From positions 310,001-374,000 of the IMG/VR virus record IMGVR_UViG_3300034072_000926: a stretch of 64,000 nucleotides of DNA; one strand, written 5' to 3'. The translations under genes and the position numbers were made by a program. Under the pieces are notes generated by a model. That model ran no database searches. It had not been told where the DNA came from and saw only the letters and a program-made list of their open reading frames with translations. Positions 1 through 64,000 of this stretch are shown in pieces. Every line of letters starts with the position of its first letter. The first letter of the stretch is position 1.

Positions 1-484
1 GTAGATCCAAGTATTCAACTGGAAGGCTGACTGACTTTGTTCCGTAGACGTATGTTGCAGGAGGCTGAACGAAACGGAAGTCCTTGAGGTTCAGCATTTC
101 TTCAATCATTGCGCGAACAAGATCATAGTCTACTACACCAGCAGGACCCTGCGGGCCAGCTGGTCCAGCTGGACCCTGTGGTCCAGTATCGCCGCGATCG
201 CCCTTAGGACCCTGTTCGCCAACGGTTACTGGAATTTCTTTGATGATAGTAGCAGCCGGAACGCTAGTTACTGACTTACCTGCACCAGTATAGAGTTTAC
301 CATCGTTGGCTGTTGGATTAACAACAATCTCATTCGAGGTTGCTGCTGCCTGGCTCTGCGAGGTATTCTTCGTGGTGATCTTGGTAGAATTTTCCGCATC
401 CTTGTTGGAAGGATCGGTATTTGTAGGTTGACCTGGAACGGGAAGATACGTTCCTGGATTGCTCGGAGTTGGGGTGTCAGCCAT
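1..484 (-). CDS. Collagen-like (Gly-X-Y) repeat protein, probably virion/fibre; partial, runs off the left edge
   Basis: Hand-translated from ATG 484 (RBS AGGAGATCG, TAAATA at 512-517): MADTPTPSNPG...GEQGPKGDRGDTGPQGPAGPAGPQGPAG; frame open to base 1. Confidence 0.7.
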   Translation of the reverse strand, partial: MADTPTPSNPGTYLPVPGQPTNTDPSNKDAENSTKITTKNTSQSQAAATSNEIVVNPTANDGKLYTGAGKSVTSVPAATIIKEIPVTVGEQGPKGDRGDTGPQGPAGPAGPQGPAGVVDYDLVRAMIEEMLNLKDFRFVQPPATYVYGTKSVSLPVEYLDL

Positions 485-511
485 ATCGATCTCCTGGATG
501 AGGATTTCTGA

Positions 512-517
512 TATTTA
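512..517 (-). promoter_or_regulatory. T4-like late promoter motif TAAATA
   Basis: cTAAATA about 28 nt upstream of ATG 484; same motif precedes other virion/lysis-type genes. Confidence 0.55.
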
Positions 518-523
518 GCTGTC

Positions 524-787
524 TTACTTCTTTGGGGTCACGCTCGAGAATGCGGGATTGGTTACCTTGTGCATTGCCCCACAAGTCGCGCAATAAAACT
601 CCACCTGTCGGAAAATCATGTTCTCAGACTCGAATGAGGTCTTTGTATTGCACTTCTGGCATGTGAAAACCCAAGGCCCTAAAAGCATCTGCGGATTGTT
701 TTTGACCGTCGAAACGGCGGGCTTCATGGCTAAATCGCCCCTTGATGCTTGAACAGCATTAGGAAAATGGATAATATTGTTGTCCAT
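524..787 (-). CDS. Zn-ribbon protein
   Basis: CQKC...CATC pairs; RBS AGGAG; TAAATA at 827-832. Confidence 0.65.
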   Translation of the reverse strand: MDNNIIHFPNAVQASRGDLAMKPAVSTVKNNPQMLLGPWVFTCQKCNTKTSFESENMIFRQVEFYCATCGAMHKVTNPAFSSVTPKK

Positions 788-826
788 AGCCTAAATCACT
801 CTTTACTCCTACTGGCTGCTCCCAGA

Positions 827-832
827 TATTTA
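827..832 (-). promoter_or_regulatory. T4-like late promoter motif TAAATA
   Basis: cTAAATA upstream of 787. Confidence 0.5.
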
Positions 833-935
833 GTGAGTGATTTCCAAAAGATTTCCATACACTTTTATTCCCAATCTAGGTGCTATAGGAATATTGCAAT
901 CCTGAGATACGCTCGCTAACAAGGTATCGGAAAGG

Positions 936-1187
936 ATGTTTATGGAAGTCTTTATCAAACTCGGAGTGCTCTTCGGTTGCCTATTCACTTCGGCACTCTT
1001 TGTCGTTATGGTAGGCTGCATTCTGGTCCTAATTCTACTCCAGTGGCCTATATGGCGAGACAAAGCATCGCCGCTTTGGGCACGCTGTCTGATCTCCGTT
1101 GGTCTATTGGCTTCAACGTCAATGGGCGGCTTTTTGACCTACAAGACAGCACTCGTGATCTGGGATATGATGCAATATCTCCGATAG
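936..1187 (+). CDS. Small membrane protein (2 TM)
   Basis: Two hydrophobic stretches; AAGGA before ATG. Confidence 0.6.
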   Translation: MFMEVFIKLGVLFGCLFTSALFVVMVGCILVLILLQWPIWRDKASPLWARCLISVGLLASTSMGGFLTYKTALVIWDMMQYLR

Positions 1188-1193
1188 TCTGAC

Positions 1194-1221
1194 TTGACAA
1201 CAGGTCATTAGGCTTTATAGT
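1194..1221 (+). promoter_or_regulatory. Sigma70-type promoter
   Basis: TTGAC-N17-TATAGT upstream of GTG 1240. Confidence 0.7.
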
Positions 1222-1239
1222 CGATTGAACACTTAACAG

Positions 1240-2475
1240 GTGAGATCGACTTTGGACCTTTTGAACCTTATATGGCGTGATCTTCATAACGCCCGTATCT
1301 GGAAAGATGCTCCGGTTCTCGCCCGAGATATCTATAAGGATCATTACGCTAACTATCGGCGCATCTTCCATCGTGCTCGTCCTTTTAACCTCGATTCTAA
1401 GGCGCTTCGGGTCGCCATCGAATTGTCGATGGAAGGCCCGGAGAAGATGGCGGATCGTCTCCTTCTTGCACGACTACCCTTTCCCGAAATGTGGATCGAA
1501 TTTGATCTACACGACAAGCTATTCATCGGCAACGAACTAGGCATCAGTCCCGGTCCGGCCGAAGACACCCCAAGTCGTATTGGCTACCTCTTGCAGGAAG
1601 ATCCTGGTGATCATCTTCGCTGGACTGCAACCACATGGGTGAGTGTAGATAGCATCCGTCAACCGGTCCATAAAGCGCATCGTGATGAAATGCTCACAAG
1701 TGTGGCCATGAATGCGTGGATGATCGACACTGAGAAGCGAGCAATCCCTGAACGAATTGGCGCGATCAATGGTGTAACTCGCCAAGAGATCGAGAGCGCA
1801 ATCAGTCTCAATATCAAGAACGGCGACTATACCAAGGATGATGCTTGGAGGGCTTTTGCTCATCTGGGATGGGGTTATGGCTCCACAATGGATGATGTTA
1901 AGGAAGCCTATGATGGTATTGATCCTATGCGCGTTTTGGGACAGGTCCCTCTGCTTCAGAACTCGATCAACGTCGGATGGGAGCCACTGAGCTATCAGAT
2001 TCGTCCTATCTCAACCGGACGTATCAACGAGCAGTTCGCTAATTCGTGTGTGGAAAGCCGTGGTGATATGCGGACACTGGTTTCCATCCTCGCTCTCATC
2101 AATGAAGTGCCAATTATCGAGACTCCTGTGGAACGCAAAGGCAGTTTCATCGGGGCAGGTGGCGTGATCAAGAAATACCTGACCAACAAAACCGTCACGA
2201 TCAACATTCCAAGCCGCAAGCCCTTGAAGCAAATTCAGAGATTGCTGGCAAAGAAAGTGAAAAGCCACAAGGCTCGACATGAGGTTCGCGGTCACTGGCG
2301 CACGATTATTCACAAGAATGATCACTGGCGTAAGGACAATATGCCAGATGGAACGATCGTCAGGACTTTCATTGCGGCTGGGCAATTGGAGCGAGTCTGG
2401 GTTGAAAGCCACGAACGCGGGGATGCTTCTTATGGCTACGTGAAGCACGATTACAAGATTGAGAAGCGTAAATGA
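1240..2475 (+). CDS. Phage hypothetical protein with C-terminal HxVRGHWR motif
   Basis: 411-aa ORF with its own promoter; KARHEVRGHWRT resembles a motif recurrent in uncharacterised phage proteins. Confidence 0.75.
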   Translation: MRSTLDLLNLIWRDLHNARIWKDAPVLARDIYKDHYANYRRIFHRARPFNLDSKALRVAIELSMEGPEKMADRLLLARLPFPEMWIEFDLHDKLFIGNELGISPGPAEDTPSRIGYLLQEDPGDHLRWTATTWVSVDSIRQPVHKAHRDEMLTSVAMNAWMIDTEKRAIPERIGAINGVTRQEIESAISLNIKNGDYTKDDAWRAFAHLGWGYGSTMDDVKEAYDGIDPMRVLGQVPLLQNSINVGWEPLSYQIRPISTGRINEQFANSCVESRGDMRTLVSILALINEVPIIETPVERKGSFIGAGGVIKKYLTNKTVTINIPSRKPLKQIQRLLAKKVKSHKARHEVRGHWRTIIHKNDHWRKDNMPDGTIVRTFIAAGQLERVWVESHERGDASYGYVKHDYKIEKRK

Positions 2476-2675
2476 GCCTTCCAACTTTCTCAAAGATTTG
2501 GCCTCATGTCGTCAGGGTTCAGACTGAATTGAAGGACGATGCTTGGCTGTGGATCCAGCAATATTGCTGGGATAGTGATATTCCAGGCTATGACATCTTC
2601 ACCTCATTCAGCAATACTGAATTTGGCTTCAAAGACCCCAAACTAGCAATGGAATTCAAGCTCAGGTTTGGCTAA
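2472..2675 (+). CDS. FKLxW-motif array protein
   Basis: Ends FKDPKLAMEFKLRFG; ATGA overlap. Confidence 0.8.
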   Translation: MSLPTFSKIWPHVVRVQTELKDDAWLWIQQYCWDSDIPGYDIFTSFSNTEFGFKDPKLAMEFKLRFG

Positions 2676-2678
2676 ATA
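2673..2678 (+). promoter_or_regulatory. T4-like late promoter motif TAAATA
   Basis: Overlaps upstream TAA stop; followed by AGGAGG and ATG 2697. Confidence 0.5.
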
Positions 2679-2696
2679 CCTCTAGGAGGTATTCAT

Positions 2697-2969
2697 ATGT
2701 CCAAACAATTGAATCTCAAGAAGCAGCTAATCGACCAGGGTTCTCACGCTGGTGCAGCGATGGTTGCGCTTTCCCCACTTATTGCAAGTCCTTCGGTGTT
2801 TACCGCAGCAATTGCTGGCTTTGGTCTAGGCTTGGTTCGCGAAGTCACATCGCGAGGAACTCCTACCAAGTTGAGCAATTTTGTTGATACATTTAAGTCT
2901 CCATGGTCTTGCCTGGATATGTCTTTCTGGACACTAGGCGCTGTTTTGGCCTGGAGCATCTTCAACTAA
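2697..2969 (+). CDS. Small hydrophobic membrane protein (possible holin-like)
   Basis: Hydrophobic Gly/Ala-rich segments; late motif and strong RBS; lacks the array motif. Confidence 0.6.
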   Translation: MSKQLNLKKQLIDQGSHAGAAMVALSPLIASPSVFTAAIAGFGLGLVREVTSRGTPTKLSNFVDTFKSPWSCLDMSFWTLGAVLAWSIFN

Positions 2970-2970
2970 C

Positions 2971-3285
2971 GTGGATCGTCACGTTAGGCACTTAGAACCA
3001 TATTATCTGCAAAAGCAGAGTCTGCTTTTGCAATATCCACTTGTTTTGACTTTAGAGCAAGTGGATAGCATTACAGCCATATCCAATTGGATTGCCGGCG
3101 TTCACATTGATTGTAGGTGGCACGCCTTCCTCTTCAGGAACTTCGGCTTCGAAATTGGATATGACTTCTTCTTTCGTCAGCCTGGAGATGCCTCCCTATT
3201 CAAACTCGCTTGGGGAGGAATCATAGACGATAACATGCCTCCTATCCGTTCTGGATTCTTCCTCGGAGAGCAATGGACTCCTTGA
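2971..3285 (+). CDS. FKLxW-motif array protein
   Basis: FFRQPGDASLFKLAWGG. Confidence 0.75.
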   Translation: MDRHVRHLEPYYLQKQSLLLQYPLVLTLEQVDSITAISNWIAGVHIDCRWHAFLFRNFGFEIGYDFFFRQPGDASLFKLAWGGIIDDNMPPIRSGFFLGEQWTP

Positions 3286-3309
3286 CAAAAGGTTACTTTC
3301 TGCTACATT
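3282..3309 (+). promoter_or_regulatory. Sigma70-type promoter, probably leaderless transcript
   Basis: TTGAC(contains upstream TGA stop)-N17-TACATT, ATG 6 nt later. Confidence 0.65.
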
Positions 3310-3315
3310 GCGGTT

Positions 3316-3585
3316 ATGAAACCGATCGAGTCAAAATATAGAAAATTTCCTTTTGCCTTGGTATTACCCGACCTTATGCCTGTAGGACATGAGTCTCGTC
3401 ACATCGCAATCAAGGAATGGACCGATGCTCTCGATCTGGCTTTCAACACCCATTACGTCTGCTTTGAAGTTCAGAAGAGAGTTCAGTATCGGATAATCTC
3501 TCTCCACTGTTGGGCTTTTAGCGAAAAATGGATGTCACTCCAATTTAAGTTGAAGTTCGGTGGATGGTCGGATACAAATTCATAA
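3316..3585 (+). CDS. FKLxW-motif array protein
   Basis: FSEKWMSLQFKLKFGG. Confidence 0.75.
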   Translation: MKPIESKYRKFPFALVLPDLMPVGHESRHIAIKEWTDALDLAFNTHYVCFEVQKRVQYRIISLHCWAFSEKWMSLQFKLKFGGWSDTNS

Positions 3586-4055
3586 TTGATGGTCGCCCTC
3601 ATGCGACTTTCAACTGGTTCGATGGCGAAGTCAAGATGCAAAGCGCCCTACAGGACTGGTTGAATAGACATCGTTGCTGGGATGGAGCAGATCGAGGCTG
3701 GATGGGATGGACTGATCCATTGCAACTCCGTCCTCTCTGTAACTATAGCCAGATCGATAATACCTGGTTGGTTTTTGATTGGAATCATATCCATATCGGA
3801 AAAGCCTTTCGTGAGCGTTTCTCAAAATGGCGGGAAAGCATGGCTCATGAAGTTCGCTCTCATATTCCCTCTACGAGAACCGGCGAGCAAATTCTCGATC
3901 ATCATAGCAACTGGCTTCTTGCATTGTGTCAAATCGAAGGCCATGACTGGTCCAGGGCCCCATGTGAAAAATCATTTACGGATGATGACAATTGGGTGTA
4001 TAGCTTTGCTTCGAAGAAAGTCGCAGCGGCTTTCAAGATTGTCTTTGGAGTCTAG
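3564..4055 (+). CDS. FKLxW-motif array protein (probably two tandem domains)
   Basis: Internal FDWNHIHIGKAFRERF and terminal FASKKVAAAFKIVFGV. Confidence 0.75.
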   Translation: MVGYKFIIDGRPHATFNWFDGEVKMQSALQDWLNRHRCWDGADRGWMGWTDPLQLRPLCNYSQIDNTWLVFDWNHIHIGKAFRERFSKWRESMAHEVRSHIPSTRTGEQILDHHSNWLLALCQIEGHDWSRAPCEKSFTDDDNWVYSFASKKVAAAFKIVFGV

Positions 4056-4349
4056 ATGTTCAAGTCCCTGAAAGGCTTTGCCGATGATACTAAGCTTGGA
4101 ATGGGACTCCACGTGGATCTATTGCCTGCTGAATATCTCGCAATTGCCAAACGTGAGGATATAGGTCAGACTCCTTTTGCCGATACCCCTGCTTTGATTC
4201 GCGACCATCTGAAAAATTGGTGCGCAGATAATTCTCGCGGTCGATGGAAGTATTCTGACATCAACGTCGATAATCATTTGGCATTCCGCTTTGTCTTCCA
4301 GAAGAAGAGCGAAGCTGTTCGCTTCAAGCTCATATGGGGTGGCAAATGA
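4056..4349 (+). CDS. FKLxW-motif array protein
   Basis: FQKKSEAVRFKLIWGGK. Confidence 0.8.
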   Translation: MFKSLKGFADDTKLGMGLHVDLLPAEYLAIAKREDIGQTPFADTPALIRDHLKNWCADNSRGRWKYSDINVDNHLAFRFVFQKKSEAVRFKLIWGGK

Positions 4350-4546
4350 TCTTCCCTTATATGGTTAGAGTTCCTGATGAACGTGATCCCCGCAATGGTC
4401 ATGATACCATCGAATGGCTAAAAGAGCGCGGTAAGAATCCCGGTAAACATTATGACTTCCATATGCACGGCGGTCAATCGGGATATACGAGCTTCTGGTT
4501 TAAGAGCCGAACGATTGCTCGCTGGGTCGCGTTAGTCTGGACCTGA
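4346..4546 (+). CDS. FKLxW-motif array protein (divergent)
   Basis: FKSRTIARWVALVWT; ATGA overlap start 4346. Confidence 0.7.
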   Translation: MIFPYMVRVPDERDPRNGHDTIEWLKERGKNPGKHYDFHMHGGQSGYTSFWFKSRTIARWVALVWT

Positions 4547-4606
4547 TTTCTATTTTGCAAATTCTACCCTAACTCTGTTAATCCTTTTGGGTTAACGGAG
4601 GTCCTA

Positions 4607-4795
4607 GTGTTTGATCATTCAGTGTTTGTTACTAGCAATTCTCACAATATCAAACTCTTGAAGCAAATGAATTTGAAATTGGGTCGAGATTTCCGTTCCG
4701 AAAAAGGAGCGGTAGCTGCTGGTCGTCCCAATCAATTGCGTCTGCTATTCAAAGACAAAGATCAGGCAATGATCTTCAAGCTAAAGAGCAAATGA
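4607..4795 (+). CDS. FKLxW-motif array protein
   Basis: FKDKDQAMIFKLKSK; GGAGG RBS. Confidence 0.75.
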   Translation: MFDHSVFVTSNSHNIKLLKQMNLKLGRDFRSEKGAVAAGRPNQLRLLFKDKDQAMIFKLKSK

Positions 4796-5037
4796 CCCAT
4801 TACGTTTGGTTTGAAATGCCTGATGGGGTATTTGGTCCCAAGACCCTAGTTGTCAGGGGAGACATAGATGAATGGATTCTTATAAATGATCCACTCAACA
4901 CTATACAATTCAACTTCTTCTCAAAAGATAAGAGAACGCCAGTATTCTATACTAAGGATCTGTCAGACCTTAAATTCATGCGGTTCAAATTCGATTGCCT
5001 GAAAATGGCTCGTAGATTTGCCATAACATTTGTCTGA
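4792..5037 (+). CDS. FKLxW-motif array protein
   Basis: FDCLKMARRFAITFV; ATGA overlap. Confidence 0.7.
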   Translation: MTHYVWFEMPDGVFGPKTLVVRGDIDEWILINDPLNTIQFNFFSKDKRTPVFYTKDLSDLKFMRFKFDCLKMARRFAITFV

Positions 5038-5048
5038 TAAATTAACGT

Positions 5049-5279
5049 ATGGAAGAGATTTTCGTACGCACTCGCAAGCTCAGTATGACACAGCTTCTTG
5101 AAGTGTCTGCATGGTTGAAAGAACACCTAACTGGTTCGGCATCTATCCGACATGCTGATCCTACGATCTATATTCAGCAATATTGCGCTGAAATGGATTC
5201 AGGCAAAAGGATCCATAGGATCAAGGTCCGATTTTTCAACGAGACTGACGCTAGACGCTTCTTAATGGTTTGGGGTTGA
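5049..5279 (+). CDS. FKLxW-motif array protein
   Basis: FFNETDARRFLMVWG. Confidence 0.75.
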   Translation: MEEIFVRTRKLSMTQLLEVSAWLKEHLTGSASIRHADPTIYIQQYCAEMDSGKRIHRIKVRFFNETDARRFLMVWG

Positions 5280-5303
5280 CAAATCACCACTTTATGCTAG
5301 ACA
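5276..5303 (+). promoter_or_regulatory. Sigma70-type promoter
   Basis: TTGAC(contains upstream TGA stop)-N17-TAGACA. Confidence 0.6.
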
Positions 5304-5322
5304 GTAGCATAAGGAGGTGCAA

Positions 5323-5571
5323 ATGAATCAACTGCCAGATATTGAAGACCTGTTTCCCAACCTCGTTCGCGTCAAGCATAACGGGGATGCGTCCGGTGTT
5401 GCACTGAAGATTATGAAGTGGCTTGAAGGCCGTTCCATCATGATCCACAAGGACTTCTATCTGGATATGCAGACTGATTCAGAACGCATCGAGGTCCGCT
5501 TCCGCAAAAAGAAGCCCGCCAAGCTGTTCAAGGAAAACAAGAAAGCAATCCGCGATGAAGTCGAAGGTTGA
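5323..5571 (+). CDS. FKLxW-motif array protein (divergent)
   Basis: EVRFRKKKPAKLFKENK; AAGGAGG RBS supports ATG 5323. Confidence 0.7.
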   Translation: MNQLPDIEDLFPNLVRVKHNGDASGVALKIMKWLEGRSIMIHKDFYLDMQTDSERIEVRFRKKKPAKLFKENKKAIRDEVEG

Positions 5572-5851
5572 TCCTCTCGTCGAGCATGGTTTCAAGATTT
5601 TCATTCCCTACTCGAATACCCGTGCGTTCGAGACTCGTAAACTCACGCACACTGGTGGCAAATACAGCGATCGGAAATATTCCTATGAGCGGGATAATGT
5701 GCCTTCCAAAGAGCTGTCGGCTTGGCTGAAGGAACAGTGCGGGACTCATGGTGTTCTGTGGCTTTGTAAGAAGACCAGTGAGGGCTTCAACATATACTTC
5801 GCGCGCAAAGATGTTGCTATGTTTGCCAAGCTCACGTGGGGCGGGGTGTGA
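5555..5851 (+). CDS. FKLxW-motif array protein
   Basis: FARKDVAMFAKLTWGGV. Confidence 0.75.
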   Translation: MKSKVDPLVEHGFKIFIPYSNTRAFETRKLTHTGGKYSDRKYSYERDNVPSKELSAWLKEQCGTHGVLWLCKKTSEGFNIYFARKDVAMFAKLTWGGV

Positions 5852-6132
5852 CTCATATCTGCATAAAGGCAACCGACGACATCTATGACGGTTTCGGATT
5901 GCGCCTAGAGATCCACGACTGGCTGACAGAAAATGTCGGCTGGGCGGCAAGCGATATGACTGATTATACTTGGGGTAAGAAAGTCGGATATTATGTGCGC
6001 CCATCTGAGAGCGCACTTAATCCGATGTATCAGTCCTCAGGGGATAGACAAACCGGTGGAAATTATCTACACTTCTTGTTCAAAGATCCCGCAAAAGCAA
6101 TGTTGTTCAAACTTAGATGGGGTGGTAAATGA
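5848..6132 (+). CDS. FKLxW-motif array protein
   Basis: FKDPAKAMLFKLRWGGK; GTGA overlap. Confidence 0.8.
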   Translation: MTHICIKATDDIYDGFGLRLEIHDWLTENVGWAASDMTDYTWGKKVGYYVRPSESALNPMYQSSGDRQTGGNYLHFLFKDPAKAMLFKLRWGGK

Positions 6133-6383
6133 CCAATAAGGAAAAGGCCCTCGCCGCTCTGCTCTATGTAAGCCTGATCAAATGGGCCGAGTCGACCATT
6201 GATGTCCTGGAGCGAGTTCGTGCAACTGGCGTCCATGACGATATGATCGATGATCTGATCCACAACGTCAATGACCTCATTGATAAGAAGCTGGCCGAGC
6301 ATCATGACTCTGATGATGTCATGGACGAGATCGAAAAGGTCAATGCCCATATAGTGAAGATGAAAGCTGTCTATGGCGTTTGA
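6129..6383 (+). CDS. Hypothetical helical protein
   Basis: 84 aa, ATGA overlap, acidic/helical; lacks the array motif. Confidence 0.65.
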   Translation: MTNKEKALAALLYVSLIKWAESTIDVLERVRATGVHDDMIDDLIHNVNDLIDKKLAEHHDSDDVMDEIEKVNAHIVKMKAVYGV

Positions 6384-6714
6384 GTGTATCTGGAATGATG
6401 ATGGCACGGTGACTATCCTTGAGGCATTCTCGGATAATCGCTATGCGGGTTCTCCACCTCAAACTGAGGACGAACGTCATGCAGCTCGTGAGAAGAGAAA
6501 TCGTCAAACTGGCTTCGAGAACCTTCGTGACCTCATGAAGGAAATGCAAGACAAGAAGTGGCAAGCATCTCCTCTCTATCACTGGTTCGAAGACCACTGC
6601 CCTGGCTATAAAGTCTTCCTCTCGCATCCCGCAAACTCGATGCCAAAGGAAGCAGCAAAGATCACATTCGCTGATCCTAAACATGCGATGCATTTCAAGC
6701 TAGTCTGGGCGTGA
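6373..6714 (+). CDS. FKLxW-motif array protein
   Basis: FADPKHAMHFKLVWA. Confidence 0.8.
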   Translation: MAFECIWNDDGTVTILEAFSDNRYAGSPPQTEDERHAAREKRNRQTGFENLRDLMKEMQDKKWQASPLYHWFEDHCPGYKVFLSHPANSMPKEAAKITFADPKHAMHFKLVWA

Positions 6715-6974
6715 TCAAGATCACCAATAATGATTATATCGTAATTGTCGATCGCAGTCTTGCGATTATTCAAACCCCTAGTGCAACCTGTCTTAACAAT
6801 GACATGCTCGATTGGCTAACAGTAAACATTGGTCAGCAATCTATGATGGCATTATCTACATCAAACGATGCTGCATGGTTTATGCGGATATGGGATTTTG
6901 CTGGTGATATGAAACAGGGCTTTTTCTTTAAGACGAGGAAGCATGCCTTGTTATTTGCTGCGCGGTGGCTATGA
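6711..6974 (+). CDS. FKLxW-motif array protein
   Basis: FKTRKHALLFAARWL; GTGA overlap. Confidence 0.75.
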   Translation: MIKITNNDYIVIVDRSLAIIQTPSATCLNNDMLDWLTVNIGQQSMMALSTSNDAAWFMRIWDFAGDMKQGFFFKTRKHALLFAARWL

Positions 6975-7195
6975 CTGAGATCATGGTCCAGTTCGATATA
7001 GTGGCTACGAACAATCTCTGGCGAACTCCTAAGATCCTCCTGAATCCTGATGTCAAGGAATTCCTTGATCGCTATAGAGCAACCTTTGAATACCTACTTG
7101 CCGGAGTCTATACGCCACATACCGAGCAATGGCAAGTTCTCTTCACATTCAGAAACAGAGCAGATGCAATCGCATTCAAATTGACATTCTGCTAA
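6971..7195 (+). CDS. FKLxW-motif array protein
   Basis: FRNRADAIAFKLTFC; ATGA overlap. Confidence 0.8.
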   Translation: MTEIMVQFDIVATNNLWRTPKILLNPDVKEFLDRYRATFEYLLAGVYTPHTEQWQVLFTFRNRADAIAFKLTFC

Positions 7196-7210
7196 CCTAT
7201 CCCACATAAC

Positions 7211-7639
7211 GTGGGAATGAAGATCATCACACCCACCGTCGTTTCCATTTCTGGCACGGGCGAAATCCATACTAATCACACCTTTTGGATTGAAAACGAC
7301 GATGGTAGTCGTTTTTCTGTGGATATTCCAAATCACCCTGCAATCATAGAGCAATTTGTATGGCTGAGTGACAATGACTGTCTTCGTCATCTGAAATCAG
7401 TATCGCCTGTTCTTCAAACCAATAACTATGAAATTCAACATGCGATAGATCATAATACTATGATTGATGAGCATTTTTATCTAGCAAAATCATATAAATC
7501 CAAGACTAGTCCTTTTGATCTACTCAGCCCATATGGTAATAGGGTGGAAATCCCTTCCCCGACTTGGGAAGTCCTTTGGTCATTCTGGTCTAAGGAACAT
7601 GCAATCCTATTCAAGATTGCAGTCGGTGGTTCGATTTGA
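7211..7639 (+). CDS. FKLxW-motif array protein
   Basis: FWSKEHAILFKIAVGG. Confidence 0.75.
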   Translation: MGMKIITPTVVSISGTGEIHTNHTFWIENDDGSRFSVDIPNHPAIIEQFVWLSDNDCLRHLKSVSPVLQTNNYEIQHAIDHNTMIDEHFYLAKSYKSKTSPFDLLSPYGNRVEIPSPTWEVLWSFWSKEHAILFKIAVGGSI

Positions 7640-8028
7640 AAATCTTTCAATACAACACCATGTGGGTCCTTATAGGAGATAAGTCTTCTATCTGGCAACA
7701 TGAAGGATCAGTTTCTCGAAAGCCTGAGCTTAAACCTGTCCTGGCCGAGTGGCTTCGTCTAGCATACCCTGATCAGTGGACGACTGTTAACACCTCTAAA
7801 CGAGGTAAATTAATCTCTAGGAACATGAGAGTTCTGAGGGCTTTTAAGCTTCGCTGGGAAGACACGCCAGAGACGACTTTCAGAGCTATAGACACAAGTG
7901 CATTCTATGCACCATATATTCCCTTGCAGATGGTGTCTGCAAATCATCTTCCACCGCCCAAGTTCTTGACAAGATACGACTATTCCTATACCAGTCCTAC
8001 AAGCCCGCTAAAGCCCGACAATTCCTGA
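7636..8028 (+). CDS. FKLxW-motif array protein with C-terminal extension
   Basis: Internal LRAFKLRWED; TTGA overlap. Confidence 0.6.
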   Translation: MKIFQYNTMWVLIGDKSSIWQHEGSVSRKPELKPVLAEWLRLAYPDQWTTVNTSKRGKLISRNMRVLRAFKLRWEDTPETTFRAIDTSAFYAPYIPLQMVSANHLPPPKFLTRYDYSYTSPTSPLKPDNS

Positions 8029-8104
8029 GGGTGTCTGCGGTGCTAACAGGACTTATAGACGCTCATAGGGAGCCGTAGGGCATCTGAGGGTATAGGAAAG
8101 AGTT

Positions 8105-8329
8105 ATGGCACTAGGTGATCGTTATTATAGCGTTGAAGTGCCAAGAGACAATGTCTTGGACGTTGACGGCGACTATTATCGTCCACAATATACTCTTCAC
8201 CGCAAGGTAAAAGACTGGGCCGATGATTATGATATTGATCTCGACTGGTCCTTCGATGATCTCGGCAATGTCTGGTTCGAATTCGATAACCGCGGGGTAG
8301 CGGCTATCTTCCTCCTAAACTGGGCTTGA
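8105..8329 (+). CDS. FKLxW-motif array protein
   Basis: FDNRGVAAIFLLNWA. Confidence 0.75.
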   Translation: MALGDRYYSVEVPRDNVLDVDGDYYRPQYTLHRKVKDWADDYDIDLDWSFDDLGNVWFEFDNRGVAAIFLLNWA

Positions 8330-8353
8330 CATCTAGGCATAATGCCTTAGTCT
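8326..8353 (+). promoter_or_regulatory. Sigma70-type promoter, probably leaderless transcript
   Basis: TTGAC(contains upstream TGA stop)-N17-TAGTCT, ATG 6 nt later. Confidence 0.65.
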
Positions 8354-8359
8354 GCTGAT

Positions 8360-8689
8360 ATGAAATCCGCAGGCACTTATTTTGGATCACATCTACTGGT
8401 TCCCGGTCCGCCCCTAGCTGATTGGGCTGCATCCACGTATGCCTTGATGCAGGATGACTTCGTTGAATGGCTGCGAGAAAACGTAGGCAATGGAGTTGCG
8501 GCTCCCCGAAAGAGCATGGACGACTTCTCTGACTGGTTCTGGCTCGATAATCGGCGTTCAACTCTTGATACGGCTAAATGGCAGAAAAACGGCTTCGTGC
8601 TAGTCTTTCGAGACTCACGCAAAGCCGTTTTCACTAAGATGATATGGGGTGGACGAGACCACCCGTTCTTACTTGACGAGACCGGGTAG
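8360..8689 (+). CDS. FKLxW-motif array protein
   Basis: FRDSRKAVFTKMIWGG. Confidence 0.75.
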   Translation: MKSAGTYFGSHLLVPGPPLADWAASTYALMQDDFVEWLRENVGNGVAAPRKSMDDFSDWFWLDNRRSTLDTAKWQKNGFVLVFRDSRKAVFTKMIWGGRDHPFLLDETG

Positions 8690-9109
8690 GTAACGTCCAC
8701 CCTGCGGTGGCAAGGTCAGAACCTGCTGGCGATTCGAGATGCCGGTCCTTAGGCCGAAACCAATGTGAACCCAACGACGTTTCTCATGAATGAGTTGGTC
8801 AAACTTCATACCAGCAGCAATGAGCTTGGCGCAGATTTCGTATGGAGTGCCGAACTTAGGCGACACAAAGTCAACAGCAAAGCCGTATGAGTGAGCCGAA
8901 GTCGTTACACCACCGACTGCACGATTAACAGCATCGCTCCTGTAGGCCGAGTTGATCTGAATTGGGGTGCCAAGAATCTGACGAACCTTCTCCATCTGTT
9001 GAGCAGTATAGTTTAAGTTCTGTAGAAGCTGACCAGTTGGGATATTGGGAATACCAGTCGAAGTGGTAGTCATTTCTGCAAGGGAGAAATGTGGTGTTAG
9101 CTGAGTCAT
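8669..9109 (-). CDS. Peptidase M15 family (Zn D-Ala-D-Ala peptidase fold) cell-wall hydrolase, probable endolysin
   Basis: LTPHFSLAEM...INSAYRS..VNRAVGG...SAHSYGFAVDF...WVHIG (Zn ligands H-x6-D...H); GGAGG RBS; TAAGTA at 9129-9134. Confidence 0.9.
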   Translation of the reverse strand: MTQLTPHFSLAEMTTTSTGIPNIPTGQLLQNLNYTAQQMEKVRQILGTPIQINSAYRSDAVNRAVGGVTTSAHSYGFAVDFVSPKFGTPYEICAKLIAAGMKFDQLIHEKRRWVHIGFGLRTGISNRQQVLTLPPQGGRYLPGLVK

Positions 9110-9128
9110 AGTCGATCCTCCTTCACCC

Positions 9129-9144
9129 TACTTATCAGTAAATA
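9129..9144. promoter_or_regulatory. Back-to-back late promoter motifs (TAAGTA minus, TAAATA plus)
   Basis: tactta 9129-9134 and taaata 9139-9144 between divergent genes. Confidence 0.5.
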
Positions 9145-9148
9145 GGAG

Positions 9149-9385
9149 GTGGAAAGTGATTTGTTTTCTCCTTTATTCGATGAGCGTCCTTATCGAGTAA
9201 CTTTGCCTCAGGTCATCCACGCTCATCAGCATTATCAGGTTCGACTTTTTCTACTCGATCTCAAGTGGGAAGAATATCAGGACTGGATGATCTGTCCCTA
9301 TACCTATACGGTTGCAGGACAATATGAGGTGTGGTTTAAAGATATTGGCAAAGCCACCTACTTTAAGCTATCCTTTGTCCTATGA
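9149..9385 (+). CDS. FKLxW-motif array protein
   Basis: FKDIGKATYFKLSFVL. Confidence 0.75.
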   Translation: MESDLFSPLFDERPYRVTLPQVIHAHQHYQVRLFLLDLKWEEYQDWMICPYTYTVAGQYEVWFKDIGKATYFKLSFVL

Positions 9386-9609
9386 CACACATGATAAGCT
9401 ATCCTTTGATCTGTGATAATGACATGGACTTCTGTGTCGAGTCATATAATCTCAAGAACGAAATAGCAGCCCACTTCGAAGTGCCTGCTCGTTTTGAGAC
9501 TGAGCATTATGTGATCAAGTGCGGAAGGGAATATGACAAGTTCTACTTCGACGTTTATTTCCCAGATAAGGAAAAGGCTCTCATGTTCAAATTGGCATTT
9601 ATCCGATGA
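9382..9609 (+). CDS. FKLxW-motif array protein
   Basis: FPDKEKALMFKLAFIR; ATGA overlap. Confidence 0.8.
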   Translation: MTHMISYPLICDNDMDFCVESYNLKNEIAAHFEVPARFETEHYVIKCGREYDKFYFDVYFPDKEKALMFKLAFIR

Positions 9610-9851
9610 AGACCGTTCGCATCTCTTATAACTATGAACCGCCTGAACATGACGATTTATTCGTCAGGGCACATCTTGTTGAACAAGCAGACAAGAAGAT
9701 CAGGATCATTACGAGGACGTTCGAGACGTTCACGGAAATGAAGCTAGACCCCGATAGTTACGAGGTCAGACTCGGGGACGAGTGTTTGGAGATTACCTTC
9801 ACCAAGCTCTCTGATGCACTCTTGTTCAAGCTCACGTTTCGATCTGTGTAA
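9606..9851 (+). CDS. FKLxW-motif array protein (last of plus arm)
   Basis: FTKLSDALLFKLTFRSV; ATGA overlap. Confidence 0.8.
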   Translation: MKTVRISYNYEPPEHDDLFVRAHLVEQADKKIRIITRTFETFTEMKLDPDSYEVRLGDECLEITFTKLSDALLFKLTFRSV

Positions 9852-10133
9852 CATCCAATATCGAGATTCATATTGGGCAACGAGTTCTTCTCGTTCAAGC
9901 GTGTCGAAGGCACGAATCAAGAGATCATGAAAGCAAGCCTTGAAATGAAGGGCGTATCGTCTTGGTAAGACGACGGTGTAGAACTCCTGCCCCTTACGCT
10001 CCGATTGGCTGACATGATAATCCCAACCTTGCTCCAAGCCATACATGTCAAAAATCTTCTTAATCACGACATGAAAGGTTACCCCGCGTTTCGTGAAGTT
10101 CAGGAATGATTCGTTGACTTCTATGCCGATCAA
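9744..10133 (-). CDS. FKLxW-motif array protein (divergent, extended; last of minus arm)
   Basis: YALHFKACF followed by a tail overlapping the convergent gene; TTGA overlap start. Confidence 0.6.
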   Translation of the reverse strand: MIGIEVNESFLNFTKRGVTFHVVIKKIFDMYGLEQGWDYHVSQSERKGQEFYTVVLPRRYALHFKACFHDLLIRAFDTLEREELVAQYESRYWMLHRSKRELEQECIRELGEGNLQTLVPESDLVTIGV

Positions 10134-10432
10134 TTGCCACCCCACAAGGTCTTGAAATAGACGGCGTGCTTTGGATCTCTGAACCAGAGCGTTAATGGAT
10201 ATTCATCCTCTTTGAGCATTTTGTCAAAGTCAATGGCCCAACCCCATGGATCTCCACTCTCGATGAAATCCTCATGGGTATTGTCAGACGACCACCAACG
10301 ACATTCATCATCCTCGGGCAATATGCCAGCGATCTTGATAAGATGTTCTCGAGCGTCTGGACGAAGCTCTATGACTGAACCCCAGATTGCCACCTTACCG
10401 GGTCGGAGTGAGAAACTATAGATCATCACCAT
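10130..10432 (-). CDS. FKLxW-motif array protein
   Basis: FRDPKHAVYFKTLWGGN. Confidence 0.8.
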   Translation of the reverse strand: MVMIYSFSLRPGKVAIWGSVIELRPDAREHLIKIAGILPEDDECRWWSSDNTHEDFIESGDPWGWAIDFDKMLKEDEYPLTLWFRDPKHAVYFKTLWGGN

Positions 10433-10803
10433 GTCAATTTGAAATGAACTGCCTCCATCTTGTTCAGGAAACCAACGAACCAGCCAAGCTCGTCATTCTG
10501 TTGATCACGATAGAACGCATACTGGTAGCCGTTTGCTGTAATCCAGTCGTGGATTGGACGAATCAGGCGATAGTTCAATCCACCCGCTTTGAAGGTAACA
10601 TAGTCCTTTTCTACTACCTGTGATAATCCATCTTTGATCCAAGGAACCATTTCGATATTCAGAGGTTCAGGTGGCATACTGCTACGTCGAATAAGACTGA
10701 TATGGTCGTCAAAATTGGCAACTTTTACCCAATAGATCACAGGGAAACGACAGCCGATCCCGTCTTTTGTCTTATAGGTAATTGGAGCCGTGATATCTTT
10801 CAT
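10426..10803 (-). CDS. FKLxW-motif array protein
   Basis: FLNKMEAVHFKLTW; start moved to ATG 10803, 7 nt after a -10 box. Confidence 0.75.
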   Translation of the reverse strand: MKDITAPITYKTKDGIGCRFPVIYWVKVANFDDHISLIRRSSMPPEPLNIEMVPWIKDGLSQVVEKDYVTFKAGGLNYRLIRPIHDWITANGYQYAFYRDQQNDELGWFVGFLNKMEAVHFKLTW

Positions 10804-10809
10804 ACCACA

Positions 10810-10837
10810 TTCATACGACCTTTTACCCAAATGTCAA
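10810..10837 (-). promoter_or_regulatory. Sigma70-type promoter built on an orphan KLT codon run
   Basis: TTGAC-N17-TATGAA. Confidence 0.55.
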
Positions 10838-10855
10838 CTTGAATAGCATCCCATT

Positions 10856-11101
10856 CTAGAGCCATGCTAGGACAAACCGCATAGAATCAATCCTGTTATG
10901 GATCCTAAGAAAGGTGTATTGACCACATCGTTCACTTAATTGGTATTGGACGCCATTTTCCTCAAACCAATGTTGTAGAGGCGGAGACAATAATATCTCA
11001 TCTGGACCGAAGGCATTGAAGGGATGATTTCTAGGCCGTCTCATAAGTTCTGGGGCACCAAAGCCCCAGATGGGCAATTTTACACTAACACCTAGAGCCA
11101 T
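10856..11101 (-). CDS. FKLxW-motif array protein
   Basis: IHNRIDSMRFVLAWL. Confidence 0.75.
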   Translation of the reverse strand: MALGVSVKLPIWGFGAPELMRRPRNHPFNAFGPDEILLSPPLQHWFEENGVQYQLSERCGQYTFLRIHNRIDSMRFVLAWL

Positions 11102-11373
11102 GATAGTTTGAACAACATAGCGGCATTTGCATCATCCTTATGGAATGCAATACCTGGAACAATACTGTAGCGATTAGGACGATAGTCCAAAATCTCGACG
11201 AAACTAGGTTCAGGTTCGAAGTTGCTCATTCGCAATTGGTTTTGATCGAACCATTCGACTCCCTCTGCGGAAATCCACATAGGCTGGGATGGATCCCAAA
11301 ACGCATGACCCCATGGCAGAGGTATGAAATATGTCTGCATACGTTCTATATAGTAGATTCGGTAGTCAGCCAT
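11092..11373 (-). CDS. FKLxW-motif array protein
   Basis: DANAAMLFKLSWL. Confidence 0.8.
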   Translation of the reverse strand: MADYRIYYIERMQTYFIPLPWGHAFWDPSQPMWISAEGVEWFDQNQLRMSNFEPEPSFVEILDYRPNRYSIVPGIAFHKDDANAAMLFKLSWL

Positions 11374-11680
11374 ATTTCAACTTCAAGAGAGTGGCTTCTG
11401 AATGATCCGAGAAGAAGAAAGCCAATCCACTTACCCTACTAGGTTTGCCATCGCCCCATACCCAATCATAGTAGGGTTCAATGCGAATCAGACTCTTGTA
11501 GGCTATGATCTCTTTGGAGAACTCATCATTGGGCCATACCTCACCAATATGTCGTCCACCTGTTATAATAGATTCGAATCCCATTCTCGATTTCTGGACG
11601 ATTTGCTTTGGCCGAAGATAGAGGTGTTCAAAGACCTCGCTACTTCGAGGTATCTTGACTTCGTATTCCATCACTTCCAC
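11366..11680 (-). CDS. FKLxW-motif array protein
   Basis: FSDHSEATLLKLKYG. Confidence 0.75.
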   Translation of the reverse strand: MEVMEYEVKIPRSSEVFEHLYLRPKQIVQKSRMGFESIITGGRHIGEVWPNDEFSKEIIAYKSLIRIEPYYDWVWGDGKPSRVSGLAFFFSDHSEATLLKLKYG

Positions 11681-12033
11681 GCGAGCTTGAACCGGAGAGC
11701 ATCATCCATGTCAGTGAAGCGGAACTGAACACCTAGGGCACGATAGGGTTTCAGTTCTTCCGGATTCTCTAGAGTGAGATTACCAGGAATGAAAGCCTTC
11801 TCATCGCGATACTTGGGCCAGAGAAAATCGAAGCCATATTTGCCACGACAGTTATCAACTAGCCAAGAGGCCATCTCTGGGGAGATTGCCCAGAGCGCTT
11901 CGCCCCTAATACGGAAGAGAATACTTTCTGCACCTTTACCAGCATCCCGACGAGTAAAGGGACCATCCTTGAATTCAAGGTTCACTCGAATCAAGCTAGG
12001 CGCAACCTCTTCCTTTTTCTTTCGCCACCACAT
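11671..12033 (-). CDS. FKLxW-motif array protein
   Basis: FTDMDDALRFKLAWK; AAGAGG RBS. Confidence 0.8.
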   Translation of the reverse strand: MWWRKKKEEVAPSLIRVNLEFKDGPFTRRDAGKGAESILFRIRGEALWAISPEMASWLVDNCRGKYGFDFLWPKYRDEKAFIPGNLTLENPEELKPYRALGVQFRFTDMDDALRFKLAWK

Positions 12034-12057
12034 ATTTGACCTCTTTTGTTACAAAAA

Positions 12058-12085
12058 TCATAACGCGGTTAACTCACAAGGTCAA
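12058..12085 (-). promoter_or_regulatory. Sigma70-type promoter
   Basis: TTGAC(contains upstream TGA stop)-N17-TTATGA. Confidence 0.55.
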
Positions 12086-12363
12086 GAATTACCGCCCCAA
12101 GTGAGCTTGAAAAGAACTGCGACCTTAGGATTCTTGATAGAAATCCTAACGATGCGCTTTGTCATGTATGTTCGAGGGATGCCCTCAACGAATGTGTCCA
12201 CATAATAGTCACGACCTAGCTTCAATTCATGGTCTTTCAACCATGAACCAACAAACTTCTCCGCAAGAGCACGTCGCTCATTTGCGGTCAATTTGTCATA
12301 CATCTGATTCATGCCATGGTCGAAGTCTCGATAAGCAACAACATCTGGTCGAACTTCTCTCAT
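12082..12363 (-). CDS. FKLxW-motif array protein
   Basis: IKNPKVAVLFKLTWGGNS; ATGA overlap. Confidence 0.8.
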   Translation of the reverse strand: MREVRPDVVAYRDFDHGMNQMYDKLTANERRALAEKFVGSWLKDHELKLGRDYYVDTFVEGIPRTYMTKRIVRISIKNPKVAVLFKLTWGGNS

Positions 12364-12587
12364 GCCCACCTCATCTTAAACAACATCGCGGACTTTCGAT
12401 CTAGGAAACGAAACGATATCTCCCACTCATCGACCGTCCGATTCAAAGTGCAGAAAGAGCGACTACAGGAGATGTTTGAATCACGCAACCAGGAAAAGAT
12501 CTCCTTCCTGACTTGGATACCGCGATTGCCTTTGTTGTCTTCCCACCAGCATCCAGCTTTAGAGAAAGGTATCATGATCTCAATCAT
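12360..12587 (-). CDS. FKLxW-motif array protein
   Basis: FLDRKSAMLFKMRWA; ATGA overlap. Confidence 0.8.
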   Translation of the reverse strand: MIEIMIPFSKAGCWWEDNKGNRGIQVRKEIFSWLRDSNISCSRSFCTLNRTVDEWEISFRFLDRKSAMLFKMRWA

Positions 12588-12877
12588 TCGCCGCCCCACG
12601 TGAGTTTGAACAACATAGCCTTATCCAAGTCCTCGATATCAACAGAGAACTTCTGAGTTTGTGGACTGTCATCCCACAGATACAAAAATCGATACTGGAT
12701 ATCATGGTCCGTCATCCATTGATGAACTTCGTCATTCAAGCCTACGATTGCGTTGATACTGTTCCATTCCTTAGACACCGGCTTGCCATTAAAGATCTGC
12801 GGGCCTCTAGGTAGAACAGGTTGATCACTGTTGAGAACAGTGAACTCGCAGATGGTATAACTGACATCGAAGATCAT
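12584..12877 (-). CDS. FKLxW-motif array protein
   Basis: IEDLDKAMLFKLTWGGE. Confidence 0.8.
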   Translation of the reverse strand: MIFDVSYTICEFTVLNSDQPVLPRGPQIFNGKPVSKEWNSINAIVGLNDEVHQWMTDHDIQYRFLYLWDDSPQTQKFSVDIEDLDKAMLFKLTWGGE

Positions 12878-13125
12878 ACGCCACCCCAGACAAGCTTGAA
12901 CATCATAGCTTCCTCTTTGGTCAAGAAAGCAACCCGAGAATGTTTGAAAGGCATGTTATCGTCTGACATTATGATCTGAGGCCCAGCAAACTGAAAACGA
13001 GCATGATCATCACCAAGCTTCTGACAGTTCTCTTTGATCCACTGCGATACCTCAGTCTTGATTGGAGATGTCGTGGTCCTTGGATATTCGCAAATGTTAC
13101 GATATGGAACTTCAACCCAGATCAT
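12874..13125 (-). CDS. FKLxW-motif array protein
   Basis: FLTKEEAMMFKLVWGGV. Confidence 0.8.
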   Translation of the reverse strand: MIWVEVPYRNICEYPRTTTSPIKTEVSQWIKENCQKLGDDHARFQFAGPQIIMSDDNMPFKHSRVAFLTKEEAMMFKLVWGGV

Positions 13126-13150
13126 TGTCCACCCCAGACAAGCTTGAACA
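12881..13150. repeat. Perfect 22-bp direct repeat at the 3' ends of two adjacent array genes
   Basis: ccaccccagacaagcttgaaca at 12881-12902 and 13129-13150. Confidence 0.9.
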
Positions 13151-13352
13151 ATAGAGCGACTTTGGGATCAGAGAGCGTCACGACACAATCTCGTCCATTA
13201 GTATGGAAATCATGATCCCATCCACTAGGAGTGGCATGGACATCGAGCCACTGATAGAGCGCACTGTTGAACACCTCAACATTTCCCCAAGGGGATTCGT
13301 TGCAGCGTTCTAGCCGATAAGCCAAACTAGCAGGGATAACCACATTGGACAT
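13122..13352 (-). CDS. FKLxW-motif array protein
   Basis: LSDPKVALLFKLVWGGQ. Confidence 0.8.
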   Translation of the reverse strand: MSNVVIPASLAYRLERCNESPWGNVEVFNSALYQWLDVHATPSGWDHDFHTNGRDCVVTLSDPKVALLFKLVWGGQ

Positions 13353-13361
13353 CTGGTTTGC

Positions 13362-13601
13362 TTAACACCACTTTATCTTAAAGTAAATGGCTTCCTTGCG
13401 AGCCGTAGAAGGAAATTCCACATAGAAGGAACCATAGACTTGACCACGCGGGAGAAGCTTTACCTTGTGGAGACCTCGACTCTTGAGCCACTCGGTGATT
13501 TCAGGAATGAAGACATACCCTTCATCTAGAAAGATGGAATGCTTCCTAAAGCTGAACATGCCAACGTCGTATGAATTAACATCAATCCTATACATCACCA
13601 C
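13362..13601 (-). CDS. FKLxW-motif array protein
   Basis: KEAIYFKIKWC. Confidence 0.75.
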   Translation of the reverse strand: MVMYRIDVNSYDVGMFSFRKHSIFLDEGYVFIPEITEWLKSRGLHKVKLLPRGQVYGSFYVEFPSTARKEAIYFKIKWC

Positions 13602-13974
13602 ACCATAAAAGTTTGAAGATCAAAGCGTCATTCTTGTTCGTGAAGGCAATCTCACGAGTAGAGGTTGCACGACGTAGAACTTCTTGGTCAATATTGGGCT
13701 GATTGTTCGTTTTGGCGACCCGAACTTCTCTGAATAGATTCTTTGTCTCTGTGCTCATGAAGATATCCTCCATGGCATGTTTGCGATTGATGACTTCATA
13801 CCATCGTCCAACACAATTAGAGTCTAACCATTCCATAAGCGACTCGGATAAAGGAAAACCGTAGACGTGTGGACGATCATTACTAGCATGCCAACGAAGC
13901 ACAATCTTTGGAAGCATTGGAGTACGATCAAATGCCTTCCGTATCCATCGGAGATCCACAAAGAACATTTCCAT
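13588..13974 (-). CDS. FKLxW-motif array protein
   Basis: FTNKNDALIFKLLWC; TAATG overlap start 13974. Confidence 0.75.
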   Translation of the reverse strand: MEMFFVDLRWIRKAFDRTPMLPKIVLRWHASNDRPHVYGFPLSESLMEWLDSNCVGRWYEVINRKHAMEDIFMSTETKNLFREVRVAKTNNQPNIDQEVLRRATSTREIAFTNKNDALIFKLLWCGDV

Positions 13975-14222
13975 TAGTGTATCCAAGCAAGAACGAAATG
14001 AATGAGACGAATCCGAGTCTTGAAACTGACATAACACCCGCCAGAGAACGGCTCATAGGAGATCAATCCCTTGAAATCATCTAACCACTCATAAGCATAG
14101 ATGGAGACCTGTTTGTCATTAAGCCAGATTCCATATGGTCGTCGGTTGATCTTATGGTCAGCCTCTATGCGACTCTTCCGCCTTACCTGCTCACGCTTGA
14201 TACCCTCTAACAAAGACGTCAT
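13974..14222 (-). CDS. FKLxW-motif array protein
   Basis: FKTRIRLIHFVLAWIH; ATGA overlap. Confidence 0.7.
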   Translation of the reverse strand: MTSLLEGIKREQVRRKSRIEADHKINRRPYGIWLNDKQVSIYAYEWLDDFKGLISYEPFSGGCYVSFKTRIRLIHFVLAWIH

Positions 14223-14500
14223 TTCCACCTCAATGCAAACTTGATCGCATCAACCCGATTCTCGAACGTATATCGAAATGCAACCAATTCACTCTTAACT
14301 GAAACCATCTGACGCCCAGATGGATGAGAACCAGCAGGAGTCTTGATTATGTTCTGATCAATACCACGAACAAAATCATAGATGTCCTCTTCCTCAAACC
14401 AATCCTGAAACATAGATATGATTGTTCGCATATCTCCACGACCTACAACAGCACGTCGTATAGTAGGCGTATCAAGGACAACAGTGTAGGTCATCACCAA
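14219..14500 (-). CDS. FKLxW-motif array protein
   Basis: FENRVDAIKFALRWK. Confidence 0.8.
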   Translation of the reverse strand: MVMTYTVVLDTPTIRRAVVGRGDMRTIISMFQDWFEEEDIYDFVRGIDQNIIKTPAGSHPSGRQMVSVKSELVAFRYTFENRVDAIKFALRWK

Positions 14501-14736
14501 TTCAACCTGAATAGTAGGGCATCCTCACGATCATCAAAACAGAATCGAACACCCATATTGATAAAACGAGCACATTTCCTATCAAAGATGGTCCAACTAT
14601 GAACAGAGTAGGCCGCCCGACTATGGTCCACTAACCATATCTCAACCTCTTTCCTCAAATGAGGAATAGGAACACCGTGGAGGACGAGTTCCTCCATGAC
14701 AGACGTATTGGTCCAGGGGATCTTAACCTCTATCAT
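14494..14736 (-). CDS. FKLxW-motif array protein
   Basis: FDDREDALLFRLNW; start moved to ATG 14736 (MIEVKIPW, like the MIEIMIPF paralogue). Confidence 0.8.
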   Translation of the reverse strand: MIEVKIPWTNTSVMEELVLHGVPIPHLRKEVEIWLVDHSRAAYSVHSWTIFDRKCARFINMGVRFCFDDREDALLFRLNW

Positions 14737-14980
14737 ACGTCCCCCACAAAAGCTTGAACAACATTGCGTGATTCCGATCCTCAAAATGAAAGGTGGTCGA
14801 TTCACGACGAACCCGCCCATAAGCATTCTGCTTATGGCAATCAGTAACCTCATATGGAAACTGACTTTCCGCTAACCATTCCCGAAGGTCAGTCCACCAC
14901 TCTCTATAGCGCATCATATACTCAGCACGACCACCAAAAGGATAAGGATTCATGACTACAACCTGGTAACTCATAACCAC
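14723..14980 (-). CDS. FKLxW-motif array protein
   Basis: FEDRNHAMLFKLLWG. Confidence 0.8.
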   Translation of the reverse strand: MVMSYQVVVMNPYPFGGRAEYMMRYREWWTDLREWLAESQFPYEVTDCHKQNAYGRVRRESTTFHFEDRNHAMLFKLLWGTYDRG

Positions 14981-15186
14981 TCCAGAGTGAACATCATTGC
15001 TTGACCACGAGACTCGAAAACAAAGAACAACACATCCTCATTTGCAGACGTCCCACTCTCCCACTTGAACACAATCCCACGGTCGAGCAACCAATCCTTT
15101 ATCGAACCCGTTCGCGCCGGACAACCCATCCGACGCGCATAAGCAGCTAAGGCTTCCATAGGTCTGACTAAGGCAACTCTATACAT
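14971..15186 (-). CDS. FKLxW-motif array protein (first of minus arm)
   Basis: FESRGQAMMFTLEWL; start uncertain (ATG 15186 or GTG 15222). Confidence 0.7.
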   Translation of the reverse strand: MYRVALVRPMEALAAYARRMGCPARTGSIKDWLLDRGIVFKWESGTSANEDVLFFVFESRGQAMMFTLEWL

Positions 15187-15189
15187 CTC

Positions 15190-15750
15190 CCCTCTATAGC
15201 GAACCCTAGACCCATATGTCACTATAGAGCAAGACTCTCCTCTTTAGAGAGTAAACCTTTGGTTAACCCTTTCCGTTAGGGTTAACGGTTAACTATGTGG
15301 TAAACCAGGTGAAGACTAACACCTGAATAATAGGTGATATTATGACACATTTTTCACCTATTTTATGAGCAGAATAGGACACAAAGACACGCAGATTTGC
15401 TGGACTTTAGGGAGACCGGAGACAAGAGAATGGAAATAATAATTCAGACAATAGACGCCGAGATTTTGGCGTTTTTCGTGCCTTTATTATAAGAGCCACT
15501 ATAGAGTTCTAGTATAGCTCTACTATATGGGTCACTATAGGAGTCTGAGTTATCTATAGTGTTCTACTCTCTTGTACGGGAGAGTGTCTTCTACTATGCT
15601 GTTGTATAGCTTTATACTGTATGGGATACTATAGAGTCCATTATGTCCAGAGAAGCCCCGGCATGACGCGAGCGTTTATATTCTGCTACTATAATTGTCA
15701 CTAAGGTCGGGGTGGTTCTCAAGCGGATTCCTCTTCGGATTATCTGGGCG
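15190..15750. repeat. Non-coding region with CTATAG repeats and several hairpins (candidate origin or other cis site)
   Basis: CTATAG at 15194, 15222, 15499, 15535, 15554, 15629; inverted repeats gttaaccct/agggttaac (15262-15286) and aataggtga/tcacctatt (15329-15362); no convincing ORF. Confidence 0.55.
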
Positions 15751-15751
15751 A

Positions 15752-16078
15752 TTACTTATGGGAAGTTGCAAGTTGCTCTATAGTGACATTCTGGGAGAAG
15801 TCTTGTTGTGCCATTTTGGCGCGGAGAGTTTGGCTCATAACTACCGATTGTGCGCGGAGGTCTTGGAGGGTTTTCTCAATAGTCTTGAGGTATTGCTGTC
15901 CAAATGCCAAGGGATTCTCGCGGAGGTAGTCTGCCACTATAGAGAGTTCCTGGACTGTAGGGCGCATAAGATCTGCCCAAGTCTCATGGCCCCTCTCGAC
16001 TGTGTTGGCATAATGAAGGACTCTGGATATTCTGAGGCGCGTCTGTGTCTCTTGATCTGCTTTTGCTTCCGGGGTCAT
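15752..16078 (-). CDS. Hypothetical protein (late)
   Basis: 108 aa; GAGGAG RBS; TAAGTA at 16102-16107. Confidence 0.65.
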   Translation of the reverse strand: MTPEAKADQETQTRLRISRVLHYANTVERGHETWADLMRPTVQELSIVADYLRENPLAFGQQYLKTIEKTLQDLRAQSVVMSQTLRAKMAQQDFSQNVTIEQLATSHK

Positions 16079-16191
16079 AACTGTTCTCCTCTAGGATGCT
16101 TTACTTAGTGGGCGCTGTCGCGCATCAAATCGTGGAGGAGGCTTTTCGGGTTTCTTTATTCTTTGGCCATTTCTCGGTTGATCAGTTGAAC

Positions 16192-16220
16192 AAAAACCCG
16201 AAGCCTCTAGTGCCTCGGGT
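16192..16220 (-). terminator. Rho-independent terminator after the fibre operon
   Basis: acccgaggc-N7-gcttcgggt followed by TTTTT on the minus strand. Confidence 0.7.
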
Positions 16221-16248
16221 CCCTGTTCTTTTAATTCTGAGGCGCGTT

Positions 16249-17466
16249 TTAGTTCCTCAGCACAAAGGCAATTCTTGCCAGTGTTGCGTCTGGACTTCCA
16301 GGGGCAACAAACTCCACTACATCGCCTAGCACAAAATTGCGGTCGCCTGCGTTACCAATGACAATCGTTCCAGTCACACTCGATGCCGCGAAAGTAACCG
16401 TGCCAATCGTTACATCGTTCTTCCTAATATTGAAGACCGTGCTGGCAGTTGCGGCCACGCCTGCTACCGCGATGGAGTTCGCGACCACTACAGTGAAGCT
16501 AGTATCCACTACATCAACCACCCTCGAGTTCGCCTCAGGAGTTGCCTCGAATGCCCTAATGCTGTGGACCAATTGTGCGGCCAGTCCAGTGACATCAGAG
16601 ATCGCATGAGTGTGACTTGCATCAGCTTTAGTTGCCATCGCTGCCGCGTAGCCAGTCAGGGTAGTGATATCGTGGTTATGAGTGGTTGCCGACTTACCAT
16701 CTAGTTCAGTCTGGAGACCCGTTACTTGACTGATAGTATGGGTGTGGTTAGTGGCTGCCTTGCCATTTAGTGCCGTCTGGGTTGCATCGCTCACAGGCTT
16801 ATCGGCGTCACTGGTATTGTCCACATTATTCAGTGCCAACAGTGTCTTCACTTGCGTGGTCGTCAGTTCTAGTGCCGCGCCAGCACCTGTGGTATTCTTA
16901 CCAAGTAAAACCTGGCCTGCTGCCAATGAAATATCTGCGGCCACATGAGTGTGGATAGTATTTGCCTTACCATCAAGGGCAGTCTGCTGAGCAGTCGAGA
17001 CCGGCTTCGAGGCATCGCTAGTATTCGAGACGTTTGCGAGACCCACAGCACTCTTATCCAGTGTCTGCCAGCTCTTATCACCCCTCCAATACTGACCAGT
17101 CGTGCCAGCCGTAATGCTGTTCTCCTTGGCAGCAATTGCACTCGCCTGCGCGGTGGAAACTGGCTTATTGGCGTCCGAGGTATTATCCACGTTTCCAAGA
17201 CCAACATCGCCCTTTGTGAGGGTGAGGAAAGTCTTAGCCGTCGAGGCATCAAGTAGAGTTAAGGCGCCGCCGCCTGAATCACGGCCAATAAAGCCCGCGC
17301 CAGTCTGCGTTAGTCCGCTACCGATAATATTACCCTTAGCTACCTTCTCATCTAGTCCAGTATAGAGTTCGTCGAAGTTGCCCTTCGTCTTTTGGAACGC
17401 TGACCTGATAGTGTCGCCAGTGCCGTCATTGGCGGCGGTTCCAACATTGATTACTTGCTTTGCCAT
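16249..17466 (-). CDS. Tail/whisker fibre protein
   Basis: N-terminus KQVINVGTAANDGTGDTIRSAF.K..GNFDELY like T4 gp9/gp10 N-termini; three VGLGNVDNTSDA.KPVS.A repeats; HTH.ISDVTGL phage-tail repeats. Confidence 0.85.
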   Translation of the reverse strand: MAKQVINVGTAANDGTGDTIRSAFQKTKGNFDELYTGLDEKVAKGNIIGSGLTQTGAGFIGRDSGGGALTLLDASTAKTFLTLTKGDVGLGNVDNTSDANKPVSTAQASAIAAKENSITAGTTGQYWRGDKSWQTLDKSAVGLANVSNTSDASKPVSTAQQTALDGKANTIHTHVAADISLAAGQVLLGKNTTGAGAALELTTTQVKTLLALNNVDNTSDADKPVSDATQTALNGKAATNHTHTISQVTGLQTELDGKSATTHNHDITTLTGYAAAMATKADASHTHAISDVTGLAAQLVHSIRAFEATPEANSRVVDVVDTSFTVVVANSIAVAGVAATASTVFNIRKNDVTIGTVTFAASSVTGTIVIGNAGDRNFVLGDVVEFVAPGSPDATLARIAFVLRN

Positions 17467-17477
17467 ATTGGTTCTCC

Positions 17478-20400
17478 TTAGCCGTTGTCGGCGGTCACAT
17501 CATCGGAATCAACAGTGATAGAATCCGAGTCAATTGTTGTCGCACCACTTGGAGTATCTGTGACATCTAGGTCACCAGTTAAGTCCCAGGTGTTATTGGA
17601 AATCTTCGTCAAGAGAACTCGACTCATCTTTCCCCTTAGTTCAAAGCCGTAAGGCGTATTGATCGTTACACCTGCGGCCGGAAGGATTGAAGTCTTACCA
17701 TTTCCTGCTTGGATGACTTGAATCTGTGTGCCAACCGCAAAACGAACACTTGATGCTGTGGGCACTGTGACAGTGTTGGCTGCATCATTATTTCGCCTCA
17801 CATAGCTATTCGCATCATTGGCCGTTAGGATATAGTTCACGTTATTTGCAGTCGTGATCCTAACCACACTATCATCGACTTGCTTCCAAGCAATCCACTT
17901 CCTAGACTTTGAGAAGTAGCGGAAGAGGAAGAATGTTGATGCATCTGCGGTATTGTTGGCATCACTTGCACCAATCCAAGTGATCCCCTGTGACAAGTCG
18001 TCCTGGAACATCACATTGCGTCCGCCAGTGGCGTCCTGCTTGATAACAACCAAGACTTCAGCATACATTTCGCCACTTGTCAGTATTGGACCAGGTGAAT
18101 ACGCAGAAACCTCAGGTGTCTTAATCCTGATATTCGCACTACCAGTCAACTGAACATGGAAACACTTGCCTGCGTTAGGGTCAATTACACCACCATTAAC
18201 CACACTATTGTCGTCTGCATAACGTAGATTGTTACCGCTCGCAGTATAGTGGGCTAGGAACTGTCCCTCGTCGGGCTGAACGTCATATGCAATGCGAGGG
18301 CCAGCAATGAAGTCCTGGTCAGAACGCCTCTTAACTCGGTTGAACGACCATTTGCAACTTCCGCTCTTATACAACTTAGTGAATTCACCGTTATGGTAGA
18401 ATATCACATTGTTGAGCTCAAGTAGAGTGTCCTCACCAGAGGTTTCGTCGGCGGTGCTATAAAGGCCCACGTCATAGGTGACTTCAGTATCAGGCTGACT
18501 CTGTAAGACCTGAACATAATGAGTTGTTAGGATTTCGCCTTCATTGTCAGGGTCTTCAATGGTATCACCATTCTCGTCAAGAAGAGCGACTTCCTGAATA
18601 TTACCATTTCCATCCATGTAGTCGATTGGATCGCCGTTTTCGTCTAGGACGAATACAGGTTCGCCATTCTCCCAAACAGGTAGGCTTGGGTTTTCCAAGT
18701 AGACTGTGTAGGTCTCCGACATGATTGCGCCGATATTCTCCATATTGAGAACACCACCGTCATGACGAATACCCTTCATCAATGGCGCACCACTAATAAA
18801 GGTGTTGGTTCGATTGGTTACTTCGAGACCTAGCCAACCATTAGTTGGAAGACCGCAGTTCTGCAATACTAGGCGACCACCGTCGTCGCTATTCATGTTA
18901 TTGACAATTCTACCTTGAATAGTAGAGTTGTAGAAGGTTACATCTCCTACAATAATACCGGCCAGATTCATAACCGGCATGTTGGACTTGTCGCCCTGAC
19001 CTCGCAGGAATTCACAGTCTCGGAACTCAGCCGATTCAAGACCTGCGAAGATTGCGAATGTAGGCTGGAAGTTATCAAGTTCGTCATCACTTGTATCAAC
19101 CGAAATATTGCTCATCAGGAATCGGTTAACATTGAACTGGACTTGGAAATGTCCCTTAATGATGCTCTTAGTTGACCCGAAGAAACCCTCGAATGCAATA
19201 TTGCTGATGTTACTGATTGCGACTTCTTCAGTATAGGTTCCGCCCAATAGCATAACGGTATAGATGTTGTTCGTGTCATTTGTTGGAATGACACTTAGAG
19301 CTTTTGCAATGGTCTGGTATGGATTATTGAGCGATCCGTTACCATCAGTATCATTGCCCGCTCCGCCTACAAAGATTGTATTTGGAATGATCTGGTAGAA
19401 TTGCGCCGGAGTCGTCCAAACCAGCGTTCCGCTTGGACCCTTGGTCAGATACTGACCATCCGTTCCAACAGTGGTTGGCCAAGAAAGACCATTGAGCGCG
19501 ATAGAGGGTGCCGTGAGAACAATAGGCGCGCCTGCGCTACCCGACAACGTGATGCCGTCTTCTTTAACGCTGACGGTGCTCTTAGGGGAGGCTAGAGCGC
19601 TCTGGAGTTTGACACCTGCTGCATTGCTGGAGTAGATGATGAAATTCTTGAGGTCTAGGTTGCCGCCGAGTTCTGGCGAAGTATCCTTGACGACCTCAAT
19701 ATCAGTTGCGAACATCGTCGACAATGCACCTGCAGTAATCTTCTTGGGAAGATTATCAGTATTGTCGTGCCACACAAAGAAGTCGCCAGCTTCAATAGCG
19801 GAACTCGTCTGGGTGTTATTGATGTTCAGCTGAACAGTTGGTGCATTAGGATCGTTAATTACTTCAATACCGGCGCCCGCGACAATACCTGTCATAGTTC
19901 CAGTCGAGACCGCTGCCCAATTTAGAGCACCGCCACTAAAGACTAGACTATAGGATCCGTTACCAGTCGGTGCAGCAAAGCTAGTCGACCTATTATTTGT
20001 TCCACCTACAAGCAGACTGCCAGTAGGAAGGGTCATATCAAAGAGACCGTAATTGATTGTCTGCTTACCAGTTGCTACCAACCTGCCCATGGCATTGAAG
20101 GTGAAGGTAGGAAGTTCAATCGAACCAGTTCCCGAACCAATATTCAGTCCCTCGGGTGCAATTGGATTATTGATTGAGTGTCCAGTTGCAAAGTTGATAG
20201 AATGGTCGGTCAGAGTAGTGGAAATTACTCGTCCCTTAGAATCCAAAGTGATTTGGACGTCCTTCGACCTAGTATCAAGTGTCATTGTACCAGTATAGAC
20301 TGATGCTAAAGTAACGCTGACGTCTAGGACTGGGTTAGCGGAGCCAACGACTACGGCCTGTCCAATAACAGGAGAGGAACCAGCAGCATCCCCAGAGAAA

Positions 20401-20567
20401 CGCAAGTAAGTCTTCTGGATTTTATCCAGTTCGTCACTTGCCTGAAAGAGAGCCTGTTGGTTCAGGTTAGTAATATCCCTGAAACCTTGCGATGAATTAT
20501 TGGCGCCAGGGAATGGCCAGCCCAGGTATGGGCTGAGATTATTGGCTTTATTGCGAACTTCGCTCAT
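17478..20567 (-). CDS. Large virion/tail fibre protein with probable beta-helix domain
   Basis: 1029 aa; N-terminal FPGANNSSQGFRD; IFVGGAGNDTDGNGSLNNPYQTIAKAL typical start of pectin-lyase-like domains; fibre-type C-terminal domain. Confidence 0.75.
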   Translation of the reverse strand: MSEVRNKANNLSPYLGWPFPGANNSSQGFRDITNLNQQALFQASDELDKIQKTYLRFSGDAAGSSPVIGQAVVVGSANPVLDVSVTLASVYTGTMTLDTRSKDVQITLDSKGRVISTTLTDHSINFATGHSINNPIAPEGLNIGSGTGSIELPTFTFNAMGRLVATGKQTINYGLFDMTLPTGSLLVGGTNNRSTSFAAPTGNGSYSLVFSGGALNWAAVSTGTMTGIVAGAGIEVINDPNAPTVQLNINNTQTSSAIEAGDFFVWHDNTDNLPKKITAGALSTMFATDIEVVKDTSPELGGNLDLKNFIIYSSNAAGVKLQSALASPKSTVSVKEDGITLSGSAGAPIVLTAPSIALNGLSWPTTVGTDGQYLTKGPSGTLVWTTPAQFYQIIPNTIFVGGAGNDTDGNGSLNNPYQTIAKALSVIPTNDTNNIYTVMLLGGTYTEEVAISNISNIAFEGFFGSTKSIIKGHFQVQFNVNRFLMSNISVDTSDDELDNFQPTFAIFAGLESAEFRDCEFLRGQGDKSNMPVMNLAGIIVGDVTFYNSTIQGRIVNNMNSDDGGRLVLQNCGLPTNGWLGLEVTNRTNTFISGAPLMKGIRHDGGVLNMENIGAIMSETYTVYLENPSLPVWENGEPVFVLDENGDPIDYMDGNGNIQEVALLDENGDTIEDPDNEGEILTTHYVQVLQSQPDTEVTYDVGLYSTADETSGEDTLLELNNVIFYHNGEFTKLYKSGSCKWSFNRVKRRSDQDFIAGPRIAYDVQPDEGQFLAHYTASGNNLRYADDNSVVNGGVIDPNAGKCFHVQLTGSANIRIKTPEVSAYSPGPILTSGEMYAEVLVVIKQDATGGRNVMFQDDLSQGITWIGASDANNTADASTFFLFRYFSKSRKWIAWKQVDDSVVRITTANNVNYILTANDANSYVRRNNDAANTVTVPTASSVRFAVGTQIQVIQAGNGKTSILPAAGVTINTPYGFELRGKMSRVLLTKISNNTWDLTGDLDVTDTPSGATTIDSDSITVDSDDVTADNG

Positions 20568-20575
20568 TCGATCCT

Positions 20576-23413
20576 TTACCTTTCCCCTGGTGGAAATTTG
20601 TAGTATTTAATCTCCGACTGAAGAGATCGGTCGAAAGTTGTTGGATTAGTTGTCGGCGTGTCTGGGTTCTCTGGACCATCAAAAGTGATAATATTGAGGA
20701 AGTCCATATCCATCGAATCGTCATCATTCCAAATGCCGTCAGTATCATCATAGAATGTTGTCGAAGAGAAGCCGTCACTCGACAGTAGATATCTATCTAC
20801 TTCGATTGAACTACCCTGGAGGTCAGTATTCATACCCGAAGTTGAAAGAGTCCTCACAATAGCAGGACCACTACCCGCTCTCACATACGCAAGTTCAATC
20901 GCGCACTGATATCCAATAACGGTCGATGGCTTACCAAGTTCTTGTTCGCACATCATCCACAATGGAAGACCTTCTCGTCCCAAAATGCCAATGCCTTGCT
21001 GACCCTGAAGTCGGTTGAACTTGTTGATAAGGTCGAGACGCAGGTTATTCACACTGTTGGGGAAATATTGATCCATTTCCTTAGTGAGATTCCACTGTTC
21101 AATCGCCCTTGGGACTTGTCCCACCACATAGCGAGGTAGTCGTTCCTCAACGCCATTCGAGTCAAAACCACCTGCTCCCTCCATGGGATCATTCACAGTC
21201 AAGTAAATGACATCATAGAGGTGAGTTCCTTCTGGTGAACGCGCCCTTGCGCTCCTGACCTCACCTACCCTGAGAGTGGTAGGATGGTGATAGTCCTTAA
21301 GGAAATCTAGGAAGTTTCCACCAGTGAAGTTCAATCCATTTGTAATCAAAATCCTGTATTCTCGCTTCTTACCAAAGTAAGAATCTGCGCGCCTGAATAG
21401 ATTGTCCCAACCCAATACTGTGAGTTTATTTGAGGTCGCTCCTGGGGCCTGATTGATGTAGCGGATTACTTTGATCTGAACACCGTTTGGAGGCGCCAGA
21501 TAAGTAGAAGCCACACCTGCGTAGGTAACACCACTTTGTGAATTATTGTAGAATCCAAATCGACCATCCGAAAAGGTTCCATTCACATCACACTGTAGAA
21601 CGCCATCCACCCAAACCTTAAGATTTGTAGCAGTGAATTCAATGTCAAAGGTATAGGACTGGCCATGTTGCCAACCCACGCTGCCAAGTGTTGATCCACG
21701 CGCCAACTCAGTAACACCGCCAGAAGGAACATGGTTCCAACTTGCACTGGTGCTAGACAATCCCTTCTTTACTTGAGAAACGGCAAATCCTGGAGGAGTT
21801 GCATCCTGCTGACCTTTCTTCCAGTCAATCATTAGGAAGTCAGTCGTAGTGGACGCAATATCACCTGGTTTGAAACCGACCACAAATCCAATAAAGTCAT
21901 CATCGCCGGCATTTGCAGCGACTTGAATGGTTCCCGAGAGCTTCTTACCAAACGCCAAATAATCACTATAGAATACGGTCGCGGTGCCATTGATAGACTG
22001 GCGAACAGTAGAGTTGCCAGCTTGGACCGTCCAGTTACCGTTGCCTTCCGCAGTCCAACCAGTCAGGTCGGTATAGGTATTGTCAACACCTGTTACAAAT
22101 TCCACATAATCTTTGTCACCCTCGTTGAGTTCATTGTAGGGACGATTAGTAACCTGGTCGTCAATGAGGACGACAATTGTGTCGTCAGTCTTACCAGTTA
22201 CCCTAGACGGAGCAAGGAACTTAGTCGTAACGCCATTACCAGTATAGATCAGAGAATTTTCAGTATAGTCGGGACGGACTTCTGCTTTGTTACCCCAAAT
22301 CCAGCGCGCAATCTTTGACCTTACCTGTGGAGGAACATTGACATGCAGACTGGTTGTTGCATCGGAAGTGAAAATGTTCCTGATGGTGATACTAAAGGTG
22401 CGCTCACCAGCAATACTAGATAGACGAACTGCACCAGTATCATTGTGAACAAAGACAACGCGAGCCTCAACAGTGAACTCGGAAGTCTTGTTGATAGTCA
22501 CGTAGGGACAACGTCCAATAATCATTCCGGACATAGGATCGAGAATCAAGCCGTCTGGAAGTGGTTTGCTCTTAGCGGTCAGACTATACTGAATGGACTG
22601 AGTCTCACTCGAAGTCACGCCATTCACTTCATACTGTGGCACCGCCTTGACTGCAAAGTGACTGGGATATGTCTCATAAGTCGACCCTAGACTTCCCGCT
22701 GGCGTCTCCCAACGCACCGCGTCTGATAGTCGGGCGTCAAGCACAATCTCCTCACCAATAGTTAGGCGATAGATCTTCTCAGAAGTCCTGGGCGCACCTT
22801 CTTTGCGTGGATTGCTGATTAGATCGTCAGGGTCTCGCGCATAGACTCGGAAATAATAGTCACCAGGACTGTTTCCAGTAATGGTGGGTGATCCTACCAG
22901 TCGTCCCTGTGTATCAACTTCAAGTCCAAGAGGGAGACCCTGAAATGTTCCAACTGGTCCCACATACCCGACTGCCTTATAGACAAGTGGATCCTGGTCA
23001 GGATTGACAATGTCTAGCTGAACGGTAAGACCTGACCCTCTATTGAACGTGCCGAGATACTGGATTCCGGTCGGAATGTTCCAGTGCTGTTCTTCATCAA
23101 CAGGATCGACAATTAGATTAAAGGATCGGTCGTAAGTCCTAGTTGAGTTCTGGAAGTTAACACGGAAGACAACAGGGTATTCAGTCTGTCCCTTGGGAAG
23201 TTGTTCAATCGTTCCCATGATCTTACGAGTTCCACCATTATAGTAGAGTCCCTGTGGTAAAATGCCACCAATCAAGTCGATTGAGTTGAAATCTCCATAG
23301 AGAGGATGAAGGGTATTGAGCTGCAAAGTAATGTTCGCAGTATCACCTCGTAGCCATGGGTTACCGTCATTTAGCAACGCTCCAGATGTGGGTGATGCCC
23401 AAATAGATGCCAT
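20576..23413 (-). CDS. Large virion structural protein with Ig-like repeats and an inserted thrombospondin C-terminal-like domain
   Basis: Start moved to ATG 23413 (AGGAGG RBS, TAAATA); LPxGL.L..G.I.G Ig repeats; DDDFIGFVVGF...MIDWK...GRFGFYNNSQ; C-terminal LPLWM...IEVDRY. Confidence 0.8.
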   Translation of the reverse strand: MASIWASPTSGALLNDGNPWLRGDTANITLQLNTLHPLYGDFNSIDLIGGILPQGLYYNGGTRKIMGTIEQLPKGQTEYPVVFRVNFQNSTRTYDRSFNLIVDPVDEEQHWNIPTGIQYLGTFNRGSGLTVQLDIVNPDQDPLVYKAVGYVGPVGTFQGLPLGLEVDTQGRLVGSPTITGNSPGDYYFRVYARDPDDLISNPRKEGAPRTSEKIYRLTIGEEIVLDARLSDAVRWETPAGSLGSTYETYPSHFAVKAVPQYEVNGVTSSETQSIQYSLTAKSKPLPDGLILDPMSGMIIGRCPYVTINKTSEFTVEARVVFVHNDTGAVRLSSIAGERTFSITIRNIFTSDATTSLHVNVPPQVRSKIARWIWGNKAEVRPDYTENSLIYTGNGVTTKFLAPSRVTGKTDDTIVVLIDDQVTNRPYNELNEGDKDYVEFVTGVDNTYTDLTGWTAEGNGNWTVQAGNSTVRQSINGTATVFYSDYLAFGKKLSGTIQVAANAGDDDFIGFVVGFKPGDIASTTTDFLMIDWKKGQQDATPPGFAVSQVKKGLSSTSASWNHVPSGGVTELARGSTLGSVGWQHGQSYTFDIEFTATNLKVWVDGVLQCDVNGTFSDGRFGFYNNSQSGVTYAGVASTYLAPPNGVQIKVIRYINQAPGATSNKLTVLGWDNLFRRADSYFGKKREYRILITNGLNFTGGNFLDFLKDYHHPTTLRVGEVRSARARSPEGTHLYDVIYLTVNDPMEGAGGFDSNGVEERLPRYVVGQVPRAIEQWNLTKEMDQYFPNSVNNLRLDLINKFNRLQGQQGIGILGREGLPLWMMCEQELGKPSTVIGYQCAIELAYVRAGSGPAIVRTLSTSGMNTDLQGSSIEVDRYLLSSDGFSSTTFYDDTDGIWNDDDSMDMDFLNIITFDGPENPDTPTTNPTTFDRSLQSEIKYYKFPPGER

Positions 23414-23433
23414 GGTTTTCCTCCTACTCGCTA

Positions 23434-23463
23434 TATTTATTGGGTAGTCAAACCATATAAATA
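23434..23463. promoter_or_regulatory. Divergent T4-like late promoters
   Basis: AATAAATA on minus (around 23434-23441) and a perfect TATAAATA on plus (23456-23463), matching the T4 gp55 late consensus. Confidence 0.8.
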
Positions 23464-23488
23464 CGCTACAGAACAAGGAGAGAACACC

Positions 23489-24463
23489 ATGGGAATCAGA
23501 ATTACAGGTCGATATATTCCTAGTGGCAAGTTGAGGTTTAGGCGCTCTCTTATCGCTCCTATCTTTGCTTCCCTGCCAAGCATCACTCATCCAGATCTAC
23601 TTGCTACGAGCACCTTTACCGCAGTAACGGGAACGGTTCTTCCGGCCAATGCTGTGATTACTCGTCGCTGGCTACTTGACGGTCAAGTGATTGGAACAGG
23701 TGAGACTGTTGTGCCAAATGCAACCGGTTCTCTTGTACTTGAGGTTACTGCAACAAATGGTGCAGGCTCAGTCACCGAAACTACCGCTCCACTTGTTTTG
23801 ACTTTCCCAGTTCCAACCTTCACTGTCAATCCAAGTATCAGTCCAAATGGTGGTCCGATGGATTCGCTCTTTACTGGTAATGACGGAACCTTTGCAAATG
23901 GAACGGTGACTTCGAGGTTGTGGTTGTTGAATGGCGAAGTAATCAACGGCGCAACCGAGAATACCTATATCCCAGATGGTATGGGTCCTCTGATCTACCG
24001 CGTGACCATCACTGGTCCAGGTGGCACTCTTACTCGTTCATCCTCTCCTGTCACAGTAACGGCAGTTCCTGAGAAGTTGAATCCACCTACTTGGAATATG
24101 CAGACTGGTAACTTGGGCACCTTCGCAGAAGGCACCTCTATCAGTATTCCACTATTGGCAGTTGACTCGGAAAACAATATTCAGAAGTATGAAGTAACGA
24201 GCGGTGCTCTTCCAAACGGAACGTCCTTGAACCTGATGACTGGTCTGATTACCGGTGAATTGGCAGAAGTTGTCGCCGACACCGTTTACACCTTTACTAT
24301 CAGGGTTACTGACCGAACCAATTTGACATTGACAGGAACGTTCTCGATCAACGTCGCAAACGTGAAGACCACTGTTTTGTGGGAAACTGATAATGAAACG
24401 ACTCTTGCAGAACCTGCACCAGGTGAGCCTGTAAGTGTTACCTTGGAGGCATCAAGTAACTAA
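23489..24463 (+). CDS. Virion Ig-like domain protein (He_PIG-type), ends with an incomplete Ig repeat
   Basis: Two T..W..G..I Ig-like units, one complete GALPNGTSLNLMTGLITG...YTFTIRVTD repeat; AGGAGAG RBS. Confidence 0.8.
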   Translation: MGIRITGRYIPSGKLRFRRSLIAPIFASLPSITHPDLLATSTFTAVTGTVLPANAVITRRWLLDGQVIGTGETVVPNATGSLVLEVTATNGAGSVTETTAPLVLTFPVPTFTVNPSISPNGGPMDSLFTGNDGTFANGTVTSRLWLLNGEVINGATENTYIPDGMGPLIYRVTITGPGGTLTRSSSPVTVTAVPEKLNPPTWNMQTGNLGTFAEGTSISIPLLAVDSENNIQKYEVTSGALPNGTSLNLMTGLITGELAEVVADTVYTFTIRVTDRTNLTLTGTFSINVANVKTTVLWETDNETTLAEPAPGEPVSVTLEASSN

Positions 24464-25614
24464 TGGCTAAAATACTTTCCATCCGTTACACTATTGTCGG
24501 CGGAAGCTTGCCTAATGGCATGAAGCTGAATCCTGATACTGGTAATATCACAGGTTCTCCTGGTTTTGATGCTTTAGGACAAGGTCCTGCTTGGCAAGGA
24601 CCAGCTAGTGGAAGTTTGGGTTCTTACAATGAGGGCGATGCGTTTAGTTCTGTCACGCTCTCTGCAAATACTGATAAGACTCCGGTAATATTCAGTCTTC
24701 CCACTACTAAGGATGTTCTTCCTTGGGGCATTCAGATCAATCCAACAACTGGCGTGATTAGTGGAACTTTCTCCCCTCTTCTATTACGAGTTAAAGAAGA
24801 AGGTAGCACAAGTGATGGTCCGGTCTGGAATACACCGTTTGGTAAACTTGCAGGATATGATGAGGACTTTGTTGCCAGCGTAAGTCTGTCAGCGACGCCG
24901 ATCCTTAATAGGACTCTAAAGTATTACGAACTGGTATCGGGTTATCTTCCTTGGGGATTGAAACTGAATACACAGACTGGCGTAATTTCGGGATCTGTAG
25001 GTCGACTAAAGACTCCGGGTGTATTCGTAGACGTTCCCAAATTGCCAATCCCTGTTTGGGTTACTGCAACAAATATGGGAACCTTTCATGAAGGTGAGGC
25101 ATTCAATACTTCACTTGTCGCAACACCTGATGCGGGCAGATCCCTTGTCAAATATACCGTGAGAGAAGGTTATTTGCCCTGGGGGTTGAAACTGAATACC
25201 CAGAATGGCAATATTGCAGGCACTCTTGTTGATATCTTCAAGCGAAATGAAGCCAACTATTATGATGCAACTAAGGATCCAGTATTCAGCAATACTGTGA
25301 GCTTGAATGGATCGAATACAACAGTTGGTGAGGGCGGTAGTCTTGGATCCTATGCTAAGGGAGCCAGTATGACTGCTACCGTGACCGCAGCACCGACAAG
25401 TGGTAGAACAATAAGAAACTATTCGGTGACTATTGGAGCGCTTCCATTCGGTCTAAAGCTGAATAAACTCACAGGTGAGGTTTCAGGAACCATTGTAAAT
25501 ACGACAATGGTTCAGAGTAAAAGTTACTCATTCACAATTACGGCATACGATCAGGGTGGTAGTTTTAATCTAGTCAACCACGCAAGCCGTTCCTATACAA
25601 TTACGGTCCAATAA
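24463..25614 (+). CDS. Putative-Ig (He_PIG-type) repeat virion protein, copy A1
   Basis: Five LP[WF]GL.LN..TG.ISG repeats; TAATG overlap. Confidence 0.85.
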   Translation: MAKILSIRYTIVGGSLPNGMKLNPDTGNITGSPGFDALGQGPAWQGPASGSLGSYNEGDAFSSVTLSANTDKTPVIFSLPTTKDVLPWGIQINPTTGVISGTFSPLLLRVKEEGSTSDGPVWNTPFGKLAGYDEDFVASVSLSATPILNRTLKYYELVSGYLPWGLKLNTQTGVISGSVGRLKTPGVFVDVPKLPIPVWVTATNMGTFHEGEAFNTSLVATPDAGRSLVKYTVREGYLPWGLKLNTQNGNIAGTLVDIFKRNEANYYDATKDPVFSNTVSLNGSNTTVGEGGSLGSYAKGASMTATVTAAPTSGRTIRNYSVTIGALPFGLKLNKLTGEVSGTIVNTTMVQSKSYSFTITAYDQGGSFNLVNHASRSYTITVQ

Positions 25615-25625
25615 GGGGTAAAACA

Positions 25626-26801
25626 ATGGCAGTATTTCCTTTCACCGTCCGAGCAACCGACAGCGAAGGCTCTTACTCGGATCGTCAATTCAATATTACG
25701 GTTCGAAACAGTCGAGTAGAACGTTTCATGGTTATTGACTCGTCCGACGCATGGACTAGTCCTGACGGCACTACCTGGACTCAGAGACTTGGCCAGGGCG
25801 GAGTCGCTTGTGCTTATGGCAACGGCTTTTGGCTAATTGTTAAGTCTGGAACTTTCAGTATTTCTAAGAGCTCCGATGGTATCAATTATAACTCTATTCT
25901 TTCAGCCAACATGACTTATTTGGATGAAGGCGGCGCCACAGTGACAGCACCAGTAACAACTGGTGTAACGCGCCTTAAGTTCTTCAATGGTAAGTTCTAT
26001 ATGGTTGCACCTATGTCAACTTCCTATTTTTTATGGACAACAGTTGATGGTATTACTTGGAATCGAAAGACTCTATTTGCATCAGTGAATACTGATTTGG
26101 GATCGGCTATGGCCGCAGGTTCTAATTTTTCTCGTTTCGAGTTCTGCGAAGATGGAGACACTCTGATCATTCCTTTCAGTGTTCGAGGATCAACAAACGT
26201 GGCAAGCGGATATTCTACTTGCTTGGGTTGGACTACCACTGATGGTGTGACTTTTAATCAGATCAAGAATATTTCCAATACCACAGCTACGATTGCAGGA
26301 TGTTCTTACTTGAGTCGAGTAAATGGCATGTATATTGCTCAAGGCGGTAGCCATAACAATACGGTTCAAGCGGCTAATAACTATATCTATAGTTCAGATG
26401 GTATCAACTGGACAGTAGGTACCTATCCAGGTAATGCTGGCACAACGTCAGCGACTGCAAATACTAGGATTTTCTATTCTAATGGTCAGCTATACTTGTT
26501 CACAGGTAAAGGAACAACAGCAGGACCAGGGTATTATTACACCAGTCTTGATGGTATTACTTGGACAGAGAATAGCTACAAGAAGTTCCAGACCTCGAAT
26601 AGTGCTCAATATACCTATGCGTTGTATAAGAATGGTATCTATCTTGTAACCGCAAGTCTTGCTAGTGGTGTAGACACCACTACTGACTTTTCTGCTCCAA
26701 ATAACGGTTTTCGACTTTCAGTCGACGGTGTAAACTGGACATACGTGAATACAAGAGCTGTTGGCACAACCTATTCCTATAATGATATTGCAGCAATGTA
26801 A
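25626..26801 (+). CDS. BNR/Asp-box beta-propeller putative receptor-binding protein, copy B1
   Basis: Repeated S.DG.[TN]W motifs; N-terminal FTVRATDSEG...RQFNITV hairpin. Confidence 0.8.
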   Translation: MAVFPFTVRATDSEGSYSDRQFNITVRNSRVERFMVIDSSDAWTSPDGTTWTQRLGQGGVACAYGNGFWLIVKSGTFSISKSSDGINYNSILSANMTYLDEGGATVTAPVTTGVTRLKFFNGKFYMVAPMSTSYFLWTTVDGITWNRKTLFASVNTDLGSAMAAGSNFSRFEFCEDGDTLIIPFSVRGSTNVASGYSTCLGWTTTDGVTFNQIKNISNTTATIAGCSYLSRVNGMYIAQGGSHNNTVQAANNYIYSSDGINWTVGTYPGNAGTTSATANTRIFYSNGQLYLFTGKGTTAGPGYYYTSLDGITWTENSYKKFQTSNSAQYTYALYKNGIYLVTASLASGVDTTTDFSAPNNGFRLSVDGVNWTYVNTRAVGTTYSYNDIAAM

Positions 26802-27955
26802 TGGCAACTAAAAAGATCCTCTCAATCCGCTATACCTTGGTAGCAGGACAGCTACCAAATGGTATAACTCTAAACCCTGATACTGGGGCGCTTTCGGGCT
26901 CTCCAGGCTCGGATGCTCTTGGTCTTGGTCCAACCTGGAACACCACTGCTGGTAGCATCGGAACATATGATGAAGGTAATACCATTACCACCGTGACCTT
27001 TAATACTACCTCAAATAAAGGACCAGTATCCTATGGTCTAGCGAGCGATGACGACAAACTTCCTTGGGGACTTGAACTTAATCCGGTGTCTGGAACAATA
27101 TCGGGAACCATTGCACCACTTCTACTTCGTGTCGCCGAAGCAGGAGTTACCTTTGATGGCCCGACCTGGACGACACCTTTTGGTCGTCTAGCAGCTTACG
27201 ATGAGGATTTTGTTTCAAGTATCAGCCTGACTGCCGCACCGCGCGGAAGCAGAACAATCAAGCATTACCAAGTGATTGACGGAGCTCTTCCTTGGGGTCT
27301 TGAATTGAATGGACCGACTGGTGTCATTTCGGGCAAGGTTGGACGACTAAAGAATCCAGGTGCGTTCGTTGACGTTCCTAAGTTGCCGATTCCAGTTTGG
27401 ACTAATAGTGCGGCTCTTGGAACTATTTGCGAATATGAAAGTGCCACCTATACTTTGATTGCGACTCCTGATACTGGTCGTTCGATGGCTAAGTATTCGA
27501 TTCGTGAAGGTGCCTTACCATTCGGCCTAACAATCAATTCTCAGACCGGTGTTATTTCCGGATCAGCCGTCGAGCTGAAGAAGCGAAACGAACCAGTGTA
27601 TTATGATGCGACAAATGATCCAACCTTCTCAAATACTGTGAAGATCAATAATGTTGATACCACAGTTCAGGACGGTGGTTCTATTGGATCGTATGCCAAG
27701 GGAGCGACCGTTTCTGCAATTTTCTCGGCGACTGCGGTTTCCGGAAGAGCTATCAGGAATTATGCGATAACTAATGGTGTTCTACCGTTTGGCTTATCAC
27801 TTAATAGTATGACTGGTGAGATCTCAGGAACCATTCTTAATACTGTTCGTGTTCAATCAAAGACTTATACTTTCACAGTAACGGCTATTGATAAGAATGC
27901 GAATTACTTCTTACAAAATAAGACCAGTAGGTCTTTCACTCTAACTGTTCAGTAA
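26801..27955 (+). CDS. Putative-Ig repeat virion protein, copy A2
   Basis: Colinear paralogue of 24463-25614. Confidence 0.85.
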   Translation: MATKKILSIRYTLVAGQLPNGITLNPDTGALSGSPGSDALGLGPTWNTTAGSIGTYDEGNTITTVTFNTTSNKGPVSYGLASDDDKLPWGLELNPVSGTISGTIAPLLLRVAEAGVTFDGPTWTTPFGRLAAYDEDFVSSISLTAAPRGSRTIKHYQVIDGALPWGLELNGPTGVISGKVGRLKNPGAFVDVPKLPIPVWTNSAALGTICEYESATYTLIATPDTGRSMAKYSIREGALPFGLTINSQTGVISGSAVELKKRNEPVYYDATNDPTFSNTVKINNVDTTVQDGGSIGSYAKGATVSAIFSATAVSGRAIRNYAITNGVLPFGLSLNSMTGEISGTILNTVRVQSKTYTFTVTAIDKNANYFLQNKTSRSFTLTVQ

Positions 27956-27967
27956 AGGACTCAAAAG

Positions 27968-29146
27968 ATGGCAGTATTCAATTTTACAGTTCGCGCAACG
28001 GATAGTGAGGGTTCCTACGCGGATCGTCAATTCAATATCACTGTTCGCAATAGTCGTGTCGAGCGCTTCATGATCGTCGATAATAATGACGCCTGGACTT
28101 CGCCAGATGGAACCACTTGGACCCAACGAGTAGGTCAGGGCGGAGTTACTTGTGAATATGGTAACGGTTTCTGGTTGATTAAGGCCGGTGCCGCTTACAA
28201 TGCTGGTTTTCGTAAAAGCACAGATGGTATCAACTACAATTTCATCCCTTACTCTTCTTTGATTTGTTTAGAAGCAGACGGATCTACTGCTACAAGCAAT
28301 CCTCTTTCGTCAGTAGGCACATCACAAGCGAGACTGAAGTTTTGGAATGGAATGTTTTGGCTTGTCGCATTAAGCCCTAGCTACTATCATATTTGGGCTT
28401 CCGTTGATGGTATCACTTGGGTAAGGAAATTTTCTCAAACATGGACTACAACTTCCGCAAGCTTGACGACTGCAACTGTACCAAGTATTGAACCAACTGT
28501 GGATGGTGATACTATGTTCTTTCCATCATTTTATGGTAACATTACGATTAGTGGAGCAAATGCTCCAGCTGGATGGTCGACGACTGATGGAACTACATTC
28601 AATGTCATCCGAGATATTGCGATCACTACTGCGGCTGCCGGCGGTGCGCAGCAACTAATGCGAGTCAATGGTCTTTATATTGGTCGAGGAATGTCCTCGA
28701 CCACAACGGTAACTGCCGATTACAAATACTCGACTGATGGTGTGAACTGGACGACGGTAGCTAATCCAGGATCAATATTTGGTTCCGGTATCACAGCGGC
28801 GTCGTCGTTGATCTATGCTAATGGTAAATTGTATTGGTTTAACAGAAAGTCGGCCTCTAATGCCTACTCTGGTGAACAGTATTGGACATCAGTCGATGGT
28901 ATAAATTGGACGCTCAAATACATGAAATTGTTCAACTCAACCACATCCGAACGCTACACCAAAGTTATCTTTAAGAACGGTTTGTTCATTGCAATCGGTA
29001 GTGTAGGTCAGGCAGCAGGAACTGACGAATCATCGGATTTGACGGCTATCAATAATGGTTTCCGAGTATCACTCGATGGAGAAACATGGACCTGGGTCAA
29101 CGCGCGAGCAATCGTCACTTTATATAACGATGTCGCAGCAATGTGA
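27968..29146 (+). CDS. BNR/Asp-box beta-propeller putative receptor-binding protein, copy B2
   Basis: Paralogue of 25626-26801 with near-identical N-terminus and divergent body. Confidence 0.8.
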   Translation: MAVFNFTVRATDSEGSYADRQFNITVRNSRVERFMIVDNNDAWTSPDGTTWTQRVGQGGVTCEYGNGFWLIKAGAAYNAGFRKSTDGINYNFIPYSSLICLEADGSTATSNPLSSVGTSQARLKFWNGMFWLVALSPSYYHIWASVDGITWVRKFSQTWTTTSASLTTATVPSIEPTVDGDTMFFPSFYGNITISGANAPAGWSTTDGTTFNVIRDIAITTAAAGGAQQLMRVNGLYIGRGMSSTTTVTADYKYSTDGVNWTTVANPGSIFGSGITAASSLIYANGKLYWFNRKSASNAYSGEQYWTSVDGINWTLKYMKLFNSTTSERYTKVIFKNGLFIAIGSVGQAAGTDESSDLTAINNGFRVSLDGETWTWVNARAIVTLYNDVAAM

Positions 29147-29149
29147 TAC

Positions 29150-29182
29150 AAAAATGGACCGGGAAGTTCTCCCGGTCCATTT
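29150..29182. terminator. Probable bidirectional terminator
   Basis: 13-bp stem aaatggaccggga/tcccggtccattt between convergent genes. Confidence 0.8.
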
Positions 29183-29257
29183 ACCGCTCTGCTAGAGCTT
29201 CTTAGAACTTTTCCGACCTCTGAGCAGTCCGACTACCCAATGCCCGCACGACCTAGT

Positions 29258-29893
29258 TCATTGGTCGTCTGCGGGCTTTTCTATCTCGTCAATGAGAGTT
29301 ATCCGTTCAGTGACATGGATCTCATCATGCGACAATTTGAACATCATCACATCTTTGGGATCGTTGAAGAAGTAGGTCGCGTTGAAATGAACATTGGCCG
29401 AGTAATCGTTGGGACGATCCTTAAAATAATCCCTGCACCATTCTGACATCTCACGAATATGTTCAGTAGAATAGGATCCATTCCTGAGCCTGGCCTTAAC
29501 TCGCACCGCATAACGGAACTTGTCGAAGAATAGCTTCTTGCGAATGATTACCTTCTCGGAGTCGAGAACTTTCGCATGGTTGCTGTTCAGGGGTTTCTCA
29601 TATTCGACAAAGTTCTCCTCACCGATAACAGACTTGAGGTATTCAAAGACTTGCTCGTCTTTGAAGAACACAGTGAAGTGAATCGAGTTAGTCTTCCAGC
29701 TGAAATGGGTGTGCCATTGTCCGCTCGAAGTCTGAATACCGCGCCAATCAGCTTTGCTATACTTTCTATTCATCAGCCAAGTAATGACTTCCTGAGTTGG
29801 AAGTTTCTTGTCCTTTTCTGTGATTTGGCAGTTGACAACTAGGCGTCGGTCGAATACTTTATAGTAGAGTTTCTTTGTAGCCAGTTCTTTCAT
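29258..29893 (-). CDS. Two-domain FKLxW-related protein
   Basis: FFKDEQVFEYLK and FFNDPKDVMMFKLSH. Confidence 0.75.
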   Translation of the reverse strand: MKELATKKLYYKVFDRRLVVNCQITEKDKKLPTQEVITWLMNRKYSKADWRGIQTSSGQWHTHFSWKTNSIHFTVFFKDEQVFEYLKSVIGEENFVEYEKPLNSNHAKVLDSEKVIIRKKLFFDKFRYAVRVKARLRNGSYSTEHIREMSEWCRDYFKDRPNDYSANVHFNATYFFNDPKDVMMFKLSHDEIHVTERITLIDEIEKPADDQ

Positions 29894-29901
29894 AATACTT
29901 C

Positions 29902-30141
29902 CTAAAAGCGAAGCCTAATCATCATTGCATCGCGATCTGAATATGCAGTGATTACGATTGACAGCCTGGAAGTGTTTACAGTTGGACCGGGAACGACTGA
30001 CGGATGAGCAGATACGACTCCGTGCCATTCTACTTCGTTAACCCATTCCTTAAACCCTTTATAGTCCATATCTCCCAAGAGGATTTGGAAGCGATGCCGA
30101 CCGTCCTCAAAGAAATAGGTTAGGATTCGAGCGTCATTCAC
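29902..30141 (-). CDS. FKLxW-motif protein (third cluster)
   Basis: AYSDRDAMMIRLRF. Confidence 0.7.
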   Translation of the reverse strand: MNDARILTYFFEDGRHRFQILLGDMDYKGFKEWVNEVEWHGVVSAHPSVVPGPTVNTSRLSIVITAYSDRDAMMIRLRF

Positions 30142-30443
30142 CAGAACCTCGCTTTGAAAAGCCTTGCCTTTTTCTTTTCAAAAATTCGGATAGTGACGAA
30201 GTAAAATGTATTACCACACATTGTGAATGATTTATCAAATTCTGGTTTACTGCGACGCTCAGGGACTTTTGCAAACTCGTAAGAACCTGCAAAAGCATCG
30301 AGCCAATCCTTCATCAGATCAACATCGTTTACAAGGATTTCAAATACATAAGCATGTGGTCGAACGAGCGGATCGCCTTGGTAAGAAGACACCCAAGCGT
30401 CTTCTTCTCCAAAATATTCTGCGAATGAGATAAGGTCTTCCAT
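30138..30443 (-). CDS. FKLxW-motif protein (third cluster)
   Basis: IFEKKKARLFKARFW. Confidence 0.7.
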   Translation of the reverse strand: MEDLISFAEYFGEEDAWVSSYQGDPLVRPHAYVFEILVNDVDLMKDWLDAFAGSYEFAKVPERRSKPEFDKSFTMCGNTFYFVTIRIFEKKKARLFKARFW

Positions 30444-30481
30444 TGCCCTACAATAAAGGCAAGGTCACGCGGAAGTCATTA

Positions 30482-30718
30482 TTAGTGTGACATGCGACAC
30501 CAAAGAGCGCTTGACTTCTCGATGAAATGGAAACTGCACGACCAGTTCTGGTCATCGACCTGCATGACTTCACCGGCGGTCCAGGTCTTGTCCTCTAGGT
30601 GATCCATGCACCAATGTTTGACATATGCCAGTTCAAGCAAAGTGCCGCGATACACAAGCACGAATGGGAGAGGGTATTCCTCTTTCCCTGTAAAGTCGTG
30701 GTAATACTTGAGTTTCAT
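30482..30718 (-). CDS. FKLxW-motif protein (third cluster)
   Basis: VKHWC...FHFIEKSSALWCRMSH. Confidence 0.7.
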   Translation of the reverse strand: MKLKYYHDFTGKEEYPLPFVLVYRGTLLELAYVKHWCMDHLEDKTWTAGEVMQVDDQNWSCSFHFIEKSSALWCRMSH

Positions 30719-30987
30719 ATCGCGCTCAGCTTGAACCTGAGGGCATCTGAGGGCGACTTGAATGCGAACTTTGTCTGCACTTCAGCAGTCGTAAGACCTT
30801 TTGCGAAATTAACCCTGTTCTGAATACCGAGTGGGGTTCCAGCATTGGTGGGTTCATTCGCGCTGTAGATGACCCACATGGTTTTGTTTTTGTCGCACCA
30901 TTGCCGTGCCCGTTCCACTTCGTCGACAGTGCCGGTGAAGTAGATCCAGGTCAGGCCGTTAACGACTAGGGTTTTATCAAATCTCAT
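30715..30987 (-). CDS. FKLxW-motif protein (third cluster)
   Basis: FKSPSDALRFKLSAI. Confidence 0.75.
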   Translation of the reverse strand: MRFDKTLVVNGLTWIYFTGTVDEVERARQWCDKNKTMWVIYSANEPTNAGTPLGIQNRVNFAKGLTTAEVQTKFAFKSPSDALRFKLSAI

Positions 30988-31226
30988 GTCACACTCAACT
31001 TGAACATCATTGCGTCATTTTTGGATTGAAAGGTCACGACCATGTAATGGGCATCTTTCAATCCACTATCCGGGAGGACACAGATCGGACCAATCGATAC
31101 ATCTTTGCCATATCGCTCGAAGGTTTCAAGAGATATTAGGCGTAGACTTTGCGGAGTGGCAGATACCCAAACGGATACCTGTCCACTACTTGGCCAATTG
31201 TCAAGTGATCGGAGGTGTTTCGTCAT
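30984..31226 (-). CDS. FKLxW-motif protein (third cluster)
   Basis: FQSKNDAMMFKLSVT. Confidence 0.75.
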   Translation of the reverse strand: MTKHLRSLDNWPSSGQVSVWVSATPQSLRLISLETFERYGKDVSIGPICVLPDSGLKDAHYMVVTFQSKNDAMMFKLSVT

Positions 31227-31238
31227 AGTGGATAGGGC

Positions 31239-32201
31239 TTACCAATCGGAGCCACCGCCTCCGCCACCGCCCGAGCCACCATCGCCGGAGAATGAATCCG
31301 AAGAGGAGGAACCAGAGGATGAACCCCAGTCATAAGAGGGCGGGCTAGGAGGGGGAGAAGACCGCATCCAAGAATCGTCATAGGACGGAGCAGGTGGAGG
31401 TGGCGGAGGTGAATAGGTCGACTTTGGTGCCGGGATGGTCGGGACAGGTTTGATCGGGACAGTGGGTCGATACGTCGTATGCTGACGCACGATTTCCTCA
31501 GCCTTTGGGCGATCCTTTGCGACTGCCTTTCTTGCTTCTTCGTATTGAGCCTCGCGTTCCGCGGCTTCCTTCCTTTCATTTCGTATTGAAAAGATTAGGA
31601 CAAGGATACTGCCTCCTGCAAGGGCACCAAGGAACAAGAGCAGAACAAAGCCCGCCGAATCACTGCCGTTTTGTTCTGCTGCGCGGCGTTTGTCCGAAGT
31701 GGCAACCTGTTGAGCGGTCACAACTTCCTTTGTGATTTGCTTTTCGATGCCGGAGATACCCGTGAGGATTGCCGTCCCAGGGTATCCGTTCCGCATATAG
31801 GACTTCATTGACTCGGTGATTTCCACGCTCTTCGCGTCGGTGAGTTCACCTTCCAGGCCATAACCAACAGCGATTTGGAGACGCCGAGGGTTGCTCATGC
31901 TGACGATGAGTAGAACGCCGTCATTGCGTTCCTTGCTGCCCAGCTTATAGTGGCGCAGAGCTTTCACGCCATAGTCCGCAGGGTCCTGACCACCCATATC
32001 TTTCAGGGTCAGAACTGCGACTTGGTGATGAGTCTCTTTGTAGATACGGCGGAGTTCACCGTCGATCGTTGCCTTCTGGATCGGCCCGAGAATATCTGCC
32101 TGGTCGATCACAGGACTTCCGTTCATCGCCGGAAAGTTATCAGCGGCCAATGCTGGGACTGAACAGGTCAGCGCAGCCAAGGCCAGGATCAGCCGTTTCA
32201 T
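31239..32201 (-). CDS. TPM-domain (YgcG/DUF477-type) membrane protein
   Basis: Signal peptide; VIDQADIL...QVAVLT...LGSKERNDGVLLIVS...IAVGYGLEGELTD; TM helix; Gly/Ser tail SFSGDGGSGGGGGGGSDW. Confidence 0.9.
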   Translation of the reverse strand: MKRLILALAALTCSVPALAADNFPAMNGSPVIDQADILGPIQKATIDGELRRIYKETHHQVAVLTLKDMGGQDPADYGVKALRHYKLGSKERNDGVLLIVSMSNPRRLQIAVGYGLEGELTDAKSVEITESMKSYMRNGYPGTAILTGISGIEKQITKEVVTAQQVATSDKRRAAEQNGSDSAGFVLLLFLGALAGGSILVLIFSIRNERKEAAEREAQYEEARKAVAKDRPKAEEIVRQHTTYRPTVPIKPVPTIPAPKSTYSPPPPPPAPSYDDSWMRSSPPPSPPSYDWGSSSGSSSSDSFSGDGGSGGGGGGGSDW

Positions 32202-32255
32202 TGTGATCTCCCTATTGAGTTACCACCTTAATAGCTGATCCTAGCCCATTGTCAA
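32202..32255 (-). promoter_or_regulatory. Sigma70-type promoter plus GGGAGATC RBS
   Basis: TTGAC-N17-TATTAA. Confidence 0.7.
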
Positions 32256-32263
32256 CAGAAAGG

Positions 32264-32677
32264 TTAGATGGAGGTTGGAAAGCTATGAGCGTAGAATACT
32301 GCGCCCGTGCCGTAGACTTCGCCATCCTCGAGGATCTTGAACTTCCCGTGTGGGAGAGTGGTCACGACTTGGAAGCCATCCTCAAAGTCAGTTTCGATGA
32401 ATGGCGTGCCCCTCAGAAGTTTTTGGAAGTAGGGACATTCGCTTCCCTCTTCACAATCGCTAGTCGCGAGACCAGCTTGTGTGACGTAGATGCGACCGTT
32501 TTCCACTTCATCACTGAAGATGCCGCGGAACTCAGTCATATCATCACTGTAACCGAAGACGACCAGGAGGTTATTTGCCTTGAGAACCTCCTCGAAACCC
32601 TCAGGCAATTCGTCACCATATTCACGACCATTCAGTTGAGCGGCCGCCTCGGTGATTGTCATTCCAATCTCAATCAT
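32264..32677 (-). CDS. Hypothetical phage protein
   Basis: 137 aa, LVVFGYSDD..EF.G motif, coherent codon use. Confidence 0.7.
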   Translation of the reverse strand: MIEIGMTITEAAAQLNGREYGDELPEGFEEVLKANNLLVVFGYSDDMTEFRGIFSDEVENGRIYVTQAGLATSDCEEGSECPYFQKLLRGTPFIETDFEDGFQVVTTLPHGKFKILEDGEVYGTGAVFYAHSFPTSI

Positions 32678-32684
32678 AAAGACC

Positions 32685-32972
32685 TCAGATATTGAACATG
32701 AGAGCAGTGAACCACAGTGGCAGATAGTCGACCACGCTGTAGCCCAAGTTCTGACCGAGCCAAATAGGCCAGATCAGACTAATGAAGATCATGCCGAAAG
32801 CAGAAGTCGCTGCAAGAGCGGCCTTGAGCGGAACAGCGAGACAAAACCAGCCCGCGAAGAAGTAGGATAGGAACGCCAGTCCATACTTCTTCTTCACAAT
32901 AGAATAGATCATCGAGGCAGACATTACGGCAGCAACCGCAAGACTGGTATAAAGGATAGGAGCAGTCAGCAT
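32685..32972 (-). CDS. Membrane protein (about 3 TM)
   Basis: Hydrophobic segments throughout. Confidence 0.7.
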   Translation of the reverse strand: MLTAPILYTSLAVAAVMSASMIYSIVKKKYGLAFLSYFFAGWFCLAVPLKAALAATSAFGMIFISLIWPIWLGQNLGYSVVDYLPLWFTALMFNI

Positions 32973-33179
32973 TTATATTCCTCCGAAGAGCCTCGCAAAG
33001 AAGCCCTGGTTGTTTCGTTTCTCATATTCCCGCTGATGATCACTCGCGTAACAATTGCAGGATTGCGTATTGTGACTTAGCCATCCCACACAGGGAGGCA
33101 CAGGTCGTCTCAGGGGATAACCTCGTTCGCCGGTGACCGGCTTAGAGGTTTTCTGACCAGGGTATTCGTAACCGGGCAT
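32973..33179 (-). CDS. Hypothetical protein
   Basis: TGATG overlap; tiles the operon. Confidence 0.55.
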   Translation of the reverse strand: MPGYEYPGQKTSKPVTGERGYPLRRPVPPCVGWLSHNTQSCNCYASDHQREYEKRNNQGFFARLFGGI

Positions 33180-33493
33180 CAGTGTTCCTCGTCAGGATAA
33201 CAGAATGGACAGCGATATTCTGGCTTCCAACCAGACGATGGATCTTTGTTGGAGAACACAACCGGAGGACCGCTCTTCAGTTTCCATTCAGTCGTGTAGG
33301 GTCCATCGGCCACTCGACCCTCGTCTAATAGTTTACATTCAAAATCCATGTATTCGCCAAAGTGAACATATGGTTCACTCCATGCGTCATAGTAGACATT
33401 GCGAGTGGCATAGATCATCGGAGTAGCATGACGTCGAATTTCAACAATAGTCTTCTGCGGAAGGCCGAAGACTTTGCGTATGAACGTGAACAT
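33179..33493 (-). CDS. Hypothetical protein
   Basis: Tiles the operon; C-terminal CPFC. Confidence 0.6.
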   Translation of the reverse strand: MFTFIRKVFGLPQKTIVEIRRHATPMIYATRNVYYDAWSEPYVHFGEYMDFECKLLDEGRVADGPYTTEWKLKSGPPVVFSNKDPSSGWKPEYRCPFCYPDEEH

Positions 33494-33502
33494 GACTGTC
33501 CT

Positions 33503-35593
33503 TTACTTGGCCGGGAACCAGCCCTTGCTCTTCAGCAAAGGTTCGATTTCGGCCCAGAGATTCTGCGACGAATAGCTGAATCCAGTCTCAGGATCCTCGC
33601 CCTTCCTCTTATTGATCATCTGGACATTCTCGTCATCATTCCAGTCGCCGCCGAAGTCAACGAACAGTTCGTCAAATACTGCGCCGGGAAGGTCGATGTC
33701 GTTGATGATCTCGAACTTGTCATTGAGGTAGCCCATCTGGACAAGAATACCAGTGAACTCGACGCGCTTGAACTTGTATCCAAGTCCAATGATGCGCGCA
33801 TGACGAAGACGGAAACGATCCGACCAAGAGATTGCACCTGCGCCATTCTGCGAATAGTTGTCCCATACTTCGCCACAGAACTCCGGCCACTGATCGCCGG
33901 CGTCGTGACGAATATAGGTTGCATCGACAGGAGTATCGTCGACGTCAGCCTTTGCAACAGGGCCGCTCGATACTGGAGCAAAGCTTCCGCTACCAGTCAC
34001 TGGACCCTTGAAGGACGGACGAGGGGCGTTTGCGGGCTGGCTTTTCGGCGGAACCTTGCTGGTCTGGATGGCCGGTGGGATGACCTGCACTGGAGGCGGA
34101 ACATAGGCCGGAACTGGCAGATCATAGGGGGCAGGATAGGACTGATGATCGTCAATGATCACAATCGGATGCTCTGCCCCGTCGCTATAATCCTCTTCCC
34201 ATTCTCCATCACCAAGATCAAGGTCCATGATCTTGAAGAGCTCAGAGGCGACACGAATGTTATCCATGCCGAAGAAGTTAGGCCAAGCAAGTCCCGAACC
34301 ATTGTCATAATGTTCGTAGAGCAACCAGAGCGCATGACTACGTTCCAGTTCAATGAAACCATCATAGTTATTCAGGTAGTAGGACTTCTCCCACTTTTCC
34401 TCAATCTCTTCCTGATCGTCCCACTTGCCCTCTTGTTCCAGACCTTTGACGCCCAGCGCGCGAGCAGCTTCGAGGGCGGTCTGAACAGCCGGCTCCTGTC
34501 CGGTTAGTTCGATGAAGTTGGCATTTTGTGGACCAACCGGAATGGGATTGTGATGATGCTGGACAGCGACTGTCTGAGGATTGGCGATTGCAGCCAAGTT
34601 TGCTTGGTGCTGGGCCAGTGTCACATCGTAGACGTCGATGTGATTAGCAGCTTCGCGCTTATATTCGGGCCAATCGACTTGGAAACCGGCCTTGAGGAGG
34701 TAGTCGAACGCTTCGACCATCGAGAGCGATCCGACCTCGAAAGTCTGTTCCGAAGCTTCCTGCCATTCAGCCGGGAGAAGATGATCGACCAGTCCACCGA
34801 CATGCGAATCGAACGGATCTTTTCGCGCATAGGCCATCATCGGCGTGATCCAGACCTGAACCTCGCCGTCATCTTCGCCCACGACCGCGAGGAAGTCGCT
34901 GGCCTTCGCAGAGCCATCCTCTTCCAGCCCGGTGCCATAGTAACCTCCGAGCGGACCATTGTTCTGAGGAGGAGCCTGAGGGGTTGGAGCAGCAGGTGCA
35001 GGGGTGGAATTGCTCGTCGGACTCGCTCCGAAGATCGTTGGCTGCGGAGGATTGGACGGTGAGGTCGGAGGCAGTGGAGCACCTGGATTGCCCGTCCGAT
35101 TGAGGAAGTCCGTGATCTCCTGGCTGTGGACAAAGCCGGCCTTTTTCAGCGCCATGTGGATCGTCATGCTATTGTAGGCGGAAATCTCATAGGAGAAAGA
35201 GTTCTCCATGTCTTCGCCGATTGCTGGGAAGTTGGCGAAGAAAGCCTCGAGGAGGTGCTGCTGATGCTGGTCGTAGATGTGCTTGTTCCGGTTCCAGCGA
35301 TCCTGAGGCTCGAACGAGAACATCAAATCGCCGATGACACCGGGGAACATTTCCTCACCGGGCTGGACGTTGTAGACGCCGTAGAGCCAGACATCCTTCT
35401 CCAGAATGTAAGTGGTCTCTTCCTCATCGCCAAGGCAATAGACAGTCCGATCCACTACCGCGTTGTAGAATTCTCGGTAGGTTTCACCGTTCGGGAGACG
35501 AGCCTTTTTAACTCGTTTCCAGTCATTTGCGTTGGTCTTGATGTTATAGTGGAAATAATCCACGATCGCATCTTTCCAGTCAGCACTTGCCAT
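33503..35593 (-). CDS. Large acidic multi-domain hypothetical protein with Pro-rich linkers
   Basis: 696 aa; GAAGGAG RBS; two internal P....YD.H...E..E..F...L.KAGF units. Confidence 0.8.
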   Translation of the reverse strand: MASADWKDAIVDYFHYNIKTNANDWKRVKKARLPNGETYREFYNAVVDRTVYCLGDEEETTYILEKDVWLYGVYNVQPGEEMFPGVIGDLMFSFEPQDRWNRNKHIYDQHQQHLLEAFFANFPAIGEDMENSFSYEISAYNSMTIHMALKKAGFVHSQEITDFLNRTGNPGAPLPPTSPSNPPQPTIFGASPTSNSTPAPAAPTPQAPPQNNGPLGGYYGTGLEEDGSAKASDFLAVVGEDDGEVQVWITPMMAYARKDPFDSHVGGLVDHLLPAEWQEASEQTFEVGSLSMVEAFDYLLKAGFQVDWPEYKREAANHIDVYDVTLAQHQANLAAIANPQTVAVQHHHNPIPVGPQNANFIELTGQEPAVQTALEAARALGVKGLEQEGKWDDQEEIEEKWEKSYYLNNYDGFIELERSHALWLLYEHYDNGSGLAWPNFFGMDNIRVASELFKIMDLDLGDGEWEEDYSDGAEHPIVIIDDHQSYPAPYDLPVPAYVPPPVQVIPPAIQTSKVPPKSQPANAPRPSFKGPVTGSGSFAPVSSGPVAKADVDDTPVDATYIRHDAGDQWPEFCGEVWDNYSQNGAGAISWSDRFRLRHARIIGLGYKFKRVEFTGILVQMGYLNDKFEIINDIDLPGAVFDELFVDFGGDWNDDENVQMINKRKGEDPETGFSYSSQNLWAEIEPLLKSKGWFPAK

Positions 35594-35644
35594 AAAATTC
35601 TCCTTCCACGCACCTTTAACATGGTTACAGGAAAGAGCAAGAGC

Positions 35645-35914
35645 TTAGGAAGAATATCGTATCTGAATCTGTATTGCGGCTTTTCTATCAGTAAAGATGG
35701 AAAGGGCCCACCTTACTGCCCCGTTAATGTCCCAGCCAACTTCCTGAATGGTAGTCGTGCAAGAGAATTGCTTCTCTATTTCATTACGGATGAATATAAG
35801 TTCAGGAAGAATACCATGTAAAAGAATGAAGTAGTCGAAACCAGGATCTTCTAAGAGTCCGAAGTCGCGTTGGTTTAATTGTCCGCAAGCAACAAAGTCG
35901 AGGGGAGGCTTCAT
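35645..35914 (-). CDS. Solitary FKLxW-related protein
   Basis: IFTDRKAAIQIQIRY; ATGA overlap. Confidence 0.55.
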   Translation of the reverse strand: MKPPLDFVACGQLNQRDFGLLEDPGFDYFILLHGILPELIFIRNEIEKQFSCTTTIQEVGWDINGAVRWALSIFTDRKAAIQIQIRYSS

Positions 35915-36276
35915 ACTCTGATTTCCAACTTACCAGGTTCATGGAAACAGAGCTTTAACGGTATAACAACTTCGGTCGGCATACGTATATTACAAATCGG
36001 TAACATCAAACCCACGTCTGCCATCAATACTGTCCGAATCTTCTCGTTAGTGGTATCAATGGACATACTATTCATAGAATAGTTCATAGCTATCCCAAAG
36101 TCAAACAAAGGTTGAACTAGATATCCTACCAGTTCTAATCCCCAAATATACATCATAACTGATTCGGGTTTGCTATGATCCGGCTGCGGGAGTGCAGGCG
36201 CTGCTGCTCCTAGGACTAATGAATTAGTCCATACTTCAAAATCGATATATTGATCGATTTTAGGAACAATGGTCAT
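35911..36276 (-). CDS. Hypothetical protein
   Basis: ATGA-coupled, 121 aa. Confidence 0.6.
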   Translation of the reverse strand: MTIVPKIDQYIDFEVWTNSLVLGAAAPALPQPDHSKPESVMMYIWGLELVGYLVQPLFDFGIAMNYSMNSMSIDTTNEKIRTVLMADVGLMLPICNIRMPTEVVIPLKLCFHEPGKLEIRV

Positions 36277-37061
36277 TTGCTCTTATCCGTCTTCTTCCTG
36301 AACGACCATTGATCAAAGCCGTGTTTAGCGACCTTGATCTTATCGTCAGTGATTTCAACGGTGTTCGGCCCAGCACTCGAAAGAGTCCCACCAACCCACA
36401 TTGAGAGTTCCTGGAAGGCTGTAACTGGATCGATTGCGCTCTGGAATCCAATATCTTTCAGACCATCGAAGTTCACACGATATCCAGAGTCAGCATCAGC
36501 ATAACCGGGCTGACGATATTGCATCGCAGGTTGTTCACGCTGCATCACAATACTTGCCTGATACTTGACAAGGGCTTGAATGACAGCTTCGTTGACTTCA
36601 GTGACTCGGAAGCCATCTTCAACAGTTGAACCGGTGAATTGACTCTGCGCCCAGAGGTTATGTGTATCGCACCACTTGGCGAGCTTCTCCGCAGACCAGA
36701 AATGGGTGCGGTCGATTTCGATATAGGTGCGAGCAGCGAGACGAACAATGGTCAGGCCGCGATAGATTTTCCCACAGAAAATCAAGGCATAAGGGTGGCA
36801 TTGGAAGACCACATCGTCGATGGAATCGTTCTTCCGCCAATAATCATCGGTATAGAAGCGACGACGATGACGATCCTTCCAATAGTCGTGTTCTTTCTGC
36901 TCGGCATCTTCCCAAAAGATCAGACTGGGTCCCTTCCAATGCCCGATCTCATCAATCTGACTATTAGTTAGAGCACGATTGTCTCGCACGAAAGTAATAC
37001 CAGGGTCAATGCCGTAAGCAGACGCGCTGTCATAGTAATCTTTCCCGCCGACGATCCTCAT
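36273..37061 (-). CDS. Hypothetical phage protein
   Basis: MRIVGGKDYYDS...DPVTAFQELSMWV...KHGFD..SFRK; GAGGA RBS. Confidence 0.8.
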   Translation of the reverse strand: MRIVGGKDYYDSASAYGIDPGITFVRDNRALTNSQIDEIGHWKGPSLIFWEDAEQKEHDYWKDRHRRRFYTDDYWRKNDSIDDVVFQCHPYALIFCGKIYRGLTIVRLAARTYIEIDRTHFWSAEKLAKWCDTHNLWAQSQFTGSTVEDGFRVTEVNEAVIQALVKYQASIVMQREQPAMQYRQPGYADADSGYRVNFDGLKDIGFQSAIDPVTAFQELSMWVGGTLSSAGPNTVEITDDKIKVAKHGFDQWSFRKKTDKSK

Positions 37062-37210
37062 GGGGTTTCCTCTTTATTGATGTAGACGGGCTGCGAGACA
37101 TACCCGTCCTTTTTGTTTTCTTCAGTCAACGGAGTGGTCGTGAACCGTTTGGAATTAGGATTCATCTTATTCCAGAACAGCCATCCAATCACTTCATAGG
37201 AATCACTCAT
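37058..37210 (-). CDS. Small hypothetical protein
   Basis: Start moved to ATG 37210 (MSDSYEVIGWLF). Confidence 0.5.
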   Translation of the reverse strand: MSDSYEVIGWLFWNKMNPNSKRFTTTPLTEENKKDGYVSQPVYINKEETP

Positions 37211-37385
37211 AGCCGTCTTCTCCAAGATTCCAATCACATGGTCGCTCTTCGCCGCAGCGACTGCACTTCTCATAAGCAAACGAGACTGGTGCCTTTACCA
37301 CATTGCTGGTAAAACCACCTACGCGATATGACCATGTTCCTGGCCACTTATGACCGGACCACAAACATTTCAACCAGTTAATCAC
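37203..37385 (-). CDS. Small Cys/His (Zn-binding-like) protein
   Basis: CLWSGHKW...KCSRCG. Confidence 0.6.
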   Translation of the reverse strand: MINWLKCLWSGHKWPGTWSYRVGGFTSNVVKAPVSFAYEKCSRCGEERPCDWNLGEDGYE

Positions 37386-37582
37386 ATTCTTTCCTTTGAA
37401 TCCCAGATTATAGACTCATTAACTACTCGAATGATATGACGTGAACTAGTTTCCAGGGTCAGTCGCTCAGCAGTTTCAATAGCTTTCTCTTTAGAGGATT
37501 CGGACAAAATATAGATCGGAATCCCTACTTTCCGGTTCTCATCTACGACTGTCAGGATCCAATATTGAGCCGAAGACTTCAT
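37382..37582 (-). CDS. Hypothetical protein
   Basis: ATGA overlaps at both ends. Confidence 0.6.
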   Translation of the reverse strand: MKSSAQYWILTVVDENRKVGIPIYILSESSKEKAIETAERLTLETSSRHIIRVVNESIIWDSKERM

Positions 37583-38142
37583 AAGCCCTCCGAGAGTTGT
37601 TCATATCGACTCTCGGAGATGCCGAGGGCATTCAGCCAATACTTGAAATAGAAGTCCAGTTCAAGACTTCTCGCGTGACTGTCTTTATGGTAGCGAATGA
37701 AGTCCTTCCGATTCTGAACCTTATCAGCGACCAGCATCTCATTCACGGATTGAAGAGGACTGAGCTTAATCGTTTCTATCGGATAAGCTTCCCAATCACA
37801 TTGATCTGAGGGATCTCCCCATCCAGAAATGCGCTTCCGCTGGACCTTGCCAGATAGGAAGCTATTGGCAATGTTACGATATTCCATTGCGTAGAGCACG
37901 ACAAGCGGATGCAAGTCATCACAGAGATAGAAATTCTTTTCGAGGTCAGGATTGGCCTGGAAGAGTGGATGAACAGCATAGGCTTCCATCACAACTTCAT
38001 CCGACCCGTAACGACGCAGAATTTCAATACCCTGGTCGATATGGTCGATGAGCAGAACCTGAGAACGTTCAGCTCGCCGATCGCCGTAGAACCGCTCGAT
38101 TGCTTGGTATCCGGGTGTTTCTTTGATCATATCTTTGAGCAA
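37579..38142 (-). CDS. Hypothetical protein, possible HD-like metal-dependent phosphohydrolase
   Basis: IDHID...AVHP...LVADKVQN resembles H...HD...DK..N spacing; function tentative. Confidence 0.55.
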   Translation of the reverse strand: MLKDMIKETPGYQAIERFYGDRRAERSQVLLIDHIDQGIEILRRYGSDEVVMEAYAVHPLFQANPDLEKNFYLCDDLHPLVVLYAMEYRNIANSFLSGKVQRKRISGWGDPSDQCDWEAYPIETIKLSPLQSVNEMLVADKVQNRKDFIRYHKDSHARSLELDFYFKYWLNALGISESRYEQLSEGL

Positions 38143-38435
38143 TCCTCGGTGGAGTTGAAATCGGGAACCAATTCGATTGAAACGATATGGAGATCCTTGT
38201 AGGGAATAGGCCAGATCGAGCGAATATTGGATGTGGCGTTGAAGAGTTCCATGTGACTAGGGTAGCCACTTGTCTTATCGTATTTCTTCCATACCCGAAG
38301 AGCTTTCTTTATGTTATCCGGAGAGGCATAAAGAGTCGGATCAAATGACGCGGCATGAAATGAGCGATGGCCGATAGACGAACAGAAATATCTATCCTGT
38401 GTCTCGGGATCGATATAGGCGAGGGCATACATCAT
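38127..38435 (-). CDS. Hypothetical protein
   Basis: ATGA overlap with GluRS stop. Confidence 0.6.
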   Translation of the reverse strand: MMYALAYIDPETQDRYFCSSIGHRSFHAASFDPTLYASPDNIKKALRVWKKYDKTSGYPSHMELFNATSNIRSIWPIPYKDLHIVSIELVPDFNSTEDCSKI

Positions 38436-39709
38436 AGGACGTCTCGAATCCTCATAACGGTTTCTTTCATGCCCAGCAGCAACATGACATCAAAGATGGG
38501 AGGGCTGATTGTAGAACCCGTGAGGGCAGAGCGAAGGGCTCCTGCGACCACACCCAACTTCAAGCCTTCCTGTTCTGCATAAGCCTTGACCTGCAACTCG
38601 ATGGACTCCTTGTCCCACACAAGATAGGTCAGGATCTCTTCCAAATCCTTGAGGATTCGTTTGTCCAGTTTCGACTCGGCCTTTTCCTCAATCATGATGG
38701 GACGACTGCGCCAAAGAAAGAACGTTCCCTGTGCCAGCGCATTCAAGTCTGCGCTGCGCTCCATGAGAACAGGGATAGCACGCTCTAAGAGCTCCTTGTC
38801 GTAAGTGAAGCCCCAGCGGTCTAGTCGCGTAACGGATTCGTTTAAGAGAACGTCGACGGGACTCTGACGAATATAGTTGCCGTTGATATTGGCGAGCTTT
38901 TTCTTGTCGAGTCTTGCCGGATTGCGATTGACATCCTTGATGTCGAACCACTCAATGGCCTGCTCGATTGTGAAGAACTCGTCGTCGCCATGACCCCAGC
39001 CCAGCTTCGCGAGATAGTTGATCATCGCTTCGGGCAGGATACCAAGTTCATCCCGATAATCCTCGACCGCAGCCGCGCCAGTTCGCTTGCTGAGTTTCTT
39101 TCCATCCTCGCCGTGAATCAGAGGAATGTGACCGTAGGTTGGAAGGTCCCAGTCCATCGCTTTATAGATCGAGTTCTGACGGAAGGCATTGTTGAGGTGA
39201 TCGTCACCCCGAATCACATGAGTGATTCCCATGTCATAGTCGTCCACAACGACAGCCAGCATATAGGTAGGAGTGCCGTCGCCGCGCAAGATCACAAAGT
39301 CGTCAATGTCTTGGGGCCAGGTTACAGAACCCTGGACAAGGTCCTCGATGGTCTGGGAGCCTTTGATCCCACGAACACGAAGCGGCTGAGGACTTCCATC
39401 CTCCTTAATATCACTGTCGGAGTAATAGGCAAAGCCTCGCTCAAGCATCGCGTAGGCAACCTCGCGATGGCGATCTGCTCGCTCACTCTGCAAGACGACC
39501 TGTCCATCATGTTGGAGGCCCAGCCATTCCATCCCACCATAGATTGCCTGAACGGCTTCTGGCGTATTGCGGGCTTTGTCAGTATCTTCGATGCGAAGGA
39601 GGAATTCTCCACCCATATGCTTCGCATAGAGATAGTTGAATAGAGCCGTGCGAGCGCCTCCAATATGGAGATAGCCTGTAGGCGATGGTGCAAATCTTGT
39701 CCTAATCAT
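38432..39709 (-). CDS. gltX: Glutamate--tRNA ligase (class I aminoacyl-tRNA synthetase)
   Basis: RTRFAPSPTGYLHIGGARTALFN, LRIEDTD, ITHVIRGDDHLNN, KKLSKR, anticodon domain LRSALTG...SPPIFDV..LLG. Confidence 0.97.
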   Translation of the reverse strand: MIRTRFAPSPTGYLHIGGARTALFNYLYAKHMGGEFLLRIEDTDKARNTPEAVQAIYGGMEWLGLQHDGQVVLQSERADRHREVAYAMLERGFAYYSDSDIKEDGSPQPLRVRGIKGSQTIEDLVQGSVTWPQDIDDFVILRGDGTPTYMLAVVVDDYDMGITHVIRGDDHLNNAFRQNSIYKAMDWDLPTYGHIPLIHGEDGKKLSKRTGAAAVEDYRDELGILPEAMINYLAKLGWGHGDDEFFTIEQAIEWFDIKDVNRNPARLDKKKLANINGNYIRQSPVDVLLNESVTRLDRWGFTYDKELLERAIPVLMERSADLNALAQGTFFLWRSRPIMIEEKAESKLDKRILKDLEEILTYLVWDKESIELQVKAYAEQEGLKLGVVAGALRSALTGSTISPPIFDVMLLLGMKETVMRIRDVL

Positions 39710-39750
39710 AGGCACATTATTGCACCAAAGTGATTAGGTGTCTAGTCCTT

Positions 39751-39924
39751 TTAATGAAAGACTGAAGCGATCGTAACTGCCATTATGAGAGTGAATAGAG
39801 CAGAAAAGATCGCAAGGCCGCCACAAAGGTCAAAGCGAGGATAGGGTGCGCCGATAATCATCATGGCGTTAACGACTGTGGAGGCAAAGCCGAGATATAA
39901 TAGGATGAGACAGAATGTTTCCAT
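39751..39924 (-). CDS. Small 2-TM membrane protein (57 aa, below the ORF-track cutoff)
   Basis: Hand-translated METFCLILLYLGF...IASVFH; ATG directly after upstream TAA. Confidence 0.6.
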   Translation of the reverse strand: METFCLILLYLGFASTVVNAMMIIGAPYPRFDLCGGLAIFSALFTLIMAVTIASVFH

Positions 39925-40230
39925 TTACATTGCACTCTTTAGACGCCAAGCAATCCTACCATGATAATAGCCGGTGCCATCAGGTTCAAGTGTCACGGCA
40001 CCAATCTTGCTCGTCGGATAACGATATGCAATCCGCTTACCGTTAATTGGGGAGATTTCTACATAGCTGCACCAGGACTCGCCTCTCTCATCTTCGATGA
40101 TGATAATGTCCTCACCGCACATCTCACGAACCCAGCAGTGAAACCTTTCTGAGGTCGAATAGACACCGAAGAAAACGACAGAGCCGACAACGGTGAAGAA
40201 GAAAGTGAAGAAGATAAGAAAGCCGAGCAT
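39925..40230 (-). CDS. Membrane-anchored hypothetical protein
   Basis: N-terminal TM helix; TAATG overlap. Confidence 0.65.
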   Translation of the reverse strand: MLGFLIFFTFFFTVVGSVVFFGVYSTSERFHCWVREMCGEDIIIIEDERGESWCSYVEISPINGKRIAYRYPTSKIGAVTLEPDGTGYYHGRIAWRLKSAM

Positions 40231-40613
40231 TATTCAGACACCTGGATTGCCTTGGGACGACCATCTTCGCCAATGTGGACAAAGATATACATCGCTTCAC
40301 AGACCTTGGTTGCCTCGCCCGTGCAACCGGCCATCGCATAGGTGCAGACCATGACGTGCATCGAAGTCGTGCCTTGCTTCTTGATGTCTGCGTAGATCAC
40401 GACTTCGTCACCGACATGAACAGGAGCGAGAAACTTGAATCCCTCAACTGCAACTGTTACCGTGCGGCCGCCTGCTCGACGCTTAGAGACTGCGCCAGCG
40501 GCCAAGTCCATCTGGCTCATTAGCCATCCACCGAAGATATCACCGTCAGGATTGGTATCACTGGGCATTGCGGTGAGGATGCGAACGGGCTTGCGGTCTG
40601 TGATTTGTGTCAT
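40230..40613 (-). CDS. Acyl-CoA thioesterase (hotdog fold, YciA-like)
   Basis: AMPSDTNPDGDIFGGWLMSQMDLAAG...TVTVAVEGFKFLAPVHVGD. Confidence 0.92.
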   Translation of the reverse strand: MTQITDRKPVRILTAMPSDTNPDGDIFGGWLMSQMDLAAGAVSKRRAGGRTVTVAVEGFKFLAPVHVGDEVVIYADIKKQGTTSMHVMVCTYAMAGCTGEATKVCEAMYIFVHIGEDGRPKAIQVSE

Positions 40614-40660
40614 AGAGCGACAATGCGATGCCTAGCAGCACCGCGTCAATAAATATGGGC

Positions 40661-40981
40661 ATGGACAGGAAAGATAATCGCACCGCGCTTCGTGAATCTA
40701 TGGACCAGCTCGATGAGCTCATGGGATTCAAGTCACCACTCTCATTTGGTAAGAAGACAGAACCATCTGATACTGAAGTAGAAGTTGCAAAGGATCGTCG
40801 TCTTGCCGCGGCAACAAGTCGAGCAAACGATGAAAAGAAAAGCTACGGATTCCTCCGTAGCCTTAAGTCCAAGGTCTTTGGTAAGAAAGAAGTCGAGCAG
40901 GAACCAGAGTTCAAGCATGAACCAAGGTCGTTCGATGATCGCCTAGCTGATCTTAAGAATAGGGCGAACAAGGGAGTATGA
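40661..40981 (+). CDS. Hypothetical protein (late, possibly leaderless)
   Basis: TAAATA at 40650-40655, ATG 6 nt later; charged helical sequence. Confidence 0.6.
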   Translation: MDRKDNRTALRESMDQLDELMGFKSPLSFGKKTEPSDTEVEVAKDRRLAAATSRANDEKKSYGFLRSLKSKVFGKKEVEQEPEFKHEPRSFDDRLADLKNRANKGV

Positions 40982-40994
40982 TTCCCTTTAACCT

Positions 40995-41198
40995 TCACTC
41001 TTTCTTATTCTGGATCGCTTCCCGAATGTCATCCAGGTAACCCACAATAATCAGCAGGATGCCGACCATTAGCGACGGCGAGAATTCAAGGACAGCCTTG
41101 ATGGACTGCTCAGTATTGAGTTGGTGAAGAACCAACGTGACGAGTATGATGTAAAGGAAGCCGAATACTCGACTGATTTGAGCCGCCCAACTAATCAT
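40995..41198 (-). CDS. Small 2-TM membrane protein
   Basis: Two hydrophobic segments. Confidence 0.65.
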   Translation of the reverse strand: MISWAAQISRVFGFLYIILVTLVLHQLNTEQSIKAVLEFSPSLMVGILLIIVGYLDDIREAIQNKKE

Positions 41199-41535
41199 TA
41201 TATTTCCTCTTCAGGACTTCGAGCAATGCTCGCTCACGCCGTTCGATTTCCTTCGGCGTCTTCATCGTTCGTTCCTGTGGGATTGCCATGAGGAACAGAA
41301 ACAGCCAGAGAATGATCGCAACAATAGGCATGGCATAAAATGCCGTGTCGTGTGCTGCCTGATAGTCCGCAATAGCCTGAGGTGTTGCCTTGGGCCCTGG
41401 TTCGATCAAGAGAACCTTGACCATTGCCCAACTCATAAGCGGAGTAACAGGGACGATAAAGAGCAGCCATCGCCAGAACTTCCATGCCCTCTTGACGCAT
41501 TCGCCCCAGCTTGGAACATCATCGGGGCGGCTCAT
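41191..41535 (-). CDS. 2-TM membrane protein
   Basis: Two hydrophobic segments; ATGA overlap. Confidence 0.7.
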   Translation of the reverse strand: MSRPDDVPSWGECVKRAWKFWRWLLFIVPVTPLMSWAMVKVLLIEPGPKATPQAIADYQAAHDTAFYAMPIVAIILWLFLFLMAIPQERTMKTPKEIERRERALLEVLKRKYND

Positions 41536-41747
41536 AGCTTGAATCCCATCCTTGCCATCACGGCCATTGGATTCTCGGCAGGGAACCAGTCGATTCCAGT
41601 GTTGCCGGCGGCTTTTTCCACGGCATTGCGACGTTTTGCCTCGGCAACCGCTTCCTCTTCAGTCAAGTCGACCGCGTTGGAAGTGAAACTGGTGCCGTTA
41701 TTCTTGGCAACATCGACGCCGGACATTACGATCCAGTCCTTGTTCAT
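41532..41747 (-). CDS. Hypothetical protein
   Basis: Start moved to ATG 41747 (TGATG overlap). Confidence 0.65.
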   Translation of the reverse strand: MNKDWIVMSGVDVAKNNGTSFTSNAVDLTEEEAVAEAKRRNAVEKAAGNTGIDWFPAENPMAVMARMGFKL

Positions 41748-41929
41748 CAGTTCTTCTCCCTGATCTCTTCCTCGGTCAACGGTGCCTCGGCAAGACACTG
41801 AAGCGCACGATGCAGATCGCCTGCCATGCTCATCGGATTCTGCGCAGGGTCTCGTTTGAGCGCAGCGCGAATATAAGCCGCTGCGCTCTCGAGGCTATCC
41901 TGGCTAACGGTGATCTGCCGTTCAACCAT
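41747..41929 (-). CDS. Hypothetical protein
   Basis: 60 aa, tiles the operon. Confidence 0.6.
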   Translation of the reverse strand: MVERQITVSQDSLESAAAYIRAALKRDPAQNPMSMAGDLHRALQCLAEAPLTEEEIREKN

Positions 41930-42290
41930 GACTGGGCATCACGGTGTCGGCGAGCTTGGCGAAGACCAGCTGCTTCTGGAAGCTCTTGGTGAAGTTGGGA
42001 TAGATCTTTTCGATCTCGGGATACTGGTCGTCCTGATGATCACAGGAAACACGAGCATATCCGCGCTTGCGGATCTTGTCGAGAGCCTTGTCGCTCAGTT
42101 CATCGTCAGCATACCGACCCTCGTGGATCTGGAATCGGAGGAACTTCTTCTCGTCCGATTCAGCACGTCGACCCCAGAAACTATAGAGTCGACCCTCGAC
42201 CTCACCATAGCCCCAGATCTTGTCCGAGCCACGCTTGCCGGCTTTTTCGTCCTTGCACCAGAGGTAGGCGCGAATGGTAAACTTTGCCAT
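41922..42290 (-). CDS. WGR-like domain protein
   Basis: SDKIWG...YSFWGR...K.RKRGY resembles the WGR domain; own promoter cassette. Confidence 0.6.
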   Translation of the reverse strand: MAKFTIRAYLWCKDEKAGKRGSDKIWGYGEVEGRLYSFWGRRAESDEKKFLRFQIHEGRYADDELSDKALDKIRKRGYARVSCDHQDDQYPEIEKIYPNFTKSFQKQLVFAKLADTVMPSHG

Positions 42291-42340
42291 AAACGATCTC
42301 CTTTACCGCGCCAGTATAGCAGAATAAAGGAGACAGTCTA
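42291..42340 (-). promoter_or_regulatory. Early promoter/RBS cassette with dyad around -10
   Basis: TAGAC-N17-TATACT; arms tctccttta/taaaggaga (9 bp, includes RBS). Confidence 0.75.
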
Positions 42341-42347
42341 CCACTTT

Positions 42348-42647
42348 TTAGGCATCTTTCAATTCTGCCTTTGCTGCGCGGATTGCAGAAACAATGTCGA
42401 GGCCAGCGGCTTTATGCTTCTTGACCAGTTCGGTCAACTTCTGCGCGGCTTCGGGATCGTGAGGTTCGAACTCCCGATACTCAACATTATGTTCATGTGC
42501 CCAGAGGCGACCGTGTTCCTCTGCATAGAGCAGCACAGAGAAGCTCGTATAGTAGGCTTCGCGGTCACCGCCGTCTGGGCCTGGGAAATACATGGTAGGG
42601 AGATAGCCGCCTGCAGTCTCTTCGATCTTCACAAATGCCTTGCACAT
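42348..42647 (-). CDS. Hypothetical protein
   Basis: Own cassette promoter and RBS. Confidence 0.75.
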   Translation of the reverse strand: MCKAFVKIEETAGGYLPTMYFPGPDGGDREAYYTSFSVLLYAEEHGRLWAHEHNVEYREFEPHDPEAAQKLTELVKKHKAAGLDIVSAIRAAKAELKDA

Positions 42648-42702
42648 CTTTGATCTCCCGTTGTCTACCTACCCACTTTAGCAGAATAGGTGACAACGTC
42701 AA
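42648..42702 (-). promoter_or_regulatory. Early promoter/RBS cassette with dyad around -10
   Basis: TTGAC-N17-TAAAGT; arms cgttgtc+accta/taggt+gacaacg. Confidence 0.8.
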
Positions 42703-42708
42703 CCACTT

Positions 42709-42897
42709 TTATTGCAAGTCATTCATTTGCTGTTCGAGGGCAACGGCAGATGCTTCGAACTTGACTGCGAGTCGCTGGTCAGCGGCAATGCGCCAGTCAC
42801 CGGGTTGATGGAGTTTCGCTTCCAGAATATGGAACGCAGCTTGGCGACGAAAGTTTGCGATGGCGGTTTCGAACTGTTCTCGAGTTGCGTGGGCCAT
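42709..42897 (-). CDS. Hypothetical protein
   Basis: AGGAGG RBS and own promoter inside the upstream ORF. Confidence 0.7.
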   Translation of the reverse strand: MAHATREQFETAIANFRRQAAFHILEAKLHQPGDWRIAADQRLAVKFEASAVALEQQMNDLQ

Positions 42898-43403
42898 ATC
42901 GTTTCCTCCTGCTGTTGTGCATCCACTTTACAGGAAACTGGATCCGTGTCAACAGAATAGGTGAGATCCAGGGCGATAAGATCGTTGAGATCATAGAAGC
43001 AGAACGACTGACCCGGTTTATCGGGGAAGGATACTTGGAAACAGGGCGTGTCATTCTTCCCCTGAGATCCAATCCAACGCTGACGTTCCTCCCATCCAAG
43101 TGTTGTGTGCTCATAGGGAATTGGAAACTCGTCCTTAGGCGCACGATCAAAGAAGATGACGCTCTTGATCATCCCTACCTTACCCTTGTGTAGCCAAGAC
43201 CAATGTTTGTGCTGCTCGCTTACAACGACATAGGCACCGACAACCAAACCCTCAAGGGCTGCTCGACCGCGATCATTGATCTCAACGTCGTAGAGATTGC
43301 GGGTCACGTGATTGCCAAGACCCGCGACATCATTTGTGAAACGATGTTTGCCAGTCTTCTGAATCTGCATGAGAAGCGAGATTTGGTCCGGAGATAGTGT
43401 CAT
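42723..43403 (-). CDS. Hypothetical protein with a read-through tail across the next cassette
   Basis: ATGA-coupled start; the last ~75 aa run over a promoter and out of frame over 42709-42897. Confidence 0.6.
   Translation of the reverse strand: MTLSPDQISLLMQIQKTGKHRFTNDVAGLGNHVTRNLYDVEINDRGRAALEGLVVGAYVVVSEQHKHWSWLHKGKVGMIKSVIFFDRAPKDEFPIPYEHTTLGWEERQRWIGSQGKNDTPCFQVSFPDKPGQSFCFYDLNDLIALDLTYSVDTDPVSCKVDAQQQEETIWPTQLENSSKPPSQTFVAKLRSIFWKRNSINPVTGALPLTSDSQSSSKHLPLPSNSK
42898..42952 (-). promoter_or_regulatory. Early promoter/RBS cassette inside an ORF
   Basis: TTGAC-N17-TAAAGT; arms atcca/tggat; AGGAGG. Confidence 0.75.
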
Positions 43404-43708
43404 GTCATATCACTCTTGCTGATCTTCTTGGGTTCGGCTTTCTTGTTCTGATACTGGAATTCTCCAGAGCCGTCAAGATGCTCAGTCTTCGAACCATCAT
43501 CCCAGGTCGTGTAAACCATTCCAGTCGAGGCAACCTTTCGGCTCACCACAAAACGAATGTTCGTCCACTCGTTTGCAGTCAAGTGAGCCTTAGCTTCTTC
43601 CTTCGACTTGTAGGGAACGCCCTGTTTGTCCTGGACGCGACCCACAATCATATGTTCGCCGCCAGCTTTACTCTTAGCCAGAACCCTGATTATTTCTTTT
43701 TCTTCCAT
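43400..43708 (-). CDS. Hypothetical protein
   Basis: 102 aa, tiles the operon. Confidence 0.65.
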   Translation of the reverse strand: MEEKEIIRVLAKSKAGGEHMIVGRVQDKQGVPYKSKEEAKAHLTANEWTNIRFVVSRKVASTGMVYTTWDDGSKTEHLDGSGEFQYQNKKAEPKKISKSDMT

Positions 43709-43857
43709 GCGTCACCGTGAATTGGATGTTCCCACCAAGGGCCTTCGTGATACCAAGTGAAAGGCTTCTTGCTCTGCTCGAGAATCTCTTCTACTCGCTT
43801 GGAACGTCTCGGCCAAATGCCGAAGATACTCATGAAGCCTTCCCAGAATTCTTTCAC
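43690..43857 (-). CDS. Small Trp-rich hypothetical protein (55 aa)
   Basis: Hand-translated MKEFWEGFMSIFGIW...WKKKK; GTGA overlap. Confidence 0.5.
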   Translation of the reverse strand: MKEFWEGFMSIFGIWPRRSKRVEEILEQSKKPFTWYHEGPWWEHPIHGDAWKKKK

Positions 43858-44078
43858 CTTGCGAGTTCCTGAGCCAGTTCCTCAGCGGTCATGCCGCTGT
43901 CATAGTCCAGACCAAGCTGACGCAAAGTGCGATTGTGGAGACGCATCGCTGCATCATCCTGCCCCAGTCCGGTCAGCTCTGCGATTCGATCCATTGCGAG
44001 AACGCGCCACTTTGTGAACGTGGTCTCGGCTTTGCCTTGTCCGTAGGTATTGGATTCCTTGGATTCCCAGATGTTCAT
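43854..44078 (-). CDS. Hypothetical protein
   Basis: GAGGAGG RBS; ATGA overlap. Confidence 0.7.
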   Translation of the reverse strand: MNIWESKESNTYGQGKAETTFTKWRVLAMDRIAELTGLGQDDAAMRLHNRTLRQLGLDYDSGMTAEELAQELAR

Positions 44079-44347
44079 CGTTTCCTCCTCTTTCCGAATA
44101 GCTTGTCGAACGGTCCGTCCATCCCAAAGGGGTTCTCGAACTTCTCCTCAAACTTTCCAAACGGATCGTTCTCGGCCTCTTCTTCGAGAATACGGATTCG
44201 TTCCTTCAAACGAGCATTGTCCTCTCGCACCCTCTGAACGTCAACGAGCGCATGATAGACTGCGGTAAGCCAAGCGCGCTTGACCTCGACTTTCTTGGCC
44301 TGATCGCCCGATATGGCTGCTCTCAGGGCGGTTAGGTCGACTTTCAT
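44075..44347 (-). CDS. Coiled-coil hypothetical protein
   Basis: Start moved to ATG 44347 (ATGA overlap). Confidence 0.65.
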   Translation of the reverse strand: MKVDLTALRAAISGDQAKKVEVKRAWLTAVYHALVDVQRVREDNARLKERIRILEEEAENDPFGKFEEKFENPFGMDGPFDKLFGKRRKR

Positions 44348-44502
44348 TTGATCTTCCTTCCCATGAGGAACATATGGACCAACATAGCTATCATACAAGC
44401 AAGAATCGCAAATACAAAGAAGCCTTCCATCGGGCCGATTTCCTTGTCACGGCGACGATGATAAGGATTAGAAGAGATTGCGACTATGGAGACCGGATTC
44501 AT
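44344..44502 (-). CDS. Small single-TM protein (52 aa)
   Basis: Hand-translated; ATGA overlaps at both ends. Confidence 0.55.
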   Translation of the reverse strand: MNPVSIVAISSNPYHRRRDKEIGPMEGFFVFAILACMIAMLVHMFLMGRKIK

Positions 44503-44609
44503 TTGATCTTCGCTGCCTGATATTCGGGAGACTTTGGACCAAAGGTCTCATAGGTGTATTGCACCCAATCGTCCATGAAATCCTGTTCATCAGTCTCGCA
44601 CTCTGGCAT
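44499..44609 (-). CDS. Small acidic protein (36 aa)
   Basis: MPECETDEQDF...KIK fills the gap in a coupled operon. Confidence 0.45.
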   Translation of the reverse strand: MPECETDEQDFMDDWVQYTYETFGPKSPEYQAAKIK

Positions 44610-44616
44610 GCGGTCG

Positions 44617-44943
44617 TCAGTCGATTGTTCGGTCGCCATCAACGCTATCCTTATACCGGCGGGCCCACTTCTCACACTTGGCGAGCAGAATGCTGTTGAT
44701 CTGTTCGTCCGTTGTCTCGGGCGCATGAAGGAAAATGATATCGAGAGCGCAAGCGATGACGTCAATGGCTTCACCCACGACACCATCCTTGCCTTCCTCG
44801 CCGCCTGCTCTAACGATTGCGATTTCCTCATTGAGTTCACGCAATTCATCCGAGGTGTGGCGACTTGCATCCTCGAGTTGGCGTCCATTCTCAATAAGAA
44901 ATGAGAAGTGACGCACGATGTCGATGGGGTTCTGTGTATCCAT
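44617..44943 (-). CDS. MazG-like (all-alpha) nucleotide pyrophosphohydrolase
   Basis: DELRELNEEI...GVVGEAIDVIACALD: ExxE...ExxD metal-binding pattern. Confidence 0.65.
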   Translation of the reverse strand: MDTQNPIDIVRHFSFLIENGRQLEDASRHTSDELRELNEEIAIVRAGGEEGKDGVVGEAIDVIACALDIIFLHAPETTDEQINSILLAKCEKWARRYKDSVDGDRTID

Positions 44944-44977
44944 ATCCTACCTTTAGCAGAATGTGGTTAGACGTCAA
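44944..44977 (-). promoter_or_regulatory. Early promoter with short leader
   Basis: TTGAC-N17-TAAAGG. Confidence 0.7.
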
Positions 44978-44983
44978 CCAGTT

Positions 44984-45400
44984 TTATGCCTCGGTCTTGA
45001 ACTGCGAATGGCGCTGCACATCAGTGTAGGCCCAGGTGCGGGGAGGGATGCCGCCGTTCTCAGCGACCATGCCGGCGATCCAGGGGTGGACCAGACCGTT
45101 CATCCGACAACGGAGATACATGAAGGGGAAGTATTCATCCCCGATGTTGACCTCGCGGGGATAGAAAGCACGGAGGGCCTGGGCAGCACCATAGTAGGTC
45201 TGCGCGATGTAGTGCATCCGGTGGTTAGCGCCGTGGACGACCTTCTCGCCGTCCTCATTCTCGTGAGGGAGATCGACCATGGAGTTCAGCGCATCAATGG
45301 CCTTCCAGACCAGATCCTCGAAGACCCGGTGCGAAGCCTGGCTATCGTCGAAGATCTTGATCTGTGCGTTGGTCGCGGGGTAGTTTCCGATCTTGGCCAT
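44984..45400 (-). CDS. Hypothetical protein
   Basis: Own cassette promoter and RBS. Confidence 0.75.
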   Translation of the reverse strand: MAKIGNYPATNAQIKIFDDSQASHRVFEDLVWKAIDALNSMVDLPHENEDGEKVVHGANHRMHYIAQTYYGAAQALRAFYPREVNIGDEYFPFMYLRCRMNGLVHPWIAGMVAENGGIPPRTWAYTDVQRHSQFKTEA

Positions 45401-45454
45401 TTGCTGTCTCCTGTTCCGTTATCGCTGTAATAACAGAACAGGAGAGCAAATCAA
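45401..45454 (-). promoter_or_regulatory. Early promoter/RBS cassette with dyad around -10
   Basis: TTGAT-N17-TATTAC; arms tctcctgttc+gttat/ataac+gaacaggaga (include RBS). Confidence 0.8.
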
Positions 45455-45963
45455 CCAGAAATTGAAGAAAAACGCCCTGATTCGATGTCATTGAAAAGAT
45501 TTTCAATGATCTGTTTGGCCGAAGTCAAATCGAGTGGTTGGATCGTTTGCACTTTTGCCGGAATGAGGCTCCGTGCAATGTTTAGCTGATTTCCGATATA
45601 GAGACCAACGATAAGCGAATCGCCGACTTTCTCTTGTTTGGTAATGATAGCAGGCGTAGAAGCAACCTGCAAATCCATTTCCCATCCGAGGTATTCTTGT
45701 TTGAAGCTCGTTGAGGTAACATTGACGAGATTGTTCACGTCAGACAGACCCCGCTCGCCGCCTATTTTGGGAGACTCGAAAGGCGTCCGAGGGTTGAGAG
45801 GATCGTTGGGTCCATAAACGAGTGTGAGATTTTCGCCGTCACTATCGAGTGAAACCCGAACTGAGTTATATCGATTTCGAACATTCTTGTTGAAGAACGT
45901 TGTCTCAATTCGAGTCTTCAACTCATCAAGGAAACCGATCTTCACCGACAAAACTTCAAACAT
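45451..45963 (-). CDS. Hypothetical protein
   Basis: 170 aa; GAGGTAGG RBS; promoter at 46022. Confidence 0.7.
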   Translation of the reverse strand: MFEVLSVKIGFLDELKTRIETTFFNKNVRNRYNSVRVSLDSDGENLTLVYGPNDPLNPRTPFESPKIGGERGLSDVNNLVNVTSTSFKQEYLGWEMDLQVASTPAIITKQEKVGDSLIVGLYIGNQLNIARSLIPAKVQTIQPLDLTSAKQIIENLFNDIESGRFSSISG

Positions 45964-46026
45964 ATCCTACCTCGTTAGTGTTTGTAATAATACAATTTAG
46001 ATAACGCTAAATTTTCACAATGTCAA
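45964..46026 (-). promoter_or_regulatory. Sigma70-type promoter
   Basis: TTGAC-N17-TTATCT; no clear dyad. Confidence 0.55.
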
Positions 46027-46045
46027 CCGACATTAGGAGCGAATC

Positions 46046-46345
46046 TCACCTACCCGGAAGATACCTCAGGATCCACTTGGGATAGCCCTCAGGCGTCATA
46101 ATGATGTCGGGAATTGCCACGGCATCATTGCCAGTTTCGACCCAACCGTTACCGAGACAGTGGTCACAGATCGACCGCTTGCTTCGCATACTGATCAGAC
46201 ATATCTCGCGGTTCCACTGCCCGTGCCCCTTGCATGTTGGACACTTTGCGTCGAGCGTCGCACCACGCGCCGCAAGTGGAATACAGGTGAACGCATGGGG
46301 ATCGTCGACCCCAGTAGTGATGTGAACTTTCGACGGGTGACTCAA
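46046..46345 (-). CDS. Zn-finger protein (CxxCxGxG pairs)
   Basis: CPTCKGHG...CDHCLGNG; TTGA overlap start. Confidence 0.65.
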   Translation of the reverse strand: MSHPSKVHITTGVDDPHAFTCIPLAARGATLDAKCPTCKGHGQWNREICLISMRSKRSICDHCLGNGWVETGNDAVAIPDIIMTPEGYPKWILRYLPGR

Positions 46346-46728
46346 TTTGTTTCCTCTTCGATAAATTCCTGCCAGAGCTCGCCGGTCCACTCATAGACGC
46401 CAGCAAGTGGTCCCTTTGGAATCGTCAGCGTGGCACCGCGGAACATTGCTCCCTGCGACCGAACCACCAGAAACGCCCATGAATGATCCGTTACCCTTAC
46501 ATGCTTGAGATGTTCAGGCATAGTGATGACGGTGCGGCCACAGTCGAACCCCAGACCCTGTTCGGGACCGATAGTGCGAGCCGGTATACGGGGCGGCGGG
46601 GGAGGTGGCGGGGGAGGAATGTATGGCGACCGCAGCCAAATGGGACGGTATTCAGGCGAGTCGGGATGATCCGCCGAACCGTTCGTCCATCGTGGATAGT
46701 TCCAGAAATCGAGGGGTTCGGGGGTCAT
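46342..46728 (-). CDS. Pro-rich hypothetical protein
   Basis: ATGA overlap; PPPPPPPP run. Confidence 0.65.
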   Translation of the reverse strand: MTPEPLDFWNYPRWTNGSADHPDSPEYRPIWLRSPYIPPPPPPPPPRIPARTIGPEQGLGFDCGRTVITMPEHLKHVRVTDHSWAFLVVRSQGAMFRGATLTIPKGPLAGVYEWTGELWQEFIEEETN

Positions 46729-47000
46729 TGCAGTTCAATGCCCAATTCGATCATCAGCGCATCCAATTCGGATTCGCCACCGATATAGAAGCCCGTCATG
46801 TTGCAGCCCAGGTCAGCCCAAACATTCACCTTGTCTGCGCTAATACGGAGCCCGTAGCCGCCATCGGTCATTGAAGACCGAACACCTTTGTATTCCCAGG
46901 AATCAACGCTGGGACTGGGCTTCTCAGCAAGGGAGCCTTCCCGCTTGATAAAGCGATGGATAGCTTCGACCTTTGCTGCAATGCCTGCGTCGGGAACCAT
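46725..47000 (-). CDS. Hypothetical protein
   Basis: Own cassette. Confidence 0.75.
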   Translation of the reverse strand: MVPDAGIAAKVEAIHRFIKREGSLAEKPSPSVDSWEYKGVRSSMTDGGYGLRISADKVNVWADLGCNMTGFYIGGESELDALMIELGIELQ

Positions 47001-47058
47001 GTTCGATCTCCTGTTTGTGCCTATATGTTCACAATAAAGGAAATAGGTGGAAAGTCAA
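47001..47058 (-). promoter_or_regulatory. Early promoter/RBS cassette
   Basis: TTGAC-N17-TATTGT; arms cctat/atagg; AGGAGATCG. Confidence 0.8.
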
Positions 47059-47063
47059 CACCT

Positions 47064-47282
47064 TTATTCAGTTTCTCCGAGGGCCCATTTGCTGTAAGAC
47101 ATGCCGCGAGCGCGGCGCATACGAGCAAGCTTGATGTCGGCTTCGGTCGGACCACGCGCAATTCGAGCAGCTTCGACCGCGTCCTGATGCTTCTGCAGAG
47201 CAGCAATTGCGCCATCTACGTCGCCGGTCATGATCGCATAATCCATTGCGCGAGAAATGGGGTTCCGAGTCCTACGTGCCAT
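47064..47282 (-). CDS. Basic hypothetical protein
   Basis: Own cassette. Confidence 0.75.
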   Translation of the reverse strand: MARRTRNPISRAMDYAIMTGDVDGAIAALQKHQDAVEAARIARGPTEADIKLARMRRARGMSYSKWALGETE

Positions 47283-47336
47283 TTGTTAACTCCTGCTGTT
47301 GTGTCTCCACTTTAGCAGAAACTGGAGAGGAGTCAA
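47283..47336 (-). promoter_or_regulatory. Early promoter/RBS cassette with dyad
   Basis: TTGAC-N17-TAAAGT; arms tctcca/tggaga. Confidence 0.8.
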
Positions 47337-47359
47337 CACCTATTCTCCATACATCCATA

Positions 47360-47758
47360 TTATACCGCGTAGTCGGGATCCAGAGTGCAGAGATCGTGGC
47401 CGAGGTCGCGAACATAGGAATCATTCCGATTCGCGCTGTTGATCAGCCGGGCGCAAGTCGTGCAATAATACCGCTGGGTGGAATGGTTATACCAATACGC
47501 ACCAGGGGCTTGACACGCCTCACGATTGCAGTTCTTCCCCTTCTCGCCCTTGCCTTCGCCGTGGGGCTTGTCGGTCTGCAGATTGTCAATATATTCGGCC
47601 GACATATAGACGCCTTCGGGCGAAGTATATCCCTGCGTCTTTTTTGGTTCAGGTTCGCGACCGAGCCGAACATCAGGGTAGATGAATTTGGCCTTGCGAT
47701 TGAGACGAGCAGCGCGCATCTGGTTGAAGGTCTTGGGCATCTTGCGAAGCTTGGCCAT
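47360..47758 (-). CDS. Cys-containing (Zn-binding-like) hypothetical protein
   Basis: CNREAC...YYCTTCA; start moved to ATG 47758 after AGGAGATCG. Confidence 0.75.
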   Translation of the reverse strand: MAKLRKMPKTFNQMRAARLNRKAKFIYPDVRLGREPEPKKTQGYTSPEGVYMSAEYIDNLQTDKPHGEGKGEKGKNCNREACQAPGAYWYNHSTQRYYCTTCARLINSANRNDSYVRDLGHDLCTLDPDYAV

Positions 47759-47815
47759 ACGATCTCCTGTTGTTTCCTGTTGTCTTACGTTTAACAGGTG
47801 TGACCCTGCTGTCAA
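47759..47815 (-). promoter_or_regulatory. Early promoter/RBS cassette with dyad
   Basis: TTGAC-N17-TAAACG; arms cctgtt/aacagg. Confidence 0.8.
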
Positions 47816-47821
47816 CCAGTA

Positions 47822-47989
47822 TTAGATACGGCTGATAACCAGTTTTGCACCCGGAGGGGCGACGCTCATTTGCTTATGGATAGGACGACCCATCGCGAAA
47901 TCAGTCGAGTTGTAGCGATAATCCCAAGTCCCCCAACGATGCACGTAGGTGACCTTGTAGCCGAACAGCCTGAGAATCTTACGAAACAT
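47822..47989 (-). CDS. Small hypothetical protein (55 aa)
   Basis: Hand-translated MFRKILRLFGYKVTY...; AGGAGA RBS and own promoter. Confidence 0.65.
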   Translation of the reverse strand: MFRKILRLFGYKVTYVHRWGTWDYRYNSTDFAMGRPIHKQMSVAPPGAKLVISRI

Positions 47990-48035
47990 AAAATCTCCTT
48001 TCCAGTTTTGATAACACAGGTGAGATTATAATCAA
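47990..48035 (-). promoter_or_regulatory. Early promoter/RBS cassette
   Basis: TTGAT-N17-TATCAA; arms aatctc/gagatt. Confidence 0.75.
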
Positions 48036-48079
48036 CCACATTATTGACTAGAGTAGAATGGAGGTTTTAGCAAAGATAT

Positions 48080-48466
48080 ATGAGTGATTCAAATGACCAA
48101 GCCCTAATCAAAGTCGCAATAGAACTGCGGCAAATTGAGAATGCCATTCAGGTGGCCGGATTAGTCAAGAACATCCAGGCAAGGATAAAATCGTGTGTTG
48201 ACCATATTAGGAACGGTCATGGCAATACACCGGCCGACAATAGGGACCCTAAGAAAGCCCTCACCGATATTGTGCTATCCGACAACTGCGCGGTGCCGAT
48301 GAAACACTACGTGGGCTTCCTACGTGGTTTACAAACTGATTTTGCTGAGGTGGACGAGTTTCTCGAGAAGTCGAAGGCGCGACAGCTAGAGTTGCAAAAG
48401 CTCGTAGATCTCTATACAGCAGGTCAAGATATCGTTGCTGCGAAGCTGAAAGGGCTTGACGAGTGA
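48080..48466 (+). CDS. Helical/coiled-coil hypothetical protein
   Basis: 128 aa, GGAGG upstream; opposite strand to its neighbours. Confidence 0.65.
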   Translation: MSDSNDQALIKVAIELRQIENAIQVAGLVKNIQARIKSCVDHIRNGHGNTPADNRDPKKALTDIVLSDNCAVPMKHYVGFLRGLQTDFAEVDEFLEKSKARQLELQKLVDLYTAGQDIVAAKLKGLDE

Positions 48467-48675
48467 ACTGGATCTATCGTGCAAATCGTTGGTATGATGA
48501 CCTCGATGATACACATCCGAATCTGCGTTTTCTCTTGTTCTTCATCCCCGCAGGCATTCTGCTAGGGATGATAACCCAATCCTATAGCATGACACTTACC
48601 TGGATTGGACTGACAGGTTTCGGTATTGGTTCAATCCTTCGTATCCTGTATTTCTACCGTCCTCGGAAGTCATAA
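48463..48675 (+). CDS. Small 2-TM membrane protein
   Basis: GTGA overlap; two hydrophobic segments. Confidence 0.65.
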   Translation: MNWIYRANRWYDDLDDTHPNLRFLLFFIPAGILLGMITQSYSMTLTWIGLTGFGIGSILRILYFYRPRKS

Positions 48676-48707
48676 GGAAACCGGGCCTAAGCCCGGTTCC
48701 CCTTTTT
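48676..48707 (+). terminator. Rho-independent terminator
   Basis: aaccgggc-ctaa-gcccggtt then CCCCTTTTT. Confidence 0.65.
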
Positions 48708-48709
48708 CC

Positions 48710-49030
48710 TTAGCGTTCCGAAACGCTGCCGCCGGCGGCCTGGGGCTTGCCCGGGACATTGATCTGCTGTTCGCAGGGGTTGAGGCGCAGCCAGCCGTGC
48801 TTGATGGGTTCGACCTTGAAGAAGCGCAGGTCACCGAGCGTTTCGGCGGACAGCGACACGCGCTTGCCGGGAATAGCCTGGCTCTTGTTGCGCAGGTCGA
48901 CCAGGTCACGACCGTTCACGCGGTTCGTGGGGCGGATTTCGATCACACCGTCGACAGTGCGGAGGCGGATCTTGGTCATGCCGGTCATCAGTTCCGAAGC
49001 GGCCTTGTTGAAGTTTACAACCTTGTTCAT
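48710..49030 (-). CDS. Basic hypothetical protein
   Basis: Own cassette. Confidence 0.75.
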   Translation of the reverse strand: MNKVVNFNKAASELMTGMTKIRLRTVDGVIEIRPTNRVNGRDLVDLRNKSQAIPGKRVSLSAETLGDLRFFKVEPIKHGWLRLNPCEQQINVPGKPQAAGGSVSER

Positions 49031-49091
49031 TTTCGATCTCCTGTTTGCGTTTCCGATAAAACAGTGATAACAGAAACTGGAAACCGATCAA
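49031..49091 (-). promoter_or_regulatory. Early promoter/RBS cassette with dyad
   Basis: TTGAT-N17-TATCAC; arms gtttcc/ggaaac; AGGAGATCG. Confidence 0.8.
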
Positions 49092-49151
49092 CCAGAAAAT
49101 CTCCAGTTATTCACTTTTATGGGTTAACTGAAAGGGTTAATAGAAAGGCCC

Positions 49152-49175
49152 AAAAGAAAAGGGCCCGAAGGCCCT
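49152..49175 (-). terminator. Rho-independent terminator (UUCG loop)
   Basis: agggcc-TTCG-ggccct then TTTCTTTT on minus. Confidence 0.8.
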
Positions 49176-49179
49176 CCCC

Positions 49180-49551
49180 TTACTTGCTGCCGAAAAGCTT
49201 GCGGAAGTTCTCCGCAGCATTGAGGCGCTTGATGATTTCCGTCTTGGTCAGGAAGCGGACGTTCTGGCTATGGTAAGCGTCACCATAGGGCAGATGGATG
49301 AGGAAGAACTTCTCGCGCAGGTTGCTGCCGCGCGGCGCCTCGAAGACCATATAGTCTGCGGAACCGTCTGCGACGCCCTCGCTATAGACTTTGCCACTGT
49401 TGGGCCCCGTGTAGCCCTGGTCGCCGTAGAACTTCTTCAGAGCCGCTTTGTGGGCAGCTTCGGCCGCCATTTCCTTCTCCCGATTGTAGTTCATGTAGTC
49501 CACCTTCGGGGCGGGCACTTCGTCGGGAAGCCGGTAAATCTTGACTGCCAT
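49180..49551 (-). CDS. Hypothetical protein
   Basis: Start moved to ATG 49551 after GGAGATCG. Confidence 0.8.
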   Translation of the reverse strand: MAVKIYRLPDEVPAPKVDYMNYNREKEMAAEAAHKAALKKFYGDQGYTGPNSGKVYSEGVADGSADYMVFEAPRGSNLREKFFLIHLPYGDAYHSQNVRFLTKTEIIKRLNAAENFRKLFGSK

Positions 49552-49613
49552 TTTTCGATCTCCACTTTGTTGTTCCGATAACTCTGTTCTAGCACCAACC
49601 AGAATAGAGTCAA
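49552..49613 (-). promoter_or_regulatory. Early promoter/RBS cassette with dyad around -10
   Basis: TTGAC-N17-TAGAAC; arms actctgttct/agaatagagt (10 bp, 1 G-T). Confidence 0.8.
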
Positions 49614-49617
49614 CCAC

Positions 49618-49839
49618 TCAGGCAAATTTATTTCGGATGATCCGACCGTCTTCGACCCCGGTATCATAGCGGATCGGTCGTTCATACATGCCATGTTCGT
49701 CCCGATTGACCACGATCCAAAGGCCTTGAGATGAAAGGCTCACCGACTCATTGTAGCCGATATTCACCCCAACTGGCCAATGACCAACAAGGTTTTCTGC
49801 TGCGAGTGCTTCGTTGAGGGTTGGGAACCAGTTTTTCAT
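49618..49839 (-). CDS. Hypothetical protein
   Basis: Own cassette. Confidence 0.75.
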   Translation of the reverse strand: MKNWFPTLNEALAAENLVGHWPVGVNIGYNESVSLSSQGLWIVVNRDEHGMYERPIRYDTGVEDGRIIRNKFA

Positions 49840-49900
49840 AAACAGTCTCCACTTTGTTGTTCTGATAAACAGACAATAGCAGAAACTGGATCCTAGTCAA
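49840..49900 (-). promoter_or_regulatory. Early promoter/RBS cassette
   Basis: TTGAC-N17-TATTGT; arms ttctg/cagaa. Confidence 0.8.
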
Positions 49901-49906
49901 CCAGTT

Positions 49907-50209
49907 CTACACCAGGATATAATCTTTTTCCCGATACTTCCGAGAATGCTTGGGATAGAGTTCAAGGAGGTCCCATTCTTCCTGGGTGAGAAGCGTCCGC
50001 AGTTTCTCCCATGCGGCTTCGGTCGGCGGATGGGTGCGGGTCTTCTTCTGTTCTGCGACGATTACCGCTTCTCGATAGTCCTCACAGAACTTTGTGCCAT
50101 AGGCCTGATAGTTGCTTGCCCCACAATGTTCGCAGTAGTCTGCAGGGTCATAGCCACAGCTAGAGGCGCGCCACTTGTGTTCTGTTTTGACTTCGATTTT
50201 ATCTACCAC
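49907..50209 (-). CDS. Cys-containing hypothetical protein
   Basis: YCEHCG; tiles the operon. Confidence 0.6.
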   Translation of the reverse strand: MVDKIEVKTEHKWRASSCGYDPADYCEHCGASNYQAYGTKFCEDYREAVIVAEQKKTRTHPPTEAAWEKLRTLLTQEEWDLLELYPKHSRKYREKDYILV

Positions 50210-50556
50210 TGTCCGTGACCCTCGCTGGAAAAGGGATGGATGGTCGCCTCATATTCGTGGCGAGCACAATACCATTCAATCCCGTCGGCGGTGTGAACAC
50301 CGTTGATCGCGGGTTCACCACAGGTATCGCAGACCTTGTGCTTCATCGGCGATCGACCATCGTGGCGGGGATATTTCTTGCTGGGCTTGCTGTTGCCCCT
50401 GTGACCGGGACCACTTGCGCCACCGCTCTGAACCTGTTTGATTGCTTTGCAGGACTTAGAGCAGAATAGCGCCCAACCGCGGGCACGGTCTGCTGTCCTT
50501 GCCGTGAAGGGCTTCTGACAACCCTTGCAGATATATTGTGCGGTTGCGCCGGCCAT
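50203..50556 (-). CDS. Zn-finger protein
   Basis: CKGC...FCSKSC, CDTC...C..H; TAATG overlap. Confidence 0.7.
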   Translation of the reverse strand: MAGATAQYICKGCQKPFTARTADRARGWALFCSKSCKAIKQVQSGGASGPGHRGNSKPSKKYPRHDGRSPMKHKVCDTCGEPAINGVHTADGIEWYCARHEYEATIHPFSSEGHGQW

Positions 50557-50738
50557 TACTTCTTCCCCTTCACTTCGACCCAGCGAATTTCGTAGCGGTC
50601 GCGGTTGATGGACTGGAGGAACTTTGCACCGGCGGTGCTGATCTCGTTGAATTTGTTGAAACCAAAGACCTGTTCGTCCTGCCAGGATGCTTCGTCCTGT
50701 GCGCCGAGTCTGTGTCTGGTTTGCAACATCTTCTTCAT
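50556..50738 (-). CDS. Hypothetical protein
   Basis: Own cassette. Confidence 0.7.
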   Translation of the reverse strand: MKKMLQTRHRLGAQDEASWQDEQVFGFNKFNEISTAGAKFLQSINRDRYEIRWVEVKGKK

Positions 50739-50796
50739 ATCGATCTCCGCGTTTGCTTTGTTGTTCTCTTGATAACAGAATTGGCGACTAAATCAA
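50739..50796 (-). promoter_or_regulatory. Early promoter/RBS cassette
   Basis: TTGAT-N17-TATCAA; GGAGATCG; dyad weak. Confidence 0.75.
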
Positions 50797-50805
50797 CCTG
50801 TTTCC

Positions 50806-51207
50806 TTAGAATCCCTCCAGATCTACCATCGAGATCCTGGTCTTGAACTTGGCGCAATCCGCTTCGTTCCAGCGTTCCCATGCCGTCAGTTCACATTCTT
50901 CTGCTTCGAACCAGGTCTTGGTCGGGAAGATCAGGATATTGCGGAAGCGCAGGGTAAAAAGCGCCTGCGAGAACCGGGACACGAAGCAAGCAAAGCCAGT
51001 CGGGCTGAGCTCTTCCATGCCGGAGACAACCGTTGCCATCTTGTCATCGAAGAGCGCGTCGTCATTGCAGTCGAGGACGCGGTGGGGAACCGAACCGAGG
51101 GCCTTGCTGATATCTTCGGGCTTCGCGCCGTCAATCGCAATCTGCATCGCGTGACCACTGGCCGTATCGGAAATCTTCTGCAGGACTTTAGCGTTGATGG
51201 TAACCAT
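50806..51207 (-). CDS. Hypothetical protein
   Basis: Own cassette. Confidence 0.75.
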   Translation of the reverse strand: MVTINAKVLQKISDTASGHAMQIAIDGAKPEDISKALGSVPHRVLDCNDDALFDDKMATVVSGMEELSPTGFACFVSRFSQALFTLRFRNILIFPTKTWFEAEECELTAWERWNEADCAKFKTRISMVDLEGF

Positions 51208-51267
51208 TTCTCGATCTCCAGTTTATTTCTGTTGTTCTCTTGATAACAGAAACAGGTGATATGTCAA
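51208..51267 (-). promoter_or_regulatory. Early promoter/RBS cassette with dyad around -10
   Basis: TTGAC-N17-TATCAA; arms tttctgtt/aacagaaa. Confidence 0.8.
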
Positions 51268-51279
51268 TGTCTATTTGAC

Positions 51280-51307
51280 AAAATAAAGCCGGGCAAGGCC
51301 CGGCTTT
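51280..51307 (-). terminator. Rho-independent terminator
   Basis: aaagccggg/cccggcttt stem followed by ATTTT on minus. Confidence 0.65.
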
Positions 51308-51323
51308 ACGCATGTTTAGAGCT

Positions 51324-51605
51324 TTAGTTGCAATGAGGAAGTGCAAAGCGCACAGTTTGGTAAGTGTGGTAGGGATAGAAGCAAGTTGCGTTAAAAATGC
51401 GCAAGTGAGTGAGATTCGGAATGTCGAGTGCTGCAATTGCTGCAATTGCAGCATTATTGTCGGTAAGCTTAGGAAGCTTATAGCTTTGGTATTGCTTGCA
51501 CTTGTCGGAAAAGATGCGATTGCTATACGAGCAATTGGGATATTTGAGAAACGGTGCAATTGCTTTGCGGATTTGCTTGATTGCTGCTGCGTTGCTGTTG
51601 CGCAT
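51324..51605 (-). CDS. Basic hypothetical protein
   Basis: Own cassette (GGAG RBS) and downstream terminator; AT-richer than neighbours. Confidence 0.65.
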   Translation of the reverse strand: MRNSNAAAIKQIRKAIAPFLKYPNCSYSNRIFSDKCKQYQSYKLPKLTDNNAAIAAIAALDIPNLTHLRIFNATCFYPYHTYQTVRFALPHCN

Positions 51606-51663
51606 TTTATTTCTCCGTTTGCTGTCTACTCACCTGTTTTAGCACAAACAGGTGAGCAATCAA
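51606..51663 (-). promoter_or_regulatory. Early promoter/RBS cassette with dyad around -10
   Basis: TTGAT-N17-TAAAAC; perfect 11-bp arms ctcacctgttt/aaacaggtgag, 6-nt loop. Confidence 0.85.
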
Positions 51664-51689
51664 CCAGTTTTTCACCTGGATGGAGATTA

Positions 51690-51900
51690 AATTGAAACAA
51701 CAATGGCTTCACATTTCTGTGAAGCCATTGGGCTAGAGTGCCAATTTTGCGACCTAGGAGGCTGCCATATAGGCGCCATTCCTACCCGCCTCGCCGTTTT
51801 ATCTACTCTCATATCAGGTTTCTAAATCAACGATTACAGCTTACGCACTCTTACCTCCTCTTTGTTGTTGATCCGCGTTATTGCGTTTGTGTCTACACCC
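51690..51900 (-). ncRNA. Candidate small RNA or minigene transcript (empty cassette)
   Basis: Promoter at 51904-51931, GAGGAGG RBS followed only by GTG-CGT-AAG-CTG-TAA, terminal 12-bp hairpin. Confidence 0.35.
51701..51730 (-). terminator. Hairpin, probable terminator
   Basis: Perfect caatggcttcac/gtgaagccattg then TTGTTTC on minus. Confidence 0.65.
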
Positions 51901-51931
51901 TGGACAATAAAGGTTTAGCCCAGGGTGTCAA
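51852..51931 (-). promoter_or_regulatory. Early promoter/RBS cassette with dyad around -10
   Basis: TTGAC-N17-TATTGT; arms acaccctgg/ccagggtgt. Confidence 0.8.
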
Positions 51932-51935
51932 CCAC

Positions 51936-52280
51936 TTAATTTGCCGTCTGTGAGAAAAATCGCAGGGTGCGCTGGAACTGGTCAGCCCAGTCCTTGTGGA
52001 CGACCAGTTCCTTGCGGAGAACCAGCACCAGCGTTTCCTGATCCTGCAAGCGGCGGATCCATGTGCGCGGGATACGAGCACCTGCCTGCGTCTTGCCGAT
52101 CATCTTCTTGATCAGGTCGTAGGTGTCGATGGCGGTCTGACGGAGTTCCTGGCTTTCCAGGCCGTTGTCCTTGACCATCTTGCCATCCTCGACCTTATAG
52201 TGGGGATAGTTTGCAACGACCGCAAAGCACATCTTGGCCTGGTTCAGCATGTAGGGAACGTAGGTGCCTTCGAACTGCAT
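51936..52280 (-). CDS. Hypothetical protein
   Basis: Start moved to ATG 52280 after GGAGATCG. Confidence 0.75.
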   Translation of the reverse strand: MQFEGTYVPYMLNQAKMCFAVVANYPHYKVEDGKMVKDNGLESQELRQTAIDTYDLIKKMIGKTQAGARIPRTWIRRLQDQETLVLVLRKELVVHKDWADQFQRTLRFFSQTAN

Positions 52281-52340
52281 TTTCGATCTCCGTATTGTGT
52301 TCCGATGTTCTGATCTTACACTCTGGTGAGATAATGTCAA
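52281..52340 (-). promoter_or_regulatory. Early promoter/RBS cassette with dyad
   Basis: TTGAC-N17-TAAGAT; arms atcttac/gtgagat. Confidence 0.8.
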
Positions 52341-52672
52341 CCAGAGTTACGACAGAAAGCGGGAAGTTTTTCCTTCAGCAGGTCGACCAGGACAGGGTCC
52401 ATGCGCTCATATTCATCAGGAACCCCGAGAACGACCTGTCGCTTGCCGTGCAGGGCCCTCTTCAAAGCCCGGCGACCGGTTGCAGTGTTGCGATGGTGCG
52501 TTTCCATGAACACTACCACGTCTGCCCATTCGACCAGATCAGGGGAAAGAACGACCACTGCATCGAGATCAGTGCCTGCACTTTTCGTTTCCACTTTTTC
52601 GGAGCGGAAAACCTCTTCACCAGTCTTGCTGCGAAGCTTGTTCTGGCTGCATACAAAGAGAAGTTTGGTCAT
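52337..52672 (-). CDS. Low-molecular-weight protein-tyrosine-phosphatase-like protein
   Basis: LLFVCSQNKLRS (CX5R P-loop), SAGT, ADVVVFME, VPDEY. Confidence 0.88.
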   Translation of the reverse strand: MTKLLFVCSQNKLRSKTGEEVFRSEKVETKSAGTDLDAVVVLSPDLVEWADVVVFMETHHRNTATGRRALKRALHGKRQVVLGVPDEYERMDPVLVDLLKEKLPAFCRNSG

Positions 52673-52730
52673 ACTTGCCTCCTGTTTTGTTCCGATAATC
52701 CTGGATTAGCAGAAACAGGAAAGGAGTCAA
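52673..52730 (-). promoter_or_regulatory. Early promoter/RBS cassette with dyad around -10
   Basis: TTGAC-N17-TAATCC; arms tcctgttt/aaacagga (overlap RBS). Confidence 0.8.
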
Positions 52731-52800
52731 CCAGTTTTCAGAAAAAGAAAGCTTCCCATTTTCACGAGAAGCTTTCTTTGACTTGAAAGGATCGTTGCCG

Positions 52801-53088
52801 TTAATCCTCCCGATGATACTTCCGGGTGAGGGCAATTGCAGCATCCAGATCGAGAACCTTTCCGACTTCCCAGCCCTCGATCGTGCCCTTGGAGAGGACG
52901 ACCTTCCGGTCAGGGGTAAAGTCGATATGGATGACCGGAGCGGTCATGTTGTAAATTTCAACATGACGGGCAATGCTGCCCTTGTCGAAATAGCTGCGGA
53001 GCATGAAGCGCATCGCTGCCGGGACAGTCTTGAACGAGCGATCCGAATAATCGCCGTAGGGGCTATTGGGTGCGGTCAGAATCTGCAT
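52801..53088 (-). CDS. Hypothetical protein
   Basis: GAGGAGATCG RBS. Confidence 0.75.
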   Translation of the reverse strand: MQILTAPNSPYGDYSDRSFKTVPAAMRFMLRSYFDKGSIARHVEIYNMTAPVIHIDFTPDRKVVLSKGTIEGWEVGKVLDLDAAIALTRKYHRED

Positions 53089-53105
53089 GTTTCGATCTCC
53101 TCTTT

Positions 53106-53219
53106 ACAGCGCATAATTGACTACCGAGAACCACGTGGACCCTAACCGAACGCATTGTCCAGTTCGTCTGCTTTACTCCGGACTCTAACCGGGCGTCTCG
53201 GTAGTCAACTATGCGCTGT
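53106..53219 (-). ncRNA. Structured 5' leader or small RNA closed by a 24-bp stem
   Basis: Arms 53106-53129 and 53196-53219 pair 23/24; the single mismatch is G-U on the transcribed strand; internal 12-nt direct repeat. Confidence 0.6.
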
Positions 53220-53222
53220 CTA

Positions 53223-53257
53223 CTCACCTGTTTTAGCACAAACAGGCGAGCAGTCAA
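53223..53257 (-). promoter_or_regulatory. Early promoter with dyad around -10
   Basis: TTGAC-N17-TAAAAC; arms ctcacctgttt/aaacaggcgag; near-identical to 51621-51670. Confidence 0.85.
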
Positions 53258-53269
53258 CCAGTTTTTGGA

Positions 53270-53974
53270 TTATTTCTCACCTGATTTTTCAGGTGACTTC
53301 CTTGGGTATTTGGCCAGCATCGCTTTCTGGAGGGCTTTGTGATGTTCCTGTCCAGCAAAGTCAGAATATTTGAAGGAAGCCTTATAGGCAACGCGATCCT
53401 CTTCGCTCATGCTTTCAAGCCAATCCTTGTAAACTTGAGCAGACTGAGCACGCAGGAATTGCTGATCCACAATTTCCTGCATCCACGCGGGGAGTTTGAC
53501 CTCAGGTGCTTTGTCCACATAAGTCTCGTAGATCTCCATCAGAACTGCACGACTGACATCCTTGTCGGAAATTCCACGCCAAATCTCGTATATGGATTTC
53601 TTGGCTGCATCACGGGCTGCACGTCTATCCTCTGGCGTGCTGTAACGCTCAGCAATAGACTTCATATCATGTTCTATAACGCAGATGCGTCGCAGGTCTT
53701 GGCCACCCTTAGAGGGCAGCGACGGGCGTCTGAGATGTGCTGGATTCTGACAGGCTTCTGTCTCGGTAAACGGGATGAAACTGTAGAGGCTTCCATCCAA
53801 ACGTGTGGCGAAAACAGTGTTCATACCATAATGATAGAACCTGCTACCAGGCTTGGTATGGTTTCGGAAAACCTCCTTCAAGGATTCCGGCTGAGCTTCC
53901 CATGAGGGCGGGGGACCACCGGGCTTGCCCGAGTCCCCACCCAATGCTTCGAAGAGTTTCTGTGCGCTTTCCAT
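53270..53974 (-). CDS. Hypothetical protein
   Basis: 234-aa ORF; 9-bp inverted repeat (53975-54005) directly upstream of the ATG. Confidence 0.7.
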   Translation of the reverse strand: MESAQKLFEALGGDSGKPGGPPPSWEAQPESLKEVFRNHTKPGSRFYHYGMNTVFATRLDGSLYSFIPFTETEACQNPAHLRRPSLPSKGGQDLRRICVIEHDMKSIAERYSTPEDRRAARDAAKKSIYEIWRGISDKDVSRAVLMEIYETYVDKAPEVKLPAWMQEIVDQQFLRAQSAQVYKDWLESMSEEDRVAYKASFKYSDFAGQEHHKALQKAMLAKYPRKSPEKSGEK

Positions 53975-54010
53975 AAACGTGGCTTAGCGACTTCTTGCCA
54001 CGTTTGCAAC

Positions 54011-54352
54011 TTACTTTGCGATAAGCTGGCAAGTCGGTTCGAGCATCAGCAGCGCGTCGGTCGGAGTTTCGACCATTGCCTTTGCCAGGGTGTAATTGTT
54101 CTTCTGCACCATGAACATCTGCTTCTTATAGTGGATGATCACCACCTTCTGACCGTTGACGAATTCGCCTTTGCAATCCTTGCTCACAAGGGTCTGCGGA
54201 CCATTCTTGCCGACCAGCGTGACCATGCCGAACTTGTAATCGATGATCGTAGCGTCCACTGCCCTTGCATCAGAAACTTTTGCTTCAGCGGCCTTGACAA
54301 CCGAGGGAGTGATCAGTGCGAGGGTTGCAATTGCGAGAGCCAGCTTCTTCAT
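54011..54352 (-). CDS. Exported protein with signal peptide
   Basis: MKKLALAIATLALITPSVVKA/AE; own cassette. Confidence 0.8.
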   Translation of the reverse strand: MKKLALAIATLALITPSVVKAAEAKVSDARAVDATIIDYKFGMVTLVGKNGPQTLVSKDCKGEFVNGQKVVIIHYKKQMFMVQKNNYTLAKAMVETPTDALLMLEPTCQLIAK

Positions 54353-54416
54353 TGTGTTCGATCTCCGTAGTGCGTTTGTCTTGTTCCCACACTAACAGGA
54401 TAGGTGAACATGTCAA
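54353..54416 (-). promoter_or_regulatory. Early promoter/RBS cassette
   Basis: TTGAC-N17-TAGTGT; arms tgttc/gaaca; GGAGATCG. Confidence 0.8.
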
Positions 54417-54643
54417 CCCTCTTTATCACCTGTTTGATATCTTTTCAGTTCGAACTCTAGGAGACGTCGTTGTTCCTCTAGACGTTCCGCATGGGTCCGA
54501 GTATCTGGTTCGTAGTCGGCCATCATGTCCCATTCATCAAGATAGCCTGGTCCATGGAACTCTCTATGGGTGAGCTGATGATAGACAATCAGCACGATAG
54601 CTATGAACAGGATACCGCCTAGGATGGATGCGACTATCTCCAC
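54413..54643 (-). CDS. Single-TM membrane protein
   Basis: N-terminal hydrophobic helix; GAGGA upstream of GTG. Confidence 0.65.
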   Translation of the reverse strand: MEIVASILGGILFIAIVLIVYHQLTHREFHGPGYLDEWDMMADYEPDTRTHAERLEEQRRLLEFELKRYQTGDKEG

Positions 54644-54801
54644 GAATGATCCTCTATATTAAAAGCTACTTTGCTTGTAACTAATTGGAATTATACAGAT
54701 ATGCAGGTTGTCTAGATGTACCCGCCCAGCGGGTATACCCAGATAACATGAATTTCGGAATATTTCAAATAAGAAACAAACCAAAGGCGCACGTTCTTCC
54801 C

Positions 54802-55344
54802 TCAGGACGGAAGAACGTACGAGAGAGGTAGGAGGAAATGCGGCGTCGGATCGAGCAAGGAAGCCGGTTTCTCGTCCAGCCATTCACTCGTCTGCCTCGT
54901 CCCATGCTCGTGCAATTCCAAATGTAGCATGGACATAGGGCGACCCTTATCCTTCTTCAACACTTGAATCACGTAGCCCAGCAGGTCGCCTGCTTTGACC
55001 TCATATCCGGGTTCTCGAATGCTTGTGATTTCCCCGTAGACGACCACTCCCGAGGCTCCCTCAACGAGTAGTGCCTCGGTATCCATCCACCATGGACTAG
55101 GTGGTGTGGCTTCTGTGCCGGTGAACTTTTCCAAGGCGACCACAATCCCATCCTCGACGGCACGAACAGGTGTGCCCTCAGGAACATAAAGGTCAATACC
55201 CTCATGTATGTGGTTCTTCCGCTTCACTCCGAAGGCTCCGGGATGGCTTCCGACAGGAAGACCCACTTCGTCTTCCTCCTCAAAGTTAAAGGAGTTTGGA
55301 TCCTCAGTTGGGACTATGCGATAGGGGAGAGGATTGCGCCACAT
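54802..55344 (-). CDS. Peptidase M23 family protein
   Basis: HEGIDLYVPEGTPVRAVEDG...GDLLG...LHLELH (HxxxD and HxE/HxH-like Zn motifs). Confidence 0.9.
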   Translation of the reverse strand: MWRNPLPYRIVPTEDPNSFNFEEEDEVGLPVGSHPGAFGVKRKNHIHEGIDLYVPEGTPVRAVEDGIVVALEKFTGTEATPPSPWWMDTEALLVEGASGVVVYGEITSIREPGYEVKAGDLLGYVIQVLKKDKGRPMSMLHLELHEHGTRQTSEWLDEKPASLLDPTPHFLLPLSYVLPS

Positions 55345-55364
55345 GCCCGCAATATAAGGCAGGC

Positions 55365-55727
55365 TTAGAAGAAATCAACCGATGGCGTGCGGTATTGCAT
55401 CACATAATATTTGTGGTCGAAGAACAGGCTGGTCATAAGGGGCGAGGCAAACTGCGGAATCCCACCAATGCTACGCTCTGCCCAACCCCGTCGCCGGTAG
55501 AGATTGGCAAGATCCTTATTGAGGACTTGCTCGGCGATGAATGGGATTGTGGCTTCATACTTCTTAAGGAAACGCCAATAACCCAGCCCCTTGTCAGCGG
55601 TCGCAGAGCAGTTGGCCAGCTCTATCACGCCAGGATATATGAACGATTTCCTGACGTAATAGGAGAGACCCGGTTCCTCAATGTAGAGGTTAGTCTCGTT
55701 GCTGTCGATGAATTCAAGAAGGTTCAA
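55365..55727 (-). CDS. Hypothetical protein, possibly GNAT-like
   Basis: TTG start after AGGAGATCG; E.VLN..L..LYRRRGW weakly GNAT-like. Confidence 0.6.
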   Translation of the reverse strand: MNLLEFIDSNETNLYIEEPGLSYYVRKSFIYPGVIELANCSATADKGLGYWRFLKKYEATIPFIAEQVLNKDLANLYRRRGWAERSIGGIPQFASPLMTSLFFDHKYYVMQYRTPSVDFF

Positions 55728-55775
55728 GTCGATCTCCTGTTTGTTCGACACTAACAGGATTCTCGACCCTTTCAA
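55728..55775 (-). promoter_or_regulatory. Early promoter/RBS cassette with dyad
   Basis: TTGAA-N17-TAGTGT; arms cctgtt/aacagg. Confidence 0.7.
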
Positions 55776-55776
55776 C

Positions 55777-56652
55777 CTAATTCTTGAGCTTCTCCATCAT
55801 AAGCTTTTGACTCAGGATTTCGTTCTTGTCGAATTTCATCAGCGCACGATTGACGCGATTGTTCTTTGTCTGACCAATGCTGTATTCGCCCTGCAGGCTA
55901 ACCTCACGACCCTCGACAATCAGCTTGCCCACAATATATCCAGACGCAGAGACACGAAGCAATTTAGCGATGATGAGTTCGTCCCTACGACTGTAGATGA
56001 ACAGATCACCTGCTGCCAGTTTGTTGCCGAACATGTCGATGGGTGTGTAGGCCATCTCACTCAGCTTGGCTTTCTTTTCCGCAGCTTTATCGGCGGCAGA
56101 TTTGCTGGTTGCCCGATTGAACACGAACACAGTTGGCCCAGTATAATCGGGAAGGATTTCCATATAGCCAACATCGTCATAGTTGGCCTTGACTGAATTG
56201 CGACCATCAAAGTCGAAATAAGGCAGATCGCTGCTACGTTCGATTTCGATCAATTCCTTAAAACCCACACAGATTTGGGTCATCCGTGACCCAAAAAGGC
56301 TATCAGTCCTGCGATAAGCCTTAGCGATCAGATTAGGTCGAGAGGGATCCGAATAGGTCGAAAGCACCTGGATGCTGAAACCGCCACGGGTCTCGTCATC
56401 GGAAACTTGCTTATCCGAGACGGTCTTTAGCTTTACTCGACCAGGATTGAGACGCGCAATCGAACCGGCACGGGCGCCGGTAGTGATCTTCACATAGATC
56501 TGGTTGCCCGCATGGTAGAGAGCAACCAGTTTATTCATTGCCTCAATAGCAGGCAAATAGTCATGGAGGGCTTGCTTGTAACATTGATCCAGAGAATTTC
56601 CATTGTGGAAATGAAAAATATTCTTAAGATCAGCAAACCGAATCGACATCAA
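55777..56652 (-). CDS. Hypothetical protein
   Basis: 291 aa; ATGA-type coupling to the upstream gene. Confidence 0.7.
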   Translation of the reverse strand: MMSIRFADLKNIFHFHNGNSLDQCYKQALHDYLPAIEAMNKLVALYHAGNQIYVKITTGARAGSIARLNPGRVKLKTVSDKQVSDDETRGGFSIQVLSTYSDPSRPNLIAKAYRRTDSLFGSRMTQICVGFKELIEIERSSDLPYFDFDGRNSVKANYDDVGYMEILPDYTGPTVFVFNRATSKSAADKAAEKKAKLSEMAYTPIDMFGNKLAAGDLFIYSRRDELIIAKLLRVSASGYIVGKLIVEGREVSLQGEYSIGQTKNNRVNRALMKFDKNEILSQKLMMEKLKN

Positions 56653-57350
56653 TCTTCGTCCTCATCATAACCGTTGTCGTTGCCGCCCTCATAATAGAGG
56701 TATGCGCGCATTTCTTCAAGACATTCCTGCAGGGTGCCAGTCAAGCGAGCAGTAGCGGTGCGCCAGGGCTTGCAGGAGTAGGAATCGAAGATGGTCCAGC
56801 GATCCTCGGAAATATATGCGAGGTTCCAGTTATAGGATTCACCGCATCCGCGATCGAAGATGTCGAAGACCTTGCAATCGTGCAGGTCGATTTCCTCATC
56901 CTTGCTCAGCTTGATCTTCGTGCCGGGCTTGAACTGGCCGCTCTTGATCACATCGATGATTTCGAGGATTTTCTCAGCTTGAACCTTGAGTTCAGCCTCA
57001 CCCCAGCGATAGTCGGACCAGACCGTCATCACGTATTGGTTGGTGTCAGACCACTGGCTGCCGTTGTGGCGCAGACCAGTCTTGTGCCAGTCGCCCTTCC
57101 AGGACTTTTCCTGGAGCCAGTTATATCCACGAGTGTTCTCGCCGGAAGCGATACGGGCAACCAGGGCGCTCTCGAGGGTCAACTCGGTGCGGCTCTCCAG
57201 TTCAATCTGAACCTTGCGATACTTTGCCAGGGCTGCATTACGCTTCTGGATTGCTGCCTCAGCAACCTTGATGGTTGCCTCATATGCTGCCAAGAGCTTT
57301 GCGCTCGAGGCTTCCAACTCTTCAGTTGTAATGGTCTTGAGGTTCTTCAT
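56649..57350 (-). CDS. Hypothetical protein with N-terminal coiled coil
   Basis: Own cassette; 233 aa. Confidence 0.8.
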   Translation of the reverse strand: MKNLKTITTEELEASSAKLLAAYEATIKVAEAAIQKRNAALAKYRKVQIELESRTELTLESALVARIASGENTRGYNWLQEKSWKGDWHKTGLRHNGSQWSDTNQYVMTVWSDYRWGEAELKVQAEKILEIIDVIKSGQFKPGTKIKLSKDEEIDLHDCKVFDIFDRGCGESYNWNLAYISEDRWTIFDSYSCKPWRTATARLTGTLQECLEEMRAYLYYEGGNDNGYDEDED

Positions 57351-57403
57351 GTCGATCTCCTGTTCTGTTGTCCTCTTGATAACAGGAAACAGGTGATTGT
57401 CAA
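57351..57403 (-). promoter_or_regulatory. Early promoter/RBS cassette with dyad
   Basis: TTGAC-N17-TATCAA; nested arms cctgtt+ctgtt/aacag+aacagg. Confidence 0.8.
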
Positions 57404-57417
57404 CACCTTATTCGAGG

Positions 57418-57627
57418 TTAATTGAAGTTCACTCCGACCGAGAAGGGAATGACCTTGAACATTGCGATGAAGCCGAAAACGGCGACGATGCAAATGCACC
57501 AGCAGATGATATGACCGGGCTTGCCGCGCCCGGTAAACATACGATCGACAATGGGCATGACAAAGGTCGCGAGAGCGATACACCCGATGATGGCCTGACA
57601 GAGGAGCCAACCAATAACTGCAAACAT
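57418..57627 (-). CDS. Small 2-TM membrane protein
   Basis: GGGAGATCG RBS; two hydrophobic segments. Confidence 0.75.
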   Translation of the reverse strand: MFAVIGWLLCQAIIGCIALATFVMPIVDRMFTGRGKPGHIICWCICIVAVFGFIAMFKVIPFSVGVNFN

Positions 57628-57639
57628 AGTCGATCTCCC

Positions 57640-57921
57640 TTAATCGTTGAAGATGATAATGCGGGGACCTTCAATGCCGCGCCCGAAGCCATCAACGGGG
57701 CGGAACTTCCAGCCCTGGATGTCACCGGTTTCGAACCGGCTCTCTTCGCGCATCAGTCCGTAGAAGCAATACTTCCGCGTCTCGCGTTCGCCGACCACTT
57801 CGAAGGTTTCGTAGTTGAGGAGGGGACCCATATTGATAAGGTGTCGCAGGTCCGACTCTTCGGCCGAGAGAACCTGGGTTTCTTTGTTCCAATGGAATGC
57901 TCGAACCGGAATCTGCTGCAT
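57640..57921 (-). CDS. Hypothetical protein
   Basis: GAGGAGATC RBS. Confidence 0.75.
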   Translation of the reverse strand: MQQIPVRAFHWNKETQVLSAEESDLRHLINMGPLLNYETFEVVGERETRKYCFYGLMREESRFETGDIQGWKFRPVDGFGRGIEGPRIIIFND

Positions 57922-57936
57922 CGTGATCTCCTCTGT

Positions 57937-58485
57937 TTACTCCACCAGTTTTAGCACCTTATTTCGGAGCGTCAACCAGAATCCATCCTGTTTTGGCGCG
58001 CGGTTGAGATATTCTCCAATTTCCTTCAGACGATCCTGGTCAGGGATAGGCCTCTCAACCTTCGTGAGATCGAAGCGAGTGCGGAAATGATCCTCGGTCT
58101 CCTCCCAAATCTCCCGGCCTTGCTTCAATTGCATCGCTCGGCTGATTGGGTTATTCTTTCGGAAGCCACTGCGGACTTCCTCGAAGTCCCATGACTTCCA
58201 AACCGATGTGCAGACTTCCCACAGAGCCCCGTAGATGCCCCTCCGACGCCACGCGGGTGCCGTGTAAGCCCCGACGATCGTAACGCGCTTGTCGTGGGCG
58301 ATAGGGGCATAGAAGACGCAACTGATCAGCTCATTGTCGAGGAAGAATGCTGCGTAATGATATTGTTCGCTGCGCGGCCATTTTGAGGACCGACCAACTC
58401 TGTCCAGTTCGGCCTTGTATTCATCCCAGACGCCAAGCATCTCAGGCTTTTTACGGATTTGTTGGGTTTGAAAGGTGAAGTCCAT
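57937..58485 (-). CDS. GNAT family N-acetyltransferase
   Basis: IVGAYTAPAWRRRGIYGAL (motif A, R/QxxGxG/A-like), N..SRAM. Confidence 0.75.
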   Translation of the reverse strand: MDFTFQTQQIRKKPEMLGVWDEYKAELDRVGRSSKWPRSEQYHYAAFFLDNELISCVFYAPIAHDKRVTIVGAYTAPAWRRRGIYGALWEVCTSVWKSWDFEEVRSGFRKNNPISRAMQLKQGREIWEETEDHFRTRFDLTKVERPIPDQDRLKEIGEYLNRAPKQDGFWLTLRNKVLKLVE

Positions 58486-58521
58486 AGCTACCCTATTAAG
58501 GCGACTATGGACTTGTGTCAA
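58486..58521 (-). promoter_or_regulatory. Sigma70-type promoter
   Basis: TTGAC-N17/18-T(T)AATA, short leader. Confidence 0.55.
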
Positions 58522-58524
58522 CAT

Positions 58525-59142
58525 TTAGAGAAAGGAAACGCTCACCTTTTTGTCCAAACCCGCAGCTTTCAGAGGAATTTCGAACAAGGATTGGATCGAC
58601 TGTCGGGCATTCTGTTCGGCTAGTCCACGTAGGTTTTCCGACTGTGACTTGAAGCTGGCTTGGATCTTGATCGTATTCGCCCTCATAAGCTCTGCACGGG
58701 TATCAGAGTTTACACTGAACAGCCACGAATTGTTATCGTAGGTCTCGTGGGTATTGGCCGGCATACGGTCGAGGATCATAAGATCACGTGGCAAAGTGAT
58801 TGAAAGACCCTGCTGATCACTCTTGACCATCCCAGCATTGACACGGCTCAGGTCAACGCGATACTGAATGTCGGCGGACACGATATCGGTTTGCTTTGCG
58901 TCCATTCCCATGCGCGAGACATCTGAGGTCGCAACACCGTTGAGCTTGCTCGTCATCACCAGCAATTGGTTCTGAGCTTGGATTGAGCTGATGCTCGTCC
59001 TGATCACAGTCTCGACATCTGGTCCTACAACCTTGGTCTTTGTGACGACCTTCTCCTCAGGAACTTTCATGCAACCTGAGAGTTGAAGCAACCCACAGAA
59101 GGTGACCGCTCCGAGTAGAGCAATCGTTGTGCGCTTGTTCAC
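58525..59142 (-). CDS. Lipoprotein-like/membrane-anchored protein, DUF4230-like
   Basis: GTG start after GAGGAG; signal with LSGC; ...YRVDLS...ITLP...AEQNARQSIQSLF pattern. Confidence 0.6.
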   Translation of the reverse strand: MNKRTTIALLGAVTFCGLLQLSGCMKVPEEKVVTKTKVVGPDVETVIRTSISSIQAQNQLLVMTSKLNGVATSDVSRMGMDAKQTDIVSADIQYRVDLSRVNAGMVKSDQQGLSITLPRDLMILDRMPANTHETYDNNSWLFSVNSDTRAELMRANTIKIQASFKSQSENLRGLAEQNARQSIQSLFEIPLKAAGLDKKVSVSFL

Positions 59143-60311
59143 AGCTTCTCCTCTAGGGCTTCGAGGTTGTTCTTCGTCTTGGACGCATATTCGCGAAGGT
59201 GCGGGCCCATGTAATCCACGATGGGCTTCTTGCAACCGGCCTTGATCCAGTTCTTCGCTCGCTTAATTGCCTCGCTGGGCATGTGATGTGCCGTTGCCAT
59301 AAACTGAGTGAGGTCAGTAGTCTGACATGCCCCGCTCTCCAACAGTTGCGCATCTTTCTTGTTGAGCTTCTTCATGAGTCGTGCCATATTGTAGGTCACG
59401 AAATAGAATGCTGCTCGATGATGTTCGGCGCCTTGAAGTGATACCACGCTGCCAGGAATCTTTGCCGCTGGGTCAACTACGAAGCGATTGACCATCGACG
59501 CGCCTTCATTGCTGTTCACGCTGTAGATCGCATAGCTGGTGAACTGATAAAACCCGAGACTCAACAACTTGTCGCCCAATGCCGGAATGCTCTGGATGTA
59601 AGATTCGCCAGCATTGCGAAGCAAGGTATCGAGCATCACATAATTGAACTTGCCGTTGAAACTCGGCATGATCTCGGTCATACCGTAAGCCGCCAACTGT
59701 CGACCTTTGATTCGACCCGTTACATCGCGCAGGACATAACACTGGAAATCGTCGACATTCAGCTTGTCGCACAAGCTGACAAAATCGATATTCGAGTGAG
59801 CGAATTGTGCCTGGGTATTGATTTCGGTTACGAAAGTCTTGATACCCTTGATGTCAGGATTGCCTTCCTGATAGCGATGGACGATATAGTCGGCGTTCTT
59901 CTGCGTGGCACCGCTCACACCCTTGATTGCCAGTTTCCGATCCCACAGAACTCGAAGATTCTGAACGAAATTGACCTCGGCGTTATCAGGCAGTGGGATG
60001 ATATTTCCCTTGTCATCCTTCGGCTTATGACCGAGCATCGTTGCCGCAAGACCGCCGACCTTGGCGTTATTGAGGTATTTGAAGTCCACGTTCATCGGCA
60101 TCGTTTTGGATAGGTTGGTCGCGAAGACCGGCACATCGTTAGCCGTTGAGATTGTGGTCGTGAGTGTCTTCGTTCCCATCGGTGCCGCTGCAACGGGCTG
60201 AACCGTCGGGGAGAGGAAGTATCCTGCGGGGATCGCCAGTGCAAAGACCGTGGTCATCACAGGGTTCCGCACCGCGTATGCCTTTATCTTATTCTGCAAA
60301 TTCGTAATCAA
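59139..60311 (-). CDS. Signal-anchored hypothetical protein, possibly lysozyme-like fold
   Basis: TTG start after GGGGGAG; N-terminal anchor; TEIMP...SLGFYQFT is reminiscent of lytic transglycosylases (tentative). Confidence 0.65.
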   Translation of the reverse strand: MITNLQNKIKAYAVRNPVMTTVFALAIPAGYFLSPTVQPVAAAPMGTKTLTTTISTANDVPVFATNLSKTMPMNVDFKYLNNAKVGGLAATMLGHKPKDDKGNIIPLPDNAEVNFVQNLRVLWDRKLAIKGVSGATQKNADYIVHRYQEGNPDIKGIKTFVTEINTQAQFAHSNIDFVSLCDKLNVDDFQCYVLRDVTGRIKGRQLAAYGMTEIMPSFNGKFNYVMLDTLLRNAGESYIQSIPALGDKLLSLGFYQFTSYAIYSVNSNEGASMVNRFVVDPAAKIPGSVVSLQGAEHHRAAFYFVTYNMARLMKKLNKKDAQLLESGACQTTDLTQFMATAHHMPSEAIKRAKNWIKAGCKKPIVDYMGPHLREYASKTKNNLEALEEKL

Positions 60312-60371
60312 AAGTGGTCTCCCCCTATTGCGTTCACATCCTGGATGTAAAGGGTTAAGAGTTAATGTCAA
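60312..60371 (-). promoter_or_regulatory. Sigma70-type promoter
   Basis: TTGAC-N17-TACATC. Confidence 0.65.
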
Positions 60372-60413
60372 CCACTTAGTTCACGGTATTGAAATCTTAG
60401 AGTAAAGAATAAG

Positions 60414-61184
60414 TTAATGGGCTTTTAACTTAAGGGCAACTTTTGATTGCACAATAATATTGCGCCAGCCCATCGAAACCTTCCAATCCTTGCTGAGGAT
60501 CTTTTCGATCTCCTCGAAGGTGTAGAGTTCCTTCTCTTTCGCGACAATCATCATTGCCCGCGATTCCTGATTGATAACCTCAGGAATATGGCTGCGCTTG
60601 TTCTTAACGTAACCGCGCCGGTTGAGGAACTTCTCGCGCCATTCCTCGGCTGCATCCCAGTCCTTTTGGAACTTGTGCTTATCGGTTGAGGTTATGACCA
60701 ATCGGACAGCCTTTTTACCCGACTTAACATCCTGATGACCGAATTGCCATCCGTGCTGTTTGGCGAGTTCCGTGAATGCTGCTAAATCGGCTTTATTCTG
60801 TTCCTTGAGGGATTTCTGCTGGTCTTTGAAGACATTAGCGTTCTGCAGAATATCGTCCTGGACCTTTTCGTCCCACCGCAGGAAGTCAGTCGTTTTGATC
60901 TTGCGTCCGTGAATGATCACGTGATTTTGACCGGCGCCGTAAGAGCCGCTTTCGTATTTGTGCCAGACCAAAGGTTCGGAGATTGCGCGAAAGGTAACAA
61001 ACTTCGCGTTGCTACCTTGATTGCGCTTGAATTTTGCGGGGACGACGCGGATCACCATTTCGGTGAACTTGAAGCCGTTCCTCAGGAGGGCCTTTGCAAT
61101 CCCTTGGAAGTTTTCGGTTTGACGTCCAAAATCGTGATGGAGGATCTCACCAACACTCAATACGCGCTCACCAAACTTTTCCAA
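60414..61184 (-). CDS. Basic hypothetical protein
   Basis: TTG start after AGGAGATCG; 256 aa. Confidence 0.75.
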   Translation of the reverse strand: MEKFGERVLSVGEILHHDFGRQTENFQGIAKALLRNGFKFTEMVIRVVPAKFKRNQGSNAKFVTFRAISEPLVWHKYESGSYGAGQNHVIIHGRKIKTTDFLRWDEKVQDDILQNANVFKDQQKSLKEQNKADLAAFTELAKQHGWQFGHQDVKSGKKAVRLVITSTDKHKFQKDWDAAEEWREKFLNRRGYVKNKRSHIPEVINQESRAMMIVAKEKELYTFEEIEKILSKDWKVSMGWRNIIVQSKVALKLKAH

Positions 61185-61238
61185 GGTCGATCTCCTGTTG
61201 CTACCTAGTCACAGTAGCAGAACAGGAGATCATGTCAA
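61185..61238 (-). promoter_or_regulatory. Early promoter/RBS cassette with dyad around -10
   Basis: TTGAC-N17-TACTGT; arms gatctcctgtt+gctac/gtagc+aacaggagatc (16 bp, include RBS). Confidence 0.85.
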
Positions 61239-61244
61239 CCAGTT

Positions 61245-61496
61245 TTAGAAGTGGAATTCGCCGATCTGTTGCTTGAGCTGCTGAATTCCCTGCGGGGTGA
61301 GCTTGTATTCGCGCCCCGTTTCAGCAATGCGAGTCACATAACCTTTTTCAAGGAGACAACCGAGCGCATTCTGATCTAGGGAAGCTCTATTGACAGCCCA
61401 GTGCCAATAGTTTTTCTTGGCCTTCATAGAAGTTCCGCGAAGGCCGATGATCCGCATAGCAAGCTTGACCTGCTCTTGATTCATGGTGTGGTTCAT
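61245..61496 (-). CDS. Small protein, possible winged-helix
   Basis: L..LLEKGYV......Y.LTPQGI; TAATG overlap. Confidence 0.65.
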   Translation of the reverse strand: MNHTMNQEQVKLAMRIIGLRGTSMKAKKNYWHWAVNRASLDQNALGCLLEKGYVTRIAETGREYKLTPQGIQQLKQQIGEFHF

Positions 61497-61917
61497 TAGA
61501 AGCCTTTCAGCTGGAGAGTGAAGTTGCGCTTCTTCTGATTGGCCTTTTCGACCATCGAAGCCGGGAGATCATAATAATGAGCAACCCAGTGACCACGACG
61601 GATAGTTTCCACCTTGCGCTCGATCTTGCCCTTGTCTTTGCCGCGGGTAATGGTGCGCGTAGTCACCTTGGTCTTGCGACGGAACTTCTCCAGCGTGAAC
61701 AGCCGAACCGCTTCCGATCCTTGCTCCGGATCTCGAAATGCTTGCTTTCATCCTGACGATTCTGTTCGTCATGTTCTTCCAGCTTTTGCTTGAGGGCATA
61801 GTAGAGAGGGCCGCACTTGTCCCAGCTGGCATCATATTCGATACGTGTGAGCAATTGACGAATCGCCCCGGCCGTTGCCTTGATTTCGAGGCTTGCCATA
61901 TCGCTGTCATGTGCCAT
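61496..61917 (-). pseudogene. Probable single gene split by a 1-nt frameshift near 61700, or two coupled ORFs 61663-61917 and 61496-61666
   Basis: Codon usage switches frame at ...cgg ttc ggc tg ttc acg ctg gag aag...; second frame ends in a TAATG overlap with the next gene. Confidence 0.45.
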
Positions 61918-61973
61918 CTTCGATCTCCTTATTGCCTATAACCCTGTTTTAACACATAGGTGGACAGCGTCAA
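61918..61973 (-). promoter_or_regulatory. Early promoter/RBS cassette
   Basis: TTGAC-N17-TAAAAC; arms cctat/atagg; AGGAGATCG. Confidence 0.8.
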
Positions 61974-61976
61974 CCA

Positions 61977-62375
61977 TTATTTCCGCATGCGAGCGATCAG
62001 GTCAGCCTTTGCCTGTGCGCTCTGTTGGCGACGCTCCTGCCAGGTCGGCTTGGGCTTTTGCTTTGCAGGAATAGGAACCAGATCCAACAAGCCGTCATCA
62101 TCGCGACTGAACAGCTTGTATTCGCCGACACGACGATCCATCAGCATTTGATGGAGGGCTTCATGACGGAGAGCGATCATCTTCGACTCGTCGCTCATTT
62201 CCTCGACCATCTCTCGAATGTTGACCGGGATCGAAATCGCCGACAACGTGATTGACATTGCGGGCTTGTAATAGTCAGTGAGGGCAAGGATCCGACCGAT
62301 CCGATCGTTTATTTTCGGATCCTTGAGCATTGCTTCCACTTGGGCGTCCATGGCCTTGTTGAATTCCTCGCTCAT
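61977..62375 (-). CDS. Hypothetical protein
   Basis: TAATG overlap start 62375. Confidence 0.7.
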   Translation of the reverse strand: MSEEFNKAMDAQVEAMLKDPKINDRIGRILALTDYYKPAMSITLSAISIPVNIREMVEEMSDESKMIALRHEALHQMLMDRRVGEYKLFSRDDDGLLDLVPIPAKQKPKPTWQERRQQSAQAKADLIARMRK

Positions 62376-62638
62376 TAGCACGACTCCCTCTGTTCGAATT
62401 GGATATAGTCCGCAGCATCGTAGAGGCCGAGGCGATTGAGCACCGCACGGGCATCAGCGAGCTGTTCATCCAGTGGGCGCTGCGTCTGTGCATATGCGGG
62501 AATGGACTTCAGATCTTCGAAGATCGAGAACGCCTTGTTTTCCGTGCCGAAAAGCGCACGAGCGACCATTCGATCCTTCGCTTGTGCGATGGCTTCGTCC
62601 TTGGATCCTGCTTCGTAGCTGCTGGGTGCGGTCTGCAT
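62375..62638 (-). CDS. Hypothetical protein
   Basis: Own cassette. Confidence 0.75.
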   Translation of the reverse strand: MQTAPSSYEAGSKDEAIAQAKDRMVARALFGTENKAFSIFEDLKSIPAYAQTQRPLDEQLADARAVLNRLGLYDAADYIQFEQRESC

Positions 62639-62696
62639 TTTCGATCTCCGTTTATTGCCTACTCACCTGTTTTAACAGATTACTGGGTAGGGTCAA
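62639..62696 (-). promoter_or_regulatory. Early promoter/RBS cassette with dyad
   Basis: TTGAC-N17-TAAAAC; arms cctactca/tgggtagg. Confidence 0.8.
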
Positions 62697-62901
62697 CCAG
62701 AATTTCACATTCTTTTGGCAAAACAAGGAATGTCTCTCCCTGATATTCGCCCTCGGTGATCCTTATGTAGAAATACCGCGTATCGTATTCTTCGCCATCC
62801 CAGAAGTAGCCATCGAATACTGCATTGGCTTCGACTGCACCGGTCCAAGGAGTAGAAAACGTGGCGCGCAGTTTGTCGCCCTTTTTGAGTTCATTCTGCA
62901 T
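62680..62901 (-). CDS. Small SH3/KOW-like beta protein (tentative)
   Basis: Start moved to ATG 62901 after GAGGAGG; LKKGDKLRATF...; stop lies inside the next promoter spacer. Confidence 0.65.
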   Translation of the reverse strand: MQNELKKGDKLRATFSTPWTGAVEANAVFDGYFWDGEEYDTRYFYIRITEGEYQGETFLVLPKECEILVDPTQ

Positions 62902-62911
62902 CACTGCCTCC

Positions 62912-63100
62912 TCAATATTCGACATGGAGTTCGACACTCTGCAGACTTCCCTTGATGTCATAGATGACATCAGTGACAGTGAAATATCCCTCAGGGGTTC
63001 TGATGCGTTCGCCGACACGAGGAACATGACAGCTCTGATACTGCGCGATTTCCGTCCAGCAGCTATACCGTTCCCGGTAGACAGTGATTGTCAGTTCCAT
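62912..63100 (-). CDS. Small beta protein
   Basis: Start moved to ATG 63100 after AGGAGATCG; VPRVGERI...FTVTDVIY. Confidence 0.75.
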   Translation of the reverse strand: MELTITVYRERYSCWTEIAQYQSCHVPRVGERIRTPEGYFTVTDVIYDIKGSLQSVELHVEY

Positions 63101-63155
63101 GTTCGATCTCCTGTTTCTGTTGTCCACAGTTTAGCAGGATAGGTGAACAAGTCAA
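63101..63155 (-). promoter_or_regulatory. Early promoter/RBS cassette with dyad
   Basis: TTGAC-N17-TAAACT; arms ttgtccac/gtgaacaa (7/8). Confidence 0.8.
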
Positions 63156-63160
63156 CCAAT

Positions 63161-63191
63161 AAAAAAGGGAAGTGTTTCCACTTCCCTTTTT
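63161..63191. terminator. Strong, probably bidirectional terminator
   Basis: aaaaagggaagtg-tttc-cacttcccttttt. Confidence 0.85.
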
Positions 63192-63365
63192 GATCTTTCA
63201 TCAGCTTCACGGCATTATCCCGTCTTCAGCACCCTTATCCGAGCCGTGTTAACTTCCTTGAGTATGCAATGATATCATAACAACGGAACACTCAAGGTTT
63301 GCAGCTGATGCTTCCTAGCCCATGATCTGCGGACTACAAAAGGAGCCGGGGGCACCGAATCTGTT
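63161..63365 (-). ncRNA. Candidate ~200-nt structured small RNA
   Basis: Own promoter (63371-63398), three nested stems, terminator, no ORF with an RBS. Confidence 0.55.
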
Positions 63366-63370
63366 TCTAG

Positions 63371-63398
63371 AACTTAACTCCTAACCATAAAGAGTCAA
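63371..63398 (-). promoter_or_regulatory. Sigma70-type promoter not followed by an RBS/ORF
   Basis: TTGAC-N17-TAAGTT. Confidence 0.6.
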
Positions 63399-63402
63399 GC
63401 TA

Positions 63403-63846
63403 TTATTTTGCGGATTTCAACAATTCCTCAAGGGAGATACGCTCCACAAACCGTGCGCTAGGCATGTGGAAGAGAATCTGGGTTTCGCCCTTCTTCGTCT
63501 TCTTGCCGTTGACCTCGTAGATGCTCAGAGCCATCGAATCATTTGCACGATCGGCCAAGACCTTCAAGTCCTCGATGGACTGTCTTGGGAACCATTCAAA
63601 GACCTGGGCCATTGATTCAAAACCGAAATACCATTCCCGGCGATCCCGATGAACCCATTCGTATGTGGCCTTCTTGCCCTTACCCTTGCCTTCCCACCAG
63701 TCCTTGAGCAGCGGATCCAGTTCCGGACCAACGTGAACAGTAGGAGGAACATCTCCGCGCTCGATAGCCGCTTCGCTGATCTTGAACCCAAAGCCCCGGC
63801 TGTAAATGCCTTCGTCCTTGTTGTTCTCGAACCGGAAAATGAGCAT
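63403..63846 (-). CDS. Hypothetical protein
   Basis: Own cassette; FRFEN...G.Y....H.GP..D...W.FGF.S pattern. Confidence 0.75.
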   Translation of the reverse strand: MLIFRFENNKDEGIYSRGFGFKISEAAIERGDVPPTVHVGPELDPLLKDWWEGKGKGKKATYEWVHRDRREWYFGFESMAQVFEWFPRQSIEDLKVLADRANDSMALSIYEVNGKKTKKGETQILFHMPSARFVERISLEELLKSAK

Positions 63847-63900
63847 TTCGATCTCCTCTTGCTTACCTGTTCATTTTAGCAGAATAGGTGAGCAAATCAA
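63847..63900 (-). promoter_or_regulatory. Early promoter/RBS cassette with dyad around -10
   Basis: TTGAT-N17-TAAAAT; arms ttgcttacctgttc/gaataggtgagcaa (14 bp, 2 G-T). Confidence 0.85.
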
Positions 63901-64000
63901 CCGATCTTTTTCAGTTTCAGAGCATTGATCTTGTCGGCCTCGATGCAGCCGACCCTGATCGAGAAGACGTCACTGTTCTCATATACCGCCAAGGTGAGCG

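What the first reader, a model, noticed from the sequence alone, without database searches (positions are those of the whole stretch)
2472..15186. Convergent double array of ~41 hypervariable small paralogues united by a C-terminal FxDxxxAxxFKLxW motif
Seen: 22 plus-strand genes (2472-9851) and 19 minus-strand genes (9744-15186) face each other. Most encode 60-160 aa, are translationally coupled (ATGA/GTGA/TAATG overlaps) and look unrelated except for a mid-protein Trp and a terminal strand-helix motif (e.g. FKDPAKAMLFKLRWGG, FTDMDDALRFKLAWK, FEDRNHAMLFKLLWG). Synonymous codon variation in the motif indicates protein-level selection. Established: F-x-F/[DE]-x3-A resembles the RNP1-strand/helix-2 pattern of RRM/ferredoxin-like folds. 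Inference: one small scaffold has been expanded about 48-fold in this window into a diversified repertoire, perhaps RNA-binding regulators, anti-defence binders or subunits of a polymer joined through the conserved C-terminus. I know of no described function for such an array.
Basis: partly seen in the sequence, partly recalled or inferred. Interest (0 to 1): 0.85.

Follow-up and report, generated by a model that had tools for sequence, protein, structure and literature searches.

The report
Huge-phage array of small paralogous proteins
A 465-kb bacteriophage genome carries two facing rows of about 41 tiny, very different genes that all encode the same small, undescribed protein domain; the family is real, old and kept by selection, but its job is unknown, and my best guess is a set of host-binding or counter-defence proteins.

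Summary
Window 2472-9851 (+) holds 22 members and 9744-15222 (-) holds 19 members of one small protein family. Another 4-7 members lie at 29258-31238 and 35645-35914. A profile built only from unrelated metagenome proteins finds 39 of the 41 array genes and nothing else outside those loci.

The window is identical to part of a 465,259-bp IMG/VR phage contig. The same convergent array occurs in five other 180-460 kb phage contigs. A cultured phage, Sinorhizobium phage Phosso, also has members.

The family has 761 representative clusters in public data, all unnamed. It has no Pfam, PHROGs, NCBIfam, PADLOC or PDB match. A confident AlphaFold model (pLDDT 89.6) gives beta3-alpha-beta2-alpha, and no solved structure matches it.

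The paralogues are ancient: none scores above 32 bits against another. Orthologues in related phages reach 83% identity, and pN/pS is 0.17. "Hypervariable" therefore means old divergence plus cassette turnover, not active diversification. RRM-like RNA binding is not supported.

The + arm is led by an AcrVA2/FinQ-like gene. Best guess (0.4): early cytoplasmic binders for host takeover or counter-defence. This is a new family within a known kind, the paralogue arrays of jumbo phages.

The parts
1194..1221 (+). near-consensus sigma-70-type promoter-like site (TTGACA-16-TATAGT, 11 of 12) just upstream of the gene that leads the + arm
   Evidence: best of 30 sites; 26 expected by chance, so one site is only suggestive; sequence
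1240..2475 (+). 411-aa AcrVA2/FinQ-like gene that leads the + arm; its stop overlaps the first member's start (ATGA)
   Evidence: ESM Atlas: first hits are AcrVA2-family clusters, score 0.97, 217-221 shared features. hhalign of its family profile against the Planktothrix phage Pag-Yong1 ORF annotated 'anti-CRISPR protein AcrVA2': probability 99.6%, E 1.3e-23, 310 columns, shared RHEVRGH and HERGDA motifs. No hit in the local Pfam, NCBIfam or PHROGs copies. Orthologues of 61-77% identity sit at the same position in L014 and L005.
2472..8689 (+). + arm, first part: 19 family members at 2472-2675, 2971-3285, 3316-3585, 3564-4055, 4056-4349, 4334-4546, 4607-4795, 4792-5037, 5049-5279, 5317-5571, 5555-5851, 5836-6132, 6373-6714, 6711-6974, 6965-7195, 7211-7639, 7636-8028, 8105-8329, 8360-8689
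   Evidence: Collinear one-to-one orthologues in L014, 33-83% identity.
2697..2969 (+). non-member inside the + arm: 90-aa protein with two hydrophobic stretches (possible membrane protein)
   Evidence: translation; no family HMM hit; no Pfam or NCBIfam hit; 80% identical orthologue in L014
6129..6383 (+). non-member inside the + arm: 84-aa acidic protein that looks helical from its sequence
   Evidence: no family HMM hit; 65% identical orthologue in L014
8669..9109 (-). Peptidase_M15_3 endolysin embedded on the opposite strand within the + arm
   Evidence: phrog_894 endolysin, E 3.7e-36; PF08291 on the identical gene; present at the same place in L005, L011, L012 and L014 at 79-85% identity
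9149..9851 (+). + arm, last part: 3 members at 9149-9385, 9382-9609, 9606-9851
   Evidence: 9149-9385 has orthologues in five relatives (48-83%), the other two have none
9744..15222 (-). - arm: 19 members at 9744-10145, 10130-10432, 10426-10830, 10856-11101, 11092-11373, 11366-11680, 11671-12033, 12082-12369, 12360-12599, 12584-12877, 12874-13125, 13122-13352, 13362-13601, 13588-14037, 13974-14228, 14219-14500, 14494-14739 (longest ORF runs to 14853), 14723-14980, 14971-15222
   Evidence: Few orthologues in relatives beyond 9744-10830 and 13122-13352. Strain L003 has one allele replaced (11366-11680) and one extra member inserted at about 14491-14499.
15223..15751 (-). 529-bp non-coding leader ahead of the - arm, with clustered CTATAGT/ACTATAG (palindromic ACTATAGT) motifs
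   Evidence: 13 CTATAGT in the window against 3.6 expected; 7 of them lie within 15221-15942. The same clustering occurs in the equivalent leaders of L014, L011 and L012. Sequence.
29258..31238 (-). third, smaller cluster of the family: solid members 29258-29893 (211 aa), 29902-30141, 30715-30987, 30984-31226; marginal 30138-30443 and 30482-30718
   Evidence: A1 profile and external profile hits
35645..35914 (-). isolated, weak member (ends ...FTDRKAAIQIQIRYSS)
   Evidence: A1 profile E 1.5e-5, but the sequence was in the training set; not hit by the external profile

Best explanation
What is shown. The region is an ancient lineage-specific expansion of one small, undescribed alpha/beta domain. 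The core is about 60-70 residues, ordered beta-beta-beta-alpha-beta-beta-alpha. It belongs to a clade of 180-470 kb phages.

The conserved residues are mostly hydrophobic: the Trp-Leu of helix 1, an aromatic in strand 4, F-x-F in the last strand, and A-x-x-F-K-L-x-W in the last helix. By their spacing they look like the packing core. Loops, termini, charge and length vary freely.

The genes form two convergent, operon-like arms with overlapping stops and starts. Each paralogue is kept by purifying selection. Whole genes are gained, lost and swapped as start-to-stop cassettes.

What is inferred. The products are soluble cytoplasmic proteins. They are probably made early, from a host-type promoter on the + arm and from a separate regulated leader on the - arm. 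Each uses its own variable surface to bind a different target.

Together they would form a battery of host-takeover or counter-defence binders. The battery resembles an anti-defence island or a poly-immunity locus built from a single scaffold. The + arm is co-transcribed with an AcrVA2/FinQ-like conflict gene.
For: Family, extent and selection:
- The family is real and specific.
- Public data hold 761 representative clusters at E<1e-3, nearly all 60-130 aa. ESM Atlas neighbours are 100% viral.
- At least 53 members lie in six loci of the same 465-kb genome, in the parts I could see. The ++++---- main array is conserved in five other huge contigs.
- pN/pS is 0.17 against strain L003, with no stop codons.
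- Orthologues reach 83% identity, while the best paralogue pair scores at most 32 bits.

Turnover:
- The - arm has few orthologues in relatives.
- One allele is swapped between otherwise identical strains.
- One 88-aa member is inserted exactly from ATGA to ATGA.
- This pattern is typical of accessory conflict loci (inference).

Scaffold plus variable surface:
- Confident model, pLDDT 89.6.
- Column conservation is confined to hydrophobic positions and a few acidic or Lys positions.
- pI runs from 4.1 to 10.5 and GRAVY is negative for 38 of 41 members (at most +0.16 for the other three).

Context:
- An AcrVA2-like gene is translationally coupled to the first member. AcrVA2 homologues are reported on megaphages and in inter-element conflict (bioRxiv 10.1101/2022.11.29.518452).
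- A sigma-70-like promoter lies upstream.
- A conserved motif-rich leader precedes the - arm.
Against: - No member has any detectable similarity to a known anti-defence, immunity or host-takeover protein.
- Early expression rests on one consensus promoter match, in a scan that finds about as many sites as chance does.
- The - arm lies directly downstream of, and co-directional with, the tail-fibre genes, and an endolysin sits inside the array. This could equally mean late expression.
- The one-to-one conservation of + arm members over large distances is more like housekeeping phage functions than arms-race genes.
- The AcrVA2-like neighbour is adjacent in only 4 of 6 relatives examined. It is not adjacent in Phosso or in Caulobacter phage CcrSC.
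- No binding partner has been shown.
Confidence: 0.4

Rival explanations
1. Virion-associated or assembly role. The small proteins are late products: decoration or adaptor subunits, or dedicated chaperones, for the many fibre and Ig-like proteins encoded next door. Different members would serve different fibres.
For: The - arm lies immediately downstream of, and co-directional with, the tail-fibre genes at 16249-23590. These carry tail fiber PHROGs and PTR/He_PIG domains. An endolysin, usually late, is embedded in the array in nearly all relatives. + arm members are conserved one-to-one like structural genes. The third cluster (29258-31238) abuts five tandem genes of about 385 aa, two of which I scanned and found to be He_PIG proteins.
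Against: In Phosso the members sit among replication and nucleotide-metabolism genes (MazG, DnaE-like, GroES, PhoH), not structural genes. In the 35.7-kb contig L016 and the Novosphingobium contig L021 the members (one and two respectively) are not inside structural modules. Other clusters in the same genome lie far from the fibre genes. A 529-bp leader with terminator-like hairpins separates the - arm from the fibre operon. No PHROG structural family matches.
Confidence: 0.15
2. Nucleic-acid-binding regulators on an RRM or ferredoxin-like scaffold. Each member would bind a different RNA or DNA to control phage or host expression.
For: The last five elements (beta-alpha-beta-beta-alpha) have the order of the first five elements of a ferredoxin-like/RRM fold. 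F-x-F sits on the strand that corresponds to RNP1. The weak top Foldseek hits include KH domains, RRMs and ribosomal proteins. Phage G's roughly 35-copy zinc-ribbon expansion was proposed to be transcription factors (PMC7824862).
Against: No Foldseek hit is significant: best E 0.7, TM at most 0.45; PTB RRM2 E 1.5, TM 0.39. pI spans 4.1-10.5, and 12 of 41 members are below 6. The conserved aromatics alternate with variable residues and are most simply read as core residues; no conserved basic patch is seen. There is no Pfam RRM, KH or ACT signal even at E=1 across 132 members.
Confidence: 0.12
3. Accessory subunits of the AcrVA2/FinQ-like protein. The small proteins would act as interchangeable adaptors or specificity factors (or regulators) for the 411-aa protein that leads the + arm, widening the set of host targets it silences.
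For: There is an ATGA overlap between the AcrVA2-like gene and the first member. The same adjacency is seen in L014, L012 and L005. AcrVA2 recognises a target polypeptide, and its homologues diverge in the N-terminal part (bioRxiv 10.1101/2022.11.29.518452).
Against: Adjacency is absent in L011, L018, Phosso and CcrSC. CcrSC has the AcrVA2-like gene but no family member within 20 kb on either side. Most members lie in other loci. No interaction has been tested.
Confidence: 0.08
4. Largely neutral genome filler. A small, robust fold was duplicated to fill an enlarged capsid (the ratchet idea of Hua et al. 2017), with little individual function.
For: Tandem duplication has been proposed as a route to jumbo genome size (PMC5646251). 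Adjacent members are slightly more alike than random pairs, p=0.002. Members come and go between strains.
Against: pN/pS is 0.17 and all 41 reading frames are intact. Individual orthologues are conserved at up to 83% identity across phages whose conserved flanking genes are 77-82% identical. There are no recent duplicates at all. C-terminal extensions are conserved between orthologues.
Confidence: 0.07

Closest known systems
[quoted passage not shown]
   Same: Dozens of small paralogous genes in tandem in a very large phage genome, of unknown function. They are read as products of tandem duplication (PMC5646251; PMC7824862; review PMC13282480).
   Different: Those arrays are described as 'very similar' genes or as a zinc ribbon. 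Here the paralogues are so diverged that none scores above 32 bits against another. The domain is a different, undescribed alpha/beta fold. The array is a convergent pair of arms conserved across a clade, and at least 53 copies lie in six loci.
Poly-immunity loci of polymorphic toxin systems (tandem arrays of SUKH/Imm-type immunity genes); comparison from my own knowledge of that literature
   Same: Rows of small, diverged, soluble paralogues on a common scaffold, each thought to neutralise a different partner. Turnover is cassette-like.
   Different: No homology. The only SUKH_5, SUKH_6 and Imm51 hits are single members at E 0.0065-0.044 among 132 scanned, which is chance level. No toxin genes are adjacent. 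The carrier is a lytic-type huge phage, not a bacterial chromosome.
Phage anti-defence islands / acr loci, including AcrVA2/FinQ family genes
   Same: Small genes of unknown function clustered with a recognised conflict gene. Content varies between related elements.
   Different: Known islands hold unrelated small proteins, not one expanded family. No member matches a known Acr or anti-defence protein. No Aca-type regulator was seen.
Multigene families of large eukaryotic DNA viruses (ASFV MGF110/360/505; poxvirus ankyrin and BTB families); comparison from my own knowledge
   Same: Tens of diverged paralogues in arrays. Some members are conserved and others variable between strains. They are linked to host range and immune evasion.
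   Different: Unrelated folds and hosts. Those arrays lie near genome termini, whereas this one lies at 312-325 kb of a 465-kb contig beside tail-fibre genes.
RRM / ferredoxin-like (beta-alpha-beta-beta-alpha-beta) and KH domains
   Same: Two-layer alpha/beta arrangement. The strand-helix pair at the C-terminus has aromatic residues on the strand.
   Different: Three strands precede helix 1 and there is no strand after helix 2. Foldseek E is at least 0.7 and TM at most 0.45. There are no RNP1/RNP2 signatures or Pfam hits.

Membership tests
RRM (RNA recognition motif) | beta1-alpha1-beta2-beta3-alpha2-beta4 topology, detectable by structure comparison | tested here: not met
   The model (pLDDT 89.6) has strands 2-7, 12-16, 24-28; helix 30-39; strands 45-49, 55-60; helix 63-73. 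Best RRM hit is PTB RRM2: E 1.5, TM 0.39, 59 columns.
RRM (RNA recognition motif) | RNP1 and RNP2 sequence signatures / Pfam RRM_1 match | tested here: not met
   No RRM family among Pfam hits for 43 window members at E<=0.1, or among the 25 most-matched of 45 families listed for 132 family members at E<=1.
RRM (RNA recognition motif) | binds RNA on the exposed sheet face | not testable with these tools
   Only indirect evidence: pI 4.1-10.5 and no conserved basic positions.
Any curated protein family (Pfam-A, PHROGs v4, NCBIfam 20, PADLOC 2.0) | significant profile match | tested here: not met
   No recurrent hit; only scattered single hits at chance level.
Any solved structure (PDB) | sequence-profile or fold match | tested here: not met
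   Profile against PDB sequences: best E 0.6. Foldseek against PDB with two models: none at E<=0.001, best TM 0.45. BFVD: only uncharacterised phage proteins, TM 0.5-0.8, E at least 0.037.
Jumbo-phage tandem paralogue array (lineage-specific expansion) | many paralogues of one family, adjacent, in a phage genome over 200 kb | tested here: met
   41 members in 12.7 kb. The window is 100% identical to part of a 465,259-bp IMG/VR contig.
Jumbo-phage tandem paralogue array (lineage-specific expansion) | origin by tandem duplication | tested here: inconclusive
   Adjacent members are slightly more alike than random pairs (14.1 against 9.6 bits, permutation p=0.002). No recent duplicates exist, and most best paralogues are not neighbours.
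Diversity-generating (DGR-type) hypervariable locus | near-identical template and variable DNA repeats | tested here: not met
   The only repeats in 1-16500 are 26-49 nt at 60-85% identity over the motif-coding part. The strain comparison shows pN/pS 0.17, not targeted hypermutation. I did not search for a reverse transcriptase gene.
AcrVA2/FinQ family (for the neighbouring 411-aa gene at 1240-2475, not for the small proteins) | homology over most of the length, including the conserved C-terminal His/Arg motif region | tested here: met
   hhalign 99.6%, E 1.3e-23, 310 columns against a phage ORF annotated AcrVA2, sharing RRHEVRGH and HERGDA. ESM Atlas 0.97 to AcrVA2-family clusters. Caveats: the reference ORF's name is only an annotation, and the local Pfam and NCBIfam copies give no hit.
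AcrVA2/FinQ family (for the neighbouring 411-aa gene) | inhibits Cas12a by triggering loss of its mRNA | not testable with these tools
   That activity was shown for Moraxella AcrVA2 (bioRxiv 10.1101/2022.11.29.518452). Most homologues occur without Cas12a, so the target here is unknown.

The most novel reading that the evidence does not exclude
The family is a new fold used as a general-purpose binder scaffold by huge phages. Dozens of members per genome would each neutralise a different host defence or takeover target. Some may act as specificity adaptors for the co-transcribed AcrVA2-like mRNA-silencing protein. That would make these arrays the largest single-scaffold counter-defence repertoire known in any phage, and a rich source of new inhibitors.
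Probability: 0.12. Interest if true: 0.85.

Novelty: new member of a known kind. Interest (0 to 1): 0.55.

Why it matters
Huge phages are full of genes with no known function. Here one undescribed domain alone accounts for at least 53 genes in a single 465-kb genome and for 761 representative clusters in public data.

Three things make the family worth attention:
- The fold has no solved relative.
- Individual paralogues have been kept for a long time.
- A cultured carrier exists (Sinorhizobium phage Phosso), so the question 'what are all these small genes for?' can be tested.

If the members are binders of host proteins, the family would be a large natural library of inhibitors. If they are structural or neutral, the array bears on how jumbo genomes grow.

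The precise ATGA-to-ATGA cassette insertion also shows how such arrays gain and lose whole genes.

Tried and rejected
- Nearest cultured phage. Megablast of 10 kb and tblastn of a 696-aa ORF against 50,697 phage records found nothing. tblastn with family members reached only Sinorhizobium phage Phosso.
- Curated families. Pfam, PHROGs, NCBIfam and PADLOC scans of members gave nothing usable. I rejected the single weak SUKH/Imm51 hits as chance: about 1.3 hits at E<=0.01 are expected from 132 queries.
- Structure. Foldseek of the first, poorer model (pLDDT 71.9) gave only KH and dimeric alpha-beta-barrel hits at E>1. The better model did no better against PDB.
- Sequence searches. PDB by sequence profile and ESM Atlas gave no named relative. 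A literature search for the motif string and for Phosso returned nothing.
- Related-locus scans. The search for related loci with the full alignment failed for lack of a conserved stretch, as did the genome-contig scan with A2. A degenerate DNA pattern replaced the latter and found one bacterial contig.
- Chance matches. About 28 of the first 80 IMG/VR stretches that matched the motif pattern held no HMM-supported member and are probably chance matches.
- Ubiquitin-like reading. I considered it because of the C-terminal Gly-Gly and rejected it. GG is present in only about half the members, is followed by 1-2 residues or long extensions, and the fold is not beta-grasp.
- DNA-level explanation. 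I considered a recombination site or a Shine-Dalgarno constraint as the reason for the motif and rejected it as the main cause, because synonymous sites vary freely. TGG-GGN-GGN may still help ribosome binding for the next gene (untested).
- AcrVA2 link. Confirmation through PDB, plasmids (FinQ) and NCBIfam failed. It succeeded only through hhalign to an annotated phage ORF.
- RNA features. tRNA and Rfam scans of the window were empty.

Full report
**1.

The ORF list for 1-17000 shows a row of small + strand ORFs from 2472 to 9851. It faces a row of small - strand ORFs from 9744 to 15222, and the two rows overlap by 108 bp at their 3' ends.

I count 22 family members on the + strand. Two small non-members lie among them (2697-2969, with two hydrophobic stretches; 6129-6383, acidic). 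An M15 endolysin sits on the opposite strand at 8669-9109 (phrog_894, E 3.7e-36). The - strand holds 19 members.

An alignment of 43 sequences has only about 9% mean column identity. It still keeps a helix motif, E-[VI]-x-x-W-L-x-E-N, and the terminal F-x-F-x-[DN]-x3-A-x-x-F-K-L-x-W-(G-G).

**2. It is more than chance**

I built an HMM from 120 metagenome proteins, each at most 45% identical to any window protein. I ran it against all 980 window ORFs of at least 35 aa in six frames.

- It hit 39 of the 41 array ORFs and four ORFs at 29258-31238.
- It hit nothing anywhere else.
- The two it missed (7636-8028 and 9744-10145) carry the motif internally, followed by long C-terminal extensions. The window-derived profile does find them.

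In the leave-one-out test, 27 of 41 scored E<1e-3 and 35 of 41 scored E<0.01.

At the motif, Ala uses four codons and Leu six. DNA repeats in 1-16500 are only 26-49 nt at 60-85% identity.

Junctions are tight:
- 12 of 22 overlap in the + arm and 15 of 18 in the - arm.
- Nine are exact 4-nt overlaps.
- Spacers are at most 76 nt (coordinates).

**3. Where the window comes from, and how wide the family is**

Window 3588-23974 is 100% identical to part of JGI/IMG-VR contig 3300034072_000926, which is 465,259 bp long. Window position x corresponds to contig position x + 310,000. The window also carries tail-fibre genes, Ig-like He_PIG proteins and a glutamyl-tRNA synthetase homologue. This is a huge phage.

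A profile search of 1.84 billion representative proteins gave 761 hits at E<1e-3. Nearly all are 60-130 aa; a few are two-domain fusions; none has a name. ESM Atlas neighbours are all 'hypothetical protein' and 100% viral.

In IMG/VR the family is multi-copy in contigs of 462, 436, 417, 277, 182, 182, 125, 119 and 104 kb. Five of these show the same ++++---- main array, with 35-39 stringent members each.

In the 465-kb genome I see at least 53 stringent members in six loci. That count covers only the parts I could fetch.

Other carriers:
- Sinorhizobium phage Phosso, a cultured 469-kb phage (PV764938), has at least eight members in one 24-kb stretch. All are annotated hypothetical.
- Across 185,579 species' genomes, the strict motif pattern matched only one contig, from Novosphingobium guangzhouense. 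It holds two HMM-supported members.
- A 35.7-kb viral contig has one member.

So the domain exists in single or double copy in ordinary elements and is massively expanded in a huge-phage clade.

**4. Fold**

With a 132-sequence alignment, AlphaFold2 models the 76-aa product of 13122-13352 at pLDDT 89.6 and pTM 0.73. The elements are strands 2-7, 12-16 and 24-28, helix 30-39, strands 45-49 and 55-60, and helix 63-73.

A 98-aa member (5836-6132), modelled with a shallower alignment (pLDDT 71.9), shows the same core order. Two members are thus consistent with one fold. I had no further prediction jobs.

Foldseek against PDB gives nothing at E<=0.001. The best is E 0.7 with TM at most 0.45, and RRM hits such as PTB RRM2 have E 1.5 and TM 0.39. 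Against BFVD, only uncharacterised phage proteins match, with TM 0.5-0.8 and E at least 0.037. They include proteins from Agrobacterium phage Atu_ph07 and Caulobacter phage CcrPW.

Pfam, PHROGs, NCBIfam, PADLOC and PDB sequences give no usable hit.

Column statistics show which positions are nearly invariant:
- W35, F60, A66, F69, K70, L71 and W73 in the 76-aa numbering.
- Hydrophobic 32, 36, 58, 67 and 68.
- An acidic stripe on helix 1 (31, 34, 38).
- An Asp/Asn cap at position 62.

The i, i+3, i+7 spacing of A, F and W in the helix, and the i, i+2 spacing of F-x-F in the strand, are what a buried core would show. That reading is inference, because I had no coordinates.

**5. Evolution: 'hypervariable' needs correcting**

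Within the window no two members score above 32 bits. Best full-length identities are about 28-37%.

Nearly every + arm gene from 2472 to 9385, including the two non-members and the endolysin, has a collinear orthologue in the 462-kb contig L014, at 33-83% identity. The exceptions are 4792-5037 (no hit) and 5836-6132 (only a 28% non-collinear hit). Partial collinearity is seen with L012, L018 and L005.

Flanking conserved genes are 77% identical (the 411-aa gene) and 82% identical (the endolysin). Most - arm genes between 10856 and 15222 have no orthologue, only paralogue-level hits.

So most of the expansion predates the split of these phages. One arm is stable and the other turns over.

Strain L003 is 97.7-99.3% identical at DNA level.
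- The - arm shows 64 synonymous and 42 non-synonymous differences, giving pN/pS 0.17, with no stop codons.
- Most of the differences fall in one gene, 11366-11680 (pS 0.68, 70% aa identity), between identical neighbours. That is an allele replacement.
- L003 also has one extra 88-aa member, inserted exactly between the stop-start overlap ...TGGTGATGA... and a second ...GGATGA.... Whole genes therefore move as start-to-stop cassettes.

Adjacent members are slightly more alike than random pairs (p=0.002), a faint trace of tandem duplication. There are no template/variable repeats of the DGR type.

**6. Context**

*The + arm.* It is led by a 411-aa gene (1240-2475) whose stop overlaps the first member's start.
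- ESM Atlas places this gene among AcrVA2-family clusters (score 0.97, 217-221 shared features).
- A profile of 37 homologues aligns to the Planktothrix phage Pag-Yong1 ORF annotated 'anti-CRISPR protein AcrVA2' with hhalign probability 99.6%, E 1.3e-23, over 310 columns. The two share the ARLPF...W-[IV]-E, RRHEVRGH and HERGDA motifs.
- The local Pfam and NCBIfam copies give no hit.

Marino et al. [quoted passage not shown] They also report that conserved C-terminal His/Arg residues are needed. They find homologues, including FinQ, on many mobile elements and megaphages, usually where no Cas12a is present.

A near-consensus sigma-70-type site (TTGACA-16-TATAGT) lies at 1194-1221. The scan as a whole is not enriched over shuffles, so this is only suggestive.

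*The - arm.* It follows a 529-bp leader (15223-15751) rich in CTATAGT/ACTATAG.
- The window has 13 copies against 3.6 expected.
- Seven of them lie in 15221-15942.
- The same clustering is seen in the equivalent leaders of L014, L011 and L012.

*Association with the AcrVA2-like gene.* It is adjacent to the array in L014, L012 and L005. It is not adjacent in L011, L018 or Phosso. Caulobacter phage CcrSC has the gene but no family member within 20 kb on either side. The link is therefore clade-specific.

**7. How it most likely works**

*Shown:* a real, old, selected expansion of one small soluble domain. The members have very different surfaces: pI 4.1-10.5, GRAVY negative for 38 of 41 (at most +0.16 otherwise), lengths 62-163 aa, and conserved member-specific extensions.

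*Inferred:* the conserved residues hold the fold, and the variable loops and termini carry member-specific binding. The two arms are co-transcribed, translationally coupled units.

Given the AcrVA2-like leader, the cassette turnover and the restriction to phages, the products are most likely cytoplasmic binders used for host takeover or counter-defence. I put this at 0.4.

Rivals:
- A late, virion or assembly role, suggested by the neighbouring fibre genes and the endolysin (0.15).
- Nucleic-acid-binding regulators (0.12). The charge spread and the absence of any RRM/KH signal count against this.
- Adaptors of the AcrVA2-like protein (0.08).
- Neutral filler (0.07). pN/pS and orthologue conservation count against this.

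The rest is unassigned.

**8. Comparison with what is known, and verdict**

Large tandem paralogue arrays in jumbo phages have been reported. [quoted passage not shown] Iyer et al. describe about 35 zinc-ribbon genes in phage G, which they call unprecedented (PMC7824862). A recent review mentions such arrays (PMC13282480).

This case is the same kind of thing, but it differs in four ways:
- The family and fold are new.
- The paralogues are extremely diverged.
- The convergent two-arm layout is conserved across a clade.
- The copy number is higher.

I file it as a new member of a known kind, with interest 0.55. Neither occurred in what I could run.

Noticed in passing
window 1240-2475 (+): A 411-aa gene that leads the + arm belongs to the AcrVA2/FinQ-like family (hhalign 99.6% to an ORF annotated AcrVA2; ESM Atlas 0.97). 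It has invariant RH-V-RGHWR and HERGD motifs. Homologues occur in Caulobacter Bertelyvirus phages and in Phosso.
   Followed up: yes
window 15221-15942, mainly the 15223-15751 intergenic leader: Seven copies of CTATAGT/ACTATAG (palindromic ACTATAGT) are clustered ahead of the - arm. The window has 13 against 3.6 expected. The same clustering occurs in the equivalent leaders of L014 (14 hits in 850 bp), L011 and L012. This could be a promoter or operator array.
   Followed up: partly
L003:1658-1924 against window about 14491-14499; window 11366-11680: A strain 97.7-99.3% identical at DNA level has one extra 88-aa family member, inserted exactly from ATGA to ATGA. One member is replaced by a 70%-identical allele between identical neighbours. 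This shows cassette-wise gene gain and replacement.
   Followed up: yes
window 23489-29146 (+): Five tandem genes of 324-392 aa. The two I scanned carry He_PIG Ig-like domains, so this looks like a second paralogue row next to the tail-fibre genes. Phosso has a similar row of about 315-395-aa genes (L009:3316-9978) near its family members.
   Followed up: partly
window 38432-39715 (-): A 427-aa protein matches phrog_35649 (E 8e-101). Its tblastn hits include a gene annotated glutamyl-tRNA synthetase (gltX) in Acinetobacter phage records. A phage-borne aminoacyl-tRNA synthetase is typical of huge phages.
   Followed up: partly
window 31239-32201 (-): A 320-aa protein with a TPM_phosphatase domain (PF04536, E 4e-29) lies next to the third small-family cluster.
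   Followed up: no
window 2697-2969 (+): A 90-aa non-member inside the + arm has two hydrophobic stretches. It is 80% conserved in L014. It could be a membrane protein, perhaps holin-like given the endolysin 5.7 kb downstream. This was not tested.
   Followed up: no
window 9744-9851: The last genes of the two arms overlap tail to tail by 108 bp. The - strand gene (9744-10145) carries a 61-aa extension after the family motif that covers the overlap. Its orthologue in L014 is 50% identical.
   Followed up: partly
L021 (Novosphingobium guangzhouense NZ_LYMM01000033.1, 56001-64000); L016 (IMGVR_UViG_641522612_000001): The family also occurs in low copy outside huge phages. Two members lie next to a helicase-like gene on a bacterial contig. 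One member lies upstream of a large terminase gene in a 35.7-kb viral contig.
   Followed up: partly
window 1-64000: No tRNA genes and no Rfam family at gathering threshold in the whole window. Most larger ORFs from 33 to 64 kb have no Pfam or PHROG match.
   Followed up: yes

What the first reader, a model, noticed from the sequence alone, without database searches (positions are those of the whole stretch)
4320..13150. Array gene 3' ends act as a plug-in module: WGG codons give the next gene's Shine-Dalgarno, and identical ends could drive accordion recombination
Seen: many members end TGG GG(T/C) GG(N) NNN TGA with the next start overlapping the stop (4349, 5851, 6132, 10130, 12584, 12874, 13122). 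The Gly-Gly codons form GGGGTGG/GGCGG 3-5 nt before the next start. Two adjacent, otherwise dissimilar genes share a perfect 22-bp end (12881-12902 = 13129-13150). Inference: the terminus is both a protein motif and an RBS donor, so any member can be placed before any other. Recombination between ends would delete, duplicate or swap whole genes.
Basis: partly seen in the sequence, partly recalled or inferred. Interest (0 to 1): 0.6.

Follow-up and report, generated by a model that had tools for sequence, protein, structure and literature searches.

The report
Shared gene ends shuffle phage array
In a 465-kb phage, dozens of small related genes end in the same Trp-Gly-Gly codons; these look like the ribosome-binding site of the next, overlapping gene, and they sit where near-identical strains have lost or gained exactly one whole gene.

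Summary
All seven listed genes end TGG GGY GGN NNN TGA with an NTGA start for the next gene, and the 22-bp repeat is exact.

The genes belong to an unannotated small-protein family. It has about 90 copies (5.6% of this 465-kb phage) and 778 clusters in metagenomes. FKLxWGG is first of all a conserved protein motif.

The genome uses canonical Shine-Dalgarno sites. The WGG codons form a GAGGTG mimic in the same register, with predicted pairing of -8 to -10 kcal/mol against a genome median of about -6. GG tails go with overlapping starts (odds ratio 7.2, p=0.0006). Family genes with shorter tails use Arg-Trp AGG TGG instead. The RBS role is still only predicted, and many coupled junctions have no such site.

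The recombination idea has direct support. The second junction lies inside the Gly-Gly codons. Frames and ATGA overlaps are kept in both.

Long identical ends are the exception: only 1 of 39 adjacent pairs shares more than 11 nt. There are no recent duplicates and no concerted evolution, so "accordion" duplication is not supported.

The closest analogue is PeSL-mediated shuffling in T4-type phages.

The parts
2472..9851 (+). Plus-strand array of about 22 small genes. About 20 belong to the FKLxW(GG) family. Gene 6129-6383 does not.
   Evidence: ORFs; family HMM hits; alignment A1
9744..15222 (-). Minus-strand array of about 19 small genes, convergent with the plus-strand array. Gene 9744-10133 is not a clear family member.
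4335..4349 (+). End TGG GGT GGC AAA TGA (WGGK). The ATG of the next gene (4346-4546) overlaps the stop.
   Evidence: -9.2 kcal/mol; -9.8, register -2
5837..5851 (+). End TGG GGC GGG GTG TGA (WGGV). The GTG start of 5848-6132 overlaps the stop.
6118..6132 (+). End TGG GGT GGT AAA TGA (WGGK). The ATG of 6129-6383 overlaps the stop.
10130..10144 (-). End TGG GGT GGC AAT TGA (WGGN). The TTG start of 9744-10133 overlaps the stop.
13122..13352 (-). Gene Y, ending FKLVWGGQ + ATGA. It has a 63% aa orthologue in relative L002.
12874..13125 (-). Gene X, ending FKLVWGGV + ATGA. It is absent as a precise 248-bp unit from contigs of runs X5 and X6 (joint 12870|13119, 7 nt ATGATCT ambiguous).
12584..12877 (-). 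Gene Z, ending FKLTWGGE + ATGA. It is absent as a precise 290-bp unit from a contig of run X3 (joint 12590|12881, inside the Gly-Gly codons). That leaves X ending WGGE with the ATGA overlap to gene 12360-12587 intact.
12881..12902 (-). Copy 1 of the 22-bp identity TGTTCAAGCTTGTCTGGGGTGG (3' end of X).
13129..13150 (-). Copy 2 of the 22-bp identity (3' end of Y).
12360..12371 (-). Alternative SD-bearing end AGG TGG GCA TGA (RWA). Here the Arg-Trp codons give GAGGTGG before the overlapping ATG of 12082-12369.
   Evidence: -10.1; -10.8
8669..9109 (-). Peptidase_M15_3 endolysin-like gene inside the array region. It is not a family member and was used as a synteny anchor.

Best explanation
Window 2.4-15.2 kb is a hyperplastic region of a 465-kb phage. 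It is built from diverged copies of one small phage protein family with a variable N-terminal part and a conserved alpha-beta-beta-alpha core that ends ...DAMLFKLTWGG.

WGG is primarily a protein motif. The genes are packed with 4-nt stop/start overlaps (NTGA). One spacer codon follows WGG, so the obligatory run UGGGGNGG lies at -11 to -4 of the next start. In the common GGU form it mimics GAGGUG, with six pairs (one G.U) to the 16S tail, in the same register as this genome's strong Shine-Dalgarno sites. It therefore most likely helps the terminating ribosome, or a new one, start the next gene (inferred).

The same patch, motif codons plus ATGA, is the only nucleotide similarity between neighbouring genes. 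Rare short-homology or unequal crossovers there remove, add or replace whole genes. They automatically keep the reading frame, the stop, the ribosome site and the start overlap. This is shown as presence/absence variants among near-identical strains; the direction of each event and the enzymes involved are not known.
For: Family:
- 92 HMM ORFs cover 26 kb of the genome.
- 778 representatives at 50% clustering reach E<=1e-3, and nearly all end FKLxW(G)(G) plus 0-4 residues.
- The AF2 core has pLDDT 82-95.

SD role:
- AGGAG is enriched 12-fold at -11..-7 of 286 unambiguous starts.
- xGGX junctions have a median of -9.2 kcal/mol, against -5.6 for reference starts and -2.8 for background.
- With the full 16S tail the register is -2..0, equal to the mode of 155 strong reference sites.
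- GG tails have overlapping starts in 21 of 25 cases, other tails in 22 of 52 (p=0.0006). The direction is the same in two relatives.
- The X residue changes between orthologues (V/L, Q/K, N/M) while NTGA is kept.
- Family genes with W+1 tails use the minor Arg codon AGG before TGG in 7 of 8 cases, against 0 of 8 in GG tails. AGG is 11% of Arg codons genome-wide.
- Intragenic SDs ahead of overlapping starts are the rule in most bacteria, and removing them cut reinitiation in 4 of 5 E. coli pairs (PMC6728339).

Recombination:
- Single contigs join 12870|13119 (X5, and again in X6) and 12590|12881 (X3) with no inserted letters. Bin depths show no residual copy of the missing gene.
- The junction sequences reconstructed from the window keep all frames and overlaps.
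- blastn blocks against relative L002 end exactly at 4349, 5851 and 13122.
- An extra gene in L002 sits between two FKLVWGGK ends.
- Gene 5848-6132 is replaced in L002 but kept in L004 and L069.
Against: - No expression or ribosome data are available.
- Gly codon choice is only weakly shifted. GGT is 13 of 21 against 44% expected; the pooled p of 0.005 is inflated by orthologues. Seven of the nine motif bases are fixed by the peptide, so SD-likeness could be a by-product.
- WGG persists in at least six members with no nearby downstream start.
- 25 other family junctions are overlapped with a median of only -3.3 kcal/mol, so an SD is dispensable for packing.
- The host's 16S tail is assumed, not known.
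- Only two strain-level events were seen, in one 5.9-kb stretch, from assembled contigs rather than raw reads. Their polarity (loss or gain) is unknown.
- There is no homogenisation of ends, and ends typically share 11 nt or fewer. Crossovers at the motif must therefore be rare. Selection for intact genes could also concentrate surviving junctions at gene ends.
Confidence: 0.62

Rival explanations
1. The motif acts only in the protein. FKLxWGG is a structural cap of the last helix. The G-run is an unavoidable consequence of Trp and Gly codons. Downstream genes are translated by termination-reinitiation at NTGA whatever lies upstream. The gene-unit indels are ordinary illegitimate recombination whose survivors are those that respect gene borders.
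For: The motif is conserved across 778 clusters and in fused two-domain proteins. It is retained without a downstream start. Coupled junctions exist without SD-like runs. Gly codon bias is weak. There is no concerted evolution.
Against: GG tails are strongly associated with overlapping starts. The mimic sits in exactly the register of the genome's SDs. Shorter tails independently use AGG TGG. Both strain-level junctions fall in the only patches of nucleotide similarity between the genes: 29 of 32 nt and 13 of 15 nt.
Confidence: 0.25
2. The two 'deletions' are assembly artefacts of short-read contigs at repeated ends.
For: All evidence comes from Logan contigs, not raw reads. The joints lie at repeated sequence.
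Against: The repeats (22 nt; 4-7 nt at the joints) are shorter than the 31-mers used for these assemblies (my own knowledge of Logan; the tool text only mentions 31-letter words). The 12870|13119 joint recurs in two runs of different studies. The joined contigs have the same depth as their flanks, and no contig of the missing gene exists in those runs.
Confidence: 0.05
3. Genes X and Z are recent insertions brought in by an active mobility mechanism, such as a nuclease-driven or cassette-type insertion, rather than lost by homology-driven crossover.
For: Polarity is unknown. Lineage-specific cassettes have no source elsewhere in the genome. The X-Y segment of run X3 is 4.4% diverged against 1.5% or less in its flanks, which suggests import from another lineage.
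Against: No nuclease, integrase or attC-like element lies in or beside the arrays. Promoter and terminator scans show no repeated non-coding cassette. The junctions are in-register between homologous codons, as expected for crossovers.
Confidence: 0.08

Closest known systems
PeSL (promoter-early stem-loop) cassettes in hyperplastic regions of T4-type phages (Arbiol et al. 2010, PMC2839356; Comeau et al. 2014, PMC4122927)
   Same: A short sequence with an expression function is repeated at the borders of small non-essential ORFs. Insertions, deletions and replacements between close relatives map to it.
   Different: PeSLs are non-coding promoter-plus-terminator units. Here the repeated element is the coding C-terminus of a protein family plus a stop/start overlap, and it would act on translation, not transcription. 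No promoter or terminator enrichment was found in the array. Mini-circles were not tested.
Translational coupling of overlapping gene pairs with an intragenic Shine-Dalgarno in the upstream gene's 3' end (Huber et al. 2019, PMC6728339)
   Same: There is an ATGA-type overlap. An SD-like run lies within 12 nt upstream, inside the upstream coding sequence. Predicted energies pass their 'strong SD' limit of -8.4 kcal/mol for the GGT class.
   Different: The SD-like run is supplied by a conserved peptide motif shared by dozens of paralogues, so it comes ready-made with any family member. Coupling itself was not measured here.
Unequal crossing-over in tandem paralogue arrays, including poxvirus gene accordions (Elde et al. 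2012; my own knowledge, not checked in the library)
   Same: There is gene-unit gain or loss in a tandem array of homologous genes, through crossover between neighbouring copies.
   Different: Accordion copies are near-identical and expand or contract quickly. Here the paralogues are at most 39.5% identical. Homology is confined to about 15-30 nt, and no duplicated copies are seen.
Conserved gene-boundary ('linker') sequences proposed as recombination sites in lambdoid phages (modular evolution theory; my own knowledge)
   Same: Mosaic joints lie at gene borders, where short conserved sequences occur.
   Different: In that case the sequences are non-coding or chance similarities between unrelated genes. 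Here it is a family-wide coding motif.

Membership tests
Translationally coupled overlapping gene pair with intragenic SD | Stop and start codons overlap (ATGA, GTGA, TTGA or TAATG) | tested here: met
   17 of 19 xGGX ends genome-wide, including all seven listed ends
Translationally coupled overlapping gene pair with intragenic SD | SD-like run complementary to the 16S 3' tail within about 12 nt upstream of the downstream start, in the usual register | tested here: met
   Energies of -8.1 to -9.8 kcal/mol at register -2..0, equal to the mode of the genome's strong sites. The canonical 16S tail is assumed
Translationally coupled overlapping gene pair with intragenic SD | Downstream translation depends on upstream translation and/or on the SD | not testable with these tools
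   Needs reporter constructs or ribosome profiling
PeSL-type mobile regulatory cassette | Repeated sigma-70-like promoter plus stem-loop terminator between ORFs | tested here: not met
   32 promoter-like sites against 27.7 expected, and 20 terminator-like sites against 14.0 expected (sd 3.5). Genes overlap, so there is no intergenic room
PeSL-type mobile regulatory cassette | Indels and replacements between close relatives are bounded by the repeated element | tested here: met
   Joints at 12870|13119 and 12590|12881. Breaks against L002 at 4349, 5851 and 13122
Gene accordion (recent tandem amplification) | Near-identical tandem copies whose number varies | tested here: not met
   The best paralogue pair is 39.5% aa identical, and nearest paralogues are mostly in other arrays. 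No contig shows a duplicated gene
Concerted evolution / gene conversion of repeat ends | Ends are more alike within a genome than between genomes at synonymous sites | tested here: not met
   42.1% within the genome against 41.8% and 37.2% between genomes. Adjacent pairs 43.1%, distant pairs 42.3%
Any curated protein family (Pfam, PHROGs, NCBIfam, PDB sequences or folds) | Significant profile or fold match | tested here: not met
   Foldseek gives E>=0.19, and VIA-align gives Z<=4.2 to generic alpha/beta folds. The nearest Atlas clusters are viral hypotheticals

The most novel reading that the evidence does not exclude
The C-terminal FKLxWGG codons plus the ATGA overlap act as a coding 'linker' that the phage population exploits. 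Any family member carries its own in-frame stop, the ribosome site and the start overlap for whatever follows, and a short homology patch. Cassettes can therefore be exchanged between co-infecting relatives and expressed at once. This would be a translation-level, protein-coding counterpart of PeSLs or integron cassettes. It would maintain a fast-turning-over arsenal of about 90 small, probably host-directed proteins in a megaphage.
Probability: 0.25. Interest if true: 0.8.

Novelty: new variant of a known kind. Interest (0 to 1): 0.6.

Why it matters
Huge phages carry large blocks of small unknown genes, and how those blocks turn over is poorly understood. This locus offers a concrete, testable mechanism. 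A single conserved peptide-coding patch would guarantee expression of the next gene and also mark the place where whole genes drop in or out without damage. It also flags a large unannotated phage protein family: about 90 copies here and hundreds of clusters in metagenomes. Its rapid turnover between relatives suggests an arms-race role. Finally, it gives three natural haplotypes (Y-X-Z, Y-Z, Y-X) that can be assayed directly.

Tried and rejected
- **Known families and folds.** Pfam, PHROGs, NCBIfam, PDB sequence search, Foldseek (PDB, BFVD), VIA-align wide and ESM Atlas gave no family or fold beyond generic alpha/beta.
- **Known phages.** INPHARED phages gave no match by DNA or by protein.
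- **Junction patterns.** The exact junction sequences of the two variants were not found in IMG/VR or in JGI metagenome contigs. The variants are therefore documented only by Logan contigs.
- **Exact look-up of gene Y's protein.** It returned only the source assembly.
- **Chi-like hotspot idea.** TGGGGTGG occurs 20 times against 13 expected, and 13 of those are family ends. Rejected.
- **Intragenomic shuffling.** Cassettes specific to L002 have no hit below 1e-5 anywhere in this genome.
- **False positive.** P0021 (1250 aa, '11 stretches') is an unrelated repeat protein.
- **Literature.** A search for a described multigene family of this kind in jumbo phages found nothing relevant.
- **Operator conditions.** No alternative genetic code was used. 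Read laying was given 5,901 letters.
Full report
**Where the window lies.** The window is bases 310,001-374,000 of a 465,259-bp virus record that is rated complete. The whole genome was laid in the Python box for scripts. Nothing in the INPHARED phage collection resembles the region, by DNA or by protein.

**Check of the observation.** ORF listing and direct reading confirm a plus-strand run of small genes at about 2472-9851. A convergent minus-strand run lies at about 15222 down to 9744, with an M15 endolysin-like gene (8669-9109, minus) between them.
- All seven cited ends read TGG GG(T/C) GGN NNN TGA.
- In every case the base before TGA completes an ATG (4349, 6132, 12584, 12874, 13122), a GTG (5851) or a TTG (10130). 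Each opens the next ORF.
- The alternative start 13 nt upstream, which ORF listing reports for some of these genes, is not conserved in the orthologue of a relative, whereas the overlap start is.
- The 22-bp identity is exact. The two proteins are otherwise 26% identical over 70 aa.

**What the genes are.** An iterative HMM built from the motif-bearing ORFs finds 92 ORFs in about a dozen arrays across the genome. Together they cover 26 kb, or 5.6% of the genome.
- The family has a variable N-terminal part, a conserved (E/D)W(L/I)xxN helix, two strands, and a last helix ending DAMLFKLTW, often followed by GG.
- AlphaFold2 with the paralogue alignment gives a confident alpha-beta-beta-alpha core (pLDDT 82-95 for residues 50-97) and a disordered N-terminus.
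- No library recognises the family or the fold.
- A profile search of 1.84 billion representatives finds 778 clusters at E<=1e-3. Almost all are proteins of 60-130 aa that end FKLxW, FKLxWG or FKLxWGG plus 0-4 residues. A few are two-domain fusions in which the first domain keeps FGG internally.
- WGG is therefore first of all a conserved peptide motif of a widespread, unannotated phage family.

**The ribosome-site claim: evidence for.**
- This genome uses canonical SD sites. At 286 starts that are unambiguous from ORF geometry, AGGAG is 12-fold enriched and G peaks at -10 and -9.
- In WGG-X-TGA ends the run UGGGGUGG occupies -11 to -4. GGGGUG can pair with 5'-CACCUC-3' of the 16S tail, with one G.U pair.
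- Predicted duplex energies for the 17 overlapped xGGX junctions have a median of -9.2 kcal/mol. Reference starts have -5.6, random sequence -2.8, and 25 overlapped junctions behind other tails -3.3.
- With the full canonical tail, the register of the mimic (-2 to 0) equals the mode of the genome's 155 strong sites.
- GG tails are followed by an overlapping start in 21 of 25 cases, other tails in 22 of 52 (odds ratio 7.2, p=0.0006). The trend is the same in two relatives.
- Overlapping starts follow 19% of 430 long ORFs genome-wide.
- The spacer residue X is free. Its distribution is K, R, Q, E, L, V, N, A, M, and it changes in three of four orthologous pairs. Its last base is never C before TGA (0 of 30).
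- Family genes whose tail is W plus one residue carry Arg before Trp as AGG in 7 of 8 cases, giving GAGGUGG at the same distance. Genes with GG tails never do (0 of 8). AGG is 11% of Arg codons in the genome. Some of these cases are orthologues, so the counts are not fully independent.
- These results fit the general finding that overlapping pairs usually have an SD inside the upstream gene, and that removing it lowers reinitiation in most tested pairs (PMC6728339).

**The ribosome-site claim: evidence against selection for an SD.**
- Seven of the nine motif bases are fixed by Trp and Gly, so the G-run comes with the peptide.
- Wobble choice is only mildly shifted. The first Gly is GGT in 13 of 21 cases against 44% expected.
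- WGG is kept in at least six members with no nearby downstream start.
- Many junctions are coupled without any SD-like run.
- My reading is that the peptide motif came first and that gene packing, with one spacer codon plus NTGA, has been tuned to use it. The function itself is inferred, not shown.

**The recombination claim: negative results.**
- Identical ends are not general. Among 39 adjacent pairs only X/Y exceeds 11 nt of in-register identity.
- Genome-wide, three pairs reach 22 nt or more, against 0.23 expected from synonymous resampling. For adjacent pairs P is about 0.007.
- Synonymous identity in the motif is the same within the genome (42.1%) as between genomes (41.8% and 37.2%), and the same for adjacent and distant pairs. 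The ends are therefore not being homogenised.
- No two paralogues exceed 39.5% identity, and nearest paralogues usually lie in other arrays. There is no recent amplification.

**The recombination claim: positive results from strains.** Twenty public runs hold part of window 11000-15000, and five of them hold half or more of its sampled words. Contigs from four of them were laid on 10000-15900 (5,901 letters). Two clean single-gene differences appeared among strains 95-99% identical to the window.
- In run X5 a 5,070-nt contig passes directly from 12870 to 13119. In run X6, from another study, a 286-nt contig has the same joint.
  - Gene X is absent. Y keeps ...WGGQ, and its ATGA now opens Z (MIFDVSY...).
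  - The joint lies in the 7 nt ATGATCT that follow the 22-nt identity; the whole patch matches at 29 of 32 nt.
- In run X3 an 849-nt contig passes from 12590 to 12881. Gene Z is absent.
  - The joint lies inside the Gly-Gly codons: X's TGG GGT GG is joined to Z's C GAA TGA.
  - X now ends WGGE, and the ATGA opens gene 12360-12587 (MIEIMIP...).
- Bin depths in those runs equal what partial coverage by the joined contigs would give, so no copy of the missing gene is present.
- Run X4 and the source runs keep Y-X-Z.
- The repeats are shorter than the 31-mers of these assemblies (my own knowledge of Logan), and the first joint recurs independently. An assembly artefact is therefore unlikely.
- In run X3 the X-Y segment differs at 27 of 609 positions, against 1.5% or less in its flanks. 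This points to exchange with a more distant lineage.
- The junction sequences themselves were not found in IMG/VR or JGI contigs.

**More distant relatives.** Three relatives carry the same region: L002 (about 70% nt identity), L004 (a 417-kb IMG/VR contig) and L069 (a 123-kb contig).
- The plus-strand array is a collinear backbone of orthologues at 33-84% aa identity, interrupted by whole-gene differences.
  - L002 has an extra gene (10291-10512) between two FKLVWGGK ends, where the window has the 4349 junction.
  - Window genes 4792-5037 and 9382-9851 are extra.
  - Gene 5848-6132 is replaced in L002 by an unrelated family member, although L004 (63%) and L069 (71%) keep the orthologue.
- In the minus-strand array a block of nine genes (10856-13125) is exchanged for eight unrelated members in L002. 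Homology resumes exactly at 13122, the stop/start overlap after Y's WGG.
- blastn blocks also end exactly at 4349 and 5851. At 70% identity the junctions cannot be placed to the base.
- Some indels abut non-WGG ends (FKLKSK, FKLSFVL), so the property belongs to the conserved end plus overlap in general, not to WGG alone.
- Cassettes specific to L002 have no counterpart anywhere in this genome. This argues for exchange with an external pool rather than shuffling within the genome.

**Comparison with known systems.**
- The translation side is an instance of overlapping-pair coupling with an intragenic SD (PMC6728339). The twist is that a family-wide peptide motif supplies the SD.
- The turnover side works like PeSL-mediated modular shuffling in T4-type hyperplastic regions (PMC2839356, PMC4122927). 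It is not a member of that class: there is no promoter-terminator unit, and the repeated element is coding.
- It is not a gene accordion in the poxvirus sense, because there are no near-identical copies.

**Verdict.** I rate it a new variant of known kinds, of moderate to good interest. What remains open is experimental proof of the ribosome-site role, the polarity and frequency of the crossovers, and the function of the family.

Noticed in passing
whole genome G000 (arrays near 50.8-55 kb, 62-65 kb, 110 kb, 177 kb, 217-229 kb, 242-254 kb, 277-295 kb, 312-325 kb, 340 kb, 384 kb, 410 kb, 464 kb): One unannotated small-protein family has about 90 copies, 5.6% of a 465-kb phage genome. It has 778 clusters in metagenomes and no Pfam, PHROG, NCBIfam or PDB match. 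Its function is unknown.
   Followed up: partly
window 12360-12371 (-), and genome ends at 218291, 242243 and 247206: Family genes with a one-residue tail after Trp use the minor Arg codon AGG before TGG. This gives GAGGTGG just upstream of the overlapping start. It is a second way in which these gene ends carry an SD-like run.
   Followed up: partly
window 8647-8664 (+): The best terminator-like hairpin in the region (GGGTGG-ACGAGA-CCACCC, then a T-rich tail) is built from the internal WGG codons of gene 8360-8689. That gene is the last plus-strand gene before the convergent endolysin and has no downstream overlapping gene.
   Followed up: no
window 12881-13489, in contigs of run X3: The X-Y segment of this strain differs at 27 of 609 positions, while flanking contigs differ by 1.5% or less. 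This mosaic patch suggests import from a more distant lineage.
   Followed up: no
window 9606-9851 (+) and 9744-10133 (-): The last plus-strand ORF and the last minus-strand ORF of the two convergent arrays overlap by about 108 nt on opposite strands. Genes 9382-9851 are absent from relative L002, so one of the two gene models may be wrong or recent.
   Followed up: no
proteins P0002, P0003, P0008, P0011, P0018 (metagenomic hits): These are two-domain fusions of the family. In P0003 the first domain keeps FKLTFGG internally and is followed after a few residues by Met and the second domain, as if a stop/start overlap had been lost.
   Followed up: no
window 16249-20567 (-): Two large genes (405 aa, with phage-tail-repeat-like Asn/Thr-rich repeats, PF12789 on record; and 1029 aa) lie upstream of the minus-strand array in the same orientation. 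A gap of about 530 bp (15222-15750) separates them from it and may hold the array's promoter.
   Followed up: no
window 6129-6383 (+): A helical 84-aa protein that is not a family member sits inside the plus-strand array. It is conserved in L002 (65%) and is coupled by ATGA to the preceding WGGK gene.
   Followed up: no
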